Shown here piece by piece: positions 1 to 56,330 of a stretch of DNA of 56,330 nucleotides (within the stretch, counting starts at the first letter, position 1; each line of letters opens with the position of its first letter). Source of the DNA: a virus; the IMG/VR virus record IMGVR_UViG_3300011409_000003, positions 1 to 56,330 of that record. One strand, 5' to 3'. A program made the position numbers and the translations under genes. The notes beneath the pieces are model-generated. The model made no database searches. It was not told where the DNA came from and was given only the letters and a program-made list of their open reading frames with translations.

Positions 1-123
1 CCGTCTACGCGGATCAGCTCGCGTCTGATGATACGCCCCTCCTGATCGACGGGCTGAACGGCCCGAAGCTCTGGCGCTACCTGCTTGAGGGAAAGTTCGG
101 TTACCCGTGGTCCTACCCGGAGC
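1..123. repeat. Terminal direct repeat, copy 1 (identical to 56208..56330); circular or circularly permuted assembly overlap
   Basis: nt 1..123 match nt 56208..56330 base for base when read side by side; a coding frame runs through the junction. Confidence 0.95.
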
Positions 124-1619
124 AGCTGCCGCCGGGCAAGAGTTACGGCGACCCGCGCATACCGATTCCGTTCGACGCCGCGAAGTTCGCGGCGCTCGAG
201 GCTGACGAGCGCTTCCCCGTGATGCGGTTTCGGATCACGAAGCGAGAGCCGCGTGGGAAGTTCATCGAGCGTGAGATTCTGCGTCCCTGCAACCTCGCCT
301 ACTACCGGAATGGGGCCGGTGTCGTCGTCCCAGTCGATCTTCGGCTTCCGAGCGACGTCTCCGCTGTCCCGACGATTACCGACGCGGACCTCGTGACGAA
401 GGAGCCGCCAGGTTGGAAGTACGACCGCGGCCGCGCGATCACTCGGATGGATGGGGCGCGGTATACGGACGTGTTGCAATCCGTAGACGATATCGCCTCC
501 AGCACGGATTTGTACCCGCGCATCGCCAAGGGCGGGTTCGATGAGCTGCGCCACCCGATCAGTATTCTCGACCTCGGGTCCGTCGATCTTGGTGACGAAC
601 CGTTCAAGATTGACGCGAAAGGGTTCCGCGCGATGCCGGGCGAATTGATTGAGGAGCAGTCGCGCGGCATTTACCTTGAGCGGCGGCTGGTGGACTTGGT
701 AACAGAAATGGCGCGACCCTACAGCGTGGGCGGCGTCAGCATTCCGCTTGTCTGTAAACGGGGAGGCAACGGCGATACGCAGCCGGGCGAACTTCGGAAG
801 CTGGCTGTCCGGGCCATTCCCGATCCGGGAACGAATAAGCATGGCGGGACCCGCTTGGTGCGCGTGGCCGAACGAACAGAGAGTCAGGGCGCAATTATCC
901 TGAACGTTGAGGACTTAGGTCTGAGTACGGCGGCCGGTACGCCTACGCTCGGTGCGCCGGCGCAGGAAACGGGGAACACGACGGCGGGAGCGACGACGGC
1001 GGTGACGCTAGCGAGCGGGGATTACCCCGTCGAAGTCCACTACGCGGTGACGCCGACGTCCATCGGCATCGCACCTGTTGAAGCGGATCGCGCGTGGACT
1101 CCTTACGAGGGCGGCCCGGTCCGCACGAGCGTGACGGTAACGGTGCGCCAACTCCCGGCCGGGAAGCGCATATGGTTCCGCGGCCGCTCCTTCCCTGATG
1201 CTCGGGTTGATTACAAGCTGCCGAGTGCATGGGTCGCGGCGGGCGGTACGGGGCGCGTCGACCTGGCCACGCTGGCGGCGCCGTCGGCGCCCGCGGGCTC
1301 GCTACAGACTGGCAAGTCGTTCCGGGTGAGTTGGACCAATGGCGATGCGACCCTTGGCGTCGAGGTCTTGCTCGCGCAGCCGACGACGGACCCCCGCGTC
1401 GTCATCGCGCGGATGCCGCCCGGCTCGACCTTCGTTGACATACCTGGCGATATCTCCGGCCTGGTCCTCACTGTTTCCACGACGTACCGTGTCGGCCTCC
1501 GTCATTACTTGGGCGATGCCGCTCTCTCGTCTGAGGTCACCGTAGATGTGACGACGACCGGCTCGGCCGGGGCGGCGCCCGCTACCGGCGGCTTCGCGCT
1601 ACTCGTTGGGAAGCCCTGA
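1..1619 (+). CDS. Large tail / host-specificity-like protein, C-terminal part (continuation of 54833..56330 across the circular junction)
   Basis: The frame of listed ORF 219..1619 stays open back to nt 1 and has the same phase as ATG 54833 once 56208 is equated with 1. Confidence 0.7.
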   Translation, partial: VYADQLASDDTPLLIDGLNGPKLWRYLLEGKFGYPWSYPEQLPPGKSYGDPRIPIPFDAAKFAALEADERFPVMRFRITKREPRGKFIEREILRPCNLAYYRNGAGVVVPVDLRLPSDVSAVPTITDADLVTKEPPGWKYDRGRAITRMDGARYTDVLQSVDDIASSTDLYPRIAKGGFDELRHPISILDLGSVDLGDEPFKIDAKGFRAMPGELIEEQSRGIYLERRLVDLVTEMARPYSVGGVSIPLVCKRGGNGDTQPGELRKLAVRAIPDPGTNKHGGTRLVRVAERTESQGAIILNVEDLGLSTAAGTPTLGAPAQETGNTTAGATTAVTLASGDYPVEVHYAVTPTSIGIAPVEADRAWTPYEGGPVRTSVTVTVRQLPAGKRIWFRGRSFPDARVDYKLPSAWVAAGGTGRVDLATLAAPSAPAGSLQTGKSFRVSWTNGDATLGVEVLLAQPTTDPRVVIARMPPGSTFVDIPGDISGLVLTVSTTYRVGLRHYLGDAALSSEVTVDVTTTGSAGAAPATGGFALLVGKP

Positions 1620-2860
1620 TGTCGATCATTCAGCCCTTCGATCCGTTCCGCCTCCGGTTGACCGGTATAGCGTTCAATCTCGTGCCCGGTCGGGAAGTGG
1701 CGACGGGGCGTCCCTGGGGCGGCGAGTCGGAGGTACAGCGTGCGCCCGACTCCGGCGGTTCGCCCGGCACGTGGGCCACGCTGCTTGACAATTTGCCACC
1801 GCTACCGGCGAGTGGGGGCATCGTCGTCGATCCTCGGCCGAGCACGACCGATCGCTGGCACTACCGTTGGCGGCATAAGGGCGCTGGCGTCGATGTGGGT
1901 GCGTGGTCCACGTCCTGGTCGGCCCTGCCTGATCTGGTTCCGAAGGACGTCCTGCTGAAGGCGATCAATGCGCAGGCCGGCGTCGGCGTGTATCCGCTGG
2001 TTCGAAGTGAACCGTACCCCGATGGGAAGTACGCGCTCGTGGCCGCAACCAACACCGGTGTCTTGGCGGATGCATCCGTGCAGCTGGATCCCGGCAACGG
2101 CATCAAAGAGGGCGGCGTCGTCTTTAAGCTGTACCGCCACCGGGAAGAGATCACGGTCAATGGCCCGGATACTGACGGCGACGTTACGGGGATCACGTTC
2201 GGACAGACGTATCAGAGCCCGCCCATGATTCTTTTCAAGGGGGGGCAGTACGTCTCGTATTCAGAAGAGTTGGGTAACGTGCGACAGCGGCTCCGCCTCC
2301 AGGCGTTTGATGTGACAGCGAGCGGGTTCAAGTCTCGCACCCAGATTGTGCAGGTAGGGGCGACGACGGCGCGGGCTGTGGACTTCCCGGCCTCCGACGT
2401 CGTTGACGCGGTGGGAGAGACGACCGAGGTGGACCTCGGGGCCAATGTGCCGGCGAACGACGACACGTATACCGTTCACTACTTCTGCTCGGTTACGCTG
2501 TCGGCGCCGGGTGTTGATCCGCTGGTGACGCTCACGGTCGCGCTCGAGTCGAACGATGGCGGCGGTTGGGTCGAGCGTGCGACGTTTACCTACGCGCGTT
2601 CATCTGCCGGTACATCGACCTTCAGTCATGAGCAAAAGCCCATCGTCGTTTCGGGGTTCGACGCTAACGATGATATCCGCATCCGCGCGAAGTCGTTCGT
2701 CGTTCATGATGCCACGGGGAGTTTCATCGTGCGTGGTGGCGACAACGGGGCCACCGACGCCTTCCGCGGCGTCACTTGGACCACGGCGGCGGACACGACT
2801 AAGAGCGCGATCCCGGCAACGGGGGATCACGTGATCTGGATTGCGCAGGAGGTAGCATGA
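1619..2860 (+). CDS. Tail fibre-like protein, possible H-type-lectin-like C-terminal region (tentative)
   Basis: ATG overlaps the upstream TGA (TGATG); 413 aa; ITFGQTYQSPPMILFKGG...LRLQAFDVTASGFKSRTQI pattern; tail-module context. Confidence 0.5.
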   Translation: MSIIQPFDPFRLRLTGIAFNLVPGREVATGRPWGGESEVQRAPDSGGSPGTWATLLDNLPPLPASGGIVVDPRPSTTDRWHYRWRHKGAGVDVGAWSTSWSALPDLVPKDVLLKAINAQAGVGVYPLVRSEPYPDGKYALVAATNTGVLADASVQLDPGNGIKEGGVVFKLYRHREEITVNGPDTDGDVTGITFGQTYQSPPMILFKGGQYVSYSEELGNVRQRLRLQAFDVTASGFKSRTQIVQVGATTARAVDFPASDVVDAVGETTEVDLGANVPANDDTYTVHYFCSVTLSAPGVDPLVTLTVALESNDGGGWVERATFTYARSSAGTSTFSHEQKPIVVSGFDANDDIRIRAKSFVVHDATGSFIVRGGDNGATDAFRGVTWTTAADTTKSAIPATGDHVIWIAQEVA

Positions 2861-3153
2861 TGAAAACGTGGGCGGATGTGGCCGGGATCGAGCCGCGAGG
2901 CTTGAGCATCGACCGCGACCAGGGCGAAGGCCCGCCCCGGTGCTGCAATCGGCGCTTAGTGGCGGCTGACGCCCTCGTGCATTTTGGCGATCTCGCTTCC
3001 GCGCGCCTGGCGGCCGTGCTCGCCCGGTTTCCCCATCTCGCCGACGTCCCAGTGGCCGAGCTCTACCTATGCGACGCCTGCCGCGGGACGATCCGGCGTG
3101 AGCAGGTGATCGCGCGCGAGGATGAGCCGAACGTCAAGGCTCGCGGAGAATGA
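2857..3153 (+). CDS. Hypothetical protein, last gene of the rightward tail operon
   Basis: ATGA overlap with the upstream gene; 98 aa; converges on minus-strand ORF 3134..3898. Confidence 0.45.
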   Translation: MMKTWADVAGIEPRGLSIDRDQGEGPPRCCNRRLVAADALVHFGDLASARLAAVLARFPHLADVPVAELYLCDACRGTIRREQVIAREDEPNVKARGE

Positions 3154-3898
3154 AGTCGGAGCCGCCCCCGATGTAACCGGAATCGCACCACGTCGTATTT
3201 GGATACTTCCAAGCGGCGCGATAGACGCGCGGCGTATCGGACTCCATCTTCAAGTTCTCCACGTTCCGTACGTAGACAGCGGCCTTGGCGGTGTCCTGGA
3301 CCATTTGCACTGTCGATGCGCTTTGGATCGTCGTATCGACCATACCGTCCTTCCAGAACCGGATGACGCGCTCAGTCGCGGCGATCGTGCCCCGGAGATC
3401 GTCCCACTGACTCGTGGTGTAGGTGAGCGCGCCGTCGAGGTACTCGCGGATCACCGAGTCCTGGCCGATCGGCGGGTTCTCGACGGCGCGCATATGGACG
3501 GCGCTGTTGTAGCAGCGGTACTCAATGCGCCAGGTCTTTTCCGAAAGGTCAGTGAGGACCGTGGTTGTCATAGCCGCGCTGATCGCACCGACCGACGCCT
3601 GCAGCGTTCCTCGTGCCTCACGCGTCGAGAGCACGGAATCGCCCTGCCGTACGAAGCCGCTCGGTAGCGTCCACGTGACCGCAGGCGCCACGACCGTATC
3701 GCCGTCGCTATTCACGGCGCCGCGCACGAGGCTCGAAAGCCGCAGCGCGTTGCCGCGCCAGAAGCCCGTATCCGACGCCATGATGAGTTTCACGATCACC
3801 GGCGGCGGAGGCGGGATTGTGGCCGGCCCGACGGTCTCCGTCCCGCATCCTACCAGCGCCATCATCACGGCGAGCCAAATCAGTTTGAGCGTTTTCAC
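3134..3898 (-). CDS. Putative lipoprotein (moron-like, opposite orientation to the tail genes)
   Basis: GGAGG then GTG at 3898. N-terminus (M)KTLKLIWLAVMMALVGC carries a lipobox LVGC. GTGA overlap with the upstream ORF stop. Confidence 0.65.
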   Translation of the reverse strand: MKTLKLIWLAVMMALVGCGTETVGPATIPPPPPVIVKLIMASDTGFWRGNALRLSSLVRGAVNSDGDTVVAPAVTWTLPSGFVRQGDSVLSTREARGTLQASVGAISAAMTTTVLTDLSEKTWRIEYRCYNSAVHMRAVENPPIGQDSVIREYLDGALTYTTSQWDDLRGTIAATERVIRFWKDGMVDTTIQSASTVQMVQDTAKAAVYVRNVENLKMESDTPRVYRAAWKYPNTTWCDSGYIGGGSDFILREP

Positions 3899-4296
3899 GG
3901 TTGCCTCCAGACAACATCGGTAACGACCCACGTACGGTTGAATAGCACAACCCCGGTGCTGGACAGCTCGCTAAAATCCACGGGCGCATCGGGCCGCGTC
4001 TCCCTATGCTCGAGCACGAAATAACGGTTGCGCCCAATGTGGACGATGCGCCGGTTATTGACCTGGGTGTAGCGCGGGTACCCGCCAATGCGGGCGAGCG
4101 CGGTACAGCCAAGCTCACCGACGCGCGGGACGGGGACGCCGCGCCCCTTAAACGCCACGCGGGCGAGCGTGAGAACGCTGTCGGCGCGGGCCGGATCGCA
4201 GCCCCAGCGCTGCGCGAGGTACTTCGCCGGCCCGGAGGATTGACCCCAAGCGACTCCCGGTAGAATGAGTAGCAGCAGTAACGCCCACGTCTTCAT
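3895..4296 (-). CDS. Putative secreted protein
   Basis: GGGAGGGGG Shine-Dalgarno before ATG 4296; signal-peptide-like MKTWALLLLLILPGVAWG/QSS; translationally coupled to the lipoprotein gene. Confidence 0.6.
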   Translation of the reverse strand: MKTWALLLLLILPGVAWGQSSGPAKYLAQRWGCDPARADSVLTLARVAFKGRGVPVPRVGELGCTALARIGGYPRYTQVNNRRIVHIGRNRYFVLEHRETRPDAPVDFSELSSTGVVLFNRTWVVTDVVWRQP

Positions 4297-4366
4297 AGAA
4301 CCCCCTCCCTTGTAGGTGCTCCAAAGCTAGTCAGGCATGGTCCGGGGCGCAAGGACGGATGTATTC

Positions 4367-4380
4367 GGGCGTATACTCTT
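4367..4380 (+). promoter_or_regulatory. Copy of the recurring promoter-like motif GGGCGTATACTCTT
   Basis: Lies in the divergent intergenic region 4297..4415, oriented toward the 4416 operon. Contains a -10-like TATACT. Confidence 0.55.
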
Positions 4381-4415
4381 TAGGTAGCCCCGTTTACAAC
4401 CTCCCGGGAACCGCA

Positions 4416-4709
4416 ATGAAGCTAGCGAACCTCGCCCATATGGCCTGTGGCCGTTGCCCCAACACGCTGCCTGAGGGTAACGCGCCCCGCTGGTTGCGCG
4501 CCACTGACCAGCCGCTGGCCGGCACGCGCATCGCCGTCTGCAACCCGTGCTACCGCTCCGCCAACGCGGCGTTGCGGCAGCCCACCCCGGCAAAGTGTGT
4601 ACCGGTTCGTGCTCAAGAGTTTCAACCGGCGCCACGCCCCGACGCCCTCGTGCCGACCCCCTCACACGGATACCCGGCCGCGCCGAGCGCGCGTCCTGCG
4701 GTCGCGTAG
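4416..4709 (+). CDS. Small zinc-ribbon-like protein
   Basis: Internal ATG at 4416 downstream of the motif; MKLANLAHMACGRCPNTL...CNPCY (two CxxC pairs). Confidence 0.5.
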   Translation: MKLANLAHMACGRCPNTLPEGNAPRWLRATDQPLAGTRIAVCNPCYRSANAALRQPTPAKCVPVRAQEFQPAPRPDALVPTPSHGYPAAPSARPAVA

Positions 4710-4715
4710 TCGTTT

Positions 4716-5003
4716 ATGCCTGACGCCATCATCTCAACCCTAATCGCCAAGGCCAAGGTCTTGGGCGGCCCCATCGCCGCCGCCCTCCTGCTGGGCCTCA
4801 CAGCCGGGTGGTACGCCCGCGGCGAGCGCACCACGGCGACCGCCCTCGCTGCGACCGTCGCCCGCCTCGATTCCAATACCGTGAAGCGGCCGGAGTTCAG
4901 CCTCGCGCTGGCCCGCTTAGAAGCCGTGGCGCTCCGCCAGGACAGCACGAACGCGCTGCTGCGCCGCTTCATCTGTCGGTCCCAGCCGACCATATGTCCT
5001 TGA
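4716..5003 (+). CDS. Small membrane protein
   Basis: 95 aa; hydrophobic segment GGPIAAALLLGLTAGWY; compact operon spacing. Confidence 0.45.
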   Translation: MPDAIISTLIAKAKVLGGPIAAALLLGLTAGWYARGERTTATALAATVARLDSNTVKRPEFSLALARLEAVALRQDSTNALLRRFICRSQPTICP

Positions 5004-5560
5004 CCCGTCTGCTCTCGTTCCTGCTCGTTGGCGCCGTTGCACTGCTCATCGGAGCGTTGGGCGCAGCTGCGCGGATCGATTGGCTGGAACGCGGACCTGA
5101 AAGAATCGTCGCGGCGCTCCCCGGCGTCGGTCCTGGCTGGCTCGACACGCTGACGCGCATCGCCGGCGATGTGACGATCGACACGGTCAACGCGACTGAG
5201 CTCGCGCACTACGGGCCGACGTTGCTCGGGCTGCACGAGCCGTTCCACCACATCGTCAGCGTTCAGACGCGTCTCACGAATTACATGCTCTTTATCCGCG
5301 CCGGGACGTGCGCTACCGGATGGGGCGGATACCAGCACCCGCTCACGGTCGCCACACCGTGGGGCGCCGTGGCGCATGAGTTCGGGCACCACTACGCGTT
5401 CGGGACGTCTGACGCAGGCTCCGAACGCTTCGCCGATCGGTTCGCGCGGGCGGTGCTGGCGCTGCGTGGCTGGGATGACGCAGACCCCGCCGACAAAGTC
5501 CTCACGCATCGCGTCCGCTACCTCCTGCTCAAGAGCTACTGGCCCACGGAGGCCCAATGA
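4994..5560 (+). CDS. Membrane-anchored HExxH zinc-metalloprotease-like protein
   Basis: Start moved to ATG 4994 (MSLTRLLSFLLVGAVALLIGALGAA, a TM segment); AHEFGHHYAF contains HExxH. Confidence 0.5.
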   Translation: MSLTRLLSFLLVGAVALLIGALGAAARIDWLERGPERIVAALPGVGPGWLDTLTRIAGDVTIDTVNATELAHYGPTLLGLHEPFHHIVSVQTRLTNYMLFIRAGTCATGWGGYQHPLTVATPWGAVAHEFGHHYAFGTSDAGSERFADRFARAVLALRGWDDADPADKVLTHRVRYLLLKSYWPTEAQ

Positions 5561-5865
5561 CTCGCTTCGCCTTCCTACTCGTCGCCCTGATCACCGCCTG
5601 TGCGCACGGCTCCATTCGCGTCCCTGCGCGAGCCGCTGACCCGGGCGCGCGGTTGGTGCGTGGCGTCTGGTACAACCCGAATCCCGAGGTGTGGCGCCAC
5701 AGCTATTGGTTCCGCGCCGACGTCGACATGGTGACGCCGATGCGCGTCGTCATCTCGAGCGATGAATCCGCCTGCATCATGGACATGGGCGTCGATGAGC
5801 CGCGGGAGGGCGAGTTCTACACTTGCCCGACCACGTGGCGCTATCCGCAGCGGCGCGGCCCGTGA
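5557..5865 (+). CDS. Putative lipoprotein
   Basis: ATGA overlap with the upstream gene; MTRFAFLLVALITAC lipobox-like signal. Confidence 0.5.
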   Translation: MTRFAFLLVALITACAHGSIRVPARAADPGARLVRGVWYNPNPEVWRHSYWFRADVDMVTPMRVVISSDESACIMDMGVDEPREGEFYTCPTTWRYPQRRGP

Positions 5866-6248
5866 ACACAGAACAGAAGCGGGCGTACGATAGGACCTAC
5901 TACCTTCGGAATCGCGAAAGGATACGCGAGCGAGAACGAAAATGGGCCGCCGCCAACCGTGACAAGACACGCGCAAAGGTTCGACGCTGGCGCTTCCGTA
6001 CCGTGTACGGCCTAACGATTGCGCAGTATCAGGAATTACTGGTTCGACAGGGCGGCGGTTGCGCGATTTGTGAGGAGAAAAAAAACAGAAGGGGTACGTA
6101 TCAACTCTGTGTTGACCACGATCACCAGACCGGAAAGGTGCGTGGTATCCTGTGCGACAGTTGTAACCGTGCGCTAGGATTCTTAGGCGATAATCCCTCT
6201 CTGCTGCGCCGGGCACTTTCTTATTTGGAAAGCGCGGAGTTCGTATGA
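5862..6248 (+). CDS. HNH endonuclease, endonuclease VII type
   Basis: GTGA overlap start; CAICEEKKNRRGTYQLCVDHDHQTGKVRGILCDSCN motif. Confidence 0.8.
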   Translation: MNTEQKRAYDRTYYLRNRERIRERERKWAAANRDKTRAKVRRWRFRTVYGLTIAQYQELLVRQGGGCAICEEKKNRRGTYQLCVDHDHQTGKVRGILCDSCNRALGFLGDNPSLLRRALSYLESAEFV

Positions 6249-6517
6249 CGGCGCCGCAGCGTTGGTCGAAACTCGCTTCCTTTCCGCTCACCAACGCGAT
6301 CGGCGTGGCCATGCTGGGCGCCTGGCTAGGCACCGGGCTCGTCGCCCTGTGCTTCGCCCTCGCGTCAACGCAGCTGCACCCGCTCGTGGTGCCGCTCGAA
6401 TGGTGGGACGCCCTGAAATGGTTCAGCGCGTATGCCTTTGCCCAGTTCGCGGCGAAGCGGGCTTCGCATGCCGATCTGTGGAAGCGGAACACCGATGCCG
6501 CACTGCCCCCGGTTTGA
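6245..6517 (+). CDS. Membrane protein
   Basis: ATGA overlap; two hydrophobic helices (AIGVAMLGAWLGTGLVALCFALA; FSAYAFAQFAA). Confidence 0.45.
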   Translation: MTAPQRWSKLASFPLTNAIGVAMLGAWLGTGLVALCFALASTQLHPLVVPLEWWDALKWFSAYAFAQFAAKRASHADLWKRNTDAALPPV

Positions 6518-6641
6518 TTGGGTTCTGTCCCGCTGTCTCGACTGCGGTGAACCACAACACCTCGTCATCGTCTATCCCTTCGTAGGCGACGCATACCCTG
6601 CCGGCCGCTGCCCAGACTGCGGCAAAGAGGAACCGCTGTGA
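6495..6641 (+). CDS. Small zinc-ribbon protein (start uncertain; 6468 also possible)
   Basis: RCLDCG ... RCPDCG CxxC pairs; overlaps the upstream ORF end. Confidence 0.4.
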   Translation: MPHCPRFDWVLSRCLDCGEPQHLVIVYPFVGDAYPAGRCPDCGKEEPL

Positions 6642-6829
6642 CCGATAGAATAGCGATCAAGCACGAGGGGACGACGTGGTACACAACCGGCACGCTCGAG
6701 GACGTGTGCGCGCGACTGAACGCCGGCGAGCCGATCGATGTGTGGGGCTTCAATCAGAATGGCGACCGCTGGGACGAGCGGGTCGTCCTCTACGGCCCGC
6801 CCGAGTTCGTCGTCACCGACAGCCCCTAG
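6638..6829 (+). CDS. Hypothetical protein
   Basis: GTGA overlap start; 63 aa; last gene before the convergent junction. Confidence 0.4.
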   Translation: MTDRIAIKHEGTTWYTTGTLEDVCARLNAGEPIDVWGFNQNGDRWDERVVLYGPPEFVVTDSP

Positions 6830-6840
6830 GACGCGAGTCC

Positions 6841-7059
6841 CTAGACGCGCTCGAAGAGATGGCGTTGGTACGTCATCCCGCACGTCATGCAGGTGGGACT
6901 CGCGCCCGAGAAGAAGGCGATCAGAATCCAGATCGGCAGCCAGAGCCCAAAAGTGACCAGTGACAACAGGAGGTGCAGCACGTGATTGGGCGCCGACACG
7001 AGGTGCGGCGTTTGCCTTCCACACGTCTTGCACGGCAGCATCTTCTGAACGTTCGACAT
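6841..7059 (-). CDS. Small zinc-ribbon plus transmembrane protein
   Basis: LPCKTCGRQTPH ... CMTCG flank the hydrophobic LLLSLVTFGLWLPIWILIAFF. Confidence 0.45.
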   Translation of the reverse strand: MSNVQKMLPCKTCGRQTPHLVSAPNHVLHLLLSLVTFGLWLPIWILIAFFSGASPTCMTCGMTYQRHLFERV

Positions 7060-8132
7060 CAGGCCTCCTTGGCCATTGGAGCGAGCACGAGGCCGCGCTC
7101 CCGTGAAATCTGCAAGCTAATATCCGGCCCCAGCTGCTTCAGTAGTCTATCGCGGTCCTCCGCGAGGAAGGCCGTTATCTCGTAAGCCTCATAAAGGAAG
7201 GTCACGTCCTTGACACCGTGACCGAGATATAGGATGCGGCGGGTCCGCGGTATCTGCGCCGTCTCCATCAGCCGTGTGAACGTCTTGCGCCCCTGGTAGG
7301 GACTGGCGCCAGCGACGCGGAGATCCTGCCGGAATACCTCTACCGTGACTTCGGGCCGCACCGGCGCGACAATGAGCGGGACCTTGCGGCCCTCGCTACC
7401 CCAGCGCCGCCCCAGCCGCTTCGTGCCGCGTATCAGGACGTGATCCGGCTCGACGCTCCACTCGCCGTAGAACTCAGTCGGTCCCATGCCAGTGCAGTAC
7501 ATCGCGCGCCAGATGCGATCCGACGCCGCGCGGCCCGCCTCAAGAAGTCTCTTGCTGACAACGCGCGCCTCCGCGACCGTAAGGCCCTTCACGCCGTTCT
7601 TGACTTCCTGCATCGGCGGGACGTCAGCGACGCTCGTTCGGAGCGGATGCCGCTTCCCGTACTTGTCGCGTACGAAGGCAAGGCACGCCTGCTTCGCGTA
7701 ATTGAACATACGCGGCGTGGCGCCCGTGACGCATTTCCGCCTGTACGTCTCTAGGAGCATGGGCAGATCAGACACCTTGGCGCGATGCCGTACCTGCGCA
7801 ATGAGCGTCGCCAGCGCGCCGCGGCAGGCGTTCTTGTGTCTTTCTGAGGCTTGGAAGGTCGCAATCCATTCGTCCTTGGCGCCCTCGAGCTCTTCCTCGC
7901 CTTCGGCCGGAAGGTCGTTCAGTTTGCCGCGGAGGTAGGCGATATAGAGATCCGTCATGAGGCGACGATCCTTCATCACGGCTTCCACGTGGTGCCGGTT
8001 CTCGGGCTGGTCCCATAGTAGGCGGAGCATCGCCTCCATCGCGGCCGCGTTCTGGCGTACGGCAACGCCGCTCGCCTTCTTCACACGAACCGCGTTGCCG
8101 TCGAACCGGATATCAATGTCTAGCGAGCGCAT
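7059..8132 (-). CDS. Divergent tyrosine recombinase / integrase-like protein
   Basis: C-terminal pattern IRGTKRLGRRWG ... YQGRKTFTRLM ... LGHGVKDVTFLYEAY resembles the K, HxxR and H...Y boxes. The box I position reads CTGMGPTEF, with no Arg. Confidence 0.5.
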   Translation of the reverse strand: MRSLDIDIRFDGNAVRVKKASGVAVRQNAAAMEAMLRLLWDQPENRHHVEAVMKDRRLMTDLYIAYLRGKLNDLPAEGEEELEGAKDEWIATFQASERHKNACRGALATLIAQVRHRAKVSDLPMLLETYRRKCVTGATPRMFNYAKQACLAFVRDKYGKRHPLRTSVADVPPMQEVKNGVKGLTVAEARVVSKRLLEAGRAASDRIWRAMYCTGMGPTEFYGEWSVEPDHVLIRGTKRLGRRWGSEGRKVPLIVAPVRPEVTVEVFRQDLRVAGASPYQGRKTFTRLMETAQIPRTRRILYLGHGVKDVTFLYEAYEITAFLAEDRDRLLKQLGPDISLQISRERGLVLAPMAKEA

Positions 8133-8313
8133 GCGCCCTCCTTACTAGATCGGTTATCGGGGGCCCGGGATCGTAGCCGAAAATGGTCTGCGCGCAATCG
8201 CGGCAGATACCATGTGAGCACTGGCCTCCCGGGGTCAGCGGCCCCTCACGAATGAGGGCGTCGCACCACGCGCAAATCGTGCGGAGTTGTAAGACTGGCC
8301 TGAGGCGTAACAT
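8113..8313 (-). CDS. Small zinc-finger protein
   Basis: GGAGGA 7 nt before ATG 8313; CAWCDALI...CSHGICRDC. Confidence 0.5.
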   Translation of the reverse strand: MLRLRPVLQLRTICAWCDALIREGPLTPGGQCSHGICRDCAQTIFGYDPGPPITDLVRRAHALARH

Positions 8314-8342
8314 ACCGTATCCTCCGTGTTCTAGTGTATACG

Positions 8343-8374
8343 GTACGATACTATGCGATACGCCTACTGACAAG
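8343..8374 (-). promoter_or_regulatory. Weaker promoter-like elements (GGCGTATCGCAT and CGTATACACT on the minus strand)
   Basis: Intergenic 8314..8388, oriented toward the 8313 operon; partial match to the recurring motif. Confidence 0.3.
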
Positions 8375-8388
8375 GGGTCGCTAAGTGC

Positions 8389-8562
8389 TTATGCGACCTT
8401 AGCTTGCTTTGCCATCATTGCGAGGACGTGGGCCACGAGGTAGCGGCCGGGCAGGAAGGTGGTGTAGTGGCGCTCCACGGTGCGCTCGGAAACGCGCAGC
8501 CAGCGCGCCACTTCCGACGTCGTCAGGACCTCATTCTGGGCCGGCGGTTTGGGGCGCCTCAT
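8389..8562 (-). CDS. Helix-turn-helix DNA-binding protein (excisionase/MerR-like)
   Basis: ATGA-coupled start at 8562; LTTSEVARWLRVSERTVERH. Confidence 0.55.
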   Translation of the reverse strand: MRRPKPPAQNEVLTTSEVARWLRVSERTVERHYTTFLPGRYLVAHVLAMMAKQAKVA

Positions 8563-9227
8563 GCTGCGAGGTACCAGCGCATCGGGCGTTCGTCGCCGCC
8601 GCGCACGCCGGGAATCTTCCCGTACCGGAGCCAAGCCGGGAGGGCGCTGCGCGCGAGTGAGTCGTTATGGTAGTGGTGTTTGATCCGGTCAACGAGCTGC
8701 CGCGTCGTCAGACCCGCCGGCGTTTCCTTTAGGGCGCGGTGAATCTCGGCGATCGTCGCCTTGAATGGGGACCAGAACTTACCCTCGTTGTTGCCAGCGG
8801 CCGCGTAGGTACGCGTCTCATCACACAGGCGGTCGCGCAACCAATACTTCGTCGGCGTCTGGCGCCATAGTTTCGGCGCAAGCTCCTCGCGCACTTCGGT
8901 CTCTCCAGAGTAACGGCACGCGACCTCAATCAGACCGATACCCCAGTCCTGCAGAACCGCCCGCGCCGTGAAACGTTCGGTCCGGTTGCGGTAGCGAGAT
9001 GGCTCCGGAGTGGCAACGCTCACGCGATTGGCGTAGCCCAACCAATTCCGGGCCTGTCCAAGTACGCTGAGACCAAGCGACATCTTCGTCTCGATGACGT
9101 AGAGCAGCGGCCCTTTGACCGCGACAATGTCGGCACGCGGACCGGGTCCGCCAACTTCTTGGTGAACGTCCCAGCCGAGGTCGCGCAAATAGGCGACCAC
9201 CGCAGCGGCCAGTTCGGTTTCCTTCAT
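8559..9227 (-). CDS. PD-(D/E)XK nuclease, Hjc/MmcB-like (possible Holliday junction resolvase)
   Basis: ELAAAVVAYLRDLGWDV...RADIVAVKGPLLYVIETKMS gives a D...ExK arrangement; replication-module context. Confidence 0.55.
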   Translation of the reverse strand: MKETELAAAVVAYLRDLGWDVHQEVGGPGPRADIVAVKGPLLYVIETKMSLGLSVLGQARNWLGYANRVSVATPEPSRYRNRTERFTARAVLQDWGIGLIEVACRYSGETEVREELAPKLWRQTPTKYWLRDRLCDETRTYAAAGNNEGKFWSPFKATIAEIHRALKETPAGLTTRQLVDRIKHHYHNDSLARSALPAWLRYGKIPGVRGGDERPMRWYLAA

Positions 9228-11128
9228 GCCGCAGCCGCCAAGTCCTGCAGCTTCGTTTCCGCGTGGCCCCAGTCCTTGCCGTACGTTACCTCCGCGAGCA
9301 CCGGGACCTGCAGCTTGCAGTCCTGCATCAACTCGCGCACGCGGCGGCCAAACGGGACGAGCTGATCGGGTGCGACGCTCCAGTCGAATTCATCGTGGAC
9401 CGTCATGTGCAGCAGCGCGCCGTGCTCTTTGGCGATCGATCGGAGACCGACGAGCGCCTGCTTCACGAGATCGGCTTCGCTGCCCTGCAGCAGCGCGTTG
9501 AGTCCCTTGTGGCAACCGACGTGTTTCTCGTTGTCGCGAACCGACCAGCCGCGGGCCTTCGCGTCCTCGGCCGATGGGAACCGGCGCACGCGGCCGCCAT
9601 AGGTGACGATCTCGCCCTTGTCATTCGCTCGGCGTGACGCGGCGTCGTAGGTGGCGCGGACGTCCGGCAGCTTGGAATGGTACTCATCGAGGATTCGCTC
9701 GGCCGCGGCTTCCGATCGGCCGAGCTTCTTGGCCAGCTTCTTCTTCCCCATCCCAAAGACGCAGCCGAAGTTGATGTGCTTGGCGTCATCGCGTGGGATA
9801 GCTGTTATCCCCGCCGTGACGAGGTGGAAATCGACCTCGCCCGTCTTAGGGTCGAGCGCCCACTGCGGCCGCTCATGGTAGGTCCGGGCCAGCGACTTGT
9901 GGCCGATGCGGGCGGCGTAGTGCGCCAAGAAGCGGAACTGAATCTGCGAGTAGTCGGCCTTCAGCCAGTGCCAGCCGCGGTGGTAGGGCACGAAGAGGCC
10001 GCGAATCTGCGGGGCAAACTCTTTGTTGCGCTTCGGCAGATTCTGCAGGTTGAGCGAGCCGTCGCTCAGTCCGGAGGAGAAGCGGCCGGAGACGGCGCCG
10101 AAGTCATCCCCTCTCAGCGCGTGGAATTCTCCGTGGACAATGCCGGTCTCGTCCGCGTTGCCGATGATGTAGGTCCGGACGAAGGTGTCACGGTAGTGCG
10201 TGAGCCGCCGCAGCTTCACGAGCGTTTGCGCGAGCGGGTGGGAGACGTGCTCCAAGTCCTCCGACTCGATCGACGGGTTGCCCTTCGCCGTCGTCTTGAC
10301 CGGGATGCCGTTGCGCTCGAATACGGCCGCGATCTCGCGCGTCTTGCCCGGATCGGCGCCGCCACTCAGGCGGTCCCATGTCTCGCGGAGGATGGTCAGT
10401 TGCGCGGTCAGGGCCTTGTCGAGCGCATGCGCCGCGTCCAGGTCGACGCGCACCCCGGTGAGGTGCATCTCGGTCACGATCGGGATGATCGCGGTCTCGA
10501 GGCCGTAGATTGGGTCGAGCCCTTGGGCGGTCACGAGCGGCCGCAGGTGGTCGTAGAGCGCGAGGGTCAACTCGGTGTCGCCTTGCGCATACGGCCCCAC
10601 GATGTGGTGGGGCGCCCGCCAGTAGTTCTTCGCCTGATCCTTCCGCGTCGCCCGGCCGCCAAAGGCGGAGGTGCACCACTCGTTCAGGGCATCGTCGCTC
10701 TTTTCGCGACCGAGGTACTTCTTGGACAGCGCGTTGAGCGAGAACGCGGGCTCAAGCTCGTTCAGGATCGGCGCCGCGACCTGCGTGTCCTCGATGCGGC
10801 CGCGCGGCACAATGCCAGAGTAAGCCAGCAGCCTCAGGTCAAAAGGTGCGTTATGAAAAACCTTGAGCTGATGCTCCCGTGTGAACTCTTGCTCTGCCCA
10901 GCGTCGGACTTCTTCGAAGGAGTGATTGTTGGCGGCAGTTGGGGCGTCGAAGATCGACCCAATCGTTCTGGTGTCGTGCCCGAAGCCGGCGTAGTAGGAC
11001 ATTCCATCTGGAGTAGCTACCGAAATGCCAACGACGCGGTCACGATAGCCGAGGCCGGTAGTTTCGGTATCAACGGAAAAGCGATCATAGCGAGATAGGT
11101 CAGGCAACATTCTTCCGCCACCGAGCAT
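9224..11128 (-). CDS. Family A DNA polymerase with 3'-5' exonuclease domain
   Basis: FSVDTETTGL (Exo I); RDDAKHINFGCVFGMG (motif B); HMTVHDEFDW (motif C); 634 aa; start may be Met7 (11110). Confidence 0.9.
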   Translation of the reverse strand: MLGGGRMLPDLSRYDRFSVDTETTGLGYRDRVVGISVATPDGMSYYAGFGHDTRTIGSIFDAPTAANNHSFEEVRRWAEQEFTREHQLKVFHNAPFDLRLLAYSGIVPRGRIEDTQVAAPILNELEPAFSLNALSKKYLGREKSDDALNEWCTSAFGGRATRKDQAKNYWRAPHHIVGPYAQGDTELTLALYDHLRPLVTAQGLDPIYGLETAIIPIVTEMHLTGVRVDLDAAHALDKALTAQLTILRETWDRLSGGADPGKTREIAAVFERNGIPVKTTAKGNPSIESEDLEHVSHPLAQTLVKLRRLTHYRDTFVRTYIIGNADETGIVHGEFHALRGDDFGAVSGRFSSGLSDGSLNLQNLPKRNKEFAPQIRGLFVPYHRGWHWLKADYSQIQFRFLAHYAARIGHKSLARTYHERPQWALDPKTGEVDFHLVTAGITAIPRDDAKHINFGCVFGMGKKKLAKKLGRSEAAAERILDEYHSKLPDVRATYDAASRRANDKGEIVTYGGRVRRFPSAEDAKARGWSVRDNEKHVGCHKGLNALLQGSEADLVKQALVGLRSIAKEHGALLHMTVHDEFDWSVAPDQLVPFGRRVRELMQDCKLQVPVLAEVTYGKDWGHAETKLQDLAAAA

Positions 11129-11495
11129 GCGACACCCGCGTCATCCGCTCCCGCCGTTCTTCCGGCGTCCAAGTCGCCCACCGCTGACGCGCCATGGCGC
11201 TTTGATATGCTGGGTCCTGCCATCTTAGAGTCTGTCGCTTCTGTCCAACTTCCGAAGGAGTCAGGCTGAGAAGTACGTAGCCGCGACGGCGCAGCACTCT
11301 CGCCAACGCGGTCTCTGTGCGCTCCCGTTGCTGGCGAGTCGCGTCTGGCATCGTGCGAACTACGACGTATTCAGCAGCGTTAGGCCACACCCACGCGTCG
11401 CGGTGTTCTCGGAATCGCGCCTCGACGTCGCGGGATTGCCCGGCATAAGCGTAAAACGTCCCAGTCAAATAGATGACGTAGACGCCTGCGATCAT
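11100..11495 (-). CDS. GIY-YIG homing-endonuclease-like protein
   Basis: GVYVIYLTGTFYAYAGQSRDVEARFREHRD; wedged between the polymerase and helicase genes with overlapping ends. Confidence 0.75.
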   Translation of the reverse strand: MIAGVYVIYLTGTFYAYAGQSRDVEARFREHRDAWVWPNAAEYVVVRTMPDATRQQRERTETALARVLRRRGYVLLSLTPSEVGQKRQTLRWQDPAYQSAMARQRWATWTPEERRERMTRVSHARWRKNVA

Positions 11496-14059
11496 GCTGC
11501 CTCATCCGTGACGTCGTCCTCAAGGTCGAACAGGCTGGGCACGCCGCGCTGTTGCGAAGCGGCTTCACAGTAGCGGACCGCCTCCGCGTGATAGGTCGCG
11601 CTGAGCTCCACGCCGAGGCCTCGCCGGCCGAGCTTGACCGCGCAATACGGGACGGTCCCGAGCCCCGCGAACGGATCGAATACCGTCTCGCCCGCCATCG
11701 AATGCTGGACGATCAACCGGTCGACGATATCGAACTGCAGCGGGCACAGGTGCATCTCCCTGTTTTTCTGGCTCTGAAACGTGTTCAGCGTGCGCATGCG
11801 CGCGACGTCGGTCCAGACGTCCGGATGCCACGAATGGGGCGGCATCAGCGCGAACGTCACCGGCAGCATTCGGCGTTCCAACAGCGATTGCACCAGCGCG
11901 ATATGCTGCTCGTAGTCGTACGTCTCCGTGAGGCTGTACTTCCGGAACAGCTTGTAGATCGCCGCGTGCGGAATCCCTTCGAGATCGGTCGGTGCGAGCA
12001 GCCGGTTCCCGCTCGAGCGCGCGAAGCCGTTCGCGTCGACCTGCCAGCGCGCCAGCGTATAGCGTGACTTGTCCTTGACCACGGGTGTGTCGGCGTAGCC
12101 ATTGCTCGAATCGGTGGGCGGCTTGCGGAACAGCAGGACGTATTCCGGCATCCCGCATCCCATCCGCGACCCGTCCTTACACTGCTCGGTCCAGCCGAGC
12201 CGGTACGTCTGGTTGTTCTCGCGGACGACGTCGGTCACGATCGTCTTCATGCCGAGGTAGGCGAAGCCGTGTTTCTGGTAGTGCGAGATCGCTTCCGCGT
12301 GGAAGGGGGCCACGGTCTGGAAGCCGAGGCCGGTCAGGCCGCCGGGCACGATCCGGTCCTTCACGTGAATGGCGCAGACCCGGCCGGGCTGCAGGACCCG
12401 CAGCATCTGCGGGGTGAGGAAGTCCATCTGCTCCCAGAAATGGGCATTGCTTTCCGTGTGCCCGAAGTCGTTGTAGCTCGGCGTGTACTCGTACTGGGTC
12501 GCGAACGGGATACTCGTGATGATCAGATCGACGCTGTTGTCGGGCAGCTGCGCGGTCTCGTCAACCGCGTCGTTATTGATCAGCCGGTAGTGCTCGCCCG
12601 AGGCCTCGGCGCGCGTCACTCCGATGGAGCGCTGCAGCGACGACAGCATGGCCGCCTGGGACAGCCCGTATTCGCGGATGATCTCGCCCATCTTGGCGAC
12701 GAGTTCGTTGTGCTTCTGCCACTTGCCTTCGAGGATCTTCCGAACCTCGCGCTCGGCTTCCGTATAGATGAAGTCGACGGTGCAGGGCTGCTCCTGCAGG
12801 AACCGGTAGATGCGGTGAACCGCCTGGATCACCTCGGCGAACTTGAAGCCGATCCCGGCGAAGAACATCCGATGACACTGCTGGAGGTTGACGCCGGCGC
12901 CGTACATCATCGGCTTGCTGAGAAAGACGGTAGTCTTGTTGTCCCGCCAGGCCTGCAGCAGCTCCTCACGAGTGTCGACGTCCTGCGCGCCGTACAGCGA
13001 GGTCGCGCTCAGCCCTTCAGCCGTCAGCGCGCCTTCGATCGCCTCCTGCTCATCGTTCAGGTCGCACCAAACGACCGCCTGCTCACGGGACGCGCCGACG
13101 AGCTCCCGCAGCTTAGTGATGCGGGCCGGAATACTTTCCCGCTTCTCGCGCGCGGCCGCGGTGACGCCCAGAGAGGTATCGTGGAGGAGGCGGCCCTGGC
13201 CGTCGCGCTCGGAGACCACGGTCGACGACTGCGCGGGCAGCTCGTGCCAGCGCACTTCCAGCGGGGGCAGCAGGTAGCCGTCGTCGCTGTAGCCGAGGTC
13301 GGACGGCTTCTGAATGAACATTGCCCAGCTGGCGACCCACAACCAGAACTCGCGCTCCTTGTGGGGGTGCAGCGTGAGTACGTCAGCCTTGGTACTATCC
13401 CGCTTGAAGAAGCGCGTCTTGGCCTGGCCAACATCCATGACGTCAAGGAACGCGGCATAGCTCAGGAGCTCGATGTATTCGTTGGGACTCGGCGTTGCGG
13501 TGGCCACGAACCGATAGCTCGCGGTGCCCTCGTAGAGCCGCATGAACTCCCGGAAGGTCTTCGTTCCGCCGAAGCCGCGAAGGACCGCCGCCTCGTCCAG
13601 CGATACGGCAGTGAAGCCTCGCGGGTCGAGCTTGCCGTCGCGGACCGATTCGTAGTTGGTCAAATAGATGCCATCGGCCGTCGCGTCTTCGACGCTCCTG
13701 ATGAATGTTACCGTGAGACCGAGCTTGGCGGCGTCCTTGTAGAACTCGGAGCGGACCCCGAGCGGCATCACGATCAGGCCCTTCCCACCGCCCGACTTCT
13801 CTAGGACCAGCCGGACAGCCTCCAACTGCATCATCGTCTTGCCGAGGCCGAACGCGGCGAAGATGGCGCGTCGCCCGCCGCGGACCGCCCAGGCGACGAC
13901 GTCTCGCTGGTGCGGCTTCAGGATCGGATTGACTTCATCCGGGTCGCAGTCGAAGCCGATCGGCTTGGCGAGTGCCGCCTTGGCTTCGAGGAAGGCGCGA
14001 TAGGACGGACCCTTCAGGGCGTTCTTCAAGGCCTGCATCAGGTCGATCACTTTGTTCAC
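11492..14059 (-). CDS. SNF2-family helicase fused to an N6/N4-type (beta-class) DNA methyltransferase
   Basis: FGLGKTMMQ and SLDEAAVLR (helicase motifs I/II); QAVHRIYRF (VI); DLIITSIPFATQYEY (MTase motif IV); FDPFAGLGTV (motif I). Confidence 0.85.
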   Translation of the reverse strand: MNKVIDLMQALKNALKGPSYRAFLEAKAALAKPIGFDCDPDEVNPILKPHQRDVVAWAVRGGRRAIFAAFGLGKTMMQLEAVRLVLEKSGGGKGLIVMPLGVRSEFYKDAAKLGLTVTFIRSVEDATADGIYLTNYESVRDGKLDPRGFTAVSLDEAAVLRGFGGTKTFREFMRLYEGTASYRFVATATPSPNEYIELLSYAAFLDVMDVGQAKTRFFKRDSTKADVLTLHPHKEREFWLWVASWAMFIQKPSDLGYSDDGYLLPPLEVRWHELPAQSSTVVSERDGQGRLLHDTSLGVTAAAREKRESIPARITKLRELVGASREQAVVWCDLNDEQEAIEGALTAEGLSATSLYGAQDVDTREELLQAWRDNKTTVFLSKPMMYGAGVNLQQCHRMFFAGIGFKFAEVIQAVHRIYRFLQEQPCTVDFIYTEAEREVRKILEGKWQKHNELVAKMGEIIREYGLSQAAMLSSLQRSIGVTRAEASGEHYRLINNDAVDETAQLPDNSVDLIITSIPFATQYEYTPSYNDFGHTESNAHFWEQMDFLTPQMLRVLQPGRVCAIHVKDRIVPGGLTGLGFQTVAPFHAEAISHYQKHGFAYLGMKTIVTDVVRENNQTYRLGWTEQCKDGSRMGCGMPEYVLLFRKPPTDSSNGYADTPVVKDKSRYTLARWQVDANGFARSSGNRLLAPTDLEGIPHAAIYKLFRKYSLTETYDYEQHIALVQSLLERRMLPVTFALMPPHSWHPDVWTDVARMRTLNTFQSQKNREMHLCPLQFDIVDRLIVQHSMAGETVFDPFAGLGTVPYCAVKLGRRGLGVELSATYHAEAVRYCEAASQQRGVPSLFDLEDDVTDEAA

Positions 14060-15630
14060 GCAGCCTCCTGTAATGGTTGGGAGGCGACGTTGACGGTGAC
14101 GAGCGCCATCACTTCTTCAGGGGGGACGCTGTTGCCGATGAGTCGGACCATCGCCGTCTTGGTCCGGGCCGCGGAGAGGTCGTAGTCCTTCGCGAAGGTG
14201 CCGAACTGCGCCGCTAGCAGCTCGTGCGGCTCCAACATCCGCATGCCAATGTCCACGATCTGATAGTCGACGCCTTCGATCGTGACGAGGCCCAGCCGGT
14301 CCTTCGTCGTAATCGTTCGCATGGGATCAGTCGCCGACTGACCAACGCCCTGGCCGTAGTAGGTAATAAGGAAGGCGCGGACCTCGGCGAGGTGCCCACC
14401 CTTGGCCGTTATAGTGGGCATGGGTTGATTCAGGGGTAGACCGTGATCGTCGTGATTGAAGCGAATTAGCGAAGCAGCGGTCACGCTATTGTGGTCGCGA
14501 GCCGTCACAGTGGGCATCGGTAGGTCCAACTGCTGCCCGACGACGCCTGTGAAGTGCTTATTAAGGAAGGCGGAAACGAGCGCGTGTTTGGACGCGCCAG
14601 CGACGACCGTCCCAAGCGGCTTCTCTATGTCCAGAGCGCGCGGTTTCTGCCCCTCACGCTCGCCCCAGCCGGTCTGAATCAGCGTCGGAGCCACCAAAGC
14701 ATGGCCGCGGCGCTGTGCCGTCACCGTGCTCATCGGCTCTTCCAGCGACTCGCCGCGAGGCTGCTGCCCACCGTGATTGACTTTGATCAGCGACGGAGCG
14801 ACGGAGCGACTAGCGCGCGATCCATTCTTCGCCGTAATCGTACCAACCGGCTCAGCTGCGCCGGTCGGATCGGACTGTCCGGCGCGGCCGCCAACGCCGA
14901 CAATGAACGGTTGCGGATTGTGGAGGACGAAGCGCTTGATCCCTTCCGCGATCCGCCATTGCGTCTTTTCGGCGAGCGGTTTCTTCCGCTCAAAGATCGA
15001 GGGGCAGGGCAGCGTCCAGTCGATGCACTGCGCCGCGGTCCGGAACGGCAGCAATCCGGGGCCGTGCGTCGCGTCGGGCCAGACGATCGGCAGGCCATCC
15101 CGACGAGCGACGATAAACAGTCGGCGCCGCTTCGTCGGTGCACCGTAGCGGGACGCATCGAGGATCCGATGGTCGACCGTGTAGCCAAGCTTCTCCAGCG
15201 ATCGCTTCCAGCGCAGGAAGGTCTCGCCCATCCGCGCCTTGACCGGGCGACCGTCCTCGCCGAGCGGGCCCCAGCCTTTGAACTCGGCCACGTTCTCCAG
15301 CATGATGATCGTCGGACGCGTGTCCTTGGCCCAGCGGACGACGGCCCACGCGAGTGCGCGAATCCCCTTGCTCCGCGGCTTCCCGCCCTTGGCGACGCTG
15401 AAGTGCGTGCAATCGGGCGAGGCCCAGAGGAAGTCAACCGGCCTGCCTTCTGTGGCGTCCCTCGGCCGAACCGACCAGATATCGGCCTCGAGATGGCGGG
15501 TCTCTGGATGGTTCTGCTTGTGGACCGCGAGCGCGATCGGATCGTGGTTCAGCGCGAGGTCGACGCGCCGTCCGAGTGCCTTCTCAATCCCAAGGGAGGC
15601 GCCGCCGCCCCCGGCGAAGAGGTCGATCAC
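14056..15630 (-). CDS. C5-cytosine DNA methyltransferase with an expanded variable region (six tandem TRD-like modules)
   Basis: DLFAGGGGAS (motif I), ASPDCTHFS (IV), MLENV (VI), LIGNSVPP (X). GTG 15630 lies just after the upstream stop; the listed ORF extends to 15747. Confidence 0.9.
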   Translation of the reverse strand: MIDLFAGGGGASLGIEKALGRRVDLALNHDPIALAVHKQNHPETRHLEADIWSVRPRDATEGRPVDFLWASPDCTHFSVAKGGKPRSKGIRALAWAVVRWAKDTRPTIIMLENVAEFKGWGPLGEDGRPVKARMGETFLRWKRSLEKLGYTVDHRILDASRYGAPTKRRRLFIVARRDGLPIVWPDATHGPGLLPFRTAAQCIDWTLPCPSIFERKKPLAEKTQWRIAEGIKRFVLHNPQPFIVGVGGRAGQSDPTGAAEPVGTITAKNGSRASRSVAPSLIKVNHGGQQPRGESLEEPMSTVTAQRRGHALVAPTLIQTGWGEREGQKPRALDIEKPLGTVVAGASKHALVSAFLNKHFTGVVGQQLDLPMPTVTARDHNSVTAASLIRFNHDDHGLPLNQPMPTITAKGGHLAEVRAFLITYYGQGVGQSATDPMRTITTKDRLGLVTIEGVDYQIVDIGMRMLEPHELLAAQFGTFAKDYDLSAARTKTAMVRLIGNSVPPEEVMALVTVNVASQPLQEAA

Positions 15631-15638
15631 GAGACCGT

Positions 15639-15980
15639 TCAGGCGGCCTCCGGCTTGCCGAGGGATATGCCGCGGCGGATGAGCTTCTGGTGAATGTCGA
15701 TCAGGTCCAGTCCGTGGCGTGACCCAGCGGCCGCGATCTGCCGGCACACCGAGAAGGCCTCGTCGGCCAGCGTCTCGGGCAGTCCCAAGCCCTTCAGCCG
15801 ATGCTCGAGCATCTCTGCGTATCGGATCAGACCGACGAGCTCGTTGATCGCATAGTCGATGACGTCACGCGCTGGGTCGCCGCCAGGCGCCAACCCATCG
15901 ATGCCGTATTTCCGGATGCACTTCGCGCGTTCCGCCGCGCGCCGGGCGCGGAATTCGGAGAGGACCGTATCTTGCGACAC
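15639..15980 (-). CDS. Hypothetical helical protein
   Basis: 113 aa; GTG start one nt after the upstream stop; operon context. Confidence 0.45.
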   Translation of the reverse strand: MSQDTVLSEFRARRAAERAKCIRKYGIDGLAPGGDPARDVIDYAINELVGLIRYAEMLEHRLKGLGLPETLADEAFSVCRQIAAAGSRHGLDLIDIHQKLIRRGISLGKPEAA

Positions 15981-15981
15981 G

Positions 15982-16230
15982 CTACGATGCCCTCAGACAC
16001 GCGACTGCTTCGCCTGCAATAGCGGGAGCAGGGGTCTGATTTTCGAACCCGCCGCGCGGCGCCGGTTCAAAGTCGCGTGCTGGGGTTTGTACGGATTCGC
16101 TTCCCAGCCAACACCGCAAACAGCGCCATCCGCTAGGAGTGGCGAGATGCCGACCCGCTAGCGTGGTTCGCGGGGATTGGGCGCTGCAACCTCCGCAGCG
16201 GTAGCGCCGCGCGTAGTTCAGCACGATCAT
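15982..16230 (-). CDS. Small Cys-rich hypothetical protein
   Basis: ATGA-coupled ATG at 16230; YRCGGC ... LRCW. Confidence 0.35.
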   Translation of the reverse strand: MIVLNYARRYRCGGCSAQSPRTTLAGRHLATPSGWRCLRCWLGSESVQTPARDFEPAPRGGFENQTPAPAIAGEAVACLRAS

Positions 16231-16430
16231 GCCCACGCCTCAATCGTCTGGTCACGCAGTTCGGTTGCGGCGATACGGAACGCATTCGCATCGACCCGGC
16301 GCTGTGCGTCGCACGCAGGGACGATATTAGGCGTCCGCGCCTGCTCTTCGAGCCAGTCCGCAACCGCCCGCACAATGCTGCGGTGCTCGTTGTGATTGGC
16401 GTGGCGGGCAATGAATTCCCTCAAGTGCAT
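16227..16430 (-). CDS. Hypothetical protein
   Basis: ATG 16430 lies 13 nt after the primase stop, preceded by GGAAGA; MHLREFIARHANHNEH... Confidence 0.45.
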   Translation of the reverse strand: MHLREFIARHANHNEHRSIVRAVADWLEEQARTPNIVPACDAQRRVDANAFRIAATELRDQTIEAWA

Positions 16431-16443
16431 TGATTCATCTTCC

Positions 16444-18429
16444 TCAGAAGGGGAGGTCTTCTTCGATTGGATTGTCGGGCGAAGCTGCATTAGCGATGGG
16501 GATAGAGGCTTGCGCGGGGACGACTGCCCATAGTTGGGACCGGTGCGGACCATCGATCCGGTCCGCCTTCTTCTCTTCCTCAAGCAACTCAAGGGCTGGC
16601 TTCATGTTTGCTTGCTTGCCGCTAACGTTCTGCTTGATCGCCGTGACACTCAAGCGTTTTGTCTGCGTGCGGAGGAATGCCAACGCATTGTCCGCCATTT
16701 CGCGAATAGCCACTTGCTCGCGATTCTGTTCACCGCGAACGTGCATACGCGCCGGTTTCATTTCCACGCGCTCGCCGCCGATATCGACTTCTTCCGGGTC
16801 GCCGTATTCAATACCGACCACGAAATTGGGCGGCGACTCTTCATCCTTCAGTTCGACCTCGACCTCAAAGGCATTCTTTCCGGCGCCGACGCAATACATT
16901 GCGGCATCGCCCCACGCGTGCAGGTCGGAACTTCCGCGGAGCTTCTGTCCCGCGCGGGCATCGGCGTTTGCTTCAGACGTCTTGCGGCTGTGGTGGATGA
17001 TGACAATGGCCGGCCCATGTTCTTGGAGCTCTGCGGCAGCATCCAGGACGGGTTGAAGTTCCGTGCTGTCGTTCTCGTCTCCGTCGTGGTAGCGGCGCAG
17101 TGGATCAATAAACACGATGACCGGGCGCTCACGCTCGAGCGTAGTCAGCAGACGAGCGCGCCAGCGCGGATCAGTGAGTTTCACGCGCTCACGTACGACG
17201 AAGCCCAACTGATTGCGGAGAATGTCCGGGGATTGATTCTTTGCGAGAAGTAGCATCCGTACGCGGTTATAGATCGAGCGCTTGGTTGATTCCTCCGTCA
17301 AGTACCAGACGCGGCCTTTGTTTGCGACGCCGTACTTATCGAGGAACGGGAGACCGGACGCTACCGCAACGGCCAGTTCGAGGGCCAACCAGCTCTTGCC
17401 TATTTTGGCTTCGCCTGCAATCCAGCCTCGCGCGCCCTGCGGCCAAATATTCTCGACCAACCAGCCTGTCTTGGGCGGCGGCGCGTCGTGCAATGCTCCA
17501 AAGTCTATGATCGGCGCTTCCTTGAGCACAGCCGAACCACCCCCGGTCCCGGTCCTGCGGCGTGCGGAAGCTATGGTGCGGGCGAGATAGTCTTTGCGGT
17601 CCCACTTATCGCGCGTAATCGGCGAGGCTCGCATGATGCGCTCAACCGTGGCATCATCATCTGTGTGGCGGCAAAGAATAGAGGCTAGTTCAGAATCATT
17701 CTCCGAGCCAGTGCGATTCGGTCGCGTCTCGCCCGCGATGAAGAGTCGCTGCCACGCAGGCTCATCCTTTGAGGCCTGGATCACCGCAATGATGGCTTCA
17801 TCTTCGGCAGTGAGCGGACCAGAAGCAGCAGATGGGGACACATGTTCGGCCGGCGCGGCTTCCCCCGCGCCAAGCCGGGCGTAGACGTCGGCGACTTCTG
17901 CTTGTCGGGCCTCAATGGTCGCAGGGGCGCCCGCATGCGGCACACCGGTCCACGTGAAGTAGCGGCCTGTGCAGTACATCTCGATAGCGCCAACGCCGTC
18001 CGGCCGATTCTTTTTCTTACCGGGACCCGGCAGCGTTGCCTTGACGATGACGTGGACGCCAGTGCCGGACTGGGAGATTTCTGTATAGCTGTTGAATCGC
18101 TCTACGAGACGCTGCGCCCACGGTTGAAGCGCCCCCGTGGTGGCGTCGCGGCACTTGTCAAGATCAATGCCCGTGTAGTCGCCGCCCGCCGCAAACACGA
18201 AACCCAGCCCATTGAACGGACGTGCCGTGGTCAACGACGCCTGATAAGCCGCCCACGCTTCGTCATAGCTCGACCACTTCGCGGGATTGGTGGAACTACC
18301 GAAGTCGCCCGTAACGGTGCGGGGCACCTTCCGAGGCTTGGTCGCATCATTCGGATTGGGCTCCATTCGCCACACGCACCACTGGCGTAACGCGCGTAGC
18401 TCCTCCGGCACAGCCTGTATTGGTGTCAT
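16444..18429 (-). CDS. Bifunctional AEP primase-polymerase / RepA-DnaB-like helicase
   Basis: YTGIDLDKC and SQSGTGVHVIV (AEP motifs); GEAKIGKSWLALEL (Walker A); VIVFIDPLRRY (Walker B); ends ...EEDLPF. Confidence 0.85.
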   Translation of the reverse strand: MTPIQAVPEELRALRQWCVWRMEPNPNDATKPRKVPRTVTGDFGSSTNPAKWSSYDEAWAAYQASLTTARPFNGLGFVFAAGGDYTGIDLDKCRDATTGALQPWAQRLVERFNSYTEISQSGTGVHVIVKATLPGPGKKKNRPDGVGAIEMYCTGRYFTWTGVPHAGAPATIEARQAEVADVYARLGAGEAAPAEHVSPSAASGPLTAEDEAIIAVIQASKDEPAWQRLFIAGETRPNRTGSENDSELASILCRHTDDDATVERIMRASPITRDKWDRKDYLARTIASARRRTGTGGGSAVLKEAPIIDFGALHDAPPPKTGWLVENIWPQGARGWIAGEAKIGKSWLALELAVAVASGLPFLDKYGVANKGRVWYLTEESTKRSIYNRVRMLLLAKNQSPDILRNQLGFVVRERVKLTDPRWRARLLTTLERERPVIVFIDPLRRYHDGDENDSTELQPVLDAAAELQEHGPAIVIIHHSRKTSEANADARAGQKLRGSSDLHAWGDAAMYCVGAGKNAFEVEVELKDEESPPNFVVGIEYGDPEEVDIGGERVEMKPARMHVRGEQNREQVAIREMADNALAFLRTQTKRLSVTAIKQNVSGKQANMKPALELLEEEKKADRIDGPHRSQLWAVVPAQASIPIANAASPDNPIEEDLPF

Positions 18430-18827
18430 GCTGCGGTGCTCAAGTAGGCGGTCAGCCTGTCGTTCAATGCCGGAAAGCCGACGCTTTCAATAAGCCCGAG
18501 GAGGCCGTTGCAAGCGCGGTGCAAAAGACCGCGGACGCGCTCGGTCGAGTGGTCGTGATCGATGCTTACGGAATCATCTAAGGGCAGGCTGCATAGCGCG
18601 CAAAGCCCAACCTGCCTGTCCCACAGTAGAGCGATATCGTGCGGCTCTAAGCCGTAGGTCAGGCGGATGTGCGTCATCCACGTCTGCCGCCCCTGCTCGC
18701 CGGGGCGAAAGACGCGATTCTTCGCGCCAATCTTCCTACGCGTCTCGGCGCTTACTGTATGCCCGAGTTTGCTCGCGCTGATCTTGGCGCAGCTCTCAGG
18801 GGTGTGGCGTTGTCCTCTACGAGGCAT
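18426..18827 (-). CDS. HNH endonuclease, endonuclease VII type, with NUMOD-like N-terminus
   Basis: SAETRRKIGAKN; CALCSLPLDDSVSIDHDHSTERVRGLLHRACN; ATGA overlap with the primase start. Confidence 0.8.
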   Translation of the reverse strand: MPRRGQRHTPESCAKISASKLGHTVSAETRRKIGAKNRVFRPGEQGRQTWMTHIRLTYGLEPHDIALLWDRQVGLCALCSLPLDDSVSIDHDHSTERVRGLLHRACNGLLGLIESVGFPALNDRLTAYLSTAA

Positions 18828-18856
18828 TGATGCTCTTGGTAAGACGAGGGGAGGGA

Positions 18857-18883
18857 AGCGGGGGCACTGTCGAGACCCCCGCT
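18857..18883 (-). terminator. GC hairpin between the SSB-like gene and the HNH gene (terminator/attenuator-like)
   Basis: AGCGGGGG / CCCCCGCT 8-bp stem with an 11-nt loop; pyrimidine-rich but a poor U tract downstream on the minus strand. Confidence 0.35.
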
Positions 18884-18905
18884 TATCAGCGTGCCTATCC
18901 CCTGT

Positions 18906-19682
18906 TCAAAACGGGAGATCGTCCTTCTCTTCGGTCGTCGCTTCCGTCTCCTCCGGGGTGATCTTCACCGCGCCCGCCTTCAACGCTGTGCGGAACACCT
19001 TCGCCTGCTGGTAGACGTCATCGCTCGCCGGGCCTTCGTTCGTGACCTTGAGCACGGCGGACGTGCCGGCGTCGAACTTCTGCTGCGCCGACGTGATGCG
19101 GTACTGATACGCGAAGATCGGCGGCTGAATCTTCGTGCCGTTCGGACCGGGGACGCGGATGCCGGTCAGCAGCGCGTTCCAGTGCTTCATCGTGTAGACC
19201 TTCGTCTTGGTGCAGAAGGAGATGATGGCGGGCGTCCAGCCACCGTTCTTCATGTTATACAGGACGAAGACGCGGAAGCCGTCCAGCAGCTCGTTGCCCG
19301 TCTCCGCGTTCTCCTGCGCTTCGGCGCGCGTGTTGTAGACCTTCACGATCCGACCGCCCCCGCCGCCCTCCTGCCGCGGCTCAATCTCGGCCACGACCTT
19401 CTGGATCTCGGTCGGGACCACGAGGATGCCGCCCTTCGCGTCGAAGGTCTCGCCGGTCACCGTGTTGAACAGCGACCCGATCCGGGCGTCCGGGAGATAC
19501 TTCGGGTCGTTCTCTTCCAGCTGCTTCGACAACGCTTGGACGTGACCGATGAACGGAATCGCGATATCCTGCGCCCCGATCGACTCGGCGCCCTGGCCGG
19601 CATCCGCCGCCCACTGGGCCTGTTGTTCTGCGCTGACAAGCGCGCCCGACTGCGACGCGACGAGGTCTGTTCCTGGCGTCAT
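18906..19682 (-). CDS. Putative ssDNA-binding protein with acidic C-terminal tail
   Basis: 258 aa; ends TEATTEEKDDLPF, resembling the bacterial SSB DDDIPF tip and the T7 gp2.5 acidic tail; replication context. Confidence 0.45.
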   Translation of the reverse strand: MTPGTDLVASQSGALVSAEQQAQWAADAGQGAESIGAQDIAIPFIGHVQALSKQLEENDPKYLPDARIGSLFNTVTGETFDAKGGILVVPTEIQKVVAEIEPRQEGGGGGRIVKVYNTRAEAQENAETGNELLDGFRVFVLYNMKNGGWTPAIISFCTKTKVYTMKHWNALLTGIRVPGPNGTKIQPPIFAYQYRITSAQQKFDAGTSAVLKVTNEGPASDDVYQQAKVFRTALKAGAVKITPEETEATTEEKDDLPF

Positions 19683-20134
19683 GCTTTCGCTGCTCCTGTT
19701 CGTGTGAGGACAACCATCTCTTCGGTGAACACTCGGATGAAGTCGGGCACCGTCCGCCCTGCCTCCATGAGATCGGTGACGAGCTCTTGCAGCGCCTTAG
19801 GCTCAACGGTGAGCACATCGCCTAGGCCATGCGCCAGCAACCATTGCAGCGCCTCGGCGCGGCGGTCCTTCGGTATGGAGGCGTGCGTCTTGGTTCGGAG
19901 CGACAGCGTCCCGTACGATGTCTTGGCGCGGGTCAATCCGTTGTCAGCCAGGGCCTCGGGCAGATACCGCAGCCGAACCACGTTGTAATCCTGCCGCAGC
20001 TCCCGCAGGTGCTCCTCCGCCGCCGCAACCATTCCCTTCAGTTCGACCATGCGCTCGACCAAGACCATGAGGCCCGACGAGGCCTCGGGCGTCTCCTCGA
20101 GCGCGTCAGCCAGCAGCTCTTCGGGCGTCGGCAT
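19679..20134 (-). CDS. Hypothetical protein (replication/recombination module)
   Basis: ATGA-coupled; 151 aa; N-terminal helical/coiled segment. Confidence 0.4.
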   Translation of the reverse strand: MPTPEELLADALEETPEASSGLMVLVERMVELKGMVAAAEEHLRELRQDYNVVRLRYLPEALADNGLTRAKTSYGTLSLRTKTHASIPKDRRAEALQWLLAHGLGDVLTVEPKALQELVTDLMEAGRTVPDFIRVFTEEMVVLTRTGAAKA

Positions 20135-20443
20135 CTACTTCCAGATCGCTTTGTAGAAGCGGCGGCACGGCAAGCAGTCCACGGTGGGCGCCTTAGCGCC
20201 GGTGTAGCGTGGATGCTTCGGACAGCGGCGCTGCGCCTTGATCTGACGATCCATGCTTCGCAGCGTCCTGGGGATGCTCAGGAAGTTGGAGCAGTTGAAC
20301 GTTCTGCGAAGCAAGGACGTGATGCTCTGCAATTCCTCGCGTATGTCCATGAGCAACGCTTGTTCAACGACTGTATTCGTAACCACCTTGTCCGTGTCAT
20401 TGCCGGGCAGATTCCACTGGACATTCTTGAAACGCGCCATCAA
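20135..20443 (-). CDS. Hypothetical protein, Cys-rich C-terminus
   Basis: 102 aa; RRCPKHPRYTG...DCLPCRRF. Confidence 0.4.
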   Translation of the reverse strand: MMARFKNVQWNLPGNDTDKVVTNTVVEQALLMDIREELQSITSLLRRTFNCSNFLSIPRTLRSMDRQIKAQRRCPKHPRYTGAKAPTVDCLPCRRFYKAIWK

Positions 20444-20655
20444 GCCCTCGCTGGTTTCTGTTTGCGCTTCGGCGCGGTCTGGTCATTCCAGACTTCGATG
20501 CCGCCGGGGTAGGTGACGACGCGTCGCGGTTTCGCGTCCTTCGTCTGGCCGCGGCGGGCCGCCGCAATCGCGCCACCCGCGCCATCGGTCCTGAGGTAGT
20601 AGTCGCCGCCTTCGAGCGTCCACTCGTCGTCCACCAACCATTCGACGGTGAACAT
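20440..20655 (-). CDS. Hypothetical protein
   Basis: 71 aa; abuts neighbouring genes without gaps. Confidence 0.4.
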   Translation of the reverse strand: MFTVEWLVDDEWTLEGGDYYLRTDGAGGAIAAARRGQTKDAKPRRVVTYPGGIEVWNDQTAPKRKQKPARA

Positions 20656-21120
20656 TCAGGCGACGAGCTTCCGGCCGTCGAAGTCCGATTCGAGGTAGGC
20701 GAGCACCTTCCGGGCCGTCTCGACCGTGTTCGTGCCGATCTTGTACTTGTTGCAGCGGTGGCAAGCGAGCCCGCGAACGCGCCCGCTATGGTGGTCATGT
20801 TCAACAGCTAAGCGTCGTGTTTTGGGCGGGCGACCGCAGATTGCACAGACGCCATTCTGTCGCCGGAGCATTTCTTCATACTGGGGCTCGGTTATGCCGT
20901 ATGGCGCCAGCAAGTGTTTTCGTTTTCGTGCCTTTGCTTTCGCTGTCAAGCGCTCGCGCGCGGCAGCCGCCTTCAAAACTTCCTGCCCCTTCTCCGAGGC
21001 ACGGTACCGCGCTATTGTCGCTTGCCCCTTCTCTGACGCGCGGTACTTCGCGTGGACACGACGTCGCCTTTCACGGCGAAGGGCAAGCTGGCGCTCCTCT
21101 TCACAACGATCCGGCTCCAT
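20656..21120 (-). CDS. HNH endonuclease, endonuclease VII type
   Basis: CAICGRPPKTRRLAVEHDHHSGRVRGLACHRCN. Confidence 0.8.
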   Translation of the reverse strand: MEPDRCEEERQLALRRERRRRVHAKYRASEKGQATIARYRASEKGQEVLKAAAARERLTAKAKARKRKHLLAPYGITEPQYEEMLRRQNGVCAICGRPPKTRRLAVEHDHHSGRVRGLACHRCNKYKIGTNTVETARKVLAYLESDFDGRKLVA

Positions 21121-21794
21121 TAGTCGTCTTTCCCGGCCACGACCTTATCAAGGTCGTAGGCTTCGCGAAGCACGACGAACATGCGCCAAGCCGCCGCGAG
21201 CTTGCGATGCGTCGGCGGGAAGTAGGTGTGTTGGAAATCTCCGCCGTCCTTCCCGAACCTCACTATGTGAACGCCGCCGGTGATGGGTGCCTCAGGATTG
21301 ACTTCGTTCCAGAGTTGCCGATACGCGGCGACTTGGAGCAACTGATCGCTGTAGTAGGCCTTCGCTGTTTTCCAGTCCAAGAGCGACCGCGAGCCATCCG
21401 GTTCATCGGCGATCGCATCCGGTGTACCGCCGAAGCGATGAACCTCGCTGACGAAATGCTTCTCCAGCGGCCGGACTTTGAGACGCGAGCCCTCGATCCA
21501 GGACCGGAAGGCTGAAAACGCGCTGGCCGCCTTCTCGATGTTCTCCGGCGTCATCCCTGCCGGCGCCGGGATATTGATCTCGCCCGTGCTGAGGAAGGCT
21601 TCGATCATCGCGTGGACGTAGGTACCAACATCGGCCGCCGTGTCTCGCTTCTCATAGAGCTCGACGCCTGCGACACCCTGGGAGTAGGCCCAGCGGATTA
21701 GCGCGCCCGATTCCTTGAAGCGCCCGAGGATCGTGGTCACGCTCGGGATCTTGATGCCGTCCGCTGTGAAGTAGCCCTTCTTTGGGGTAGCCAT
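21120..21794 (-). CDS. PD-(D/E)XK exonuclease (RecB/Cas4-like phage exonuclease)
   Basis: IPSVTTILG...; GTPDAIADEPDGSRSLLDWKTAK (D...D/ExK). Confidence 0.75.
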   Translation of the reverse strand: MATPKKGYFTADGIKIPSVTTILGRFKESGALIRWAYSQGVAGVELYEKRDTAADVGTYVHAMIEAFLSTGEINIPAPAGMTPENIEKAASAFSAFRSWIEGSRLKVRPLEKHFVSEVHRFGGTPDAIADEPDGSRSLLDWKTAKAYYSDQLLQVAAYRQLWNEVNPEAPITGGVHIVRFGKDGGDFQHTYFPPTHRKLAAAWRMFVVLREAYDLDKVVAGKDD

Positions 21795-22435
21795 TACTTG
21801 GCCCCCAGTGCATAGCCGGCGGCAAACGCGACGAGATGCGTGACCGGACTGTCGAGCACTCGCTTGATCGCGCCGGGGTGCGCCTGGCGCTCGAATCCGT
21901 CCGCGCGTGTAATCGACAACGCGAGGTCGCCGCGAAGCTTCAGCAGTTGCGCATCACGATCGGCGATCTTGTCACGCTCGACCTGCGTCTCCGCCTGTGC
22001 GGTGGCGACCGCTTCCGACAGTGACTTGACTTGACGCCCGTGCTGCGCCTCGAGACTGTCGAGCACGGTGGCCGTATTCGAGTCAGCACTGGCCCGCAAC
22101 GCGGCGAGCGTCACGGTGAAGGCTTGACCCGCAACCGCAGCGGTCCGCGTCGCCGCGCCCAGCCGCGCTGTCAGCTTGGCGATACTGTCATTGCGTTGCT
22201 TGTCGCGCGCGTCGGCGTCGATGCTGTCGTTGATGATGGTGACGCGCAGCTTGTTCCGCTCTTGCTTCCACTCGGCCCGCGCGACCGCCAGCTCTTCACG
22301 TTTATGGACGTAGGCCTGAAATGCGCCCAGCGCCGCGATCACTGCGAGGATGATGCCGGGTAAGCCGTTCAGACTCCGAACGGCGCCAGCGAAGGTCAGG
22401 CGACCAACCGGAGCGGCATCAGGACGCCGTACCAC
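21794..22435 (-). CDS. Membrane-anchored coiled-coil protein (start uncertain)
   Basis: LPGIILAVIAALGAFQAYV TM segment followed by a long Ala/Arg/Glu-rich helix. Confidence 0.4.
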   Translation of the reverse strand: MVRRPDAAPVGRLTFAGAVRSLNGLPGIILAVIAALGAFQAYVHKREELAVARAEWKQERNKLRVTIINDSIDADARDKQRNDSIAKLTARLGAATRTAAVAGQAFTVTLAALRASADSNTATVLDSLEAQHGRQVKSLSEAVATAQAETQVERDKIADRDAQLLKLRGDLALSITRADGFERQAHPGAIKRVLDSPVTHLVAFAAGYALGAK

Positions 22436-23496
22436 GAGGAGTCACCAACGGGCTCGACCGACGCCGCGTGAACCGGCGACTTGAAGGTCAGCCGAACATT
22501 CTCCGTGGGGACGCGCTTCAGCGTCTCCATCAGATAGGTCGCGTTGAACCCGATCTCGATCGGGTCGCCTACCCATGAGCCGGCGACCTCATCCGAGGCC
22601 TCGCCCAGGTCGGCGGTCTGCGTCGTCACCTTGAGGCCCGCCGCGGTGCCGGCGAGCCGGATCCGATGCGTCTGCGAGTCGGCCATGACGGTGACGCGCC
22701 GAACCGCCGCGAGCAGGGCGTCACGATCGACGACGACCGCCCGGTTGTTCTCCTTCGGTAGCACTTGCTCGTACTTCGGGTAGGGACCTTCGATCAGGCG
22801 CGAGAACAGGAAGGTCTCGCCGGACAGGAAGCCGATGTGCGTCTGGCTCGTCGCAACCTGCACGGTCGCATCATCCGCCGTGTAAATCCGTCTGAACAGG
22901 TCCAGCGCCTTCGGGGGAACGATCAGCTGCGCCTTCGACCACGTCCCCGTCGCTTCCATCTTCGCGAGCCGGTGGCCGTTCGTGGCGACCATCCGCATCG
23001 TCTTGTCACCAAACTCCCAGAGGACGCCGCCGAGGGTCGGCCGCGCGTCGTCACGCGCCGCGGCGAAGGAAACGCCATCGATCAGGTCGCGCACCGTGCC
23101 CGCCCGCGCGCTCCCGAAGCCGGGGAAGTCGAGCTTGGGGAAGGTCGGGAATTCGTCCGTTTTCATCCCGAGCAGCTTGAAGCGGGACTTGCCGGACTCG
23201 ACCGAGATGCGGCCTTCCGCCGCGGTCCCGAATCGGATCACGCCTTCGGGCAATTGCTTCGCGATCTCCTGCAGCCGCTTCGCCGGTATGAGCGCTTCGC
23301 CCTCCGTCGTTGTCTCAGCGGGCGCGGATACGTTCATTCCGGTATCGAGATCCGTTGCGGCGAATCCGACGCTCCCGGCACGCGCCTGGAGGAGGACATT
23401 ACCGAGCACCGGCAGAGTCGTCTTGGTGGCGATGACAGGGACGATGGCGTCCAGCGCCTCGCGCAGCTGATTCCGTTCGATGACGAACTTCATCAC
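22396..23496 (-). CDS. dnaN: DNA polymerase III beta sliding clamp
   Basis: MKFVIERNQLREALDAIVPVIATKTTLPVLGNVLLQA... is a typical DnaN N-terminus; 366 aa. Confidence 0.9.
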   Translation of the reverse strand: MMKFVIERNQLREALDAIVPVIATKTTLPVLGNVLLQARAGSVGFAATDLDTGMNVSAPAETTTEGEALIPAKRLQEIAKQLPEGVIRFGTAAEGRISVESGKSRFKLLGMKTDEFPTFPKLDFPGFGSARAGTVRDLIDGVSFAAARDDARPTLGGVLWEFGDKTMRMVATNGHRLAKMEATGTWSKAQLIVPPKALDLFRRIYTADDATVQVATSQTHIGFLSGETFLFSRLIEGPYPKYEQVLPKENNRAVVVDRDALLAAVRRVTVMADSQTHRIRLAGTAAGLKVTTQTADLGEASDEVAGSWVGDPIEIGFNATYLMETLKRVPTENVRLTFKSPVHAASVEPVGDSSWYGVLMPLRLVA

Positions 23497-23693
23497 GCCC
23501 CCTTCCGGTAGAGAAGGACCTGGCGCGTATTGAGTGTCACGCTCGACTGGATGTTGTCCGGGCCGTGCGGCTTTTCGGAGCCGATCTTCAGCGTGACATT
23601 GCAGTAATCGGGAGTGGCATAGGTATCGCCGATCACGGCCTCAATGAGGACTTTGTCGCCCTTCTTAAGGGGCGTTCCGTTACAGTCGTGCAT
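23493..23693 (-). CDS. Hypothetical protein
   Basis: 66 aa; ATGA-coupled to dnaN. Confidence 0.4.
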   Translation of the reverse strand: MHDCNGTPLKKGDKVLIEAVIGDTYATPDYCNVTLKIGSEKPHGPDNIQSSVTLNTRQVLLYRKGA

Positions 23694-23701
23694 ATCTCTC
23701 C

Positions 23702-24556
23702 CTAGAGGCGCTTGCCGCGCGCGTGAATGATCGAGTCCATGCGGCCATCTTCGCGGAGCTCGACAACAGCGATGCCGCGCGTGCCCGGGCTGTACTGCTT
23801 CTTGGCGCCGTAGCCGCCGAAGTATTTGAGGTAGGACGGGGAAATGATGATCAGCGCGTCGCGCTCGACCATCTCCCCGGACGTCTGATCGAACTCGGTC
23901 TGATACAGAACGTCAACCAACGCTTGGTGCAGGTGCCCGGACCAATAGAGGTCGAACGGCTTCGCCCACGAGATTGGTTTTCTTGCCGCCATCCGTTGCG
24001 CGCCGGCCGTCGCTGCACCCCCTGAGCCGTGGTGCGCCGCGAGACGGAAGTTGTTGCCGCGCCATTTCAGGGTGCAGAAGCAGTAGTCGGGGAAGTACGT
24101 CATCTCGAGCATCGCGCTCATCCACCACGCGAGGTCGACGCCCATGATGTTGGTGCGGTCCTCGTGGTTGCCGGGCAGCGTGAAGAGCAGCTTGTGACGC
24201 ACGGCCGCGAATTGCTGCATCGTCTGCACGAGCTGGTTGTCGGGGTCGTAGTCCTGCTCGTAGACGCCGGAGCCAACGGACAGCTTCGACGCGTTCTCGA
24301 TCTGATCGCCGCCGAACCATCCGAGGACGTTCGGGGTCGCTTCAAACCAGGCGACGTGCCGCTTCAGCAGCTCGGCGTCATGGTTCTTGGCCCCGATGTG
24401 GAGGTCATACCACGGGGCGAGGAGAACGGTGTCCCACTCATCCGGCACCGTGATGACCATCTGCGGAAATTCCGTCGCCGGTCGCTCAGACGACCACGCG
24501 CGGGGCTTGAAGCGCTCGCGCAACGAGGCGAGGAATCGATCATCACGTGCCAGCAT
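23702..24556 (-). CDS. Calcineurin-like metallophosphoesterase
   Basis: YDLHIG, GGDQIEN, LPGNHED, AAHHGSGG motifs in the canonical order. Confidence 0.7.
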   Translation of the reverse strand: MLARDDRFLASLRERFKPRAWSSERPATEFPQMVITVPDEWDTVLLAPWYDLHIGAKNHDAELLKRHVAWFEATPNVLGWFGGDQIENASKLSVGSGVYEQDYDPDNQLVQTMQQFAAVRHKLLFTLPGNHEDRTNIMGVDLAWWMSAMLEMTYFPDYCFCTLKWRGNNFRLAAHHGSGGAATAGAQRMAARKPISWAKPFDLYWSGHLHQALVDVLYQTEFDQTSGEMVERDALIIISPSYLKYFGGYGAKKQYSPGTRGIAVVELREDGRMDSIIHARGKRL

Positions 24557-24725
24557 TCGAACTCCCGAATAAGTGTTTCCGTAGGCTCTGCTCGCTTACC
24601 TGCCAGCCACCATTGGTCTGCATCCGCGCTTCCACGACGCCTGCCTTCACCCAAAGCCACAGCGTGTCACGATCGATCTTGAAATGCTTGGCGGCCCACG
24701 TGATCCGGAGCCAGCGATCGTTCAC
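24543..24725 (-). CDS. Small helix-turn-helix protein (excisionase-like)
   Basis: ITWAAKHFKIDRDTLWLWVKAG. Confidence 0.45.
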   Translation of the reverse strand: MNDRWLRITWAAKHFKIDRDTLWLWVKAGVVEARMQTNGGWQVSEQSLRKHLFGSSNAGT

Positions 24726-24772
24726 CTTCTCTGTAAACGGGGGAGTGCTCGCCCAGACACCAGGCGCGTCGG

Positions 24773-25144
24773 CTACTGCGATGCCGTCGCCTTCGCCTTC
24801 AGCAGCTCGTGGAGGTAGCCCTGCACATTGAAGAGGATGGCGCAGAGTGCGATCTCGAGGGTCACCGGCTGTCCGGACTTCGCATCGATCACTGTGTAGC
24901 CACGATGCAGCTTCCAGGCGTCAAAGGCGTGCCGGATCAAGCTCTTGATGTAGGAACTAAGTGGGATGCCCTTCTGCCAGTTATCAGAGGCCCGTATCGT
25001 TTGCCCTTCGGGGACATTGCGTGTTTGGCACTCGCGCATGTACTCCGCGAAACGCTCAAGGACGAGCGGCGATAGCGCGCCTTCCGGATCGATCTTGGTC
25101 GTGTCTGTATCGCGCGTGGCGCCCGTCTCGAACTGACGGGTCAC
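24773..25144 (-). CDS. MazG-like / dATP-dGTP diphosphohydrolase N-terminal-domain family protein
   Basis: FETGATRD...SPLVLERFAEYM...DNWQKGIPLSSYIKSLIRHAFDAW pattern typical of this phage family. Confidence 0.55.
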   Translation of the reverse strand: MTRQFETGATRDTDTTKIDPEGALSPLVLERFAEYMRECQTRNVPEGQTIRASDNWQKGIPLSSYIKSLIRHAFDAWKLHRGYTVIDAKSGQPVTLEIALCAILFNVQGYLHELLKAKATASQ

Positions 25145-25620
25145 GCGTTCTTCCGGTAGAACAGGATCTTGAGGATGTGGACCGCTTCCTCGAGCGTCTG
25201 CACCGTGTAGCCGGCGATCTCGTCCAGCATCATGTGCGCATGAACATTGGACGGCTCGCGAACAACGATGACTGGCTTCCGGTGCGCGTCGGCCCAGCCC
25301 GCTTCAATCATTGTGCCGATGGAGACGCGCTCGGCGCCGAGGAGATTCATCAGGACCGCATCGCACGAAGAGATGTCCCAACGATCTCGGCAGATGACGC
25401 CCTTGGGGTGCGAGATCACGCTGAGGCGCGTATACGCCTCTTCGGACGTGCCGCCGATCGTGCCGATCGCTTTCAGATACTCTTTGCCGCGCATCGGGCT
25501 GACCCCGATGATGCCCGGCAGCAACTGCTCGCTGACGCTCTCGCGCCAATCCGTAGCACCCTCGTAGTTCAACCCAGTGATCGGGCCGGCGAGATAGATG
25601 CGGGGACGCGAACCTCTCAT
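25141..25620 (-). CDS. Nucleoside 2-deoxyribosyltransferase-like protein
   Basis: RIYLAGPITGLNYEGATDWRE N-terminus; 159 aa; ATGA-coupled. Confidence 0.55.
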   Translation of the reverse strand: MRGSRPRIYLAGPITGLNYEGATDWRESVSEQLLPGIIGVSPMRGKEYLKAIGTIGGTSEEAYTRLSVISHPKGVICRDRWDISSCDAVLMNLLGAERVSIGTMIEAGWADAHRKPVIVVREPSNVHAHMMLDEIAGYTVQTLEEAVHILKILFYRKNA

Positions 25621-25964
25621 TGTGTCTCCTGTGGCACGTAGAGGCCGGACTCTGTCTGCTGCATTCCGCGCGGCGCCGGTGGAGTGGGCACAGCAGCACC
25701 TGGGCGAGTGAGGACGGAAGGCTGGGTCGAAGGCTCGCGAACGGCGCGCGACGCCTCGGCGATCGCTGCGTTATAGAACTGCGCCGCCACGAGCTTGACC
25801 CGGGCGCCGCGGTGACCCGCGTTCTTCGCCTCGGCCAGGCAGCGCCGCTCAAGGGCATAGCGCTCGGCCTGCGTCTTGGGCGGCTCCGAAATCCGGACCG
25901 GGCAGCGGATCTCTTTCGGGGCGGTCTCACCGCGAGCGGCCCGGCGCCGTGCGGCGCGATTCAC
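25617..25964 (-). CDS. Hypothetical basic protein
   Basis: 115 aa; ATGA-coupled. Confidence 0.35.
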   Translation of the reverse strand: MNRAARRRAARGETAPKEIRCPVRISEPPKTQAERYALERRCLAEAKNAGHRGARVKLVAAQFYNAAIAEASRAVREPSTQPSVLTRPGAAVPTPPAPRGMQQTESGLYVPQETQ

Positions 25965-26134
25965 GCTGCCACCAGCGTAATGGAGTCAACCTCTTCAGGC
26001 TTGAGCCGTCGCCGCGCGCCCTGAATTTGCGCGACGTAGTAGGTCTTCTTCCCTTCGGGATCGTTCGCGGAGAGAACACCGACCGCGCGTTCCGCCATAC
26101 AGACTGTCCCGTTCGTGAACGTAATCGCGTACAT
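25961..26134 (-). CDS. Small hypothetical protein
   Basis: ATG 26134 overlaps the upstream TGA by 1 nt; MYAITFTNGTVCMAERAV... Confidence 0.35.
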   Translation of the reverse strand: MYAITFTNGTVCMAERAVGVLSANDPEGKKTYYVAQIQGARRRLKPEEVDSITLVAA

Positions 26135-26451
26135 CAGCGCACCACCCGGCGACCAACCTCGAGGACGAGTTCTGCCGCGACGTAGCCGAGCAGGCGGCCG
26201 CGCATGTCGCGCCACGGGCTGTGGCCCGGCGCGTTCCACGAGTGGCAGTCGATGAGCCCTTCGTATCCGAGATTGATCGTCTGGGCGAGCAAGAAGCGGG
26301 GGATGGGACGGCGCCAGCTGCGCGCGACCCAGGGGCCGCGGAGCGCGACATTCATCCCGGCGCCGGCAACGTATTCGTTACCGTGAAGCCACTGCGCCTG
26401 CGCAGGCGCGGCAAACAAGAGGGCGAACAAGCAGGCGAGCAACGACCTCAA
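26134..26451 (-). CDS. Secreted protein (lysis-region accessory; spanin-like role is speculative)
   Basis: Signal peptide MRSLLACLFALLFAAPAQA/QW; ATGA-coupled to the peptidase gene. Confidence 0.5.
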   Translation of the reverse strand: MRSLLACLFALLFAAPAQAQWLHGNEYVAGAGMNVALRGPWVARSWRRPIPRFLLAQTINLGYEGLIDCHSWNAPGHSPWRDMRGRLLGYVAAELVLEVGRRVVR

Positions 26452-26807
26452 TCAACGATCTCCCAATGCACGAGATCGTCAAAGGTCTGATCCGAGAAGT
26501 CGGTATCGCTGTCCCAGTCGCCGCCCCATCGCACCTTGATACCGAGCGCGAGGGCGCGCGCCTTCACGAAACCGGCGAAGAAGTAGAAGCGGCCAAGGGC
26601 GTGCCCGTACTCCGTCTTCGGCATCTGCGTATTGGGCAGGAGCGTCGGGTAGGGATACACGTCAGCGGCCTCAGACAGGGGACGCTTGGGGCCGACGACG
26701 TGTTTGGAATCGTAGGGGTCCAGCAGCTTCGAGTGCCCGCTCGCGATTGCGGCGAGTTCTTCGTCTACCGGCCGGGCGCCACAATCGACGTAACAATCGT
26801 GATCCAC
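26448..26807 (-). CDS. Peptidase M15-family cell-wall hydrolase (endolysin candidate)
   Basis: SKH...SEAADVYP ... DDLVHWEI resembles the H/D...DxxH zinc-site pattern of VanY/L-Ala-D-Glu peptidases. Confidence 0.55.
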   Translation of the reverse strand: MDHDCYVDCGARPVDEELAAIASGHSKLLDPYDSKHVVGPKRPLSEAADVYPYPTLLPNTQMPKTEYGHALGRFYFFAGFVKARALALGIKVRWGGDWDSDTDFSDQTFDDLVHWEIVD

Positions 26808-26990
26808 GACGACGTCCTCAAACAGCGTGACGAGGCGCGGGTCGCAGGTGGCGAGCCGGGAGAGCGAGCGGGCACTGAAGCGGGGCAGGGGCGTTACTCG
26901 CTAACGGCCGACGTGGTCGGCTGTGGGGTGGAACCGCATGCTACCTCGATTGTCTTGGGGAGTTCGGCCAGACACCGGCCTGCGTGTGCG

Positions 26991-27004
26991 GAGAGTATAC
27001 GCCC
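26991..27004 (-). promoter_or_regulatory. Copy of the recurring promoter-like motif (minus strand GGGCGTATACTCTC)
   Basis: In the 210-nt gap between the SLT and M15 genes, oriented toward M15. Confidence 0.55.
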
Positions 27005-27017
27005 GTTTACAGTGTGG

Positions 27018-27506
27018 TCATCGGGTGATTTGCACCAACTTCTCCAGGACGGACTCGACGTATTGATCACCGAGCATGTGCAGACGGGTCGAGCCGTGGT
27101 AACGACGCAGCGCCAAGTTCACCGTCTTGGTGCTGTCCTGATACAGGCGCAAAATACGGACACCGACGCAGGCGTTACGTCGTCGATTCTGCAGTGGCCC
27201 GCATCCGCACTCATCCTCAAAGCTGTGCCGCCACATCGGCATCACCTGCATCAGCCCAATCGCGCCCGCACGACTCAGCGCTGTCGAATCGCCGCCGAAG
27301 TTCTCCACGTGCGAGACGGCGAGGGCGAGCGGCACAGAGACTCCGGCCCGGCGCGCCTCCGCGGCGACGATCGAATCCCGCTGCGCATCGAGCGTGGGCG
27401 GCACGTAGCGCACTACCGTGCCGTCCCGCGGCACCGCTTGCTGAAGTCCCACCGCAAGTAGCGCCCCCAGCACGGGTGCGATAACAAAGAGGAGGCTCGG
27501 CTTCAC
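27018..27506 (-). CDS. Lytic transglycosylase (SLT domain) with N-terminal signal-anchor
   Basis: ALAVSHVENFGGDSTALSRAGAIGLMQVMP; N-terminus MKPSLLFVIAPVLGALLAVGL. Confidence 0.8.
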   Translation of the reverse strand: MKPSLLFVIAPVLGALLAVGLQQAVPRDGTVVRYVPPTLDAQRDSIVAAEARRAGVSVPLALAVSHVENFGGDSTALSRAGAIGLMQVMPMWRHSFEDECGCGPLQNRRRNACVGVRILRLYQDSTKTVNLALRRYHGSTRLHMLGDQYVESVLEKLVQITR

Positions 27507-27766
27507 GCAGACTTCGCGAGCGCTTCGGCTTCGGGCAAGAGTCCCATCAACTGCGTGCCGAACAGGACGGCGACGCCCTGCGCGTGATTCAGCGCGCGGC
27601 GGGCCGCGTCCAGCGAATCCTGCGCCAGGTGCAGGGTCTTCATCAGCTCCGCGTTACGCGCCGGGTCGCTGTTCCGCGCCGCCTGATCGATGCAGCGGGC
27701 CGTCTTCTCGAGCGCCTTCCGCATGTCCTTCATCGCGTCCTGCACCGCGTCTCGCGTCTTGAACAT
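27503..27766 (-). CDS. Hypothetical helical protein
   Basis: GAGGGA 9 nt before ATG 27766; 87 aa. Confidence 0.45.
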   Translation of the reverse strand: MFKTRDAVQDAMKDMRKALEKTARCIDQAARNSDPARNAELMKTLHLAQDSLDAARRALNHAQGVAVLFGTQLMGLLPEAEALAKSA

Positions 27767-28148
27767 TGTGGTCGTTCCCTCGTAGCGGGTAGCCGGCAGC
27801 TTTGGCGAGCTTGGTCATTACAGAGGTCAGCGTCTCGTGGCGGAGGACGAACCGCGCCGCGAGTTGGGTATCGATGTTATCGGGCGTGTGGCCGAGGACT
27901 TCACAAGCGGCATCCACCAGCTGCCGCGACTCCGTCAGCAGGTCGTCCTGCGCCGGCGAAATGCCATCAGCGGCCGCAGCGAGGAGCAGGAGGAGTTGAC
28001 GCGCGACGCGGATACGCTCCGACGCGTCCAGCTCCTCCAACGACGTCGTCACCGCCCATTCGACGTGCGAGGTCAGGATGGCAAGCCAGGCGTCACCGGG
28101 CAGGAAGGCGCCGACGATCCGACTCTCGAGCCGCGGCACAAGGTTCAC
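27654..28148 (-). CDS. Hypothetical protein (3' end overlaps the next gene by 113 nt)
   Basis: GTGA-coupled start at 28148; the C-terminal third looks like read-through in a stop-poor frame. Confidence 0.4.
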   Translation of the reverse strand: MNLVPRLESRIVGAFLPGDAWLAILTSHVEWAVTTSLEELDASERIRVARQLLLLLAAAADGISPAQDDLLTESRQLVDAACEVLGHTPDNIDTQLAARFVLRHETLTSVMTKLAKAAGYPLRGNDHNVQDARRGAGRDEGHAEGAREDGPLHRSGGAEQRPGA

Positions 28149-28270
28149 AGGAGCCAGAACGCGGCGACGATGAGGGTCCAGAGGATGCCGCCGAGTGCGA
28201 CCCCGAGCAGAATCCCTTGGAAGGCGCCGAGCGGATCCTCGCCGATTCGAATACCGGGACGCGAGCTCAT
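28145..28270 (-). CDS. Small single-pass membrane protein (41 aa), holin-like candidate
   Basis: Not in the ORF track (below its size cutoff). MSSRPGIRIGEDPLGAFQGILLGVALGGILWTLIVAAFWLL; ATGA and GTGA overlaps with both neighbours. Confidence 0.45.
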   Translation of the reverse strand: MSSRPGIRIGEDPLGAFQGILLGVALGGILWTLIVAAFWLL

Positions 28271-28470
28271 GGCACCGCCTTCGCGGCGAACCGCACCTCA
28301 GCGCCCTGTTGCCATCCCGACTCGCGAGTGATCGCTTGGATCAGATCCTCGAAATGCGGCTCACACAGCGCCAAACCGTGAACGACGAACGCCGCCGGAT
28401 CAGTGCAAGACTCCGCGTGCGTGCCGATGCGCTTCTCGCAGGCGAGTCCTTCGTGATAGCCATTGCTCAC
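28267..28470 (-). CDS. Hypothetical Cys-containing protein
   Basis: 67 aa; coupled start and stop. Confidence 0.35.
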   Translation of the reverse strand: MSNGYHEGLACEKRIGTHAESCTDPAAFVVHGLALCEPHFEDLIQAITRESGWQQGAEVRFAAKAVP

Positions 28471-28889
28471 GCCGCGTACTCCCGCACCTTGATTTCATCC
28501 GTGGTCTCGCCGCGCATCAGCGCGCCCATGAAGTCTGCGCGATGCTCCAACTCGTCTCCGGCGTCAGCCGTGTAGTCGACCAGCGTGTAGCCGTTCGGGT
28601 AGTGCGCCTTGTAGGCCGCGTGCTTCACCGAGGTCTGCAGGTCATGCCGTGCGAAGGCGCGTGAGCTCGAGACGTGCGAGGTCAGCCACGTCCCATCTTC
28701 CGCGAGCGCGTACCCATGAATCCAGGGCGCAGAGCCTTCGGCCACGAGAAAGATTTTAGGGAGAGGGGTCGCCGGAGACCCGCCAGTGCCCACCACCGAC
28801 TGGACAGGATCGACCACCGCGCCCGCGTTGAGCCGGGAGGCGTCGTTCGTCCCGACCGACACGACGGGTCCGTCGTATGTCGGGCTCAT
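28467..28889 (-). CDS. Hypothetical protein
   Basis: 140 aa; ATGA-coupled to the sigma factor gene. Confidence 0.4.
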   Translation of the reverse strand: MSPTYDGPVVSVGTNDASRLNAGAVVDPVQSVVGTGGSPATPLPKIFLVAEGSAPWIHGYALAEDGTWLTSHVSSSRAFARHDLQTSVKHAAYKAHYPNGYTLVDYTADAGDELEHRADFMGALMRGETTDEIKVREYAA

Positions 28890-29593
28890 GCCGCCGCCTT
28901 CGGCGCGAGGAGCGTCGACTTAAGCGAGGCGAGCGCGCGATCCAACAGACACTGTACCCGCTGCTTCGATACGCTCAGGACCGCGCCAATCTCCGCGAGA
29001 TCGTGGGGCGCCATCCCCGCGAGCCCGAACCGCATCCGCACCACCGTCGCTTCCCGTGCCGGCAGCGTGTCTACGAGACCAGCCAACCGTTCCGCATCGA
29101 TTCCGTCGAGGATGCCATCTTCGGGAGAATCGACGACGAAGGAGGCGCGATCGGACGGCGCACTGCGGTCAATCGCGATATACTGCTGCGCCTTGACCGA
29201 CTCCCGGCCGCGCTCGGATTCACCCTTCCGTGGCTCGCGAGGCAGGCGAATCGCGCCGCCGTGCCGCCGCACGTAGACCACGAGGTCGCGATGAATGCAG
29301 CGACGCGCATAGGCCGCGAAATGCACCGACTTGCTGGGATCGAAGCGCCGCGCGCCTTCGAGGAACGCGGCGGTCGCAACCGCCATCAGATCGTCGTACT
29401 CGAGGTCGCCCTGCTTGTAGCGCCGCGCCTGAATGGCGCAGAAGCGGAGGTTGCCGGCGACGATGCGACTCTCGAGCAGCGTCTTCTGCTCTTCAGTCGT
29501 GGCTTCTCGCAGCTGCCGCACGAGCGCGAGCGTCTGGTCGCGGCCGAGAGCGGGCGGATTGGGATCGCGACCGAGAGCGACGGGCATTTTCAT
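28886..29593 (-). CDS. Sigma-70 family RNA polymerase sigma factor
   Basis: Region 2: NLRFCAIQARRY...DDLMAVATAAFLEGARRFDPSKSVHFAAYARRCI. Region 4 HTH: ATVVRMRFGL...LAEIGAVLSVSKQRVQCLLDRAL. Confidence 0.85.
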   Translation of the reverse strand: MKMPVALGRDPNPPALGRDQTLALVRQLREATTEEQKTLLESRIVAGNLRFCAIQARRYKQGDLEYDDLMAVATAAFLEGARRFDPSKSVHFAAYARRCIHRDLVVYVRRHGGAIRLPREPRKGESERGRESVKAQQYIAIDRSAPSDRASFVVDSPEDGILDGIDAERLAGLVDTLPAREATVVRMRFGLAGMAPHDLAEIGAVLSVSKQRVQCLLDRALASLKSTLLAPKAAA

Positions 29594-29979
29594 GCGGCCA
29601 CCGCCGCGGTGAGCGCTTCAGCGGCTTGCTGATTCGGGAACCCGAGCGCGACCTGGCGGCAGCTCTTGCAGAGCGGCGCTCGAGCCGGGAATCGCCGCGC
29701 TTTGGGTCCGCTACGCGGGTGCGTGCGATCGACGTATTCCACCCCCGGTATCAGCGTCATCTTGAGCCGGGAGAAAATGCTCCGCATCCCGAAGGGCGTC
29801 TGGACTCGCTGCTTCCGTGGCCGCCCGCACCCCGAGCAGCCCTGCACGGACAGGATGTTACGGCGCTGCATCGGAGCGTCCCGCCTCGCCTCCGCCGCTG
29901 CCCGAACCGCGAGCGCCGCCTCGTTGAGCTCTTCGGTCGGCTCCTGCGAGCCGATCACTACCTCGGCCGCGGGGTTCAT
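29590..29979 (-). CDS. Zinc-ribbon protein translationally coupled to the sigma factor gene
   Basis: ATGA-coupled ATG at 29979; GCSGCG ... LCKSC; its stop overlaps the sigma start (ATGA). Confidence 0.45.
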   Translation of the reverse strand: MNPAAEVVIGSQEPTEELNEAALAVRAAAEARRDAPMQRRNILSVQGCSGCGRPRKQRVQTPFGMRSIFSRLKMTLIPGVEYVDRTHPRSGPKARRFPARAPLCKSCRQVALGFPNQQAAEALTAAVAA

Positions 29980-30788
29980 GACGCCTTCGTCGTGCTCGTC
30001 GGGGTGACGTTCGGAGCCGGGTCGCTCTGATTGGTATCCGGGAGGAACGTCGCACCGGCCGACGTGACAACGATGACGTACCACGTCTTGGCGAGGATGC
30101 CGTTCTCACCGACGTAGCCCACCAGGACGCGATCGCGGATACCATCGCTGTAGAGCCCGATGAGAATGCCGAGCTCGCCAGACTTCACGCGGTAGCGGGA
30201 CTGCGCGATGCCGCTCTTGGACGCGGACGCCTGCCCCTGATAGCCGGACGCGGACGCCTGCCCCTGATAGCCGGACGCGGACGCCTGCCCGCGAGTGCCG
30301 GACGCGGACGCCTGCCCGCGAGTGCCGGACGCGGACGCCTGCCCGTAATCGCCGGACGCGGACGCCTGCCCGCGAGTGCCGGACGCGGACGCCTGCCCGT
30401 AATCGCCGGACGCGGACGGTTGGCCAGCGACCATCTTTGAAGGATCAGCGCCGAGCTTCAGCAACAGATCGATCGCACCGCCGCGCTCGCCCACATAGAC
30501 GATCGACGCGCTCGGCACCTTGACCTTCTCGTTGTCGATGGTGACGACCTGCGCACGGCGTACACGAACGACGAGCCATTTCGCATCGGGCTCCCAATTC
30601 AACAGCTCGCCGGCACCCTCGCCCATCAGCAGGCCGTGCAGCCCATTACCACACTGTTTCTTCGGGCTCCAATCCGGAGCTTTGACGATGGCGCCCTTCT
30701 TGAGGGGCCACTTGAACCCGCCATAGGATTCCCCGTTCGGGTCACAGGTCCGTAGCAGATAGGTGTAGATGCTGCGACGCAAAGCCAT
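29976..30788 (-). CDS. Repeat protein: globular N-domain plus nonapeptide ASASG-x-x-GQ repeats
   Basis: N-domain with CGNGLHG; then ASASGDYGQ / ASASGTRGQ / ASASGYQGQ units encoded by the 27-bp tandem repeat. Confidence 0.6.
   Translation of the reverse strand: MALRRSIYTYLLRTCDPNGESYGGFKWPLKKGAIVKAPDWSPKKQCGNGLHGLLMGEGAGELLNWEPDAKWLVVRVRRAQVVTIDNEKVKVPSASIVYVGERGGAIDLLLKLGADPSKMVAGQPSASGDYGQASASGTRGQASASGDYGQASASGTRGQASASGTRGQASASGYQGQASASGYQGQASASKSGIAQSRYRVKSGELGILIGLYSDGIRDRVLVGYVGENGILAKTWYVIVVTSAGATFLPDTNQSDPAPNVTPTSTTKAS
30219..30425. repeat. 27-bp tandem repeat, about 7.5 copies, three unit variants (in-frame, coding)
   Basis: Units ggacgcggacgcctgccc + ctgatagcc / gcgagtgcc / gtaatcgcc in order A A B B C B C, plus a partial unit. 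Confidence 0.9.
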
Positions 30789-30790
30789 GA

Positions 30791-31195
30791 TCAGGACTCC
30801 CGAGCAGAAGAGGGCGCGCGGCGGGCCACGAGGTGAACCACGGCACGAACGAAGGCGGCGGGTAACCAGACGTTGTCAGGTGCGGCAAGAAAGAGCGGTG
30901 CGATCTGTTCGTCGGTGTAGCCAGCGAGGCCGCAGCCGACGCGCGTTACCTGGAAGGACAGCTGCGGCCGCTCCTTGGCGTAGGCCAGAAATCGGTCCAC
31001 ATGGAGAGTGATGTCAGAAAGCGGTAGGGGCCGAATCGACGCGTCGCAGGTCGGCAGCGCGTAACTGTTCCCGGTCAGGCCCTCACCAACACCCAACTGC
31101 GCGCCGTGATGCTTCGCGGCGAAGGCCGCCGCACCGGCGCCATGAATCCCGGCCCGATTGGACCCGAAGACGAAGATCATCGTCGTCCCGCTCAC
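30791..31195 (-). CDS. Conserved phage non-structural protein (A1S_2505-like family)
   Basis: IFVFGSNRAGIHGAGAAAFAAKHHGAQLGVGEGLTGNSYALPT ... FQVTRVGCGLAGY pattern. Confidence 0.5.
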   Translation of the reverse strand: MSGTTMIFVFGSNRAGIHGAGAAAFAAKHHGAQLGVGEGLTGNSYALPTCDASIRPLPLSDITLHVDRFLAYAKERPQLSFQVTRVGCGLAGYTDEQIAPLFLAAPDNVWLPAAFVRAVVHLVARRAPSSARES

Positions 31196-31386
31196 CGGTC
31201 GGTGCTCCGCCGCGTGCGAATCGAATGCTCGGCGCAGTAGTGCTCGAGCGCTTCGGTCAGCGCGTCATCGGTCACATAAAACGGATCGTTCGTATTGGTG
31301 GCGTTGCAGATGATTTGGGTCATCCGCATCGACGGAAACCGCTGCTTGGCGCGCGCCAGGGCGACCAATAACCGGAGCTCGTTCAC
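31192..31386 (-). CDS. Hypothetical protein
   Basis: 64 aa; coupled overlaps. Confidence 0.35.
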   Translation of the reverse strand: MNELRLLVALARAKQRFPSMRMTQIICNATNTNDPFYVTDDALTEALEHYCAEHSIRTRRSTDR

Positions 31387-31670
31387 GGCTTGGCCCGCTT
31401 CCGCGGCTTACCACGCTTTTGTGAGCGCTCTGGTTTGGGATCAGGAGCGCATCTGCTCGCGGGGACTACAGCGGGAGCCGTGGTCCGGAGCGCCGTCTCG
31501 GGGAGGCGCCGCCCCAACCGCTTCTCGTCGGGGGTGACACGACGAACCACGCGTCCGCCAAAGAACCGGGTCTGCACTTCAACGAAGAACTGGCAGAGCT
31601 GCGGCTGCAAACGGATCGGCACGCCGTTGCGCCAGCCGAGGATCCGATCAGAGATCTCGCGAGCGCTCAC
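31383..31670 (-). CDS. Hypothetical basic protein
   Basis: GTGA-coupled start; 95 aa; Lys/Arg-rich tail. Confidence 0.35.
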   Translation of the reverse strand: MSAREISDRILGWRNGVPIRLQPQLCQFFVEVQTRFFGGRVVRRVTPDEKRLGRRLPETALRTTAPAVVPASRCAPDPKPERSQKRGKPRKRAKP

Positions 31671-31804
31671 GGCAACACCCGTTCAGCGAGCCCGAAAGCA
31701 CCGGCCGCGGCATCAACAAAGACGTCAGCAATCAACTGCGCGACGAAGGCGGCGAAGATCAGCGCGACACCTGCGACGATCCGCAAAACGTGGCGCGGGT
31801 TCAT
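31667..31804 (-). CDS. Small membrane protein (45 aa)
   Basis: Not in the ORF track. MNPRHVLRIVAGVALIFAAFVAQLIADVFV...; ATGA and GTGA overlaps with both neighbours. Confidence 0.4.
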   Translation of the reverse strand: MNPRHVLRIVAGVALIFAAFVAQLIADVFVDAAAGAFGLAERVLP

Positions 31805-32091
31805 GCGGACACCGGTTGGCGGCGCCGGTACTCCCAAGCGCTGACGATGGCGTTGAGCTCATTGGGCGCGATCGGGAGTCCGCGGCATGCCCGACTGAAC
31901 GTCGGGAAGCTGACCGCTAACTCCGGACCGTCGTTGGGCTGAGCAATGGCCAGGTTCAACTGCCGGTAGGCATTCCACAGGGTCCCGAAGGCGTCCAAGA
32001 ACTGATCACGAAGCCCGGTCCCTAGCACGGCGGTGCGGGTCTTCGGTCGCCCGTTGGTGGTACTCGCGGATACCGCTTTGGGAGTATTCAT
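31801..32091 (-). CDS. Hypothetical protein, first gene of the long leftward operon
   Basis: ATG 32091 lies 9 nt downstream of the promoter-like motif (32101..32114). Confidence 0.45.
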   Translation of the reverse strand: MNTPKAVSASTTNGRPKTRTAVLGTGLRDQFLDAFGTLWNAYRQLNLAIAQPNDGPELAVSFPTFSRACRGLPIAPNELNAIVSAWEYRRRQPVSA

Positions 32092-32100
32092 CGTTCTGGG

Positions 32101-32127
32101 AAGACAATACGCCCGAGTGATACGCCC
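32101..32127 (-). promoter_or_regulatory. Two tandem copies of the promoter-like motif (minus strand GGGCGTATCACTC and GGGCGTATTGTCTT)
   Basis: Oriented toward ATG 32091; implies a very short leader. Confidence 0.5.
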
Positions 32128-32195
32128 GTCAACGGTTGTACGGTTTCAGGCCACGAGTTTTAGTCAGTAGGCCGACAGTTGGTTCGCGAGTCGTG

Positions 32196-32337
32196 GAGTC
32201 GTTCCCGTGGTGCGGGAATCGGTGGGAATTACGGCATTACACGTAGAAGATTTGAGTCATTCCCGCTATAAGTAGGAATGACTCATTCACTCGTGTCTAC
32301 GGGGTAGTCAAGAAAATGGGAACGACTGGAACGAGTG
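32196..32337. repeat. Iteron cluster GGAAYGASTS (five copies, both orientations)
   Basis: gagtcgttcc 32196, gagtcattcc 32254, ggaatgactc 32275 (10-bp inverted pair with an 11-nt spacer), ggaacgactg 32319, ggaacgagtg 32328; plus gggaat x2 at 32214 and 32224. Confidence 0.7.
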
Positions 32338-32721
32338 GAAAGAAGAACGGGTCCGAGCGAGGGCGATGCGTGTTTGCTCAAGACCCGTTTGGTGTGGTGG
32401 ACACCTGATTTGTTGCCAGTCAGCCGACTTCTTGCTTGGACCCCTATGTTTCTTCGTGCTCTTCAGCGGTAGCTTCGCTCGAGCACGCGCAATCTTCCTG
32501 CGCAACGTCGGACTGCTGAGCCCTAGCGCTTCATTCGCCTGCTTGCGTAACTCTGCCGACACCTCGTTGAGGCCGTACTTCTTCGCCAGAGTGACAGCAG
32601 GAATGAGTAAACGCCGCGCGACCTCAGCCTCTGAGATATCGTTGTCCCTCGCTAACTCTGTGATCGGTGTTCGTTCCTTCTCCTCACGTAGTCGAATGAG
32701 GAACGGCTTACGCTCAGTCAT
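32308..32721 (-). CDS. Ribbon-helix-helix (CopG/Arc-like) regulator candidate with basic C-terminal extension
   Basis: AGGAG 5 nt before ATG 32721; KPFLIRLREEKERTPITELARDNDISEAEVARRLL fits a beta-helix-helix pattern. The 3' end runs into the iterons, so the true stop and functional length are uncertain. Confidence 0.5.
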   Translation of the reverse strand: MTERKPFLIRLREEKERTPITELARDNDISEAEVARRLLIPAVTLAKKYGLNEVSAELRKQANEALGLSSPTLRRKIARARAKLPLKSTKKHRGPSKKSADWQQIRCPPHQTGLEQTRIALARTRSSFHSFQSFPFS

Positions 32722-32790
32722 ATGCTCCTAACTCAATTCTGGGAGTAACAACGGCACGCCCTCGCGCCAGGTCTCCGTTACGACACGCGG

Positions 32791-32819
32791 TAGATAGCAC
32801 CGTTACGCTCCGTATGCAA
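32791..32819 (-). promoter_or_regulatory. Sigma-70-like promoter for the RHH gene (TTGCAT-N17-TATCTA on the minus strand), flanked by CCGTTACG direct repeats
   Basis: -35 at 32819..32814 and -10 at 32796..32791 with a counted 17-nt spacer; CCGTTACG at 32775..32782 and 32800..32807. Confidence 0.4.
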
Positions 32820-32836
32820 GTGTCACGCTGCGATTC

Positions 32837-32850
32837 GGGCGTATTCTCTT
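32837..32850 (+). promoter_or_regulatory. Copy of the promoter-like motif GGGCGTATTCTCTT (rightward, toward terL)
   Basis: Back to back with the leftward sigma-70-like promoter; about 340 nt upstream of terL. Confidence 0.55.
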
Positions 32851-32878
32851 CTCGAGGAATAGTCTTCTCGAGGAATAG
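32847..32878 (+). repeat. Perfect 16-bp tandem duplication tcttctcgaggaatag x2 (operator candidate)
   Basis: Overlaps the 3' end of the promoter-like motif (shares nt 32847..32850) and continues downstream; each unit contains CTCGAG and GGAAT. Confidence 0.85.
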
Positions 32879-33105
32879 TTGGGCTTGCCCTGCTAATCGT
32901 GGCAGGCTGGTGAAAGGTCGCGCGCAAATGAGTCAAGGCTAAGAACTTCCCGAGTAGTGGCTTACTGATTGGTGATCATTCGCCCCATCAGTCGGCACCA
33001 GCTCCATCCCCGCACCACGCCTACAGATAGGCGCATTCCTTCCCCGCATAAGGATCGCATGAGCAGACGCTCGGTAGCCAACGCACAGCCCCGCCAGCAT
33101 TTAGA

Positions 33106-33120
33106 CCCCCCCAGGGGGGG
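33106..33120. other. C7-A-G7 homopolymer palindrome about 70 nt upstream of terL
   Basis: ccccccc a ggggggg read directly. Confidence 0.9.
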
Positions 33121-33187
33121 AAGAAGCGCCGCGGCGGCGGGCGGGGCCTGTTCGGATTTTGCATCCTTGCCCCCGGTCCGCTAGCCA

Positions 33188-34825
33188 ATGCCCGTCAAAG
33201 TTGGGTCCGAGGCCTACAAGCGGAAGGTCGCGAATCAGAACAAGCGCGACCGTGACAAGTACGCCGCGGAGAAGGCTGCGCGAGCAGAGGCCCTACGCAA
33301 GCAGAGCATGGCGCCGATCGACACGCCCCGGTGGAGCAAGGATCCGATCGGCTGGGCGGAGGCCGCGCTCGGTGTGGATCCGCGCACGCTCCGCTGGTCG
33401 CAGTACGGCGGCGCCTATGAGACGCACATCTGGGACGGCGACGTCGACCCGCTGGCCAAGGCGTGCGAGGCGCTGGCCGCGGGGAAGTGGGTAGGGCTCG
33501 AGTCAGGCAAGGGGATTGGCAAGACGTTTCTAGCCGGGTTCCTGCCTCTGTGGTACCTCGAAAATTTCTTAGAGTCAACGGTCGTTTCGCTCGCGCCGAA
33601 GGAGAAGCAGCTCGAGCTCCATATGTGGAAGCAGATGGGCCGCTTCTGGCGGAAGTTCCAGCCGCGCTTCCCGGGCGCCTCGCTGAAGAGTTTGCACCTG
33701 CAGATGAAGCCGGACGACGACGAGACGAAGGGTTCGTGGAATGCGTGGGGCTATGCGGCCGGCGCAGGGGCGTCCGAGGAATCGGCGTCGCGCGCGCAGG
33801 GGTTCCATGACGAGTATCAGCTCTTCCTGATCGAAGAGATGCCGGGCATGCGGCCGTCGATCGTGACCGCCATCGAAGAAACCAATACGCGGCCGGGCAC
33901 GAACCTGATCTTCGGGATCGGGAATCCGGAGCATCAGCTGGACCCGCTGCATCGCTTCTGCGTCTCGCCGGACGTCGTTCACATTCGTGCGTCTGCCTTG
34001 GATCATCCGAACGTCGTCCTCGACAATCCGGACATTATGAAGGGCGCGGTGACGCGCGCGTCGATCGGGCGGCTCGAGCGGAAGCACGGGGTCGATCATC
34101 CGCGCTACAAGGCGTCGGTGCGCGGCATCAGTCCGGCAGAAGCGGCCGACGCGATGATCAAACTCGCGTGGATTCAGGAGGCGGCGAAGCGCGTGCCGGT
34201 GGAGCCCGGTGCGCCCGCGCTGGGGTTCGATCCGTCGAACAGTACGGCGGGGGACCCCGCGGCGATCGCCTACGGCGAGGGCGCGTTCCTACTGAAGGTT
34301 GACGCCTTCCCGTGTCCCGACGCCAACCAGGCGGCGCGCGAGAAGGTGGCGAGTCGGATCACGAATCCGTTCGCGCCGATTGCGGCCGGGCGCGTCGCGG
34401 TGGACGGCATCGGCGTGGGCGCCGGTGCCGTGAACGAGCTGACGCGGCTCGGGCATCGGGTGTTCAACTTCCAGAGCTCGGCCGAACCCGTCCCGACCCG
34501 CATTACGGTCGACCCTGAGCGCAGCATCGCCGACGTCGAGGTCTACGCGAACCTGCGCGCGCAGGCGTACGACCTCTTGGCGGACGATCTGCAGTATGGC
34601 CGGGTCGGCGGGCCGGGGTTTGCGGACCCTGACCTGCAGCGCGAGTTGACGGCGATTAAGGCGGGACCGCGCAACGGGAAAACCTATGTCCAGGAGAAGG
34701 ACAAGATCCGGGCCATTCTGGGGCGCTCGCCGAATAAGGCGGACGCGGTGGTCTACTGGAATTGGGTACGCCAGCGCGGCGGCCGCGGCACCATATCGTG
34801 GCTCGGGAGTCAGGGATCATGGTAA
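33188..34825 (+). CDS. terL: Terminase large subunit
   Basis: GLESGKGIGKTFLAG (Walker A-like), LFLIEEMPG (Walker B plus Glu), AVDGIGVGAG in the nuclease half; 545 aa; followed by the portal gene. Confidence 0.85.
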   Translation: MPVKVGSEAYKRKVANQNKRDRDKYAAEKAARAEALRKQSMAPIDTPRWSKDPIGWAEAALGVDPRTLRWSQYGGAYETHIWDGDVDPLAKACEALAAGKWVGLESGKGIGKTFLAGFLPLWYLENFLESTVVSLAPKEKQLELHMWKQMGRFWRKFQPRFPGASLKSLHLQMKPDDDETKGSWNAWGYAAGAGASEESASRAQGFHDEYQLFLIEEMPGMRPSIVTAIEETNTRPGTNLIFGIGNPEHQLDPLHRFCVSPDVVHIRASALDHPNVVLDNPDIMKGAVTRASIGRLERKHGVDHPRYKASVRGISPAEAADAMIKLAWIQEAAKRVPVEPGAPALGFDPSNSTAGDPAAIAYGEGAFLLKVDAFPCPDANQAAREKVASRITNPFAPIAAGRVAVDGIGVGAGAVNELTRLGHRVFNFQSSAEPVPTRITVDPERSIADVEVYANLRAQAYDLLADDLQYGRVGGPGFADPDLQRELTAIKAGPRNGKTYVQEKDKIRAILGRSPNKADAVVYWNWVRQRGGRGTISWLGSQGSW

Positions 34826-35049
34826 CCGCGCTCCTCCTGCTTGGATCGCTTGTCTTCGGCGCCGGCGTCTCGGTGGCGCAGACCCGATGCCTGCAGGCGA
34901 TCACGGCGAAGCATCGGCCGCGCGCCGCCGTCTGGGACCTCGTCATCAACGGCCTCTCCCTCGTCGTCATCTACGAGCACTCGCTGGCCGCATTCGTCGC
35001 CTTCGCCATCGGCTCCGCAGTCGGGACCTACCTGAGCATTGATAAGTAA
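34819..35049 (+). CDS. Small multi-pass membrane protein
   Basis: ATG 34819 overlaps the terL stop (ATGGTAA); MVTALLLLGSLVFGAGVSVA... LSLVVIY ... FVAFAIGSAVG. Confidence 0.45.
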   Translation: MVTALLLLGSLVFGAGVSVAQTRCLQAITAKHRPRAAVWDLVINGLSLVVIYEHSLAAFVAFAIGSAVGTYLSIDK

Positions 35050-35053
35050 TCGC

Positions 35054-35068
35054 GGGCGTATTCTCTCC
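35054..35068 (+). promoter_or_regulatory. Copy of the promoter-like motif GGGCGTATTCTCTCC
   Basis: Intergenic, 41 nt upstream of the portal start. Confidence 0.55.
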
Positions 35069-35108
35069 GTATACCCAGGGTTTTCAGCCCGCTAAGTCCG
35101 GAGTCTCG

Positions 35109-36845
35109 TTGACCGCATCGCTCCCCTACTACATCGATTCGTCCGCGACGAAAAGCGGGGGCACCTGGCTCGACTATCGCCATCCCGAGTGGCAGAAGAA
35201 TCACGTCAAGTGGTGCTACGCTCGTGACGTCTATACGGGCGAAGTGCTCGACGCCGCCAAGATTCGTGACTACCTGATTCGCAAGGGCACCGGCGAGACC
35301 GAGGCGGCCTACAACGAGCGGGTCGCCCTGGCGGATTTTACGTCGCACTTTGGCCTCTGCGCCGACGCGCTTGCCGGCATGTTGTTTCACGTCGAGGACG
35401 ACGCAACGCGCGTCTTCGGTGACTTGGGCGCGAAGGACGACCCGTCTTCGGTGATCGGTAAGCTGTATAGCAATACCGATGGGAAGAAGACCGGTTACGC
35501 GACCATTTGGAAGCAGCTCGGCATCGAGCTCGTGATCACGCATTGTCACTGGCAGATGGTCGACGTCGTGAAGGGCGCGGCTCGCGTCAAGCTGATCGAG
35601 CCCGAACGCGTCGTGGACTGGCTGGAGGATGAGGCAGGCCTCGCGTCGGTGCGGATCTGCGAGGAAGTGACGTCGCGGACCTCGCTCGAGCAGGAGCCTG
35701 AGGTGACGACGCAATACCTCGTCATCACGCGCGAGGGATGGCAGCGATACAAGGAGACGAAGGCGGGCGATAAGAAGACTGTCCAGACGGTGGGGCCCGC
35801 CGGGACGCATCGCTACGAGGACGCCGCCGGTCAGCGGCAGCTCCCGATCTTCCCCGTCGTGTTGCCGCTCCGGCGCAACGTCGGTTACCCGCTTGCCAAG
35901 AAGAACGTCGCCATTTTCAACAAGGAATCGGAGCGCGATAGTCTGCTTCGGTCCTCCAACTTTCCGAAGATGATCGTGCCCGCAATGGACGAGGGCTTCG
36001 CCGCGGTTAAAAAGCTAGTCGACCAAGGCAGTTTCCTACTACAAGACGACCCCAGCGCGGCAAAGACGATTGACTTTCGGGCACCGCCCACGGCATCGGT
36101 CGAGATCGCGACGAAGGTCCTGGATCAGAAGGTTGAGCAGTTCTACAAGACCTTCTTCCGTGAATACAGCGACACCGCGCAGGAAAAGACGGCCACCGAG
36201 GTTCGGCAGGACGTCGCTTCTGGCGTGGGCGCCTTCCTGCAAATGCTCAAGGCCGGGCTGGACGACGCCGAGAACGAGACGCTGTGGAGGCTCGAGCAGG
36301 CGGTGTTCCCGAACGACCGGACCAAGTGGTTCAAGGCCCGCGTTGAGCGCGACGACAACTTCCAGCCGCTGAACGTTGACGAAGAGATCGAGCGCTTGCG
36401 CGTCCGGTATTTCGGCCAGACGACGCCGGTGCCGGCGGGGCGTACCGCCCTTGTGGAAGTGCTGCGACAAATCGCAGCGTGGGACGGCATTGCGTTCGAC
36501 GCGAAGGCGGCCGGCGCGGCGGTGGACGCGCACCAGCTCGACAAGATGCAGGACCTGTTGGACAAGCTGCCGGTGCCCAAGTCCGCGAAGGCCAAGATCG
36601 CGGTGCGGTGGCTCATTACGCTGGGTCTTGCGGACGCGAAGGATGAGGCCGCGCTGATCGCTGAGGCGGAGAAGGAAGTGGCGGAAGACGATCAGCTGCG
36701 CGGGCTCCTGGCGCAGCCGATCGGGCCGCCGGTCCCGAAGCCTGATGATCCGCCCGCGCCGCCTGTGCCCGCCAAGAAGAAGCAGTTGCGGTTGACCAAG
36801 GATCCGAAGACCGGGGAAAAACTCGTCACGCAAGAGGAGACCTAG
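35109..36845 (+). CDS. Portal protein
   Basis: 578 aa immediately after terL; acidic/Pro-rich C-terminal tail; assigned by size and position. Confidence 0.65.
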   Translation: MTASLPYYIDSSATKSGGTWLDYRHPEWQKNHVKWCYARDVYTGEVLDAAKIRDYLIRKGTGETEAAYNERVALADFTSHFGLCADALAGMLFHVEDDATRVFGDLGAKDDPSSVIGKLYSNTDGKKTGYATIWKQLGIELVITHCHWQMVDVVKGAARVKLIEPERVVDWLEDEAGLASVRICEEVTSRTSLEQEPEVTTQYLVITREGWQRYKETKAGDKKTVQTVGPAGTHRYEDAAGQRQLPIFPVVLPLRRNVGYPLAKKNVAIFNKESERDSLLRSSNFPKMIVPAMDEGFAAVKKLVDQGSFLLQDDPSAAKTIDFRAPPTASVEIATKVLDQKVEQFYKTFFREYSDTAQEKTATEVRQDVASGVGAFLQMLKAGLDDAENETLWRLEQAVFPNDRTKWFKARVERDDNFQPLNVDEEIERLRVRYFGQTTPVPAGRTALVEVLRQIAAWDGIAFDAKAAGAAVDAHQLDKMQDLLDKLPVPKSAKAKIAVRWLITLGLADAKDEAALIAEAEKEVAEDDQLRGLLAQPIGPPVPKPDDPPAPPVPAKKKQLRLTKDPKTGEKLVTQEET

Positions 36846-36847
36846 CC

Positions 36848-37180
36848 GTGGCGATCTACGGCGCGGAAATCCGGAACACGGTTGCCGCCGCAATCGCGGC
36901 GAAGCTCGGCGGCAGTCGCTTGTTCCTGCTGTCGGAGCAGGGTCGCGTCCTGGCGATTCTCCCGATGCCCGGGTTCACGAGCGAGACCCCCGGGGTCATC
37001 GAGACCGGGAAGTTTGACCGGGTGACGGTGCTCGCCTCCGGTGACCCGACGCGGTATGAAATCCGGCCGGCGGCGGGGTTCCCGCTGCTGTCCGGTGCCG
37101 GCGCCGAATTGAAGATCAACCCGGCCTCGCTCATCGAGGGCGGACTTGTCTACGTCGATTCATTTGTTCTCACAGTGTAA
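36848..37180 (+). CDS. Hypothetical virion-module protein
   Basis: GTG start 2 nt after the portal stop; 110 aa. Confidence 0.4.
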   Translation: MAIYGAEIRNTVAAAIAAKLGGSRLFLLSEQGRVLAILPMPGFTSETPGVIETGKFDRVTVLASGDPTRYEIRPAAGFPLLSGAGAELKINPASLIEGGLVYVDSFVLTV

Positions 37181-37189
37181 GGGGAAGGT

Positions 37190-37615
37190 ATGAGCAAGGG
37201 TAACACGTACGAGGATGATATCCTCAAGTTGATCTTCAATGCGACGGCAATCGCGGACCTGGCCGAAAACGACGCCACCTCGCCCGCCACGACGCTGACT
37301 GTTGCGCTGCACACCGCCGACCCCGGCGAGGCCGGGACGCAGGCGACCAGTGAGACCGCTTACACGGGGTATGCCCGCGTGGCCGTCGCGCGCACGACCG
37401 GCGGCTGGACCGTCGCGAGCGGCTCAGTCTCGCCTGTCGCGAATATCGACTTCGCCGAGTGTACCGCCTCCCCTGGCGGGGCTATCACGCATTTCAGTGT
37501 GGGCACGGGCGTCGCCAATAAGTTGTTGTATAAGGGCACCGTGACGCCGAACATCACGATGGCGGTTGGGGTGATTCCGCGGCTCAAGACCACCAGCACA
37601 ATCACAGAGGACTAA
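37190..37615 (+). CDS. Hypothetical structural protein (fibre/collar-associated family pattern)
   Basis: GGGGAAGG before the ATG; ILKLIFNATA...ETAYTGYARVAV...NIDFAECTASPGGAITHFSVG. Confidence 0.4.
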   Translation: MSKGNTYEDDILKLIFNATAIADLAENDATSPATTLTVALHTADPGEAGTQATSETAYTGYARVAVARTTGGWTVASGSVSPVANIDFAECTASPGGAITHFSVGTGVANKLLYKGTVTPNITMAVGVIPRLKTTSTITED

Positions 37616-37617
37616 CC

Positions 37618-38061
37618 ATGGCCAGATACTCAGCGGGAGTTCGCACCGGAGCGGGCTCTACCACGCTTCCCATTATGAGCCTGTACAACATCGCCAGCAT
37701 CATCGGCGTCGTGCGCGAGATCGGCGTGTTTAACACCACGACGACGGCGGTCGCGCTCATGCTCGCTCGTCTTTCTACCGCCGGTACGCAGGGCGCGGCC
37801 CTCGTAGAGTCTCGCCATCGCCGGAGTGGTCCGGCGGCCTCCTGCACGGCGTTCACCACGCACTCGGGCGCCCCGACCATTCTGGAAACCGATCTAGGCT
37901 ACCGCACTTCGCTCGGCGCGGCCATCGGGGCGGGCGTGATCTGGACGTTCGGAGATGCAGGACTCGAAGTCGGCGACGCTGGCACGGGCAACGGGCTCGG
38001 CATCATCGTCGCGACCGGCACCGGCCAAATCTGCGACGCCTACATCGTCTGGGACGAGTAA
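37618..38061 (+). CDS. Hypothetical structural protein
   Basis: 147 aa; Gly/Ala/Thr-rich; tight spacing. Confidence 0.4.
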   Translation: MARYSAGVRTGAGSTTLPIMSLYNIASIIGVVREIGVFNTTTTAVALMLARLSTAGTQGAALVESRHRRSGPAASCTAFTTHSGAPTILETDLGYRTSLGAAIGAGVIWTFGDAGLEVGDAGTGNGLGIIVATGTGQICDAYIVWDE

Positions 38062-38064
38062 GCC

Positions 38065-39351
38065 GTGGCGGTCCGCGCGGTACGGTCGGCCGTCGCGGGG
38101 CCGAGCTTCTGGCGGCGTAGTGCGGGTGGGGTGCTCGTAGCCGATCCTACCCAGCTCCCCGAAGCGACGAGTCCTGGGCAGACGCGGAGCGGGACCTACG
38201 GCCGTAGTCTCTCGGCGGGGCAGACCTACGTCGATCCCGTCTCGGGTGTGACGGTGCTTAAGGTCACGTCGTCCACCGTCCCAATCTCGAACTCGGGCGT
38301 GAGTCACGGTTATGCGACGAGCGGCCCTCGGTGTTCGCAGCCGTGGGTGGACGGGGGCGACGGGCATACGAAGTACACGCTGTGCCTCGACTTCATCGGC
38401 TACTTCGTTGACATCGACTACGAGGACTTCCAGGCCGAGAACTTTCGAGACGCTGGTGCTGCGGCGGGGCCGGGCGATGCGGGAATGGCCTTCTCATTGC
38501 ATCCCTCCACACCACAGCGCTCCTATGCCCTCAACAGCGGCATCATTCGCGCCTACAGCACAATCACGGGGTCGGAGATTACGCCGACTGGCTTTCCGTT
38601 TGATCCGGCTGGTGCTGGGTCGCTTAACTGGCTTCAGACCCAGCTCAATGATACTTGGTTCGCGTACATGTCCGGCACGGAATATCGTGGCTACAAGCCA
38701 AGCACGGGCACCGAACGTGCGATGACACAGGCGCGCTCGGGATTCACGCACGACGAGTTACACATCGACCTACTCAACCCCTACGTCTACATGTCTGTTG
38801 ACGACGATGCAGGGGCGAACGCACCGTGGAACCTCGAAGCGGATACGTTTGACGCCTCGCCGGACTCGCAGACTGTCAATGGGCCTATGTCCGACGATCA
38901 CTGCGCGCCGGGACGAGGCTACGTGGTCGGGACGGCGCATTTCGCTTCGCAGGGTGGGGGCTGTTACGTCTACCGAGCCGATACCGACGTAGCGGTGCAG
39001 ATCATCGAGGGATCGGCAAACTACCACGACGCCGCAAGCGACTTCTACACCAATGCGAACTGGTGCCGTGATTTACGACCAGAGATGAGCGTCCCAGCGG
39101 ACCTGTGGCACCTCACGTCGAAGGAGAACCAGGACGACGCGGATGCGAAGGTGCGCCAGTACGCGATGGCGCTGGTCAAGAATGACGGAAGTTCGGTGCG
39201 GATCGTGGGACATCACGACTCCAGCGGGTCGGTCTATGACCGTTTTTCTAAAGCCATGCTCTCGCCGGATGGGAAGCTAGTGATCTTCACCAGCGACATG
39301 AACGGCTCCAGCCGGTGGGACGTGTTCGTCGCGAAGATGCCGGTGAGCTGA
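38065..39351 (+). CDS. Beta-propeller protein (TolB/PD40-like repeat at C-terminus; depolymerase-like role is speculative)
   Basis: MLSPDGKLVIFTSDMNGSSRWDVFVAKMP is a PD40-type blade motif; 428 aa. Confidence 0.45.
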   Translation: MAVRAVRSAVAGPSFWRRSAGGVLVADPTQLPEATSPGQTRSGTYGRSLSAGQTYVDPVSGVTVLKVTSSTVPISNSGVSHGYATSGPRCSQPWVDGGDGHTKYTLCLDFIGYFVDIDYEDFQAENFRDAGAAAGPGDAGMAFSLHPSTPQRSYALNSGIIRAYSTITGSEITPTGFPFDPAGAGSLNWLQTQLNDTWFAYMSGTEYRGYKPSTGTERAMTQARSGFTHDELHIDLLNPYVYMSVDDDAGANAPWNLEADTFDASPDSQTVNGPMSDDHCAPGRGYVVGTAHFASQGGGCYVYRADTDVAVQIIEGSANYHDAASDFYTNANWCRDLRPEMSVPADLWHLTSKENQDDADAKVRQYAMALVKNDGSSVRIVGHHDSSGSVYDRFSKAMLSPDGKLVIFTSDMNGSSRWDVFVAKMPVS

Positions 39352-39962
39352 TGTCCACCGACAATTTCAACCGAGCCGATAGCGCGGACCGGGGGGTGAA
39401 CTGGACGAGTGTCTCGGGATTCCGAACCCGTATCGACACCAATGAGTCGGAGGGCAACAACGCAGGTGACCCGGCGCTGGAATACTATAACCCCGACACG
39501 CCGGGACCCGCGCAAGGCGCCAAAATCATCCTCCGCGCGCCGATTGAAACCACAGCGGGCGGGGGACAAGGCCCGGCAATCCGCATCCAAACAGGCGCGG
39601 ATACCGGCTACATTGTCAGGTGCAATACGGTTGCCGCGGAGCGATTCCAGGTCTATCGGCGCATCGCGGGCGCGGATGGCACGGCGATCATGGGCTATAC
39701 CGGTGCGGCCCCAACTGCTGGCGACCTCGTGGACCTCCGGGTCAATGACCAGTTCGACCTGGAGTTGTACATCAACGCTGTGCAGCGCGCCACGTTCACG
39801 GATACGGATGCGAACAAGATCGCTTCGGGTTGTTACGGCGACTTCGGCCTCATCATAAACGAGTTCATTCGCTGGGACGATTGGGAGGGGTATGAAGTTG
39901 GCGAGCCGCCCGTCCCTGCGCCTGAAGTGCTCCGCACCGTGCGGTCGAGCCTGAGGTGGTAA
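39351..39962 (+). CDS. LamG/concanavalin-like jelly-roll protein
   Basis: ATG 39351 overlaps the upstream TGA; DNFNRADSADRGVNWT opening typical of LamG-like phage fibre-associated proteins. Confidence 0.45.
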   Translation: MSTDNFNRADSADRGVNWTSVSGFRTRIDTNESEGNNAGDPALEYYNPDTPGPAQGAKIILRAPIETTAGGGQGPAIRIQTGADTGYIVRCNTVAAERFQVYRRIAGADGTAIMGYTGAAPTAGDLVDLRVNDQFDLELYINAVQRATFTDTDANKIASGCYGDFGLIINEFIRWDDWEGYEVGEPPVPAPEVLRTVRSSLRW

Positions 39963-40682
39963 ATGGCCACGGTCTCTGAACTAGGCGAAACCTGGAACAC
40001 CACGGCAGGCAACAAGACGGTCGTCGCCACCCCAGCGGTGAACGACCTGATCGTCATCGTGGCGGGCATGTCGGGCTGGGCCTCGGGCGACGACATCACG
40101 CTCGCGGACAACAACGCCGACGGGCTCGGGGCCTACACGAAGTTTGGGACCGCAACCGTTCCGCTTTCCACTGGTGGCGGCACGGCCTGCGCGCTGTGGT
40201 TCTTCGTGCGGAATGCGCTCATCGGTTCGGCTACCTCCACCACGTTTACGGCCACAATTAGCGGCGACACGGGCGGCGGCCTCACCGCGATGAAGGTGAC
40301 GGGCATGGTGCGCGTGGGCGTGAACGCCGTGCGGCAGGCCATCGGTCAGTCTACACAGACCGAAAACCCACCGAGCATCGCCTTCGGTGTCGCGACACTC
40401 GCGAATTACCCACTCATCGTCGCGGTGATGGGCGAAGACGCCCCACTCGCGCTAACACCGCCCACCGGGTTTACCGAAACGACCGAGGGCAGTTGGGCCA
40501 CGCCAACGACGGGTATTAACGTCGCGTTTCTCTCCGCTGGAAGCACCGGCTCCACCTACGCCTGGAGCGCTGGTGCGGTAACGGACCACAACGAAATCGC
40601 CGTCGAACTCGACAGCTCCGTCCCCCAGGAACCGCCGTCGCTGTTCATGGCGCCATATAGACATCAGCCAAGACGGATATGA
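39963..40682 (+). CDS. Hypothetical structural protein
   Basis: ATG directly after the upstream TAA; 239 aa. Confidence 0.4.
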   Translation: MATVSELGETWNTTAGNKTVVATPAVNDLIVIVAGMSGWASGDDITLADNNADGLGAYTKFGTATVPLSTGGGTACALWFFVRNALIGSATSTTFTATISGDTGGGLTAMKVTGMVRVGVNAVRQAIGQSTQTENPPSIAFGVATLANYPLIVAVMGEDAPLALTPPTGFTETTEGSWATPTTGINVAFLSAGSTGSTYAWSAGAVTDHNEIAVELDSSVPQEPPSLFMAPYRHQPRRI

Positions 40683-41911
40683 GCAAAGTCCGGTACGGCG
40701 TTCCCTCGCACTCGCCCGCTGCGCGTCGACGTGTCTCGACGATTACGGGTGAGCTGTCGCCCCCGGCAGGGACGACCATCGTTGAAGCCGATGGGGCAGC
40801 GTCAGGTGTGGCGACCGTTCTCAGCGTGGCGGTCGCCATCTGGAATGTGGTCACAGCGGCGGCGGGCATCGCTGCCTCGACCGTCGTTGGCGCGGCGCTC
40901 TGGCTCGCCGTCGCCACGGCTCCCGGGGTGGCGACGGGTGACGCCGCCAGCGCGAGTGTCCTACAGGGGGTCGGCGCAAGTAGTGGTGTGGCCGTTGCTG
41001 CCGCCGATGGTGAGGCTGTCACGGCACCAGCGCAAATCCCCAACCTGCTCATGGCTGGCACGACGGGCACGGTTCGTCGCGCGGTGGCTGCACATTCTCC
41101 CGTCCATCTACAGGATGCGCCGCGCGTCGTGTCGAGCGTCCTCATTGGGGCGATCACCGAGGCGGAGGCGACTGCATCGGGCACTGCTGCCGGCGCCGCT
41201 GTTGGGTCCACTGTTGTCACCGCTGAGGCGGCGAGCGCAGGCGTAGCGGTTGGGTCGGCCGAGGGCGCGGACGCGGCCTCCGGGGGCCAAGGCGTTGCGA
41301 GCGGGACCTCGACGGCATCTGCTGTCGGCGTTGCTACTGTCGGCGTGCAGGTGAGCAGTGCGGGCACGGCAACCGTGCTCGCGTCAAGCGCCACGGTCAC
41401 GGTGGCTGCGGGCGCCTCAGTCGGGACGGCGGCCGCACAAGCGGATGGCGTGGACGCCGCCGCAGGGTCCAATGCTCTCGCGTCTGGGACCGCGCAGGCG
41501 TCCGCTGTTAGCGGCGTCACGGCGGGGTCGGAAGCGAGCGCGTCGGGGGTCGCGACCGTTGTCGGCGTTGCGGACGCGCCGCCCTCGGTGGAAAGTGGTT
41601 CGGGGGGTCGCGCACGCTTCCGCCCGTCGCGCCGGTTAGCACGCGTCACGCTTCAGCTCGAGATGCCGTCGCCTACCGTGTTGGTGCGCGGGTGGGCGAT
41701 CGGTCCCGCGCACGCCTCGGTTGCGATTCGCTGGCCTACACCGCTTGTTGCTGTGACGGGCCGAAGTATCCCCGCCTTTCGCGTTGGCGTTCGGATCGAG
41801 CTCGGTCTCGTGTTGCGCGGTGAGGTACGCGTTCGTACAGAGCCGCCAGAGTTCGACCTGAGCGACGACGCGTTGCTGTTCCTCGCGGACCAGTTCTTCG
41901 CCAATGGCTAG
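40679..41911 (+). CDS. Ala/Gly/Val/Ser/Thr-rich repeat protein with globular C-terminal domain
   Basis: ATGA-coupled start; about 300 aa of degenerate ASGVATV / AAGxAVG-type repeats, then RFRPSRRLARVTLQLEM...FLADQFFANG. Confidence 0.5.
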   Translation: MSKVRYGVPSHSPAARRRVSTITGELSPPAGTTIVEADGAASGVATVLSVAVAIWNVVTAAAGIAASTVVGAALWLAVATAPGVATGDAASASVLQGVGASSGVAVAAADGEAVTAPAQIPNLLMAGTTGTVRRAVAAHSPVHLQDAPRVVSSVLIGAITEAEATASGTAAGAAVGSTVVTAEAASAGVAVGSAEGADAASGGQGVASGTSTASAVGVATVGVQVSSAGTATVLASSATVTVAAGASVGTAAAQADGVDAAAGSNALASGTAQASAVSGVTAGSEASASGVATVVGVADAPPSVESGSGGRARFRPSRRLARVTLQLEMPSPTVLVRGWAIGPAHASVAIRWPTPLVAVTGRSIPAFRVGVRIELGLVLRGEVRVRTEPPEFDLSDDALLFLADQFFANG

Positions 41912-43853
41912 GCGCACGGCGCCGGCGTCGTACCGTCTGGCGCAGCGCCAGGCGCGCGCGATCGAGCGCGATCTCTTGTCACGTGTGGCCGGCCAGATCG
42001 ACCGCGCCCTGCTGCAATCGACACAGCGGCTCGAGGCCTTGCTGCTCCGGCTCCCAGGCACGACGCCGGAGGCCCGCCTTCGCGCCCTTCGCGCCTCGGC
42101 CGACGTGTTCCGGTTCCAGCGCCAGCGGCTCGTGCAGCAGATGGAACGCGCGCTCGCGGCGGGACGGAGGACGAGTTACGCCGACGTCATCGCGGCTTGG
42201 CAGGACGCGGCCAAGCGGGCCGCTACCGCGGTGGGGCTCCCGAATGCGGCGCTCGGTGCCGTCCTAACGCCACGGACCACGCTGCTCGCCGTCTATGAGA
42301 ACACGGGTGGCGCGAAGCTGTTTCGCTCACTTCTGTCGCGGGCCGCCGCGGACGGATTCCGTGCCGTGGACGATATCCTGCGGGCTGGGATCCTTGAAGG
42401 GAAGTCGTTTGAGGTGTTGGCGCGCGAACTCCGGCCGTTTGTGAAGGGCGCGGTTGAGGGGGGCGCGGGTGGCGGGGCGACTGCCGCTGCGGCGTTCCGG
42501 ACGGTGCGGTTCAATGCGACCCGGATCGCGTATTCCGAGATTCACAACGCCAGGGCCGAGGCCGAGGTGCAGCACTTCGCCGAGGATCCCTTAATCGAGG
42601 CGGTGGCCTGGCGGCTCTCCCCGGACCGAGGCACGAATCGCGGACCGGACGCCTGCGATGCGCTGGCCGAGAACGACTTCTATGGGCTCGGCCCGGGGGT
42701 GTATCCCGTGGACGCCGTGCCGCTTCCGCCACACCCGTTCGACAGGTCGCTCGCGGCGTGGACGCCAGTGCTGACCGAGACGGGATGGCGTCGTGTGGAT
42801 CAGGTGCGTGTGGGGGAGCGCGTGCTGACACACCGAGGGCGCTGGTGTGCGGTTAGCGAGAGCTTGGCGGGGCGGGTTACGGGCGGGTGGATGCGGTTGC
42901 GTACTGCGGACGGGCGACTGCTTGAACTGACAGACGACCATCCGGTGCTCTTGGCGTCAGGCCGCTGGACGCTCGCGGGCAACTTGCTGGCGGGTGACTT
43001 CCTCGTAGCAACTCGTGATCTGCCCGACCACGTTGGCGAGCCAGGCGTTGGTCCCGGGGCGGCACGTACTCCAGAGATGCTGGCGGTCGAAGACGTGAAG
43101 CGTCCATCCCGCAGCTTGAAGCGCGGCGGCTTTCTTGGCGTCCTGGCGGCGCTTCTTCGCTGTGCGATGCCAGCCGCCGTGTATCTCAAACGCGAGCCGC
43201 AGCGTCGGCACAGCAAGGTCGATGTTGAAGCGCTTGAAGGGGTACAGCGCTTCGGCGGGAACGCCGTTGCCGCGAAGGCCGTCAAGCACGGCGCGTTCGT
43301 AGGCGCTGAGGCGTTGGTTGCCGTAGACGGTGCGGGCGCGCTTGCAACATATGGCTTCGGTTTGAGTGCTGCCGGTGAACAAGCGGCGGCACAGCTTGGC
43401 CCGCCGGCGCCGCTCGGCGGGCGTCATGCGCTCCCCGACCAGGGCGTTGGCTTCGTGTTGTCCGCGCCGGGGGATGCCCCATTCAGCCAACCGAGCGCGA
43501 ATGGTGCCACGGTCCACGGCACAACGCCGCGCCACCTCGGCTTCGCTGAGGCGCTCGTTGACATACCAGTGAGTGACTTGGTTCCGGTCCAATTGGTGGC
43601 GGTTCATACACTGAGAGTATACGCCCGTCGATACTGTTTGACCGTTGCGAATGACAAGTCTTTTGTCGCGGGCGGTCTTGTTGTCCACAACTGCGAGCGC
43701 GTGCCTATAACGCGCCCGCTCGCGCGCGCGAATGACCCGAAGCCGTCGCCAGGGCGCCAGTCCGGCAAGGTAGAGGTGCCCCGTGGTGGGCAGTTGAGCG
43801 CGGCGGCGCTTCAATCCGTGGAGCAAAGTACCCGGGCGGCGCTGACCCGGTAG
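41904..43853 (+). CDS. SPP1 gp7 / Mu F-like head morphogenesis protein interrupted by an intein
   Basis: RFNATRIAYSEIHNARAEAE...PDACDALA...PLPPHPFDR | intein | CERVPI; excising 42747..43691 restores HPFDRC, which aligns to the family HPxCRC motif. Confidence 0.75.
   Translation: MARRTAPASYRLAQRQARAIERDLLSRVAGQIDRALLQSTQRLEALLLRLPGTTPEARLRALRASADVFRFQRQRLVQQMERALAAGRRTSYADVIAAWQDAAKRAATAVGLPNAALGAVLTPRTTLLAVYENTGGAKLFRSLLSRAAADGFRAVDDILRAGILEGKSFEVLARELRPFVKGAVEGGAGGGATAAAAFRTVRFNATRIAYSEIHNARAEAEVQHFAEDPLIEAVAWRLSPDRGTNRGPDACDALAENDFYGLGPGVYPVDAVPLPPHPFDRSLAAWTPVLTETGWRRVDQVRVGERVLTHRGRWCAVSESLAGRVTGGWMRLRTADGRLLELTDDHPVLLASGRWTLAGNLLAGDFLVATRDLPDHVGEPGVGPGAARTPEMLAVEDVKRPSRSLKRGGFLGVLAALLRCAMPAAVYLKREPQRRHSKVDVEALEGVQRFGGNAVAAKAVKHGAFVGAEALVAVDGAGALATYGFGLSAAGEQAAAQLGPPAPLGGRHALPDQGVGFVLSAPGDAPFSQPSANGATVHGTTPRHLGFAEALVDIPVSDLVPVQLVAVHTLRVYARRYCLTVANDKSFVAGGLVVHNCERVPITRPLARANDPKPSPGRQSGKVEVPRGGQLSAAALQSVEQSTRAALTR
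42957..43607 (-). CDS. Antisense-encoded homing-endonuclease-like protein inside the intein (HTH plus Vsr/DUF559-like PD-(D/E)XK)
   Basis: ATG 43607: MNRHQLDRNQ...LSEAEVARRCAVDRGTIRARLAEWGI (HTH)...YPFKRFNIDLAVPTLRLAFEIHGGWH...AAGWTLHVF (DUF559-like core). The promoter-like motif sits immediately upstream. Confidence 0.6.
   Translation of the reverse strand: MNRHQLDRNQVTHWYVNERLSEAEVARRCAVDRGTIRARLAEWGIPRRGQHEANALVGERMTPAERRRRAKLCRRLFTGSTQTEAICCKRARTVYGNQRLSAYERAVLDGLRGNGVPAEALYPFKRFNIDLAVPTLRLAFEIHGGWHRTAKKRRQDAKKAAALQAAGWTLHVFDRQHLWSTCRPGTNAWLANVVGQITSCYEEVTRQQVARERPAA
43613..43626 (-). promoter_or_regulatory. Copy of the promoter-like motif (minus strand GGGCGTATACTCTC) inside the intein
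   Basis: TATACT ends 8 nt before antisense ATG 43607, implying a leaderless transcript. Confidence 0.5.
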
Positions 43854-43890
43854 TCAGAGGCAGGCCCCACCGGCGGCGTTTTCACCTCGG

Positions 43891-43905
43891 CGGCGTATTC
43901 TCTCC
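43891..43905 (+). promoter_or_regulatory. Copy of the promoter-like motif CGGCGTATTCTCTCC
   Basis: Intergenic 43854..44003, upstream of the scaffold and coat genes. Confidence 0.5.
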
Positions 43906-44003
43906 GTAGACAAGCGTAGCGTTCCCACCCCTCCCGCTCAGGGCTCATCGAGCGCGGCCTACCGCTGGGTTCTCAGCGCGATCAATCCAAGGGATCAGCC
44001 ACC

Positions 44004-44789
44004 ATGAAGGTGCAAGGCACTGCCGCCGATGGGAAAACCATCGAGGTGGAAGTCACGGGCGTAGTCGCCGAGGCAGACATCGCGGCGAAGTACATCCCGA
44101 AAGAGTCAGTCACACAGATCGTGCAGGACCGTCTGACGCAGTTTGCTCGCGGTCACGTCAAGATCGAAGGCCTCGATGAGGCCGGTAAGCGAAAACTCGC
44201 GATTGAAACGCTCGGGCTGAAACTCGCCGGTGATGGCGAAGCAACGAGCGATATCGGGAAGCAGATCACGCAGGCCAAGTCGCAGTGGGCCAAGGAAGAG
44301 CTGGAGCCGGTCCTCGCACGCGAGACGGCCGCCAAGGGTGAAGTCGAGACGCTTCGGCGCAGCCAACTCAAAGCAGCGATTCGCGCCGCAGGCGCCCGGT
44401 TCTTCAAAGACGTGTTACTCACGCCGCCGGTCGCCGGCGCCAGTTCGCCGCTCGAGACAATGCTTGAGCCGGCGCACGGTTTCAATGAGTCGACGCGCAG
44501 CTGGCACGTGAAGGGCGCAGATGGCTTCGCGATTTCGTCCGACCCGCAGAAGTACGGGGTCTACAAGACACCCGAAGAGGCGGTCGCCGAGCTCGCAAAG
44601 AATCCGGCATACAAGGACTTCCTCCGCGTGGAAACGCAAGACGGTCCAGGACTGCAGGGCGGTGGGACCGGCGGCGAAGGACGGATCGTGCTGACGCGCG
44701 AACAGGCGGGCAATGCCGTCGTGTACGCGGACGCACTGAAGAAGGTCGGCGGGGATCATGCCCGCCTCGTCGTAAACGAAGCGGCTTAA
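44004..44789 (+). CDS. Scaffolding protein candidate
   Basis: 261 aa; charged and helical (KSQWAKEELEPVLARETAAKGEVETLRRSQLKAAI); immediately upstream of the coat gene. Confidence 0.55.
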   Translation: MKVQGTAADGKTIEVEVTGVVAEADIAAKYIPKESVTQIVQDRLTQFARGHVKIEGLDEAGKRKLAIETLGLKLAGDGEATSDIGKQITQAKSQWAKEELEPVLARETAAKGEVETLRRSQLKAAIRAAGARFFKDVLLTPPVAGASSPLETMLEPAHGFNESTRSWHVKGADGFAISSDPQKYGVYKTPEEAVAELAKNPAYKDFLRVETQDGPGLQGGGTGGEGRIVLTREQAGNAVVYADALKKVGGDHARLVVNEAA

Positions 44790-44859
44790 AACATCGATCG
44801 GCCAAAAGGGTCCGATCAAGAACGTAACTGATCGGCCCGAATAGGGCGGGAGCTTTCAA

Positions 44860-45990
44860 GTGGCAAACGTGTTGACTTCGGGTCTAGCGTATAACCCGTA
44901 CTTCTATCCCAATGAGGCGCTGCGCATTCTGTACAAGCGCCTCGGTATGGCGTTCTACGTCAAGCGCGATCTCGCGGCCGGCAAGGGCTCTGGGACTGGC
45001 GACACCGTGCAGGTCAAGCGGGCGTCAACGTTCTCGGCCGCCAACATGCCGATCGCGGAAGCGTCCTTCGCGGACGTGCAGCCGCAGTACGACAACCTCC
45101 TCATCAGCTCGTGGATGGGTCAGGGCTTCAAGCTGACCGATAAGGAGCGGACGTTGTCGCCGGCGCAGTTCGTGAGCGACCACATCGCGCCCGTGGCAAA
45201 CTCCATCGCTGATCAGATCGACCAGAATCTCGCGGGTCTGGCGCTGGAGTGTCCGTGGCAGGTGCTGGCGGACGCGACCAATCCGTACAAGGACTTCCCG
45301 AACGGCCGCAAGGTTCTGCTCGACAACAAGAACCCCGTGATCAACGCGGCCGAGTACAGCTACCAGACGGACTCGGTGCTGCAGGCTCGGTACGAGACTG
45401 ACGCGACCTTCGCGCAGGCTCAGTCCGATGCTGAGAGCGGCGAGTTGCAGCGCTCTGGTCAGCTCGGGTCTAAGTGGGGCTTCCGCATCTTCCCGAACCA
45501 GAACGCAGTCACCAAGCCGGCGGATTCGTCCACCGGCGGCGCGACGGTTACTGGTGTCAACGCGAAGGACGCGGCGGTCCTCAACGTCGCAACGCTGACG
45601 GGTACGCTGAAGCGCGGCACGACCTTTACGATCGCGGGCTTCTCGCAGGCGTACGCCGTAACGGCTGACGCGGTGGGCGGCACGGTCATTTCGATCTCTC
45701 CGAAGCTGCAGGTTGCGACGGCGGGTGCCGAAGCGATCACCTACGACAGGACGGCGCGCACGTCGGTCGGCCTCATGTTCCACCGCGAAGCTTTCGCGCT
45801 GGTCATGCAGCCGCTCGAGGATGCGGGTCCGGGCATCATCTCCTCAACCGTGGTCGATGAAGTGACCGGCCTGAGCTTGCGGTTCCGTATCTGGGGTTCC
45901 GGCGGTCTCGGTGCCACCATCTGGGCGCTCGACGCTCTGTGGGGCTACAAGACGCTGAATCCGAACCTCGCGGTCAAAGTCGTCATCTAA
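44860..45990 (+). CDS. Major capsid protein (P22 coat-like family)
   Basis: 376 aa; N-terminal EALRILYKRLGMAFYVKRDLAAG...GDTVQVKRASTFSA pattern; followed by a strong terminator. Confidence 0.7.
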   Translation: MANVLTSGLAYNPYFYPNEALRILYKRLGMAFYVKRDLAAGKGSGTGDTVQVKRASTFSAANMPIAEASFADVQPQYDNLLISSWMGQGFKLTDKERTLSPAQFVSDHIAPVANSIADQIDQNLAGLALECPWQVLADATNPYKDFPNGRKVLLDNKNPVINAAEYSYQTDSVLQARYETDATFAQAQSDAESGELQRSGQLGSKWGFRIFPNQNAVTKPADSSTGGATVTGVNAKDAAVLNVATLTGTLKRGTTFTIAGFSQAYAVTADAVGGTVISISPKLQVATAGAEAITYDRTARTSVGLMFHREAFALVMQPLEDAGPGIISSTVVDEVTGLSLRFRIWGSGGLGATIWALDALWGYKTLNPNLAVKVVI

Positions 45991-46013
45991 GCTGACGGCT
46001 TAACGCAAAAACC

Positions 46014-46056
46014 CGAAGGGCGGACGGTCTCAAGCCGCCCGCCCTTCGTTGCTTTT
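46014..46056 (+). terminator. Rho-independent terminator after the coat gene
   Basis: cgaagggcggacgg / gccgcccgcccttcg stem (one mismatch) followed by ttgctttt. Confidence 0.75.
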
Positions 46057-46064
46057 GGGGATAA

Positions 46065-46535
46065 ATGGCCACGTACTTCGACGCGACGGTGCAGGGCGAC
46101 AAAGACTTACTGCCGTTCGCGGCCCGGTCGAACGCCGACCTCGTCAAGATCGCGGCGCGCGTCGAGCGGGAAGTCATCAACGAGTACACGGAGCGCGCGC
46201 ACTACATGACGTATACCGCGCGCGCCGATTCGTTGGAGGGGACGCCCGAGCTCGTCAATTCGGCGCTCAGTCTGTACGTCTATCTCCGCGGCTACAAAGT
46301 TGATGCGGCCGATGCGGCCGTGGACGCAAGCCTCAAAGTCGCGCTGAAGAACGAGATCGCGGACACGATTGCGTGGCGGATCGCGAAGAATGCGATCAAC
46401 CCGCTGACGACGTCGGAAGCGGACGGAAGCGGGAAGAGTCAATCGCTGCACCCGAATGCGGTCAATCTGTTTCCGCCCGGCTTTGGTCGCTGGCTCCGGG
46501 CCTTCGATATCCGAGAAGTCTGCTGGGGCTCGTAA
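46065..46535 (+). CDS. Head-tail connector/adaptor candidate
   Basis: 156 aa; first gene after the coat terminator. Confidence 0.4.
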   Translation: MATYFDATVQGDKDLLPFAARSNADLVKIAARVEREVINEYTERAHYMTYTARADSLEGTPELVNSALSLYVYLRGYKVDAADAAVDASLKVALKNEIADTIAWRIAKNAINPLTTSEADGSGKSQSLHPNAVNLFPPGFGRWLRAFDIREVCWGS

Positions 46536-46538
46536 CCC

Positions 46539-47009
46539 GTGGCTGAACCGTGGGCGACCGTCAGCATTGGGCCGGCGCTGTCGCTGCTCGAGCGAATGGG
46601 TCGGAGGGCCGCGAATCTGCGGCCGGTACTCGATGGCCCGATCGCAAACGCGATCCACGGGTTCTTCGAGAAGCGGTTCGCAACCGAGGGCGCATACGGC
46701 GGCGAGAAGTGGGCGCCGCTTGCAGCGAAGACGTTGTACTGGCGGGCGCAGCACAACCGGAGCGGTATGCCGCTCCTGCAGTTCATGCGTGACCTCTGGT
46801 CCTCGCTGGTGAAACGGAGTAGCCCGCTAGGCTACCGTGTCGCAACCGATGCCTCGCTGTTGCTGGGTTCATCGGTGCAGCACGCAGACGAGCATCAGAC
46901 GGGAACGGCGCGGATGCCCGCGCGCAAGATCGTCCCCGATGAGATACCGGACGCGGATCGGCAGAGCTGGGCTGAAATGATTGTGACCCATCTGGAGGCG
47001 ACCGCGTGA
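46539..47009 (+). CDS. Virion morphogenesis / head-tail joining protein (Mu gpG / HK97 gp10-like pattern)
   Basis: ANLRPVLDGPIANAIHGFFEKRFATEGAYGGEKWAPLAAKT... Confidence 0.5.
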   Translation: MAEPWATVSIGPALSLLERMGRRAANLRPVLDGPIANAIHGFFEKRFATEGAYGGEKWAPLAAKTLYWRAQHNRSGMPLLQFMRDLWSSLVKRSSPLGYRVATDASLLLGSSVQHADEHQTGTARMPARKIVPDEIPDADRQSWAEMIVTHLEATA

Positions 47010-47563
47010 GACTTGAACTGCTGCGCATGGCCGCCGACTGGTTGAAGAACCCGACGTACGGGATCAACGCCAAGATCCCCGGGGTCGAGCGCGATGCAGG
47101 CGATGCAGTACCGCCCAACATCGCAGCATGGACGCCCGGTGACGGTGGCGCGGCGACGATCGCCGTGTTCGACCAGGCAGATCACGAATGGGTGCTGGAG
47201 AAGGAAGCGCCGCCTGCTGTGCCGGCGATTTACGTCGTCTGTGAACTGCCGATCGAGATGGACGGGGAAGTGATGACGATTCAGCGGCGAACCTCGCGCG
47301 ATGTCCCGGTGATGCTGTTCTACATCACGGACAATTCGGACAAGGCGCGGGCGCTGCGCGACGGAGAGTACACGCTGCGCGCGGCCGCGCGGAGTTGGCG
47401 CGAGTTGATGAAGAACGCGAACGACGCGGCGCGAACGCGAAACAATATCTGCCTTGAAGTGGCGAAGAAGGCAACGTACGTGCCGGTGTCGGAGAAGGTC
47501 GGTTCCTATCGAGCCGCTGGCGCGCTCGTGATCGATTGTCAGGTGAAGGACGCGAACCCGTGA
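47006..47563 (+). CDS. Tail completion/terminator candidate
   Basis: GTGA-coupled; 185 aa; assigned by position. Confidence 0.35.
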   Translation: MRLELLRMAADWLKNPTYGINAKIPGVERDAGDAVPPNIAAWTPGDGGAATIAVFDQADHEWVLEKEAPPAVPAIYVVCELPIEMDGEVMTIQRRTSRDVPVMLFYITDNSDKARALRDGEYTLRAAARSWRELMKNANDAARTRNNICLEVAKKATYVPVSEKVGSYRAAGALVIDCQVKDANP

Positions 47564-47572
47564 GGAGAAGCC

Positions 47573-47710
47573 ATGCTGTACGTAGTCATCAACGGTGAGA
47601 AGGTGCCGGTCCCGCGTGACATCGACGTTGCGGGCTCTGCCGCGGTGCAGGGGTTCATTGATGGACAGACGGCTCGCATTGCGGCGGAAGCCGAGGAGTC
47701 CGGCGAGTGA
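47573..47710 (+). CDS. Small hypothetical protein (45 aa)
   Basis: Not in the ORF track. GAGGAGAAG before ATG 47573; the stop overlaps the HNH GTG (GTGA). Confidence 0.35.
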   Translation: MLYVVINGEKVPVPRDIDVAGSAAVQGFIDGQTARIAAEAEESGE

Positions 47711-48273
47711 AGAAGGGCAGTTCCGCGTCTCCCGTAATGCGCGCTAAGCTGAGCGCGGCGCATAAAGCGTATTGGGCGAAGGCTACACCAGAGATGCGGG
47801 CCGCGCTGAGTCGGCGGTCGAGCGAGAGTGGGAAGCGGCATTGGGCGACATTGACGCCCCGTGAACGGCATCTTCGCGGCAGGGCGCATACGCTTAATCG
47901 CGGCTCAGGCAAGCGGGCGCGGCCCTTCGGGACGCCTGAATGCAATTATGAGGAGCGGGCGCGGATTCGGTTGGCGGCCGGGGTGTTTGAGCGGTACGGC
48001 CTTTTGCCGGAAGATGAAGCGCGGTTGTTTGAGCGACAGCACGGGCGGTGTGCTCTGTGTTTTACCTCGCTAGTCGTGAGCAGCCAGAAAAAGAATAAGC
48101 TCTACCATATAGATCATGATCACAGCACCGGGCGCGTTCGAGGATTGCTTTGTCCTCTTTGCAATCTTCGCGCAGCTCCAGCACTTGAGCGGTTTGGCGA
48201 AATCGGCGTAGCCTACACTGTGACCACGCCGGTTGACTTGTATCTACAGGCACACGCGGGGATAGCAAATTGA
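47707..48273 (+). CDS. HNH endonuclease, endonuclease VII type, with NUMOD-like repeats
   Basis: CALCFTSLVVSSQKKNKLYHIDHDHSTGRVRGLLCPLCN; SPVMRAKLSAAHKAYW / TPEMRAALSRRSSESGKRHW repeats. Confidence 0.8.
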   Translation: MKKGSSASPVMRAKLSAAHKAYWAKATPEMRAALSRRSSESGKRHWATLTPRERHLRGRAHTLNRGSGKRARPFGTPECNYEERARIRLAAGVFERYGLLPEDEARLFERQHGRCALCFTSLVVSSQKKNKLYHIDHDHSTGRVRGLLCPLCNLRAAPALERFGEIGVAYTVTTPVDLYLQAHAGIAN

Positions 48274-49301
48274 GTTCGCAAAAAACGCAGAACAGTTTCG
48301 CGCTAATGGCAAAAGTCGAGGCGACGTACGGCACACCGATCACGCTGTCGGCGGCCGCGGACGGCGTCTTACTCGCAGACTTCGCCGATGTCGATTTCAG
48401 CGCATTTCTGAACGACGGCGCGCGCGGTCGCGCACCTGGCGGGGGTACGCGTCAGCGCGTCAAGCCTTCTGGCCGGATCGGCTCCATGTCTCTGCCGTTC
48501 GAAGCGATCGGCGGAGGCGCGGCCTATTCCGCGTCCGTTTTCCCGAGCCAGCACACGCTGTTTCGTGCCTCTGGACTAGAGGCGACGGGTTCGTTCGGCG
48601 CCGGGACGGAATCGTGGAAATACGCGCCCGAGGTTGGTCCGACCGGCCTCGACTCGATCACGGCGGAGTATTACGAGGGCGGTCAGAAATATCCGCTCGC
48701 CGGTGGCTACAGCTCAATCAGTTGCTCCGTCGATGGCCCCGATGTGCCGCGGTGGATCTGCGATCTACTGGGCATCGGTACGACGCCCACCGATGCGGCG
48801 CTGCCCGTCATTACGGGCGGGTATCCGCCTGCGTCGCGCATGCCGCCCAAGGCGGAGTCCGTTGCGCTGACGATCGGGTTGTTTACCGGCGGCGTTGTGC
48901 GCGGCTTCGAGTTCGATTACGGCCGTGCCCACGATGCGGCGCGCAAGAACATCAACAACGCGGGGCACTCCGGTTACACGCCGGGCGGCCACAATCCGAC
49001 CATGAAGGTGACGGTCGAACAGGTCGCACTCGCCACGGTCTCCCCGTGGAGCACCGCGACCACGCTGAACCCGTACGCGCTGAAGGACGACGGGCAGCTG
49101 ATCGTGTGCTCGCTCGCCGTTGGGTCCGTGCCGTACAACCGCTGGAAAATCCATGCCGGCGCTACGCCAACCTTGCTTCAGGCGCAGGTGGTTGAGGTGG
49201 CCGATGCGTATGACGGCCCGACGCGCCTGTGGGAGATCACCCTGGAGTTCAAGCCGTCCACGCTGACCGGTGTCGATTCGTTCACCATCGCCTTCGACTA
49301 A
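48270..49301 (+). CDS. Major tail (tube) protein candidate
   Basis: 343 aa; precedes the chaperone-like ORFs and the tape measure. Confidence 0.5.
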   Translation: MSSQKTQNSFALMAKVEATYGTPITLSAAADGVLLADFADVDFSAFLNDGARGRAPGGGTRQRVKPSGRIGSMSLPFEAIGGGAAYSASVFPSQHTLFRASGLEATGSFGAGTESWKYAPEVGPTGLDSITAEYYEGGQKYPLAGGYSSISCSVDGPDVPRWICDLLGIGTTPTDAALPVITGGYPPASRMPPKAESVALTIGLFTGGVVRGFEFDYGRAHDAARKNINNAGHSGYTPGGHNPTMKVTVEQVALATVSPWSTATTLNPYALKDDGQLIVCSLAVGSVPYNRWKIHAGATPTLLQAQVVEVADAYDGPTRLWEITLEFKPSTLTGVDSFTIAFD

Positions 49302-49710
49302 GCAGGAGGCCGCACTGTTTTCTGAAGCGGATTACTTCGAGAGTCTAGAGAAGCCGACGTACAAGACTCGGGACGGTAAGGTTTTCGTCGGCGTGATTCT
49401 GTCAGCGGATGAGGTGGCGCCGCTCGAGGCGCGCCTCCGTGGATGCGCCACCGATTGGGACAAAACGCAGGCGGCGATGCGGGCCGTTGTCGCGGCCTGC
49501 TTCCCACAACCGTGGTATCGGCTCGGTCCCAATCCGGTCTGGTCCTACATCAAGAAGTTGCCGCCGCCGGGCCAGGCACAGGCGGTGTTCGATTTTATCG
49601 TTGCCCAGGTGACCGCATTGGGTCTCCCGAAGCCGTCGACACCTGGGACCACGGCCTCGGCTCGCGCCGACCAAGAAGTAATCGACGGCCCGCTCACGGC
49701 TGGCTCCTAG
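49270..49710 (+). CDS. Tail assembly chaperone candidate (start uncertain)
   Basis: Lies between the tube and tape measure genes; a -1 frame ORF overlaps its 3' end. Confidence 0.45.
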   Translation: MSIRSPSPSTKQEAALFSEADYFESLEKPTYKTRDGKVFVGVILSADEVAPLEARLRGCATDWDKTQAAMRAVVAACFPQPWYRLGPNPVWSYIKKLPPPGQAQAVFDFIVAQVTALGLPKPSTPGTTASARADQEVIDGPLTAGS

Positions 49711-49958
49711 CCAAGTTTCACGCCGCTTTTCCCGGCCTCTACTATCGGGACGGCTGGCCGACGCGGGACGGGGTGATCCCGCACAAGTTGTTCGTCCTCT
49801 ACCTCCGCACCTTGGATTCACTGGACGCCGGCGCCGAACTGCAGTTGACGCGTGCTGCGGGTCTAGGTATCGCACTCGCGATGGCCGGTAAGGACAGTAA
49901 GACGAAGTCTGCGGTTCGCAAACTCACCAAGAGGGCGTTCCCCGAAGTCTCTGACTAG
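49443..49958 (+). CDS. -1 frame ORF overlapping the chaperone 3' end: possible frameshift extension, or an independent ORF from GTG 49773
   Basis: Frame is -1 relative to 49270..49710 and ends 9 nt before the tape measure start; no canonical XXXYYYZ heptamer found. Confidence 0.3.
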   Translation: MRHRLGQNAGGDAGRCRGLLPTTVVSARSQSGLVLHQEVAAAGPGTGGVRFYRCPGDRIGSPEAVDTWDHGLGSRRPRSNRRPAHGWLLAKFHAAFPGLYYRDGWPTRDGVIPHKLFVLYLRTLDSLDAGAELQLTRAAGLGIALAMAGKDSKTKSAVRKLTKRAFPEVSD

Positions 49959-49967
49959 AAGGTCGTA

Positions 49968-51995
49968 GTGGCCCAACGCACGATAGTCGAAATTCTCCTA
50001 CAGGCTAAGGACGCCACCGGCCGCGTATTTGGCGCGGTCGGGGGTCGTCTGCGCTCGCTCCGGGATTCGGTCTTCTCGCTCCGCACCGCCGTCGCCGGCT
50101 TTGCGGCCTTTGTCGTTGGCACCGTGGTCGGGAAGATCGTCAAAGCGTTCGCGGAGCAGGAATCGGCCGTCATCCGGCTGAACACGGCGCTGCGTGTCAC
50201 CGGCCGCTACACCGAGGATGGCACCAAGAAGATTCAGGCGATGGCGACCGAGATGCAGCGGTTGACCACCGTCAGCGACGAAGCTGCGCTCGGGATCTCG
50301 TCCACTCTGGCGCAGCTGGCGACCGGGCTCACGACGGATCAGCTGGCAGACGCCCAGAAGGCCGTGATCGGTTTGTCGTCTGCGTTCGGCATCGACCTGC
50401 AGAGCGCGGCGACTCTCGTCGGCAAGACGCTGTCGGGTGAGATGAATGCGCTTGGCCGCTACGGCATTCGGATCGACGAGACGGCGGATCAGCAGGGGAA
50501 GTTCAATCAGATTCTTCGGCAGACGGCGGGGTACTTCGACGTCGCCGTCGGCTCTGCGCGGTCGCTGTCGGGACAGTACGCGCAGGCGAAGAACGCAGTC
50601 GGAGAATTGCTGGAGACTTTTGGTCAGATCATCGCGGAGACATTCAATCTCAACACGGAGCAGGGTAACCTCCGGGATCGAATTAACGAAGTCAATGCGC
50701 GAATCAAAGAGAACCTTCCCGAGTGGGTAAAGTGGGGCCGGGTCGTTGTCGGCGTGGTGAAGGCCGTAGTGATTTCGCTCGGGAGTCTTGTCCGCTTCTT
50801 CTGGAATACGGGCCAGGTTATCGGCGATATTTTCGTCGTCATCTTTGAAGCCGGCCGCCTCAATTTTCAGCGTCTCTTCAACTCCGTCGTATCCGTTGTT
50901 AACGGTCTAATCTTTGCGTTCAATTCGATTCGCGGCACCGCGATTCCGTTGTTGACATCAATGCCGGAGACGGCGGCGGACGCGATGGATGCGGCCAAGG
51001 GCCGGATGCAGCAGAACGCTGACGACATTCGCGCCGCGATCGGTGGGATCGGCACAGCATGGAGCGACGTTGTCAAGGCAATTAAGGCGGAGCCGCTGCC
51101 GGTCGCGGTTACGACGACGGCAGGGGGAGGCACCAATCGGCCGCTGAGTCCGGGACAAGCCGCTTCGCAGTCGGCGCAGGCCACGCTGGGGCAGGCAAAT
51201 CAGACATTACAGCGGTTCCAGGGCGGAGGCCTCTCGACGGCGCAGTTTGAGGCCGAAATGTCGAAGCTGGTTCCGGCGCTGCAGCAACTCCGTGATTCGG
51301 GGTTGCTGAGTCAGGATCAGTGGGTTCAGGTCGCGCAGGCGATCGAGAAGTTCCGTGAGGAAGCCGAAAAGGCGGGCGTCCTCATTACGTTCCTCGATGA
51401 TACGGCGGCCGCGACGTTCGGCCAGGCGTTCGCGACGCAGATCCATGAGGCGACGCTCGCGCTCGGCACGCTGAACGAGCAGCTGGCGACTACCACCGTG
51501 GATGCGATGGGCGCCTTCATGCAGGCGTCCATTGAGGCGTTTGGTGCATTCGCCGAGGGTTCGAATCAAGCCGGCCGAGCGTTCGAGAGCGCGATGCTCG
51601 GGGCGCTCGCGTCGGTTGCTTCAAGCTTCGCCCAGATGTTCGCGGCCCGGGCAACGGCTGCGCTGGCTGAAGCAATCCTTCCCTCAAGCGTGCTGTCGGG
51701 GACGTCGGCCGGCGGGCTAGCTGCAGCTGGCTACTTCACCGCAGCAGCGCTCGCGATGTCCTCTCTCGCGGGGGCGTTGCGGGGCGCAGCGGCGCGGACG
51801 GCAGGTGGCGCGGGTGGCGGGGGCGGGGCGAGTGGCGCTGCGGCACGGACCAACGAGAACGCGCGTGAACAGCAACCGCTGACGCTCATCATTCGTGGCA
51901 ACATCAACGGCGTAGCCCCTGAATTCGTCGATCTCGTCGCGAAGGCGTTTGGCGAGGCTACCGGCCGCAACATCATCCTTGAGAAAGAAGAGTAG
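49968..51995 (+). CDS. Tail tape measure protein
   Basis: 675 aa; helical and Ala/Gly-rich with hydrophobic segments; DEAALGISSTLAQLATGLT core-like region. Confidence 0.8.
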   Translation: MAQRTIVEILLQAKDATGRVFGAVGGRLRSLRDSVFSLRTAVAGFAAFVVGTVVGKIVKAFAEQESAVIRLNTALRVTGRYTEDGTKKIQAMATEMQRLTTVSDEAALGISSTLAQLATGLTTDQLADAQKAVIGLSSAFGIDLQSAATLVGKTLSGEMNALGRYGIRIDETADQQGKFNQILRQTAGYFDVAVGSARSLSGQYAQAKNAVGELLETFGQIIAETFNLNTEQGNLRDRINEVNARIKENLPEWVKWGRVVVGVVKAVVISLGSLVRFFWNTGQVIGDIFVVIFEAGRLNFQRLFNSVVSVVNGLIFAFNSIRGTAIPLLTSMPETAADAMDAAKGRMQQNADDIRAAIGGIGTAWSDVVKAIKAEPLPVAVTTTAGGGTNRPLSPGQAASQSAQATLGQANQTLQRFQGGGLSTAQFEAEMSKLVPALQQLRDSGLLSQDQWVQVAQAIEKFREEAEKAGVLITFLDDTAAATFGQAFATQIHEATLALGTLNEQLATTTVDAMGAFMQASIEAFGAFAEGSNQAGRAFESAMLGALASVASSFAQMFAARATAALAEAILPSSVLSGTSAGGLAAAGYFTAAALAMSSLAGALRGAAARTAGGAGGGGGASGAAARTNENAREQQPLTLIIRGNINGVAPEFVDLVAKAFGEATGRNIILEKEE

Positions 51996-51996
51996 C

Positions 51997-52575
51997 GTGC
52001 TCTGTCCCGAATGTTCGCGCGAGTGCCCGAGCTATCGCTCGTTGGGGGTGCATCGCTCGCGAGCGCACGGGGCGAAGGGCACACTGGCCGAACGGCGGGC
52101 GCGGTGGAAGGTTGCACATCCTGGTAAGGCTCGGGAGCACGCATTGGCGTGGTACCGCCGGAATAGGGAGGAAGCCTGCGCCAAGAGTCGTGCGCGGCGG
52201 CGCGCAAATCCGGAGGCGCGACAGAGGGAATATCGGCGGTACATGGCGCGGCATGGTGATGCGGTTCGCGCCCGCCGACGCGAGTGGCGTCGGGAAAATC
52301 TTGAGACGGTCAGGGTGCGTAAACGTTTTGATGAGATGAACCGCAACGCGCGTAAGCGACAAGCCGCGGGACACGTAACGCCCGAGCAATTGGCGGCGCG
52401 TCTCGCCTACTATGGCGCGCGTTGCTACCTCTGCGGCACTCCGTGGGCGCACTGGGACCACGTCATCCCGCTCGCGCGCGGCGGTTCCAATTGGCCGGCG
52501 AATCTTCGCCCGGCCTGCGTGACCTGCAACGTACGCAAGTGGGCGCACATGCCCGTACTTCAGAAGGCGGCGTAA
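51997..52575 (+). CDS. HNH endonuclease (classical HNH) with N-terminal C2H2-like finger and Arg-rich repeats
   Basis: GTG 51997 lies 1 nt after the tape measure stop; LCPECSRECPSYRSLGVHRSRAH; HWDHVIPLARGGSNWPANLRPACVTCNVRKW. Confidence 0.8.
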   Translation: MLCPECSRECPSYRSLGVHRSRAHGAKGTLAERRARWKVAHPGKAREHALAWYRRNREEACAKSRARRRANPEARQREYRRYMARHGDAVRARRREWRRENLETVRVRKRFDEMNRNARKRQAAGHVTPEQLAARLAYYGARCYLCGTPWAHWDHVIPLARGGSNWPANLRPACVTCNVRKWAHMPVLQKAA

Positions 52576-54207
52576 ATGGCTTTACCTCCGGCAGAACAGA
52601 TATGGTGGGGACCTGGGCTGGAGTCAGTCATCGACTTCGACTACCCGGTCGCGCTGGATGCCCCAAGGACGTGGCGCCGTCCAGCGCCCGGTAGCGAGCA
52701 GGTGCGCACGCCCGCGGGGGTCATTTCCTCGTGGACCACCGGGTACGACTACTTCCTCGCCGGCCGCGCCCGTTGGTTCGACAGAAGCCGATGGGGAGGC
52801 GGCGTCGGCCTGCAGGCGTTCCTCGATTGGGCCGGGCAGGGTAATCCGTTCCGGTTTGTTCCCGACAAAACCGTGCCTGACTTCTATGTCGATAACTGCT
52901 TCCTTGACGCGCCGTTTGACGAGATTGATCCGCAGATAGAGGAAGCCGATGGGTCGCAGAGCATCGACCTCGTGATCCGGAATCAGACGAAGGACTTTGG
53001 CGAAGCCCTGCGCGGGATCATGTTCGAGTACGCGCCGGGGATGAGCCTCACCGACCCCGTGGCTGCCACCTTCACGCGGGCGACCGCGGCGACGCGGCGC
53101 GGGCTGCCGGGGACGCTCGTCTCCCCCGTGGGCGCAAGTGATGCGAGCGGGGTGCTGCGGGACCGGCATTACGAGGGGACACTGCGCACGACGCTGTTAG
53201 AGGCGCAGCGCATTCAGCTCGTGCCAGATCCGGAGAACTTCGGGGCGTGGACGGCGGTCAACGTCACATTGCTGTCGGGGCAAGCGGACCCGTTCGGTGG
53301 CACGGCGGCCTACAAACTGACTGCGACGGCGGGGGCTGACAATCGGATTCAGCAGGTCATAGCGTTCACGGGCGATGCGACGAAGGCGCTGCTTGGCTTC
53401 GCACGGGCCGACACCGCGACCGAATCGCACCTGAAGCTACAGGGCGCCGCGATCCGGCATCAGATCAAACTGACGTGGACGGCAGGCGTTCCGACGCTTT
53501 CGACAGATACGGGGAGCGGAACGCTGTTCTCGGTCGTGCCGTGGGGCGGCGGGTGGTATGCCATCATGTTCAGCGCAGATGGGGTGGTGGCTGGTGATTC
53601 TAACATCCTCAGCATCTATCCCGCCGCCGCGTCCGGCACCGGGAGCAGCTACTGGTTTGGCGCCAACGCCTGGAACGCGCCGTTCCCGTCGAGCTACCAG
53701 GGGCCAGCCCTCACGACGCGGAACGCCGACAGTCCGCTGTCTTGGGCGCATGCTTACAGGCCGCAATCCTTCTTTGCGCTGCTCGATTTTATCGAGCGCG
53801 GCCGGGAGACCACGTCGGGGCTCATCGGCGTAGGGCCGACCAACGTCTCGCCGAACTGGAACATCGACAAGCAAAGCGCAACGAATTACCGCATAGCTCA
53901 TAACAATGTGAGCGGAAGCAACGTGGCTGTCACACCGTCAGTCGGTGATCGCATTCAACTCCTGGGGCTGCTTTACCCCAACGGCGACACGCGCTTGAAC
54001 TACAGCAAGAACCTAGCGGCTGAGGTTGTGAGTTCCTTAACCCCTACCGCAGCGATTGCGTCGGCCTGGTCGGTTCTCACGCTCGCATTGCAGGGCTGGA
54101 GCGGCGGTCTTGTGAACGGTTCGCAGGCGATTGCCCGCGTGAAGGTCGGCCCCCTCACCTTCGGCGGCGTGACCGTTGATTCAATTGCGAAAGCTCTGGC
54201 ACGATGA
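52576..54207 (+). CDS. Distal tail / baseplate-like protein with jelly-roll-like middle region
   Basis: 543 aa after the tape measure; TFTRATAATRRG...LLEAQRIQLV...AWTAVNVTL pattern seen in phage fibre/baseplate proteins. Confidence 0.5.
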   Translation: MALPPAEQIWWGPGLESVIDFDYPVALDAPRTWRRPAPGSEQVRTPAGVISSWTTGYDYFLAGRARWFDRSRWGGGVGLQAFLDWAGQGNPFRFVPDKTVPDFYVDNCFLDAPFDEIDPQIEEADGSQSIDLVIRNQTKDFGEALRGIMFEYAPGMSLTDPVAATFTRATAATRRGLPGTLVSPVGASDASGVLRDRHYEGTLRTTLLEAQRIQLVPDPENFGAWTAVNVTLLSGQADPFGGTAAYKLTATAGADNRIQQVIAFTGDATKALLGFARADTATESHLKLQGAAIRHQIKLTWTAGVPTLSTDTGSGTLFSVVPWGGGWYAIMFSADGVVAGDSNILSIYPAAASGTGSSYWFGANAWNAPFPSSYQGPALTTRNADSPLSWAHAYRPQSFFALLDFIERGRETTSGLIGVGPTNVSPNWNIDKQSATNYRIAHNNVSGSNVAVTPSVGDRIQLLGLLYPNGDTRLNYSKNLAAEVVSSLTPTAAIASAWSVLTLALQGWSGGLVNGSQAIARVKVGPLTFGGVTVDSIAKALAR

Positions 54208-54836
54208 GCGCGTGTCGCTGTGGTGGTGTTAGGAAGGCGCCTGGACGACCGTGCAGGGAATGCGCGGCCGCGCAATCACGCAGCTACCGACACCGGCACC
54301 CGGAGAAGATCGCTGCCGTCAATCGCCATCATGCTCGCGTGTGGCGCCAGGCCAATGCCGGACGGATTCGCGACTACGATCACGCTCGCCGCGCAACCGA
54401 CGCCTACCGTGCGGCGGAACGGCTTCGGCATCGGGAACGCCGTTCGCGTAATCCGGCCACGATACGAAGCAGAGAGGCCGCGCGTACGCGTACCTGGCGT
54501 GCCAGGAATCCCGCTCGGGTCAAAGCCCTGCGCGCCGCTCTCTATTATGGCGACCACGAGCGTCAGAAGCTGCTCTCGCGCATTCGGCGGATGCGTCGTC
54601 ACGCTCGGAAACAGGAGGCGTCGGGCGAGGCAACGCTTGCACAGGTAGCGGCGCGGGTCGCGTACTATGGGTGGCGCTGCTGGATGTGTGGCATACCGTG
54701 GGAAGAGATCGACCATGTGATCCCGCTGGCGCGAGGCGGCTCCAACTGGCCGAGCAACCTCCGACCCGCGTGCGCGAAGTGCAACGGTCGGAAGTGGGCG
54801 CATAAGCCCACGATCGCCAAGGCGCTGGCGACATGA
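54204..54836 (+). CDS. HNH endonuclease (classical HNH), paralog of 51997..52575
   Basis: ATGA-coupled at both ends; EIDHVIPLARGGSNWPSNLRPACAKCNGRKW; shared Arg-rich repeat region and (A)ARxAYYG.RC..CG.PW block. Confidence 0.8.
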   Translation: MSACRCGGVRKAPGRPCRECAAAQSRSYRHRHPEKIAAVNRHHARVWRQANAGRIRDYDHARRATDAYRAAERLRHRERRSRNPATIRSREAARTRTWRARNPARVKALRAALYYGDHERQKLLSRIRRMRRHARKQEASGEATLAQVAARVAYYGWRCWMCGIPWEEIDHVIPLARGGSNWPSNLRPACAKCNGRKWAHKPTIAKALAT

Positions 54837-56330
54837 CCGCGTACCAAGCGCAGTACCGCCTTGTCGTCTTCGCTCCGCGCTCGACTGATCCGAGCGAGGT
54901 CACCCCGCTGCAACCCGTCGCGGGCGCGCCTCACGGCGACTACCTCAAGGTCACGACGGGTCCAGCCATCGTTGGGCCGACGAAGATCACGAGCGGCATG
55001 CTGTCCCACTCGGGCCTTACGGCATTCAACGCGACGCAGGTGGTGGACGGTGTGCTCGGGGCCGACTCAGCGTGGCATACCGACAGCGCCGTTCCAGGCG
55101 CCTGGCTCAAGGTAGACCTTGGTGCCGGAACCGCCCGCCGATTCCAAATGGCCCGCATCTGGGTTTCCGCCGGTGGCACCTACGCGGGTGTCTACGATGT
55201 CGAGTATTCGGACAACGATGCGGTCTGGACTAAGGCGTTCGTGGGGATGAAGCCGACGACGGGTGGGGCGTGGCACGCGGTCGGCTGGCTCGATCTCGGC
55301 GCGCATCGCTACTGGCGCATCCTGCTGACCAACACGCCGGGCGCCGGTCCCTGGCTCAGCGAGCTCGAGCTCTGGGAAGCAGGCGGCCCCGGTGATTGGA
55401 AGCCGTACCTGCTGCCACCGACGGGACGCCGCGGCCGCGTCGATTTTCTACAAAAGAACACCGACGTCGGGGTGATGACATTTCGCGTTGCGAACCCGGC
55501 GCTCGCACCCAGTGACCCGTTAACGCGCTGGTTGACGAGTTACGCCGGGAACCTGAAGGGCAAGCTCCAGCTCGGCAACCTCCGTGTGGCTGTGTGGGAA
55601 TCACTCGACAACGGCGTCACCTTGACGCCCTTTTGGTCGGGACGTTTGCGGACATGCGAGGACGCCGGCGGTCCGGCGGCATACGACCTCGGCGTGCGCG
55701 AACTGTCCGACGACATGGAGGCGCTGGCGTTTGTCGGTACTCCAGCCGCCTCGGTTACTGAGGCGGGTTTCCCGTCGCTGTTACCGATCGGCACCACTGC
55801 GGCGTATGGCACGCTACCCGTGGTGACTCCGCTCACCGGTACGATTTCGGGGCGTGTCGTCGGTGTTCGGGCGGTCGTCAGTTTCGACGCCGCCAGTGCG
55901 GTCCGCGCCGATAACATCATCACGAAGAACCTGCTCGAGTCGATTTCGCAGCCGATGGTGTTCCATCAATTCGAAACGGGGATTACGGCGGCGGCGCCGA
56001 CGTTCACGGGTCCCGCGCGCGTCAAGCTCAAGCGGCTGGACACGCAGGCGACGGGAACCTTCCTGCTCGGTTCCGTGGGCCCCGGCCGCGTCTTCGCCTT
56101 CGGCGGGACGCGGCACGTGCGGTCACCTGGCTTGATCATCGCCGAACTGCCGACGACGGCATTAGGCTATATGGCGCTGCCGCCAGACACGACCAGTGTC
56201 GAAGTCACCGTCTACGCGGATCAGCTCGCGTCTGATGATACGCCCCTCCTGATCGACGGGCTGAACGGCCCGAAGCTCTGGCGCTACCTGCTTGAGGGAA
56301 AGTTCGGTTACCCGTGGTCCTACCCGGAGC
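54833..56330 (+). CDS. Large tail / host-specificity-like protein, N-terminal part (runs off the window end, continues at 1..1619; about 997 codons in total); discoidin (F5/8 type C)-like segment near the N-terminus
   Basis: ATG 54833 overlaps the upstream stop (ATGA). No stop to the window end, which is why it is missing from the ORF track. Segment VVDGVLGADSAWHTDSAVPGAWLKVDLG...YWRILL looks like a galactose-binding/discoidin domain. It follows the tape measure and distal tail genes. Confidence 0.7.
   Translation, partial: MTAYQAQYRLVVFAPRSTDPSEVTPLQPVAGAPHGDYLKVTTGPAIVGPTKITSGMLSHSGLTAFNATQVVDGVLGADSAWHTDSAVPGAWLKVDLGAGTARRFQMARIWVSAGGTYAGVYDVEYSDNDAVWTKAFVGMKPTTGGAWHAVGWLDLGAHRYWRILLTNTPGAGPWLSELELWEAGGPGDWKPYLLPPTGRRGRVDFLQKNTDVGVMTFRVANPALAPSDPLTRWLTSYAGNLKGKLQLGNLRVAVWESLDNGVTLTPFWSGRLRTCEDAGGPAAYDLGVRELSDDMEALAFVGTPAASVTEAGFPSLLPIGTTAAYGTLPVVTPLTGTISGRVVGVRAVVSFDAASAVRADNIITKNLLESISQPMVFHQFETGITAAAPTFTGPARVKLKRLDTQATGTFLLGSVGPGRVFAFGGTRHVRSPGLIIAELPTTALGYMALPPDTTSVEVTVYADQLASDDTPLLIDGLNGPKLWRYLLEGKFGYPWSYPE
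56208..56330. repeat. Terminal direct repeat, copy 2
   Basis: Identical to 1..123; unique genome length is therefore 56207 nt. Confidence 0.95.

Follow-up and report, generated by a model that had tools for sequence, protein, structure and literature searches.

Does the short motif that recurs ahead of gene blocks in this uncultured phage act as a promoter and, if so, which sigma factor reads it? A 12-base core, C-GGGCG-TATWCT, heads seven gene blocks in the 56-kb window (the whole stretch of DNA analysed, 56,330 nucleotides), and related phages carry matching sites. A position weight matrix (PWM) trained on related-phage sites only and then run over the window returned seven sites at 17.7–24.6 bits (43626−, 27004−, 4367+, 35054+, 32837+, 32114− and 43891+), with the next match at 11.2 bits; triplet-shuffled windows averaged 0.48 matches at >=14 bits and never gave more than 3. 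Nine matches to GGGCGTATWCTCT were found at <=2 mismatches against 1.5 expected, a number reached in 0 of 100 shuffles. In unbiased 8-mer counting, GGGCGTAT was the top intergenic word in the window (six intergenic and three 'coding' occurrences, namely the intein copy and a single tail-gene site counted twice through the 123-bp terminal repeat), it was found independently to hold the same rank in the relative L007, and k-mer analysis of the window detected no second recurrent motif. Six of the seven PWM sites are intergenic, compared with an intergenic share of the window of 5.7% (binomial ∼2e-7), the seventh lying inside an intein where it heads an antisense endonuclease gene; all seven point the same way as the next gene downstream and head gene blocks, with none within a transcription unit. 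This confirms the motif as a discrete, positioned class. A sequence-only reading of this DNA had listed eight copies, which are all present at the positions and on the strands it reported, and its description of them as co-oriented with downstream genes and intergenic except in the intein holds for the seven PWM sites. Six of the sites carry the hexamer TATWCT and are not accompanied by a −35:

4366..4377, plus strand: motif copy CGGGCGTATACT, intergenic, 23.7 bits, predicted +1 near 4384
26994..27005, minus strand: motif copy CGGGCGTATACT, the 'mid' site, 24.6 bits, predicted +1 near 26987
26966..26980, minus strand: leader hairpin GGCC-GGTGTCT-GGCC past the 'mid' site, conserved in five phages
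32836..32847, plus strand: motif copy CGGGCGTATTCT, the late (terminase) promoter, 22.8 bits, predicted +1 near 32854
35053..35064, plus strand: motif copy CGGGCGTATTCT before the portal gene (35109), 23.6 bits, predicted +1 near 35071
43616..43627, minus strand: motif copy CGGGCGTATACT in the intein-coding region, antisense to the host gene, 24.6 bits, predicted +1 near 43609
43890..43901, plus strand: motif copy GCGGCGTATTCT, one mismatch, 17.7 bits, predicted +1 near 43908

The first of these heads small rightward genes to ∼6829. The 'mid' site, 13 nt past the stop codon of an SLT-like (lytic transglycosylase) gene, heads a leftward block of endolysin-like, nucleotide-metabolism and replication genes; its apparent −35, ATGACC, consists largely of the TGA stop codon of the upstream gene, and the leader hairpin shows a compensatory GACC/GGTC change in L050 and a longer stem in L052. 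A 334-nt non-coding leader separates the predicted late +1 from TerL (large terminase, 33188), the portal gene belongs to phrog_145, and the 43890..43901 copy precedes the gene at 44004 and that of the major head protein (phrog_283).

Comparison with related phages, whose sigma, TerL and portal proteins are 52–75% identical to those of the window, indicates that the core is retained where its surroundings are not. In four classes of orthologous intergenic sites, with four or five members each, the 12-nt core (C-GGGCG-TAT-W-C/G-T) is 90–100% identical, whereas the flanks are mostly 26–56% identical; orthologous sites are not independent, and the C/G difference between classes represents few evolutionary events. 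Core identity is 100% at the orthologs of the 'mid' site (L007 12653, L009 7312, L050 3044 and L052 3311) and of the late site (L007 7862, L009 1358, L015 2713 and L016 2460), the latter against 44% for the upstream flank, and flank identity falls to 26–32% around the portal site (L007 5704, L015 4758 and L016 4435). The two-member 'scaf' class, comprising 43891 and L001 3878 (GGGCGTAATCT), is weaker, with a core identity of 75%. The downstream extension CTCTYC that had been described as part of the motif is only partly conserved, L007 having CTAGCG, CTATCC and CTAAAC in its place.

The composition of the hexamer points to a promoter. Across 25 sites from seven phages the first T, the A and the final T (positions 1, 2 and 6) are invariant and variation is confined to positions 3–5, which is the pattern of sigma-70-family −10 elements, and a purine lies 7 nt downstream of the hexamer in 20 of the 25; start sites are predicted at this purine, ∼7 nt past the hexamer. 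The seventh site has, in addition, a −35:

32127..32132, minus strand: early-promoter −35 hexamer, TTGACG, separated from TATTGT by exactly 17 bp
32116..32127, minus strand: GGGCGTATCACT(C), the 'second copy' of the sequence-only reading, here the early-promoter spacer, below the PWM listing threshold
32104..32115, minus strand: motif copy CGGGCGTATTGT, extended −10 of the early promoter, 21.1 bits
near 32097, minus strand: predicted +1 of the early promoter, heading the leftward early operon with the sigma gene

TTGAC(G/A) occurs at equal spacing in the early sites of L007, L009, L015 and L016, and this conserved 17-bp spacing (5/5 phages) implies that the hexamer acts as the −10 there; the early copy is TATWGT in all five phages, and a generic sigma-70 scan finds it too. 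The copy GGGCGTATCACTC at 32115..32127, previously counted as a strong one, was rejected as an independent site since it starts at the last base of TTGACG and constitutes the spacer, in which GGCGTA is kept in 5/5 phages and the hexamer is degenerate (TATCAC in the window, TAGCGT in L015). Position 5 of the hexamer is G in 5/5 early sites and C in 19 of 20 non-early sites, as well as in two further non-early sites beyond these 20. Two architectures can thus be distinguished, the early one with a −35 and TATWGT and the other with TATWCT and no −35, which the single class proposed earlier had overlooked; its statement that a conserved −35 is lacking is upheld for the six non-early sites, among which no shared −35 was found, and fails for the early site. 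Core conservation, hexamer pattern, the 17-bp-spaced −35 and the purine all support a −10-centred promoter class as far as sequence comparison reaches, and we regard it as highly probable that the motif is a promoter −10 element, with promoter activity as the prediction.

Predicted leaders are 6 nt for the start at 32091 and 2 nt for the ATG at 43607, so near-leaderless mRNAs remain plausible at both, as had been suggested. An ATG at +4 to +7 of the early promoter is kept in four of five phages; in L009 and L015 it opens a 17–18-codon upstream ORF, the conserved protein beginning ∼56–60 nt further on.

The intein copy serves a gene on the opposite strand:

42957..43607, minus strand: antisense ORF of 216 aa, endonuclease-like, served by the 43626 copy

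GC3 over this interval is 0.78 on the antisense-ORF strand and the sense-frame GC3 drops to ∼0.67; the product gives weak Pfam matches to REase_MTES_1575 and DUF559 and weak PHROG matches to HNH endonuclease. Five co-oriented homing-endonuclease-type genes lack the motif and only the antisense one has it, and in L007 an inserted HNH-like gene has its own copy. Copies of the motif thus accompany genes that require a promoter of their own.

The claim that the motif precedes nearly every operon was overstated, since no fewer than three further putative transcription units (that of the HTH gene, 32308-32721, and those named 8132 and 4296) carry −35/−10-type candidates that lack it. Two of these candidates are:

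32791..32819, minus strand: host-type promoter candidate TTGCAT-17-TATCTA for the HTH gene, lacking GGGCG
8345..8373, minus strand: sigma-70-type candidate TTGTCA-17-TATCGT before gene 7059-8132

The second, earlier taken for a weaker relative (8343..8374), was rejected as a member of the motif class, being absent from the PWM matches at >=7 bits. GGGCG is absent from these −35-containing candidates, so host-type promoters of the phage do not generally require it.

The phage encodes a sigma factor that could read the −35-less class:

28886..29593, minus strand: phage sigma factor gene, 235 aa, phrog_351, with Pfam Sigma70_r2 and Sigma70_r4 only

Its gene belongs to the early operon and is placed after the promoter that has a −35 and before the first −35-less site reading the same way. 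The AlphaFold model comprises sigma2, a disordered linker and sigma4, with no sigma3. The nearest cellular relatives are encoded in contexts of the alternative-sigma type, one after dnaK-dnaJ-merR and one after STAS and HATPase_c_2 genes; one of these homologs is labelled 'RNA polymerase primary sigma factor' at its source. Alternative sigmas typically have near-invariant promoters, and group 3 sigmas use G+C-rich −10 extensions (sigma32 CCCCATNT, sigma28 GCCGATAA and SigB/F GGGTAT). An invariant R-C replaces the tryptophan dyad (W-dyad) in the phage sigma; the dyad is typical of group 1 sigmas, and alternative sigmas melt DNA more weakly (PMC10216364).

In the scheme that best accommodates these features, host core RNA polymerase would use all motif promoters, the 12-bp element spanning ∼−18 to −7. 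Unmodified host housekeeping holoenzyme would read the early promoter through its canonical −35 and −10 and transcribe the leftward early operon, including the gene for the phage sigma (28886-29593). This sigma would in turn target the six TATWCT copies without a −35 (27004−, 32837+, 35054+, 43891+, 4367+ and 43626−), placing host core on the lysis/replication, packaging, head and small-gene blocks and also on the antisense intein endonuclease, the only gene for which co-transcription is impossible. The temporal order that we infer would run from the host-sigma early promoter to phage sigma to motif promoters. The evidence leans towards phage sigma as the reader of the −35-less class, an assignment to which we give roughly even chances. 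The lack of the region 3.0 helix, which reads extended −10 DNA in housekeeping sigmas, from this two-domain protein means that its reading of −17 to −13 is not obvious; a conserved arginine-rich segment after region 2.4 as the reader is only a guess. Its region 4 helix-turn-helix is well conserved, although the six sites share no −35.

The strongest competing explanation, which we consider possible though less probable, is that the host housekeeping sigma alone reads all copies, GGGCG being a host-specific extended −10 that makes the −35 dispensable, and that the phage sigma either has other targets or replaces the host sigma with the same specificity. TATACT, TATTCT and TATTGT do fit the housekeeping −10 pattern, the early promoter, which needs unmodified host enzyme, has GGGCG in 5/5 phages, and housekeeping sigmas possess the region 3 domain reading DNA just upstream of the −10 that the phage sigma lacks. 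The full GGGCG of the early promoter is such that one GGGCG-preferring host sigma would suffice as the factor for every site. A precedent exists in the middle/late promoters of Thermus phage P23-45, which are extended −10, −35-less and read by host sigma (PMC3950348). Against this, the defining TG at −15/−14 is missing here, with G and C in its place, and the 12-mer is nearly invariant where housekeeping promoters are normally degenerate. Position 5 of the hexamer is weakly read by housekeeping sigmas, yet C predominates there in the non-early sites. The three other −35/−10 candidates without GGGCG also argue against it, and a conserved phage sigma would be left without a recurrent target. The 39 kb of bacterial sequence surrounding the closest cellular homologs of the sigma contain no PWM match, a comparison of very low power. 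That relatives have both sigma and motif does not help to tell the two readers apart, because the phages probably share host types.

A phage DNA-binding protein offers another reading, in which the GGGCGTAT part is mainly an operator or activator site over an ordinary −10, likened to the asymmetric 'stoperator' sites of cluster A mycobacteriophages. The protein could be one encoded beside the late promoter:

32308..32721, minus strand: small conserved HTH protein gene, divergent from the late promoter, not called by Prodigal
32741..32776, no strand assigned: nearly invariant 36-nt block between the HTH gene and the late promoter in the five-phage alignment

This protein is 69–76% identical to L009:1430-1777 and L007:7920-8273, has tblastn matches in L015 and L016 and, with weak matches to HTH and Sigma70_r4_2, is a possible regulator. 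We infer its promoter only from the alignment, in which all five phages have TTGC(A/G)T and a −10-like hexamer at 17–18 bp, the candidate −35 being the 'GCAAG' box upstream of the late motif. The high conservation of the HTH protein and the location of its gene between divergent promoters favour an operator, as do the asymmetry, repetition and orientation of the motif with transcription and two spacer sequences, the partial copy GGCGTA at the early promoter of 5/5 phages and the similar AGGCGTATC within the 8373 candidate. However, fixed positions 1, 2 and 6 with free positions 3–5 indicate sigma recognition and not a typical operator, and GGGCG lies directly against the hexamer, at −17..−13, a stretch contacted by the bound polymerase itself. 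The motif has only seven copies, all heading gene blocks, and neither integrase, CI-type repressor nor prophage relatives were found. The 32741..32776 block contains a different conserved palindrome, GGCGCG-N4-CGCGCC (imperfect in the window and also flagged as a hairpin), which is a better operator candidate. We consider the operator reading improbable.

A promoter for a phage-encoded single-subunit (T7-like) or other non-canonical RNA polymerase, as a highly conserved phage-wide 12–15 nt motif before gene blocks might suggest, is already largely refuted and very improbable, given the −10 anatomy with a 17-bp-spaced −35 at one site, an encoded sigma that implies use of host core enzyme, and no RNA polymerase domain by Pfam or PHROGs among the large phage proteins, those still without annotation sitting in the tail module (e.g., 49968-51995 and 52576-54207).

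Recognition of the −35-less sites by the phage sigma remains the favoured assignment; occurrence of CGGGCGTATWCT 5′ of many housekeeping genes in putative hosts would speak against it. The motif would then be a further instance of a strategy well known from phages, and no new kind of system.

The 12-bp motif C-GGGCG-TATWCT, a candidate phage promoter −10 element, gives nine matches in the window with up to two mismatches against 1.5 expected, and in an unseeded count of intergenic 8-mers GGGCGTAT ranks first both in the window and in the related phage contig L007 (six intergenic occurrences and one coding). A position weight matrix (PWM) trained solely on sites from related phages assigns 17.7–24.6 bits to seven window sites and at most 11.2 bits to everything else, and triplet-shuffled controls return 0.48 matches at 14 bits or above. 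The seven copies all lie at the heads of gene blocks. Every copy listed in the sequence-only reading was recovered in its place, and two properties that it had ascribed to them hold: all seven point towards the next gene and, apart from one within an intein, they are intergenic, with six of the seven PWM sites falling in the 5.7% of the window that lies between genes. An extra copy given at 32127 proved to be the spacer of the early promoter. A second recurrent motif (CCCGTTTACA, ACGACGTC) was dropped, as flank overlap or as a palindrome frequent in coding sequence, and k-mer analysis revealed no other recurrent motif as an alternative target of the phage sigma factor.

The window has a G+C content of 64% and an exact 123-bp terminal direct repeat (1-123 = 56208-56330), so that the unit is 56,207 bp long; a tail-region protein of 997 aa crosses the junction (54833..56207 + 1..1619). 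It is essentially a whole metagenomic phage contig, the sigma protein being recorded on one of 56,348 bp, and the 56,207-bp genome is complete and either circular or terminally redundant. A gene map that combines GC bias at third codon positions (GC3), Prodigal predictions for the source contig and domain searches is arranged as follows.

32091 down to ~6841, minus strand: leftward arm with early small genes, the sigma gene (28886-29593), SLT- and endolysin-like genes, and genes for nucleotide metabolism, sliding clamp, primase-helicase, two methylases and DNA polymerase A
33188, wrapping to 3153, plus strand: rightward arm with TerL, portal, an intein-bearing head-morphogenesis protein, major head protein and tail
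3134-4296, minus strand: small block
~4416-6829, plus strand: small block

Domain searches detected no integrase or CI-type repressor in the window, no gp39- or AsiA-like factor was identified in it, and Rfam and tRNA scans of it gave no matches. No close DNA relative was found among GenBank phages, and the cultured-phage protein matches (TerL, sigma) reach just 23–28% identity, so that there are no mapped promoters to borrow. The stretch 36541-56330 is 100% identical over 19.8 kb to a contig from another sequencing run (L048, SRR6262248), which indicates that one phage genotype is present in more than one sample. A helicase C-terminal domain and an N6/N4 DNA methylase domain are fused in an 855-aa protein (11492-14059, minus strand) whose gene adjoins that of a 563-aa C5 cytosine methylase (14056-15747, minus strand), and the pair may form an anti-restriction or DNA-modification module. 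Directly after the major head protein gene is a G+C-rich hairpin with a strong 14-bp stem and a T-run (46014-46048), likely a terminator or attenuator between head and tail genes.

Relatives were located via the major head protein (L001), sigma homologs (L007/L008, L009, L050 and L052), and TerL and portal (L015 and L016), all of these being related phage contigs; they share 52–75% identity with the window in the sigma, TerL and portal proteins. The window sites and their orthologs, the latter given by contig and position, are as follows.

32114, minus strand: early operon class; L007 9001, L009 2235, L015 1840, L016 1379
32837, plus strand: TerL ('late') class; L007 7862, L009 1358, L015 2713, L016 2460
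35054, plus strand: portal class; L007 5704, L015 4758, L016 4435
27004, minus strand: 'mid' block class; L007 12653, L009 7312, L050 3044, L052 3311
43891, plus strand: head block class; L001 3878
4367, plus strand: motif site
43626, minus strand: motif site, antisense within the intein-coding region

In the four classes with four or five members, orthologous sites share 90–100% identity over the 12-nt core and mostly 26–56% in the flanks, the exception being the early upstream flank (72%), and the two-member head-block pair has a core identity of 75%. The motif is absent from the more distant high-G+C relatives L002-L006, L035, L040 and L042 and is thus confined to the close clade. A site in contig L012 (GGGCGTATAAT) was set aside; it overlaps a stop codon and may be due to chance.

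Over 25 sites the consensus is C(21/25)-G(23/25)-GGCG-TAT-W-[C 19, G 5, A 1]-T. Hexamer positions 1, 2 and 6 (T −12, A −11 and T −7) are invariant and variation is found at positions 3–5, the third being T in 24 of 25 sites, the fourth A or T, and the fifth C, G or A; two further sites outside this set agree with the pattern. Fixed positions 1, 2 and 6 with variable positions 3–5 are, as far as sequence alone can tell, the pattern of a sigma-70-family −10 element and, together with the 17-bp-spaced −35 of the early class, bear out the earlier proposal of a −10-centred promoter class. A purine stands 7 nt past the hexamer in 20 of the 25 sites, which predicts transcription starts near 4384, 26987, 32097, 32854, 35071, 43609 and 43908. 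No column upstream of −18 exceeds 0.5 bit across classes in the 25 sites, and hence neither a shared −35 nor another upstream element is detected. The downstream CTCTYC, previously counted as part of the motif, is only partially conserved across the 25 sites and so characterises this genome more than the phage family. As in the extended −10 class, a −35 is lacking at six of the seven window sites; the TG of that class is missing, −15/−14 being invariantly G/C, and a generic scan reports no TG. Of the ECF (group 4) combination of an AAC-type −35 and a CGT-type −10, the motif contains CGTA, but no AAC-type or other shared −35 accompanies it.

The earlier failure to find a conserved −35 for the motif as a whole holds for all non-early classes but not for the early class, which heads the sigma-gene operon and in which TTGAC(G/A) is separated by exactly 17 bp from TAT(A/T)GT in five of five phages. 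The early site, also recovered by a generic sigma-70 scan, reads as a textbook −35/−10 promoter. The non-early classes, without a −35, have C rather than G at hexamer position 5 in 19 of 20 sites and in the two further sites; the ATGACC that resembles a −35 at 27004 consists largely of the preceding gene's stop codon. Three −35/−10-type candidates without GGGCG are also found in the window.

8373..8345: candidate −35/−10 promoter, TTGTCA-17-TATCGT
Upstream of the HTH gene (32308-32721, minus strand): candidate promoter of this gene, TTGCAT-17-TATCTA, its −35 conserved in five phages
4352..4324: candidate −35/−10 promoter, TTGCGC-17-TAGCTT, seen in the window alone

The first of these had been described as a weak relative of the motif. 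Upstream of both 4367 and 32837 stands a GCAAG(G/T) box, in each case the reverse complement of one of these −35 hexamers, and instead of a shared upstream element the boxes are better read as the −35 (TTGC..) of divergent leftward promoters. Overall, the generic sigma-70 consensus scan of the window gave no more matches than chance.

With +1 placed 7 nt past the hexamer, the predicted leaders measure 6 nt for the ATG at 32091 and 2 nt for that at 43607. An ATG at +4 to +7 is kept in four of five early promoters. In the window and L007 this early ATG is the sole start that retains a conserved N-terminal GRPxxRxAVL segment, fused in frame to the first early gene; in L009 (~2255-2308) and L015 (downstream of 1840 on the minus strand) it starts a short ORF of 17–18 codons (MMRARNTATRLQRPMAH, MRKRNAAARTQCLTGRGC), and the conserved first early protein begins 56–60 nt downstream. 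The early ATG is conserved but in the latter two contigs belongs to a short upstream ORF, and near-leaderless translation at 32091 and 43607 is accordingly plausible at most. The predicted 'mid' transcript contains, 10–25 nt from its start, a hairpin GGCC-GGTGTYW-GGCC (26966-26980, minus strand) that five phages share, its stem being changed in compensatory fashion (GACC/GGTC) in L050 and lengthened in L052. A non-coding leader of 330–400 nt separates the late promoter from TerL in five phages (window 32854-33187); its primary sequence is poorly conserved, and it has no conserved reading frame and no evident small-terminase gene. Two features recur, namely a box (cttgccc..aatcgtggcagg) and a hairpin of a C-run with a G-run (window 33108-33125) in four of five. 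The leader may act as a packaging or attenuation signal. A perfect 16-nt tandem duplication (TCTTCTCGAGGAATAG x2, 32847-32878) overlaps the predicted late start and is absent from the relatives.

The HTH gene, which codes for a small, conserved helix-turn-helix protein, was not called by Prodigal. L007 and L009 encode versions with 69–76% identity, and the gene also occurs in L015 and L016; the protein surpasses the sigma factor in conservation and its gene is divergent from the late promoter, making it a candidate regulator. Between the start of this gene and the late promoter is a 36-nt block (32741-32776), nearly invariant in five phages and centred ~93 nt upstream of the predicted late start; its palindrome, GGCGCG-AGGG-CGCGCC, is imperfect in the window. 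The block may serve as an operator or form a hairpin in the 5′ UTR of the HTH mRNA.

The motif copy at 43626 is antisense within the intein-coding part of the head-morphogenesis gene (phrog_1657; 41904-43853, plus strand) and lies 19 nt upstream of the ATG of a 216-codon ORF (42957-43607, minus strand). This ORF has a coding-type GC3 of 0.78, the sense-frame GC3 falling there to ~0.67, and its product weakly matches Vsr/DUF559-type and HNH-type endonucleases. The middle of the intein appears to be coding on the antisense strand, for a 216-aa endonuclease-like protein whose ORF has a promoter motif to itself; if true, it would be unusual for an intein to encode its homing endonuclease on the opposite strand. 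The intein spans ~314 residues (~aa 283-596), and in the intein-less L001 counterpart aa 1-282 are joined straight to 597-648. Five free-standing homing-endonuclease-type genes (three Endonuclease VII and two HNH; 5823-6248, 18426-18827, 47707-48273, 52336-52575 and 54204-54836) are all co-oriented with their neighbours and none of the five has the motif. An HNH-like gene inserted in L007 (8552-8902) has its own copy at 8494.

The 235-aa product of 28886-29593 (minus strand) is assigned to the sigma-70 family by its domain content: it matches PF04542 and PF04545 above the Pfam cut-off, scores 63 bits against TIGR02937 (cut-off 42.9), and its family profile aligns best to SigA/RpoD structures (E 2e-24). 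Only regions 2 and 4 are present, and an AlphaFold model contains confident sigma2 (residues 18-111) and sigma4 (167-234) domains, a disordered linker between them, whose length varies among relatives, and no sigma3. A conserved segment, R109-R130, might conceivably contact −17..−13. The protein has no match to PF00140 or PF04539, and regions 1.2 and 3 and the W-W dyad, the marks of group 1, are lacking. In the alignment to SigA/RpoD structures, the dyad in region 2.3 is replaced by an invariant R-C; W-W is typical of group 1 sigmas, and other residues there are associated with weaker melting and tighter specificity (PMC10216364). In our own comparison region 4.2 reads VSKQRVQ, against VTRERIRQ in Escherichia coli sigma-70. 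The nearest cellular homologs share 29–31% identity. One sits after dnaK-dnaJ-merR, is named 'RNA polymerase primary sigma factor' in its source and has as top NCBIfam partial matches the SigB, RpoD and RpoS models, with RpoH lower, so that its reading as an alternative sigma comes from gene context alone; another sits after STAS and HATPase_c_2 genes. Single-sequence and alignment searches of IMG/VR with the phage sigma gave no match, a metagenome scan with the sigma alignment yielded just five short contigs, and the early-promoter DNA pattern retrieved from IMG/VR just the two contigs already known.

The motif very probably functions as a promoter. The most economical model would be a two-step cascade, in which host holoenzyme would transcribe from the −35-containing promoters (those of the early operon, the HTH gene and perhaps two others) and the phage sigma made from the early operon would then take core enzyme to the CGGGCGTATWCT sites without a −35, which precede the blocks for lysis/replication, packaging, the head and small genes as well as the antisense endonuclease gene. 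That the phage sigma reads the −35-less sites is, in our estimate, an even proposition. Near-invariance, a G+C-rich extension fused to the hexamer and the lack of any other sigma motif fit an alternative-sigma promoter, and G+C-rich −10 extensions occur in sigma32, sigma28 and SigB/F promoters.

Late promoters of phage T4 (TATAAATA) are read by gp55, a minimal phage sigma that has a region-2-like domain only and needs gp33 and the sliding clamp. The motif is likewise a short, highly conserved −10-only element without a −35, for which a truncated phage sigma-family protein is proposed as the reader on host core; unlike gp55, this protein retains region 4 and has no known co-activator, and ahead of its hexamer the motif is rich in G+C. 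Middle and late promoters of Bacillus phage SPO1 carry their own −35 and −10 elements, whereas here there is no shared −35, and one phage sigma and one motif class. The SPO1 cascade employs host sigma A for early, gp28 for middle and gp33/34 for late transcription (PMC13401047). The scheme proposed here resembles it in that the sigma gene would be early and transcribed by host holoenzyme, its product redirecting core to a distinct phage promoter class. Composite −10 elements are known for group 3 sigmas (sigma32, CCCCATNT; sigma28, GCCGATAA; SigB/F, GGGTAT), which have a region 3 domain and require a specific −35. The motif shares with these a G+C-rich block fused upstream of an A/T-rich −10 core and near-consensus conservation, and the phage sigma shares the lack of a W-W dyad and has its nearest cellular relatives in RpoH-like and SigB/F-like gene contexts; unlike group 3 members it lacks region 3, and no shared −35 is detectable. 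The sigma32 promoter sequence and the W-dyad are discussed in PMC10216364. A narrower proposal, which we put somewhat short of an even chance, is that of a new sigma/promoter pair, in which a sigma2-linker-sigma4 phage sigma would act on the 12-bp, −35-independent CGGGCGTATWCT and read its G+C-rich duplex extension without a region 3.0 helix. The composite early promoter would then provide a handover from host sigma to phage sigma, or feedback of the phage sigma on its own operon.

The main alternative is that host sigma alone might read every site, as in Thermus phage P23-45, where −35-less extended −10 middle and late promoters are read by host sigma A and gp39 displaces sigma region 4 (PMC3950348). 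The two systems have in common −35-less promoters relying on the −10 and the bases just upstream, and early (in P23-45, also host) promoters of the −35/−10 type, two architectures that would permit a temporal switch. The early promoter already carries GGGCG, the hexamers resemble housekeeping ones, and a sigma without region 3 has no obvious means of reading −17..−13, three points in favour of host recognition. However, the defining TG at −15/−14 is replaced by GGGCG (G −15, C −14) with C −18, conservation is unusually strict, the other host-type candidates lack GGGCG, and the window phage has a sigma of its own that would be left without targets; exclusive use of host sigma seems rather doubtful. 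The PWM had no match in 39 kb of bacterial sequence flanking the cellular homologs nearest to the phage sigma, a sample far too weak to exclude a host consensus.

An operator function recalls the stoperators of cluster A mycobacteriophages, asymmetric 13–14-bp sites that number 20–35 per genome, are found inside transcription units and serve as binding sites for a temperate phage's immunity repressor. The motif is similarly asymmetric, repeated and oriented with transcription, and one copy overlaps the early promoter; but the copies are seven, found only at gene-block heads, their conservation and anatomy are of the −10 type, no lysogeny module is present, and the separate conserved palindrome beside the HTH gene is a better operator candidate, which makes this function unlikely. 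Recognition by a phage-encoded RNA polymerase, as at T7-like promoters, is effectively excluded, no such domain having been found in the large proteins by Pfam and PHROG scans or in precomputed Pfam tables.

Scans of 185,579 species genomes with the HTH and TerL alignments found no relative, and hence provide neither a prophage nor a host label. One contig with a sigma homolog is binned in a Gemmatimonadales MAG and one of the three nearest cellular sigma matches (P0017) is labelled Gemmatimonadota, which hints at a host in this phylum; a literature search on sigma factors of Gemmatimonadota phages returned nothing relevant.

Phage-specific promoter classes and sigma cascades are textbook knowledge, and in principle the present case is not new but a variant of well-known phage regulation. 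On sequence evidence, the motif is best described as a genuine promoter element that is conserved, lacks a −35 and extends its −10 in a non-standard way; its sites are arranged like a cascade centred on a minimal phage sigma. The 235-residue sigma and the 12-bp promoter form a defined pair for in vitro work that bears on promoter recognition by minimal sigmas without a −35 and without region 3, and that could be usable as an orthogonal expression module; if the two do constitute a new pair, they would represent a new −10-only recognition mode and a compact orthogonal pair for high-G+C bacteria. If the assignment is true, sequence would directly reveal how an uncultured phage lineage, with Gemmatimonadota as possible hosts, programmes its transcription: through a single early promoter of host type, a single phage sigma and a series of promoters without a −35.

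Follow-up and report, generated by a model that had tools for sequence, protein, structure and literature searches.

Inteins that carry an antisense endonuclease have been described in actinobacteriophages, where they interrupt MuF-like genes for minor capsid proteins, and named 'VSR -1 ORF' inteins (Gosselin, Arsenault & Gogarten, bioRxiv 10.1101/2025.01.02.630785). Published examples are Malisha gp5 (entered there as 'minor capsid, MuF-like ... VSR -1 ORF'), Vivi2, Angelicage, Keitabear, REQ3 and others. The same preprint cites antisense LAGLIDADG endonuclease ORFs in inteins of Synechocystis DnaX and of a Chloroflexus SpoVR-like protein (Gorbalenya 1998, Gogarten 2002). In fractured genes, which occur mainly in phages, a free-standing Vsr-like or GIY-YIG endonuclease gene lies between split-intein halves (Dassa et al. 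2009, PMC2677866). The EDxHD family of homing endonucleases has I-Bth0305I as its prototype (Taylor et al. 2011, PMC3239194). Here we analyzed the 56,330 nucleotides of IMG/VR record IMGVR_UViG_3300011409_000003 (the window). It very probably contains a mobile intein in a MuF-like gene, with a separate homing-endonuclease gene on the other strand (-1 frame) between the Hint lobes. The original prediction had suggested that this may be a new arrangement. It is not, since antisense Vsr-like endonucleases in full MuF inteins are already reported in the preprint.

The 649-aa host ORF (41904..43853, plus strand) is a single uninterrupted frame of 649 codons that reads ...PLPPHPFDR|SLAAWTPVLT...LELTDDHPVLL...RRYCLTVANDKSFVAGGLVVHN|CERVPI. 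It matched PHROG families of head morphogenesis (phrog_1657, 2e-17) and minor head proteins (phrog_115, 1.3e-6); a Pfam search of the ORF gave no match to Phage_Mu_F at E<=1. The gene order is terminase, portal, further ORFs, MuF-like gene, scaffold-position ORF and major head. The portal gene (35109-36845) lies upstream, several unassigned ORFs (36848-41911) separate it from the MuF-like gene, and the latter is followed immediately by the scaffold-position ORF and the major head gene. The N-extein (41904..42746) of the MuF-like minor head (head morphogenesis) protein ends in ...PPHPFDR, and the C-extein (43692..43853, stop codon included) begins at Cys+1 (CERVPI...). A protein search detected ten MuF homologs, of which seven (P0005-P0011) are intein-less. 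Deletion of 42747..43691 joins HPFDR to CER, and all seven intein-less homologs match the resulting junction, PPHP[FWHY]DRCE[RK]; the intein-less junction sequence is ...CCACACCCGTTCGACAGG|TGCGAGCGCGTGCCT.... The predicted joining of HPFDR to C was thus correct, but the family motif is HPxDRCE and not HPxCRC as had been proposed. The insert was found at R|C in four full-length proteins and in two further relatives (L001 and L022). This confirms that a 315-aa intein splits ORF 41904-43853, which encodes a probable MuF-like minor head protein, at HPFDR|CER.

The insertion is in frame, precisely missing from homologs and located inside a conserved motif, as is required of an intein. It occupies 42747..43691 (plus strand) and runs from Ser1 to His-Asn, followed by Cys+1. 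The N-terminal Hint lobe (42747..43022) contains block A (SLAAWTPVLT) and block B (TDDH; T62, H65), and the C-terminal Hint lobe (43584..43691) contains block F (RRYCLTVANDKSFVAGG, with a Cys at F:4) and block G (LVVHN). When five family members were aligned, none deviated from the splicing residues Ser1, T62-D-D-H65, H314-N315 and Cys+1. A profile of the intein with its linker deleted matched about 20 solved inteins, the best being Pho RadA (1e-7), followed by the Mtu RecA mini-intein (1.8e-7), with gp41-1 at 2e-4. The N-terminal lobe aligned with the Pho RadA and Mtu RecA inteins, and the C-terminal lobe with block F/G of solved inteins, where the Cys stands opposite their usual Asp. Matches to Pfam Intein_splicing and Hint_2 were split and below threshold (21.8-24.7 bits against a cut-off of 35.8; E 2e-5 to 2e-6). 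By sequence, then, 42747-43691 qualifies as an intein with putative splicing activity. An AF2 model of the full precursor, built from 11 sequences, reached a pLDDT of only 41.9, with the lowest values (23-30) within the linker, and for this reason cannot be used to argue for a Hint fold or a disordered linker. An Rfam search across the window gave no RNA family, so the element is not an intron. Repeats around the intein were short and at chance level, a target-site duplication was not found there, and a tRNA search detected none.

Because of the Cys at F:4, we considered a class 3 intein. Class 3 inteins have no N-terminal nucleophile and carry a WCT triplet of Trp B:12, Cys F:4 and Thr G:5 (Tori et al. 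2010, PMC2807308). This assignment was rejected: Ser1 is present, and Val occupies both B:12 and G:5. With Ser1 present and Trp B:12 and Thr G:5 missing, the intein is best filed, from its residues, as class 1 with an unusual F:4 Cys.

Between the lobes, the sense strand encodes a read-through linker of about 187 codons (43023..43583) without a Pfam domain. As predicted, it has neither a LAGLIDADG nor an HNH signature; Pfam found only the split Hint/Intein_splicing matches in the intein. On the minus strand, the endonuclease gene (42957..43607; 216 aa plus stop) starts at ATG 43607, stops at 42957-42959 and lies in the -1 frame, its codons in exact register with the sense codons. It is supported by dN/dS, AF2, Pfam and tblastn. 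Over about 21 codons (42960..43022) it overlaps the N-terminal lobe, such that the C-terminal helix and tail of the endonuclease are encoded opposite the last strands of N-Hint.

The AF2 model of the 216-aa protein had a pLDDT of 90.7 and a pTM of 0.70. Its top match in a Foldseek search of the PDB was 3r3p, the catalytic domain of I-Bth0305I (TM 0.72, probability 1.0), followed by Vsr (1cw0) and then DUF559 (3hrl). The N-terminal helix-turn-helix (HTH) DNA-binding region (residues 8-42; 43482..43586, minus strand) comprises modeled helices at 8-17, 22-29 and 33-42, and Pfam HTH_38 was found in four of six aligned endonucleases (five of the Ser1 family described below, and Malisha; best 7e-10). 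The Vsr/EDxHD-type nuclease core (residues 102-178; 43074..43304, minus strand) contains N128, D130, E141, H147 and D156, the first four being invariant across 64 endonuclease sequences. An endonuclease profile matched 3r3p (6e-4); in this alignment D130 and H147 fall on D196 and H213 of I-Bth0305I, the catalytic residues that are mutated (D196A, H213A) in the crystallized protein. In Pfam the window endonuclease gave sub-threshold matches to MTES_1575 (2e-7; 31.4 versus 38.2 bits) and DUF559 (1.8e-3; 18.6 versus 20.6 bits), and all six aligned endonucleases matched these families (best E 7.6e-11 and 1.9e-7). The product was confirmed, as far as the model and profiles go, as an HTH plus Vsr/EDxHD-type nuclease and is a predicted homing endonuclease, in line with the HTH and Vsr/DUF559-like core originally read from the antisense ORF. 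Structure prediction, as proposed, gave a confident model of the antisense protein but did not display the Hint fold of the precursor. The profile searches upheld the splicing domain through the linker-deleted Hint profile; with the window proteins alone, Pfam Hint, MTES_1575 and DUF559 fell below their gathering cut-offs and Phage_Mu_F was not matched.

A promoter-like motif, GGGCGTATACTCTC (43613..43626, minus strand), lies upstream of the endonuclease ATG. Six copies with at most two mismatches were found in the window versus 0.27 expected, and each of the other five is located a short way upstream of an ORF or in a gap between ORFs. The multi-copy motif had been noticed at this position before, with an end 8 nt ahead of the ATG; the 14-mer in fact ends 5 nt ahead, and 8 nt is the distance of the TATACT that it contains. 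Apart from this spacing and the family motif, the sequence statements of the original prediction all proved correct, coordinates included. The closest relative, L002, has GGGCGTATACT at the matching place, and among the relatives compared the motif is common only to the window and L002. A generic sigma-70 scan of 42500-44100 gave no promoter. The window ATG has no Shine-Dalgarno sequence, which together with the motif 5 nt away points to a leaderless or near-leaderless mRNA. Relatives do have Shine-Dalgarno sequences, embedded in the sense coding sequence (GGGAGG-7nt-ATG in L006, GGAGG-5nt-TTG in L003 and GAGGTG-ATG in L002).

The window and five relatives (L001, L002, L003, L006 and L022) form the Ser1 family; both frames are open in all five, and the sense ORF is single and uninterrupted in all relatives. 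One relative was binned with a Gemmatimonadota MAG. More distant antisense-endonuclease loci were found in IMG/VR (nine), in three other sequences (one a Streptomyces prophage) and in Malisha. The arrangement is thus conserved in the six family members and in at least 13 more distant loci, and at all 19 loci examined (47-70% GC) the endonuclease is in the -1 frame. Retrieval depended on the query: a genome-collection scan with a five-sequence alignment gave one locus, a protein search with a single endonuclease gave one relative, and a six-sequence profile gave 63 protein clusters. Against the phage collection, blastn of the whole gene gave no match, and the sole tblastn match of the antisense protein was the antisense ORF of Malisha gene 5 (35% identity, 1e-7). 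These 63 clusters, and the location of 18 of the 19 loci outside PhagesDB, indicate that the antisense-endonuclease intein is widespread beyond that database. Public gene calls on L002, L003 and L006 omit the antisense ORF; gene callers give one gene of the two, so that public annotations lack MuF or else the endonuclease.

In an N-extein tree (unbootstrapped NJ, from sequences at 34-68% identity), intein-bearing alleles were scattered among intein-less ones. Identity to the relatives was 34-68% in the N-extein (where the full gene was available) and 58-89% in Hint. Mobility of the intein is suggested by this interspersion and by the higher identity of Hint than of the exteins. A real, conserved endonuclease could nevertheless reside in an element that no longer homes and is vertically inherited, the nuclease having taken another role (a regulator, antisense control of MuF, superinfection exclusion or a general nuclease). 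A close intein-less allele, which would represent the target site, was not found; several VSR-type intein groups look vertically inherited (bioRxiv 10.1101/2025.01.02.630785), and the promoter copy links expression to the phage programme. We nonetheless regard loss of homing as quite unlikely in view of the interspersed alleles, the more similar Hint lobes, the invariant catalytic residues and a closest solved relative that is a proven homing endonuclease.

To follow selection on each strand, as had been proposed, we compared substitutions in the two frames. Over the 201 codons of the endonuclease region, dN/dS was 0.17-0.52 on the antisense frame versus 0.81-1.41 on the sense frame, and differences concentrated at sense codon position 1 (for example, [82,24,32] over the three positions). 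Between the window and L002, amino acid identity in the linker region was 77% antisense and 54% sense, and the codon-position GC (GC3) pattern was inverted over 42954-43480. The Hint lobes had the opposite pattern, with low dN/dS on the sense frame (0.04-0.25 in the N-terminal and 0.01-0.48 in the C-terminal lobe) and N-Hint substitutions at sense codon position 3. Purifying selection thus switches strand along the element, from sense in the Hint lobes to antisense in the middle, and the sense linker 43023..43583 is without constraint of its own except staying open. The element is a clean natural case of opposite-strand genes that share codons while selection changes strand along their length. 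Together with the nuclease fold, this bears out a contiguous intein whose endonuclease slot is filled by an antisense, Vsr-like gene of the free-standing type with putative start signals of its own.

The same data decide against an antisense ORF that is a GC-rich 'shadow' without a product, with a degenerate in-frame endonuclease or a spacer as the intein middle. The genome has 64% GC, and when its real genes are sampled in windows of 200 codons, an open -1 frame does occur in 30% of them; the public gene calls skip the ORF. The substitution pattern (antisense constrained, sense near 1) already refutes such a reading, and the inverted GC pattern, the homology to 63 protein clusters, I-Bth0305I, Vsr and DUF559, the pLDDT of 90.7 and the Shine-Dalgarno sequences of relatives also speak against it; we consider it very improbable.

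Why the sense frame stays open was originally explained by codon usage: sense stops would require TTA, CTA or TCA in the endonuclease, codons that GC-rich genes avoid. This argument is correct and enough alone for the GC-rich members; for the window, the chance probability of the open sense frame is about 0.2-0.3. In three low-GC relatives, given their Leu/Ser codon usage, the probability of an endonuclease without these codons is 1e-6 (L013), 2e-5 (L014) and 7e-4 (L011). Avoidance so far beyond chance indicates that the sense frame is itself selected, an active component that codon usage does not cover; in low-GC members, endonuclease codon choice is constrained by the need for an open intein frame on the opposite strand. 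A functionally fractured gene, with the two MuF halves synthesized as separate proteins that trans-splice and a sense frame that is open only incidentally, has a negligible probability. The first descriptions of Vsr-like endonucleases did place them between the halves of split inteins (PMC2677866), and chance openness is plausible in GC-rich members, but the 649-codon frame is continuous with neither a sense stop nor an internal restart signal, the low-GC frames are open against the odds just given, and, in contrast to fractured genes, the endonuclease is antisense.

With a mobile intein and an opposite-strand homing endonuclease as the preferred reading, the late structural transcript would be translated straight through the intein, and the endonuclease gene, read backwards, would yield about 187 codons of unconstrained linker. 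The Hint lobes (Ser1, T-x-x-H, His-Asn, Cys+1) would fold together and splice, regenerating the conserved HPFDR-CER motif. The copy of the phage promoter-like motif may drive a nearly leaderless mRNA for the 216-aa HTH plus Vsr/EDxHD nuclease. During mixed infection the nuclease would cut intein-less MuF alleles near the insertion site, and recombinational repair would copy intein and endonuclease together. The element supports a 'splicing domain first, endonuclease captured later' model.

A more elaborate version joins four proposals and is, taken together, unlikely. The Ser1/F:4-Cys lineage may stem from an independent merger, in which a different Hint domain was joined to an EDxHD endonuclease at the same MuF site, and its phages may infect non-actinobacterial hosts, possibly Gemmatimonadota. 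The promoter-motif copy might give a leaderless antisense mRNA and so place the endonuclease under the timing of the phage programme, with convergent transcription against the late MuF message linking endonuclease and head-gene expression. Finally, the invariant block-F Cys may mark a splicing chemistry between class 1 and class 3.

Among known systems, the antisense LAGLIDADG inteins, as cited in the preprint, share an endonuclease ORF opposite a contiguous intein and differ in endonuclease family and exteins. I-Bth0305I (Taylor et al. 2011, PMC3239194; PDB 3R3P) is the best profile and fold match; it shares the positions of the catalytic Asp and His with the window endonuclease, and both enzymes are bipartite, with an N-terminal HTH/NUMOD-like part and a C-terminal Vsr-like nuclease. 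However, I-Bth0305I is sense-encoded in a group I intron of recA, and the identity is only 15-17%. Fractured genes (PMC2677866) likewise place a Vsr-like/EDxHD endonuclease at the endonuclease insertion point of the intein, in the form of a separate gene that has control elements of its own. In those systems, two ORFs make up the host gene and the endonuclease belongs to the same tandem array, its 3' end overlapping the start of the downstream half, whereas the window intein is one continuous ORF with an antisense endonuclease; two ORFs, each with an intein half, as in a naturally split intein, are not found. Closest are the 'VSR -1 ORF' inteins, which are also contiguous, lie in a MuF-like gene directly before a conserved Cys (Malisha HDN|CKC; window HPFDR|CER) and carry a Vsr/EDxHD-like endonuclease with an N-terminal HTH in the antisense -1 frame between the splicing blocks. 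The window intein differs in having Ser1 rather than Cys1 (Ala1 in REQ3), block F RYCLTV with Cys at F:4 rather than VYNLQT, an extra N-terminal hairpin in Hint, and an endonuclease of 216 aa with one HTH rather than about 290-300 aa with two HTH modules. It also has a phage promoter-like motif before the endonuclease ATG, and its family comes from metagenomic phages outside PhagesDB, with one relative Gemmatimonadota-binned. Judged by these features, the window intein falls within the 'VSR -1 ORF' definition and is a divergent new member of the group.

The window is a metagenome-derived phage genome (56.3 kb, 64% GC) that encodes a large terminase (33188-34825), a portal (35109-36845), a major head protein (44860-45990), a DNA polymerase and a helicase. 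The 649-aa MuF-like ORF (41904-43853) lies downstream of the portal gene, beyond several ORFs without assignment (36848-41911); the scaffold-position ORF follows it directly. Its residues 146-283 matched the PHROG families 'head morphogenesis' and 'minor head protein'; Pfam Phage_Mu_F gave no match to the ORF. The re-derived translation agreed exactly with that of the original prediction: ...PPHPFDR/SLAAWTPVLT...TDDHPVLL...RRYCLTVANDKSFVAGGLVVHN/CERVPI... (slashes, intein boundaries). Directly upstream, a low-complexity ORF of 410 aa rich in Ala, Gly, Val, Ser and Thr (40679-41911, plus strand) overlaps the MuF ATG by 8 nt; it had no PHROG match and carries a 334-aa antisense shadow ORF (40645-41649).

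The insert at 42747-43691 was compared with 10 MuF-like homologs from a database search. Seven of these lack it and read PPHP[FWHY]DRCE[RK] uninterrupted through the junction; the other three (P0002, P0003 and P0004) contain a homologous insert of 315-325 aa exactly at R/C. The aligned members of the intein family all share Ser1, T-x-x-H in block B, a terminal His-Asn and Cys+1. On the window protein, Pfam returned the two Hint halves as a split, sub-threshold match only, yet a five-sequence intein profile with the middle deleted in silico matched ≈ 20 solved inteins, including Pho RadA (1e-7), the Mtu RecA mini-intein (1.8e-7) and gp41-1. Standard inteins have Asp at block F position 4, and Cys at this position is a hallmark of class 3 inteins. 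Here the position is an invariant Cys (Cys297, 43635-43637), found in the same column at five related loci (L001, L002, L003, L006 and L022). A class 3 assignment was rejected: judged by its motifs, the intein is best filed as class 1, because Ser1 is present and, of the class 3 'WCT' signature, only the F:4 Cys occurs.

The antisense endonuclease ORF runs on the minus strand from ATG 43607 to a stop at 42957, exactly codon-aligned with the sense frame. Codon-position GC is inverted across 42954-43480 (≈ 0.80 at sense position 1 and ≈ 0.66 at position 3, versus 0.74 and 0.82 in the flanks). The product matched Pfam MTES_1575 (2e-7) and DUF559 (1.8e-3). In an AlphaFold model from a 64-sequence alignment (pLDDT 90.7), a helical linker connects a three-helix HTH to an alpha/beta nuclease core. 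The top PDB fold match of the model was the I-Bth0305I catalytic domain at a TM of 0.72, followed by Vsr and a DUF559 protein. The endonuclease profile also matched 3R3P at the sequence level (6e-4), and D130 and H147 align with the pair of catalytic positions that carry mutations in the 3R3P crystal construct. The antisense ORF is a genuine gene. At L001 (159-971, plus strand) the ORF is 270 aa long; the usual stop is missing, and the frame continues for another 54 codons, antisense to the N-terminal Hint lobe.

The same five loci share the intein family, the antisense ORF and the open sense frame (L003, L004 and L005 are one phage), which allowed selection to be estimated on each strand. In the endonuclease core (201 codons), dN/dS was 0.81-1.41 for sense and 0.17-0.52 for antisense, and differences fell at sense position 1, that is, antisense position 3 (82, 24, 32 for window-L002). 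In the N- and C-terminal Hint lobes, sense dN/dS was 0.01-0.48, antisense dN/dS was above 1, and differences fell at sense position 3. Since both patterns switch strand between regions, the element is a mosaic, read on the plus strand for the Hint lobes and on the minus strand for the endonuclease. Short overlaps remain at both ends (≈ 21 codons, 42960-43022; 8 codons, 43584-43607). The original observation, an intein with an antisense endonuclease in a MuF-like gene, is confirmed, and the mechanism proposed with it is well supported at the sequence level.

A stop codon in the sense frame reads as TTA, CTA or TCA in the antisense frame, and the sense frame had been suggested to stay open passively. 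These codons are rare in the window: 1.55 are expected in the endonuclease (P(0) = 0.20), and among 200-codon windows taken from real genes ≈ 30% have an open -1 frame, so the passive explanation suffices for this locus alone. In nine of nine distant IMG/VR relatives (23-30% identity, GC 0.47-0.67) the endonuclease lies antisense in an open intein frame, and the codon-aligned frame was used in 19/19 loci examined. For the low-GC relatives, the probability of lacking TTA, CTA and TCA was very small (1e-6 for L013, 2e-5 for L014, 7e-4 for L011 and 2e-3 for L017). Selection therefore actively keeps the intein contiguous in elements of this class.

In relatives, the antisense start comes shortly after a Shine-Dalgarno sequence that lies within the sense coding sequence (L006, GGGAGG-7-ATG; L003, GGAGG-5-TTG; L002, GAGGTG-ATG). 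The window start has none; instead GGGCGTATACTCTC, containing TATACT, lies 5 nt before the ATG, and L002 retains GGGCGTATACT at the equivalent position. The recurrent motif GGGCGTATWCTCTY occurs six times in the window (0.27 expected), and the copy in the intein (43613-43626, minus) is the only one within a coding region. The other five (4367-4380, 32837-32850, 35054-35067 and 43891-43904, plus; 26991-27004, minus) lie between ORFs or a short way ahead of one; the terminase, portal and scaffold-position genes are each preceded by a copy. We regard GGGCGTATWCTCTY as a probable promoter, or -10-like element, of the phage. A generic sigma-70 scan found no promoter at the endonuclease start; we infer that the motif may drive the gene and that the mRNA would be leaderless.

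The endonuclease profile search returned 63 clusters. On the long contigs L019-L021 the endonuclease again occupies the -1 frame of a MuF-plus-intein ORF (611-688 aa) between scaffold and portal genes; of these, L019 is a chromosomal prophage of Streptomyces phaeochromogenes. Public gene calls keep one strand per locus: the endonuclease in L019-L021 (about 3700-5700), with the MuF-plus-intein ORF left as a gap, and MuF in L002, L003 and L006, with the endonuclease missed. L010 encodes a 1260-aa portal-MuF fusion (2692-6471, minus) with two inteins, a canonical one with in-frame LAGLIDADG in the portal part and an antisense-Vsr type in the MuF part (...VIN/C...QN/CRC). In L018 (2419-5616, minus) an antisense-endonuclease intein with Ser+1 (VHN/SALDERTRETH) lies elsewhere in such a fusion, a second insertion site within this host protein family. 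L015 (2-1660) and L016 (1502-4024, minus) carry the same endonuclease type in the intein of a RecA/Sak4-like ATPase with a Walker-A motif (GPKSVLKST); the unit is therefore not limited to MuF.

Intein-bearing and intein-less alleles are interspersed in an unbootstrapped neighbour-joining tree of the N-exteins, and identity is higher between Hint domains (58-89%) than between exteins (34-68%), which suggests horizontal spread. No close target allele free of the intein was found. Only six members of the window lineage were detected, from metagenomic sources. The sixth, L022 (JAACAK010000148.1, 56,930 nt), lies on a contig of phage size that binning placed in a MAG of Candidatus Kutchimonas denitrificans (Gemmatimonadota). 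This may point to hosts of the phage group, binning being weak host evidence.

In the split inteins described by Dassa et al. 2009 (PMC2677866), Vsr-like endonuclease genes lie between the two halves, arranged in tandem with the pieces of the host gene, and extend at their 3' ends into the downstream half. The EDxHD family owes its name to Taylor et al. 2011 (PMC3239194), who characterised I-Bth0305I. The present arrangement had been thought possibly new. However, the PhagesDB survey of Gosselin, Arsenault and Gogarten (v2 October 2025, bioRxiv 10.1101/2025.01.02.630785) reports contiguous inteins with 'anti-sense VSR-like' endonucleases, tabulates 'minor capsid, MuF-like ... VSR -1 ORF' for Malisha, Vivi2, Angelicage, Keitabear, REQ3 and others, and refers to antisense LAGLIDADG inteins published in 1998 and 2002. 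The one phage-database match of the window endonuclease was Malisha gene 5, and Malisha has an intein at the homologous site (HDN/CKC); the arrangement is therefore known, and recently described. The suggested origin, invasion of an intein by a free-standing endonuclease, coincides with the proposal of Gosselin et al. Compared with the published antisense-VSR inteins, the window intein belongs to a divergent Hint lineage, with Ser1, an F:4 Cys and an extra N-terminal hairpin, and the endonuclease is shorter, has a single HTH and is preceded by a phage promoter-like motif.
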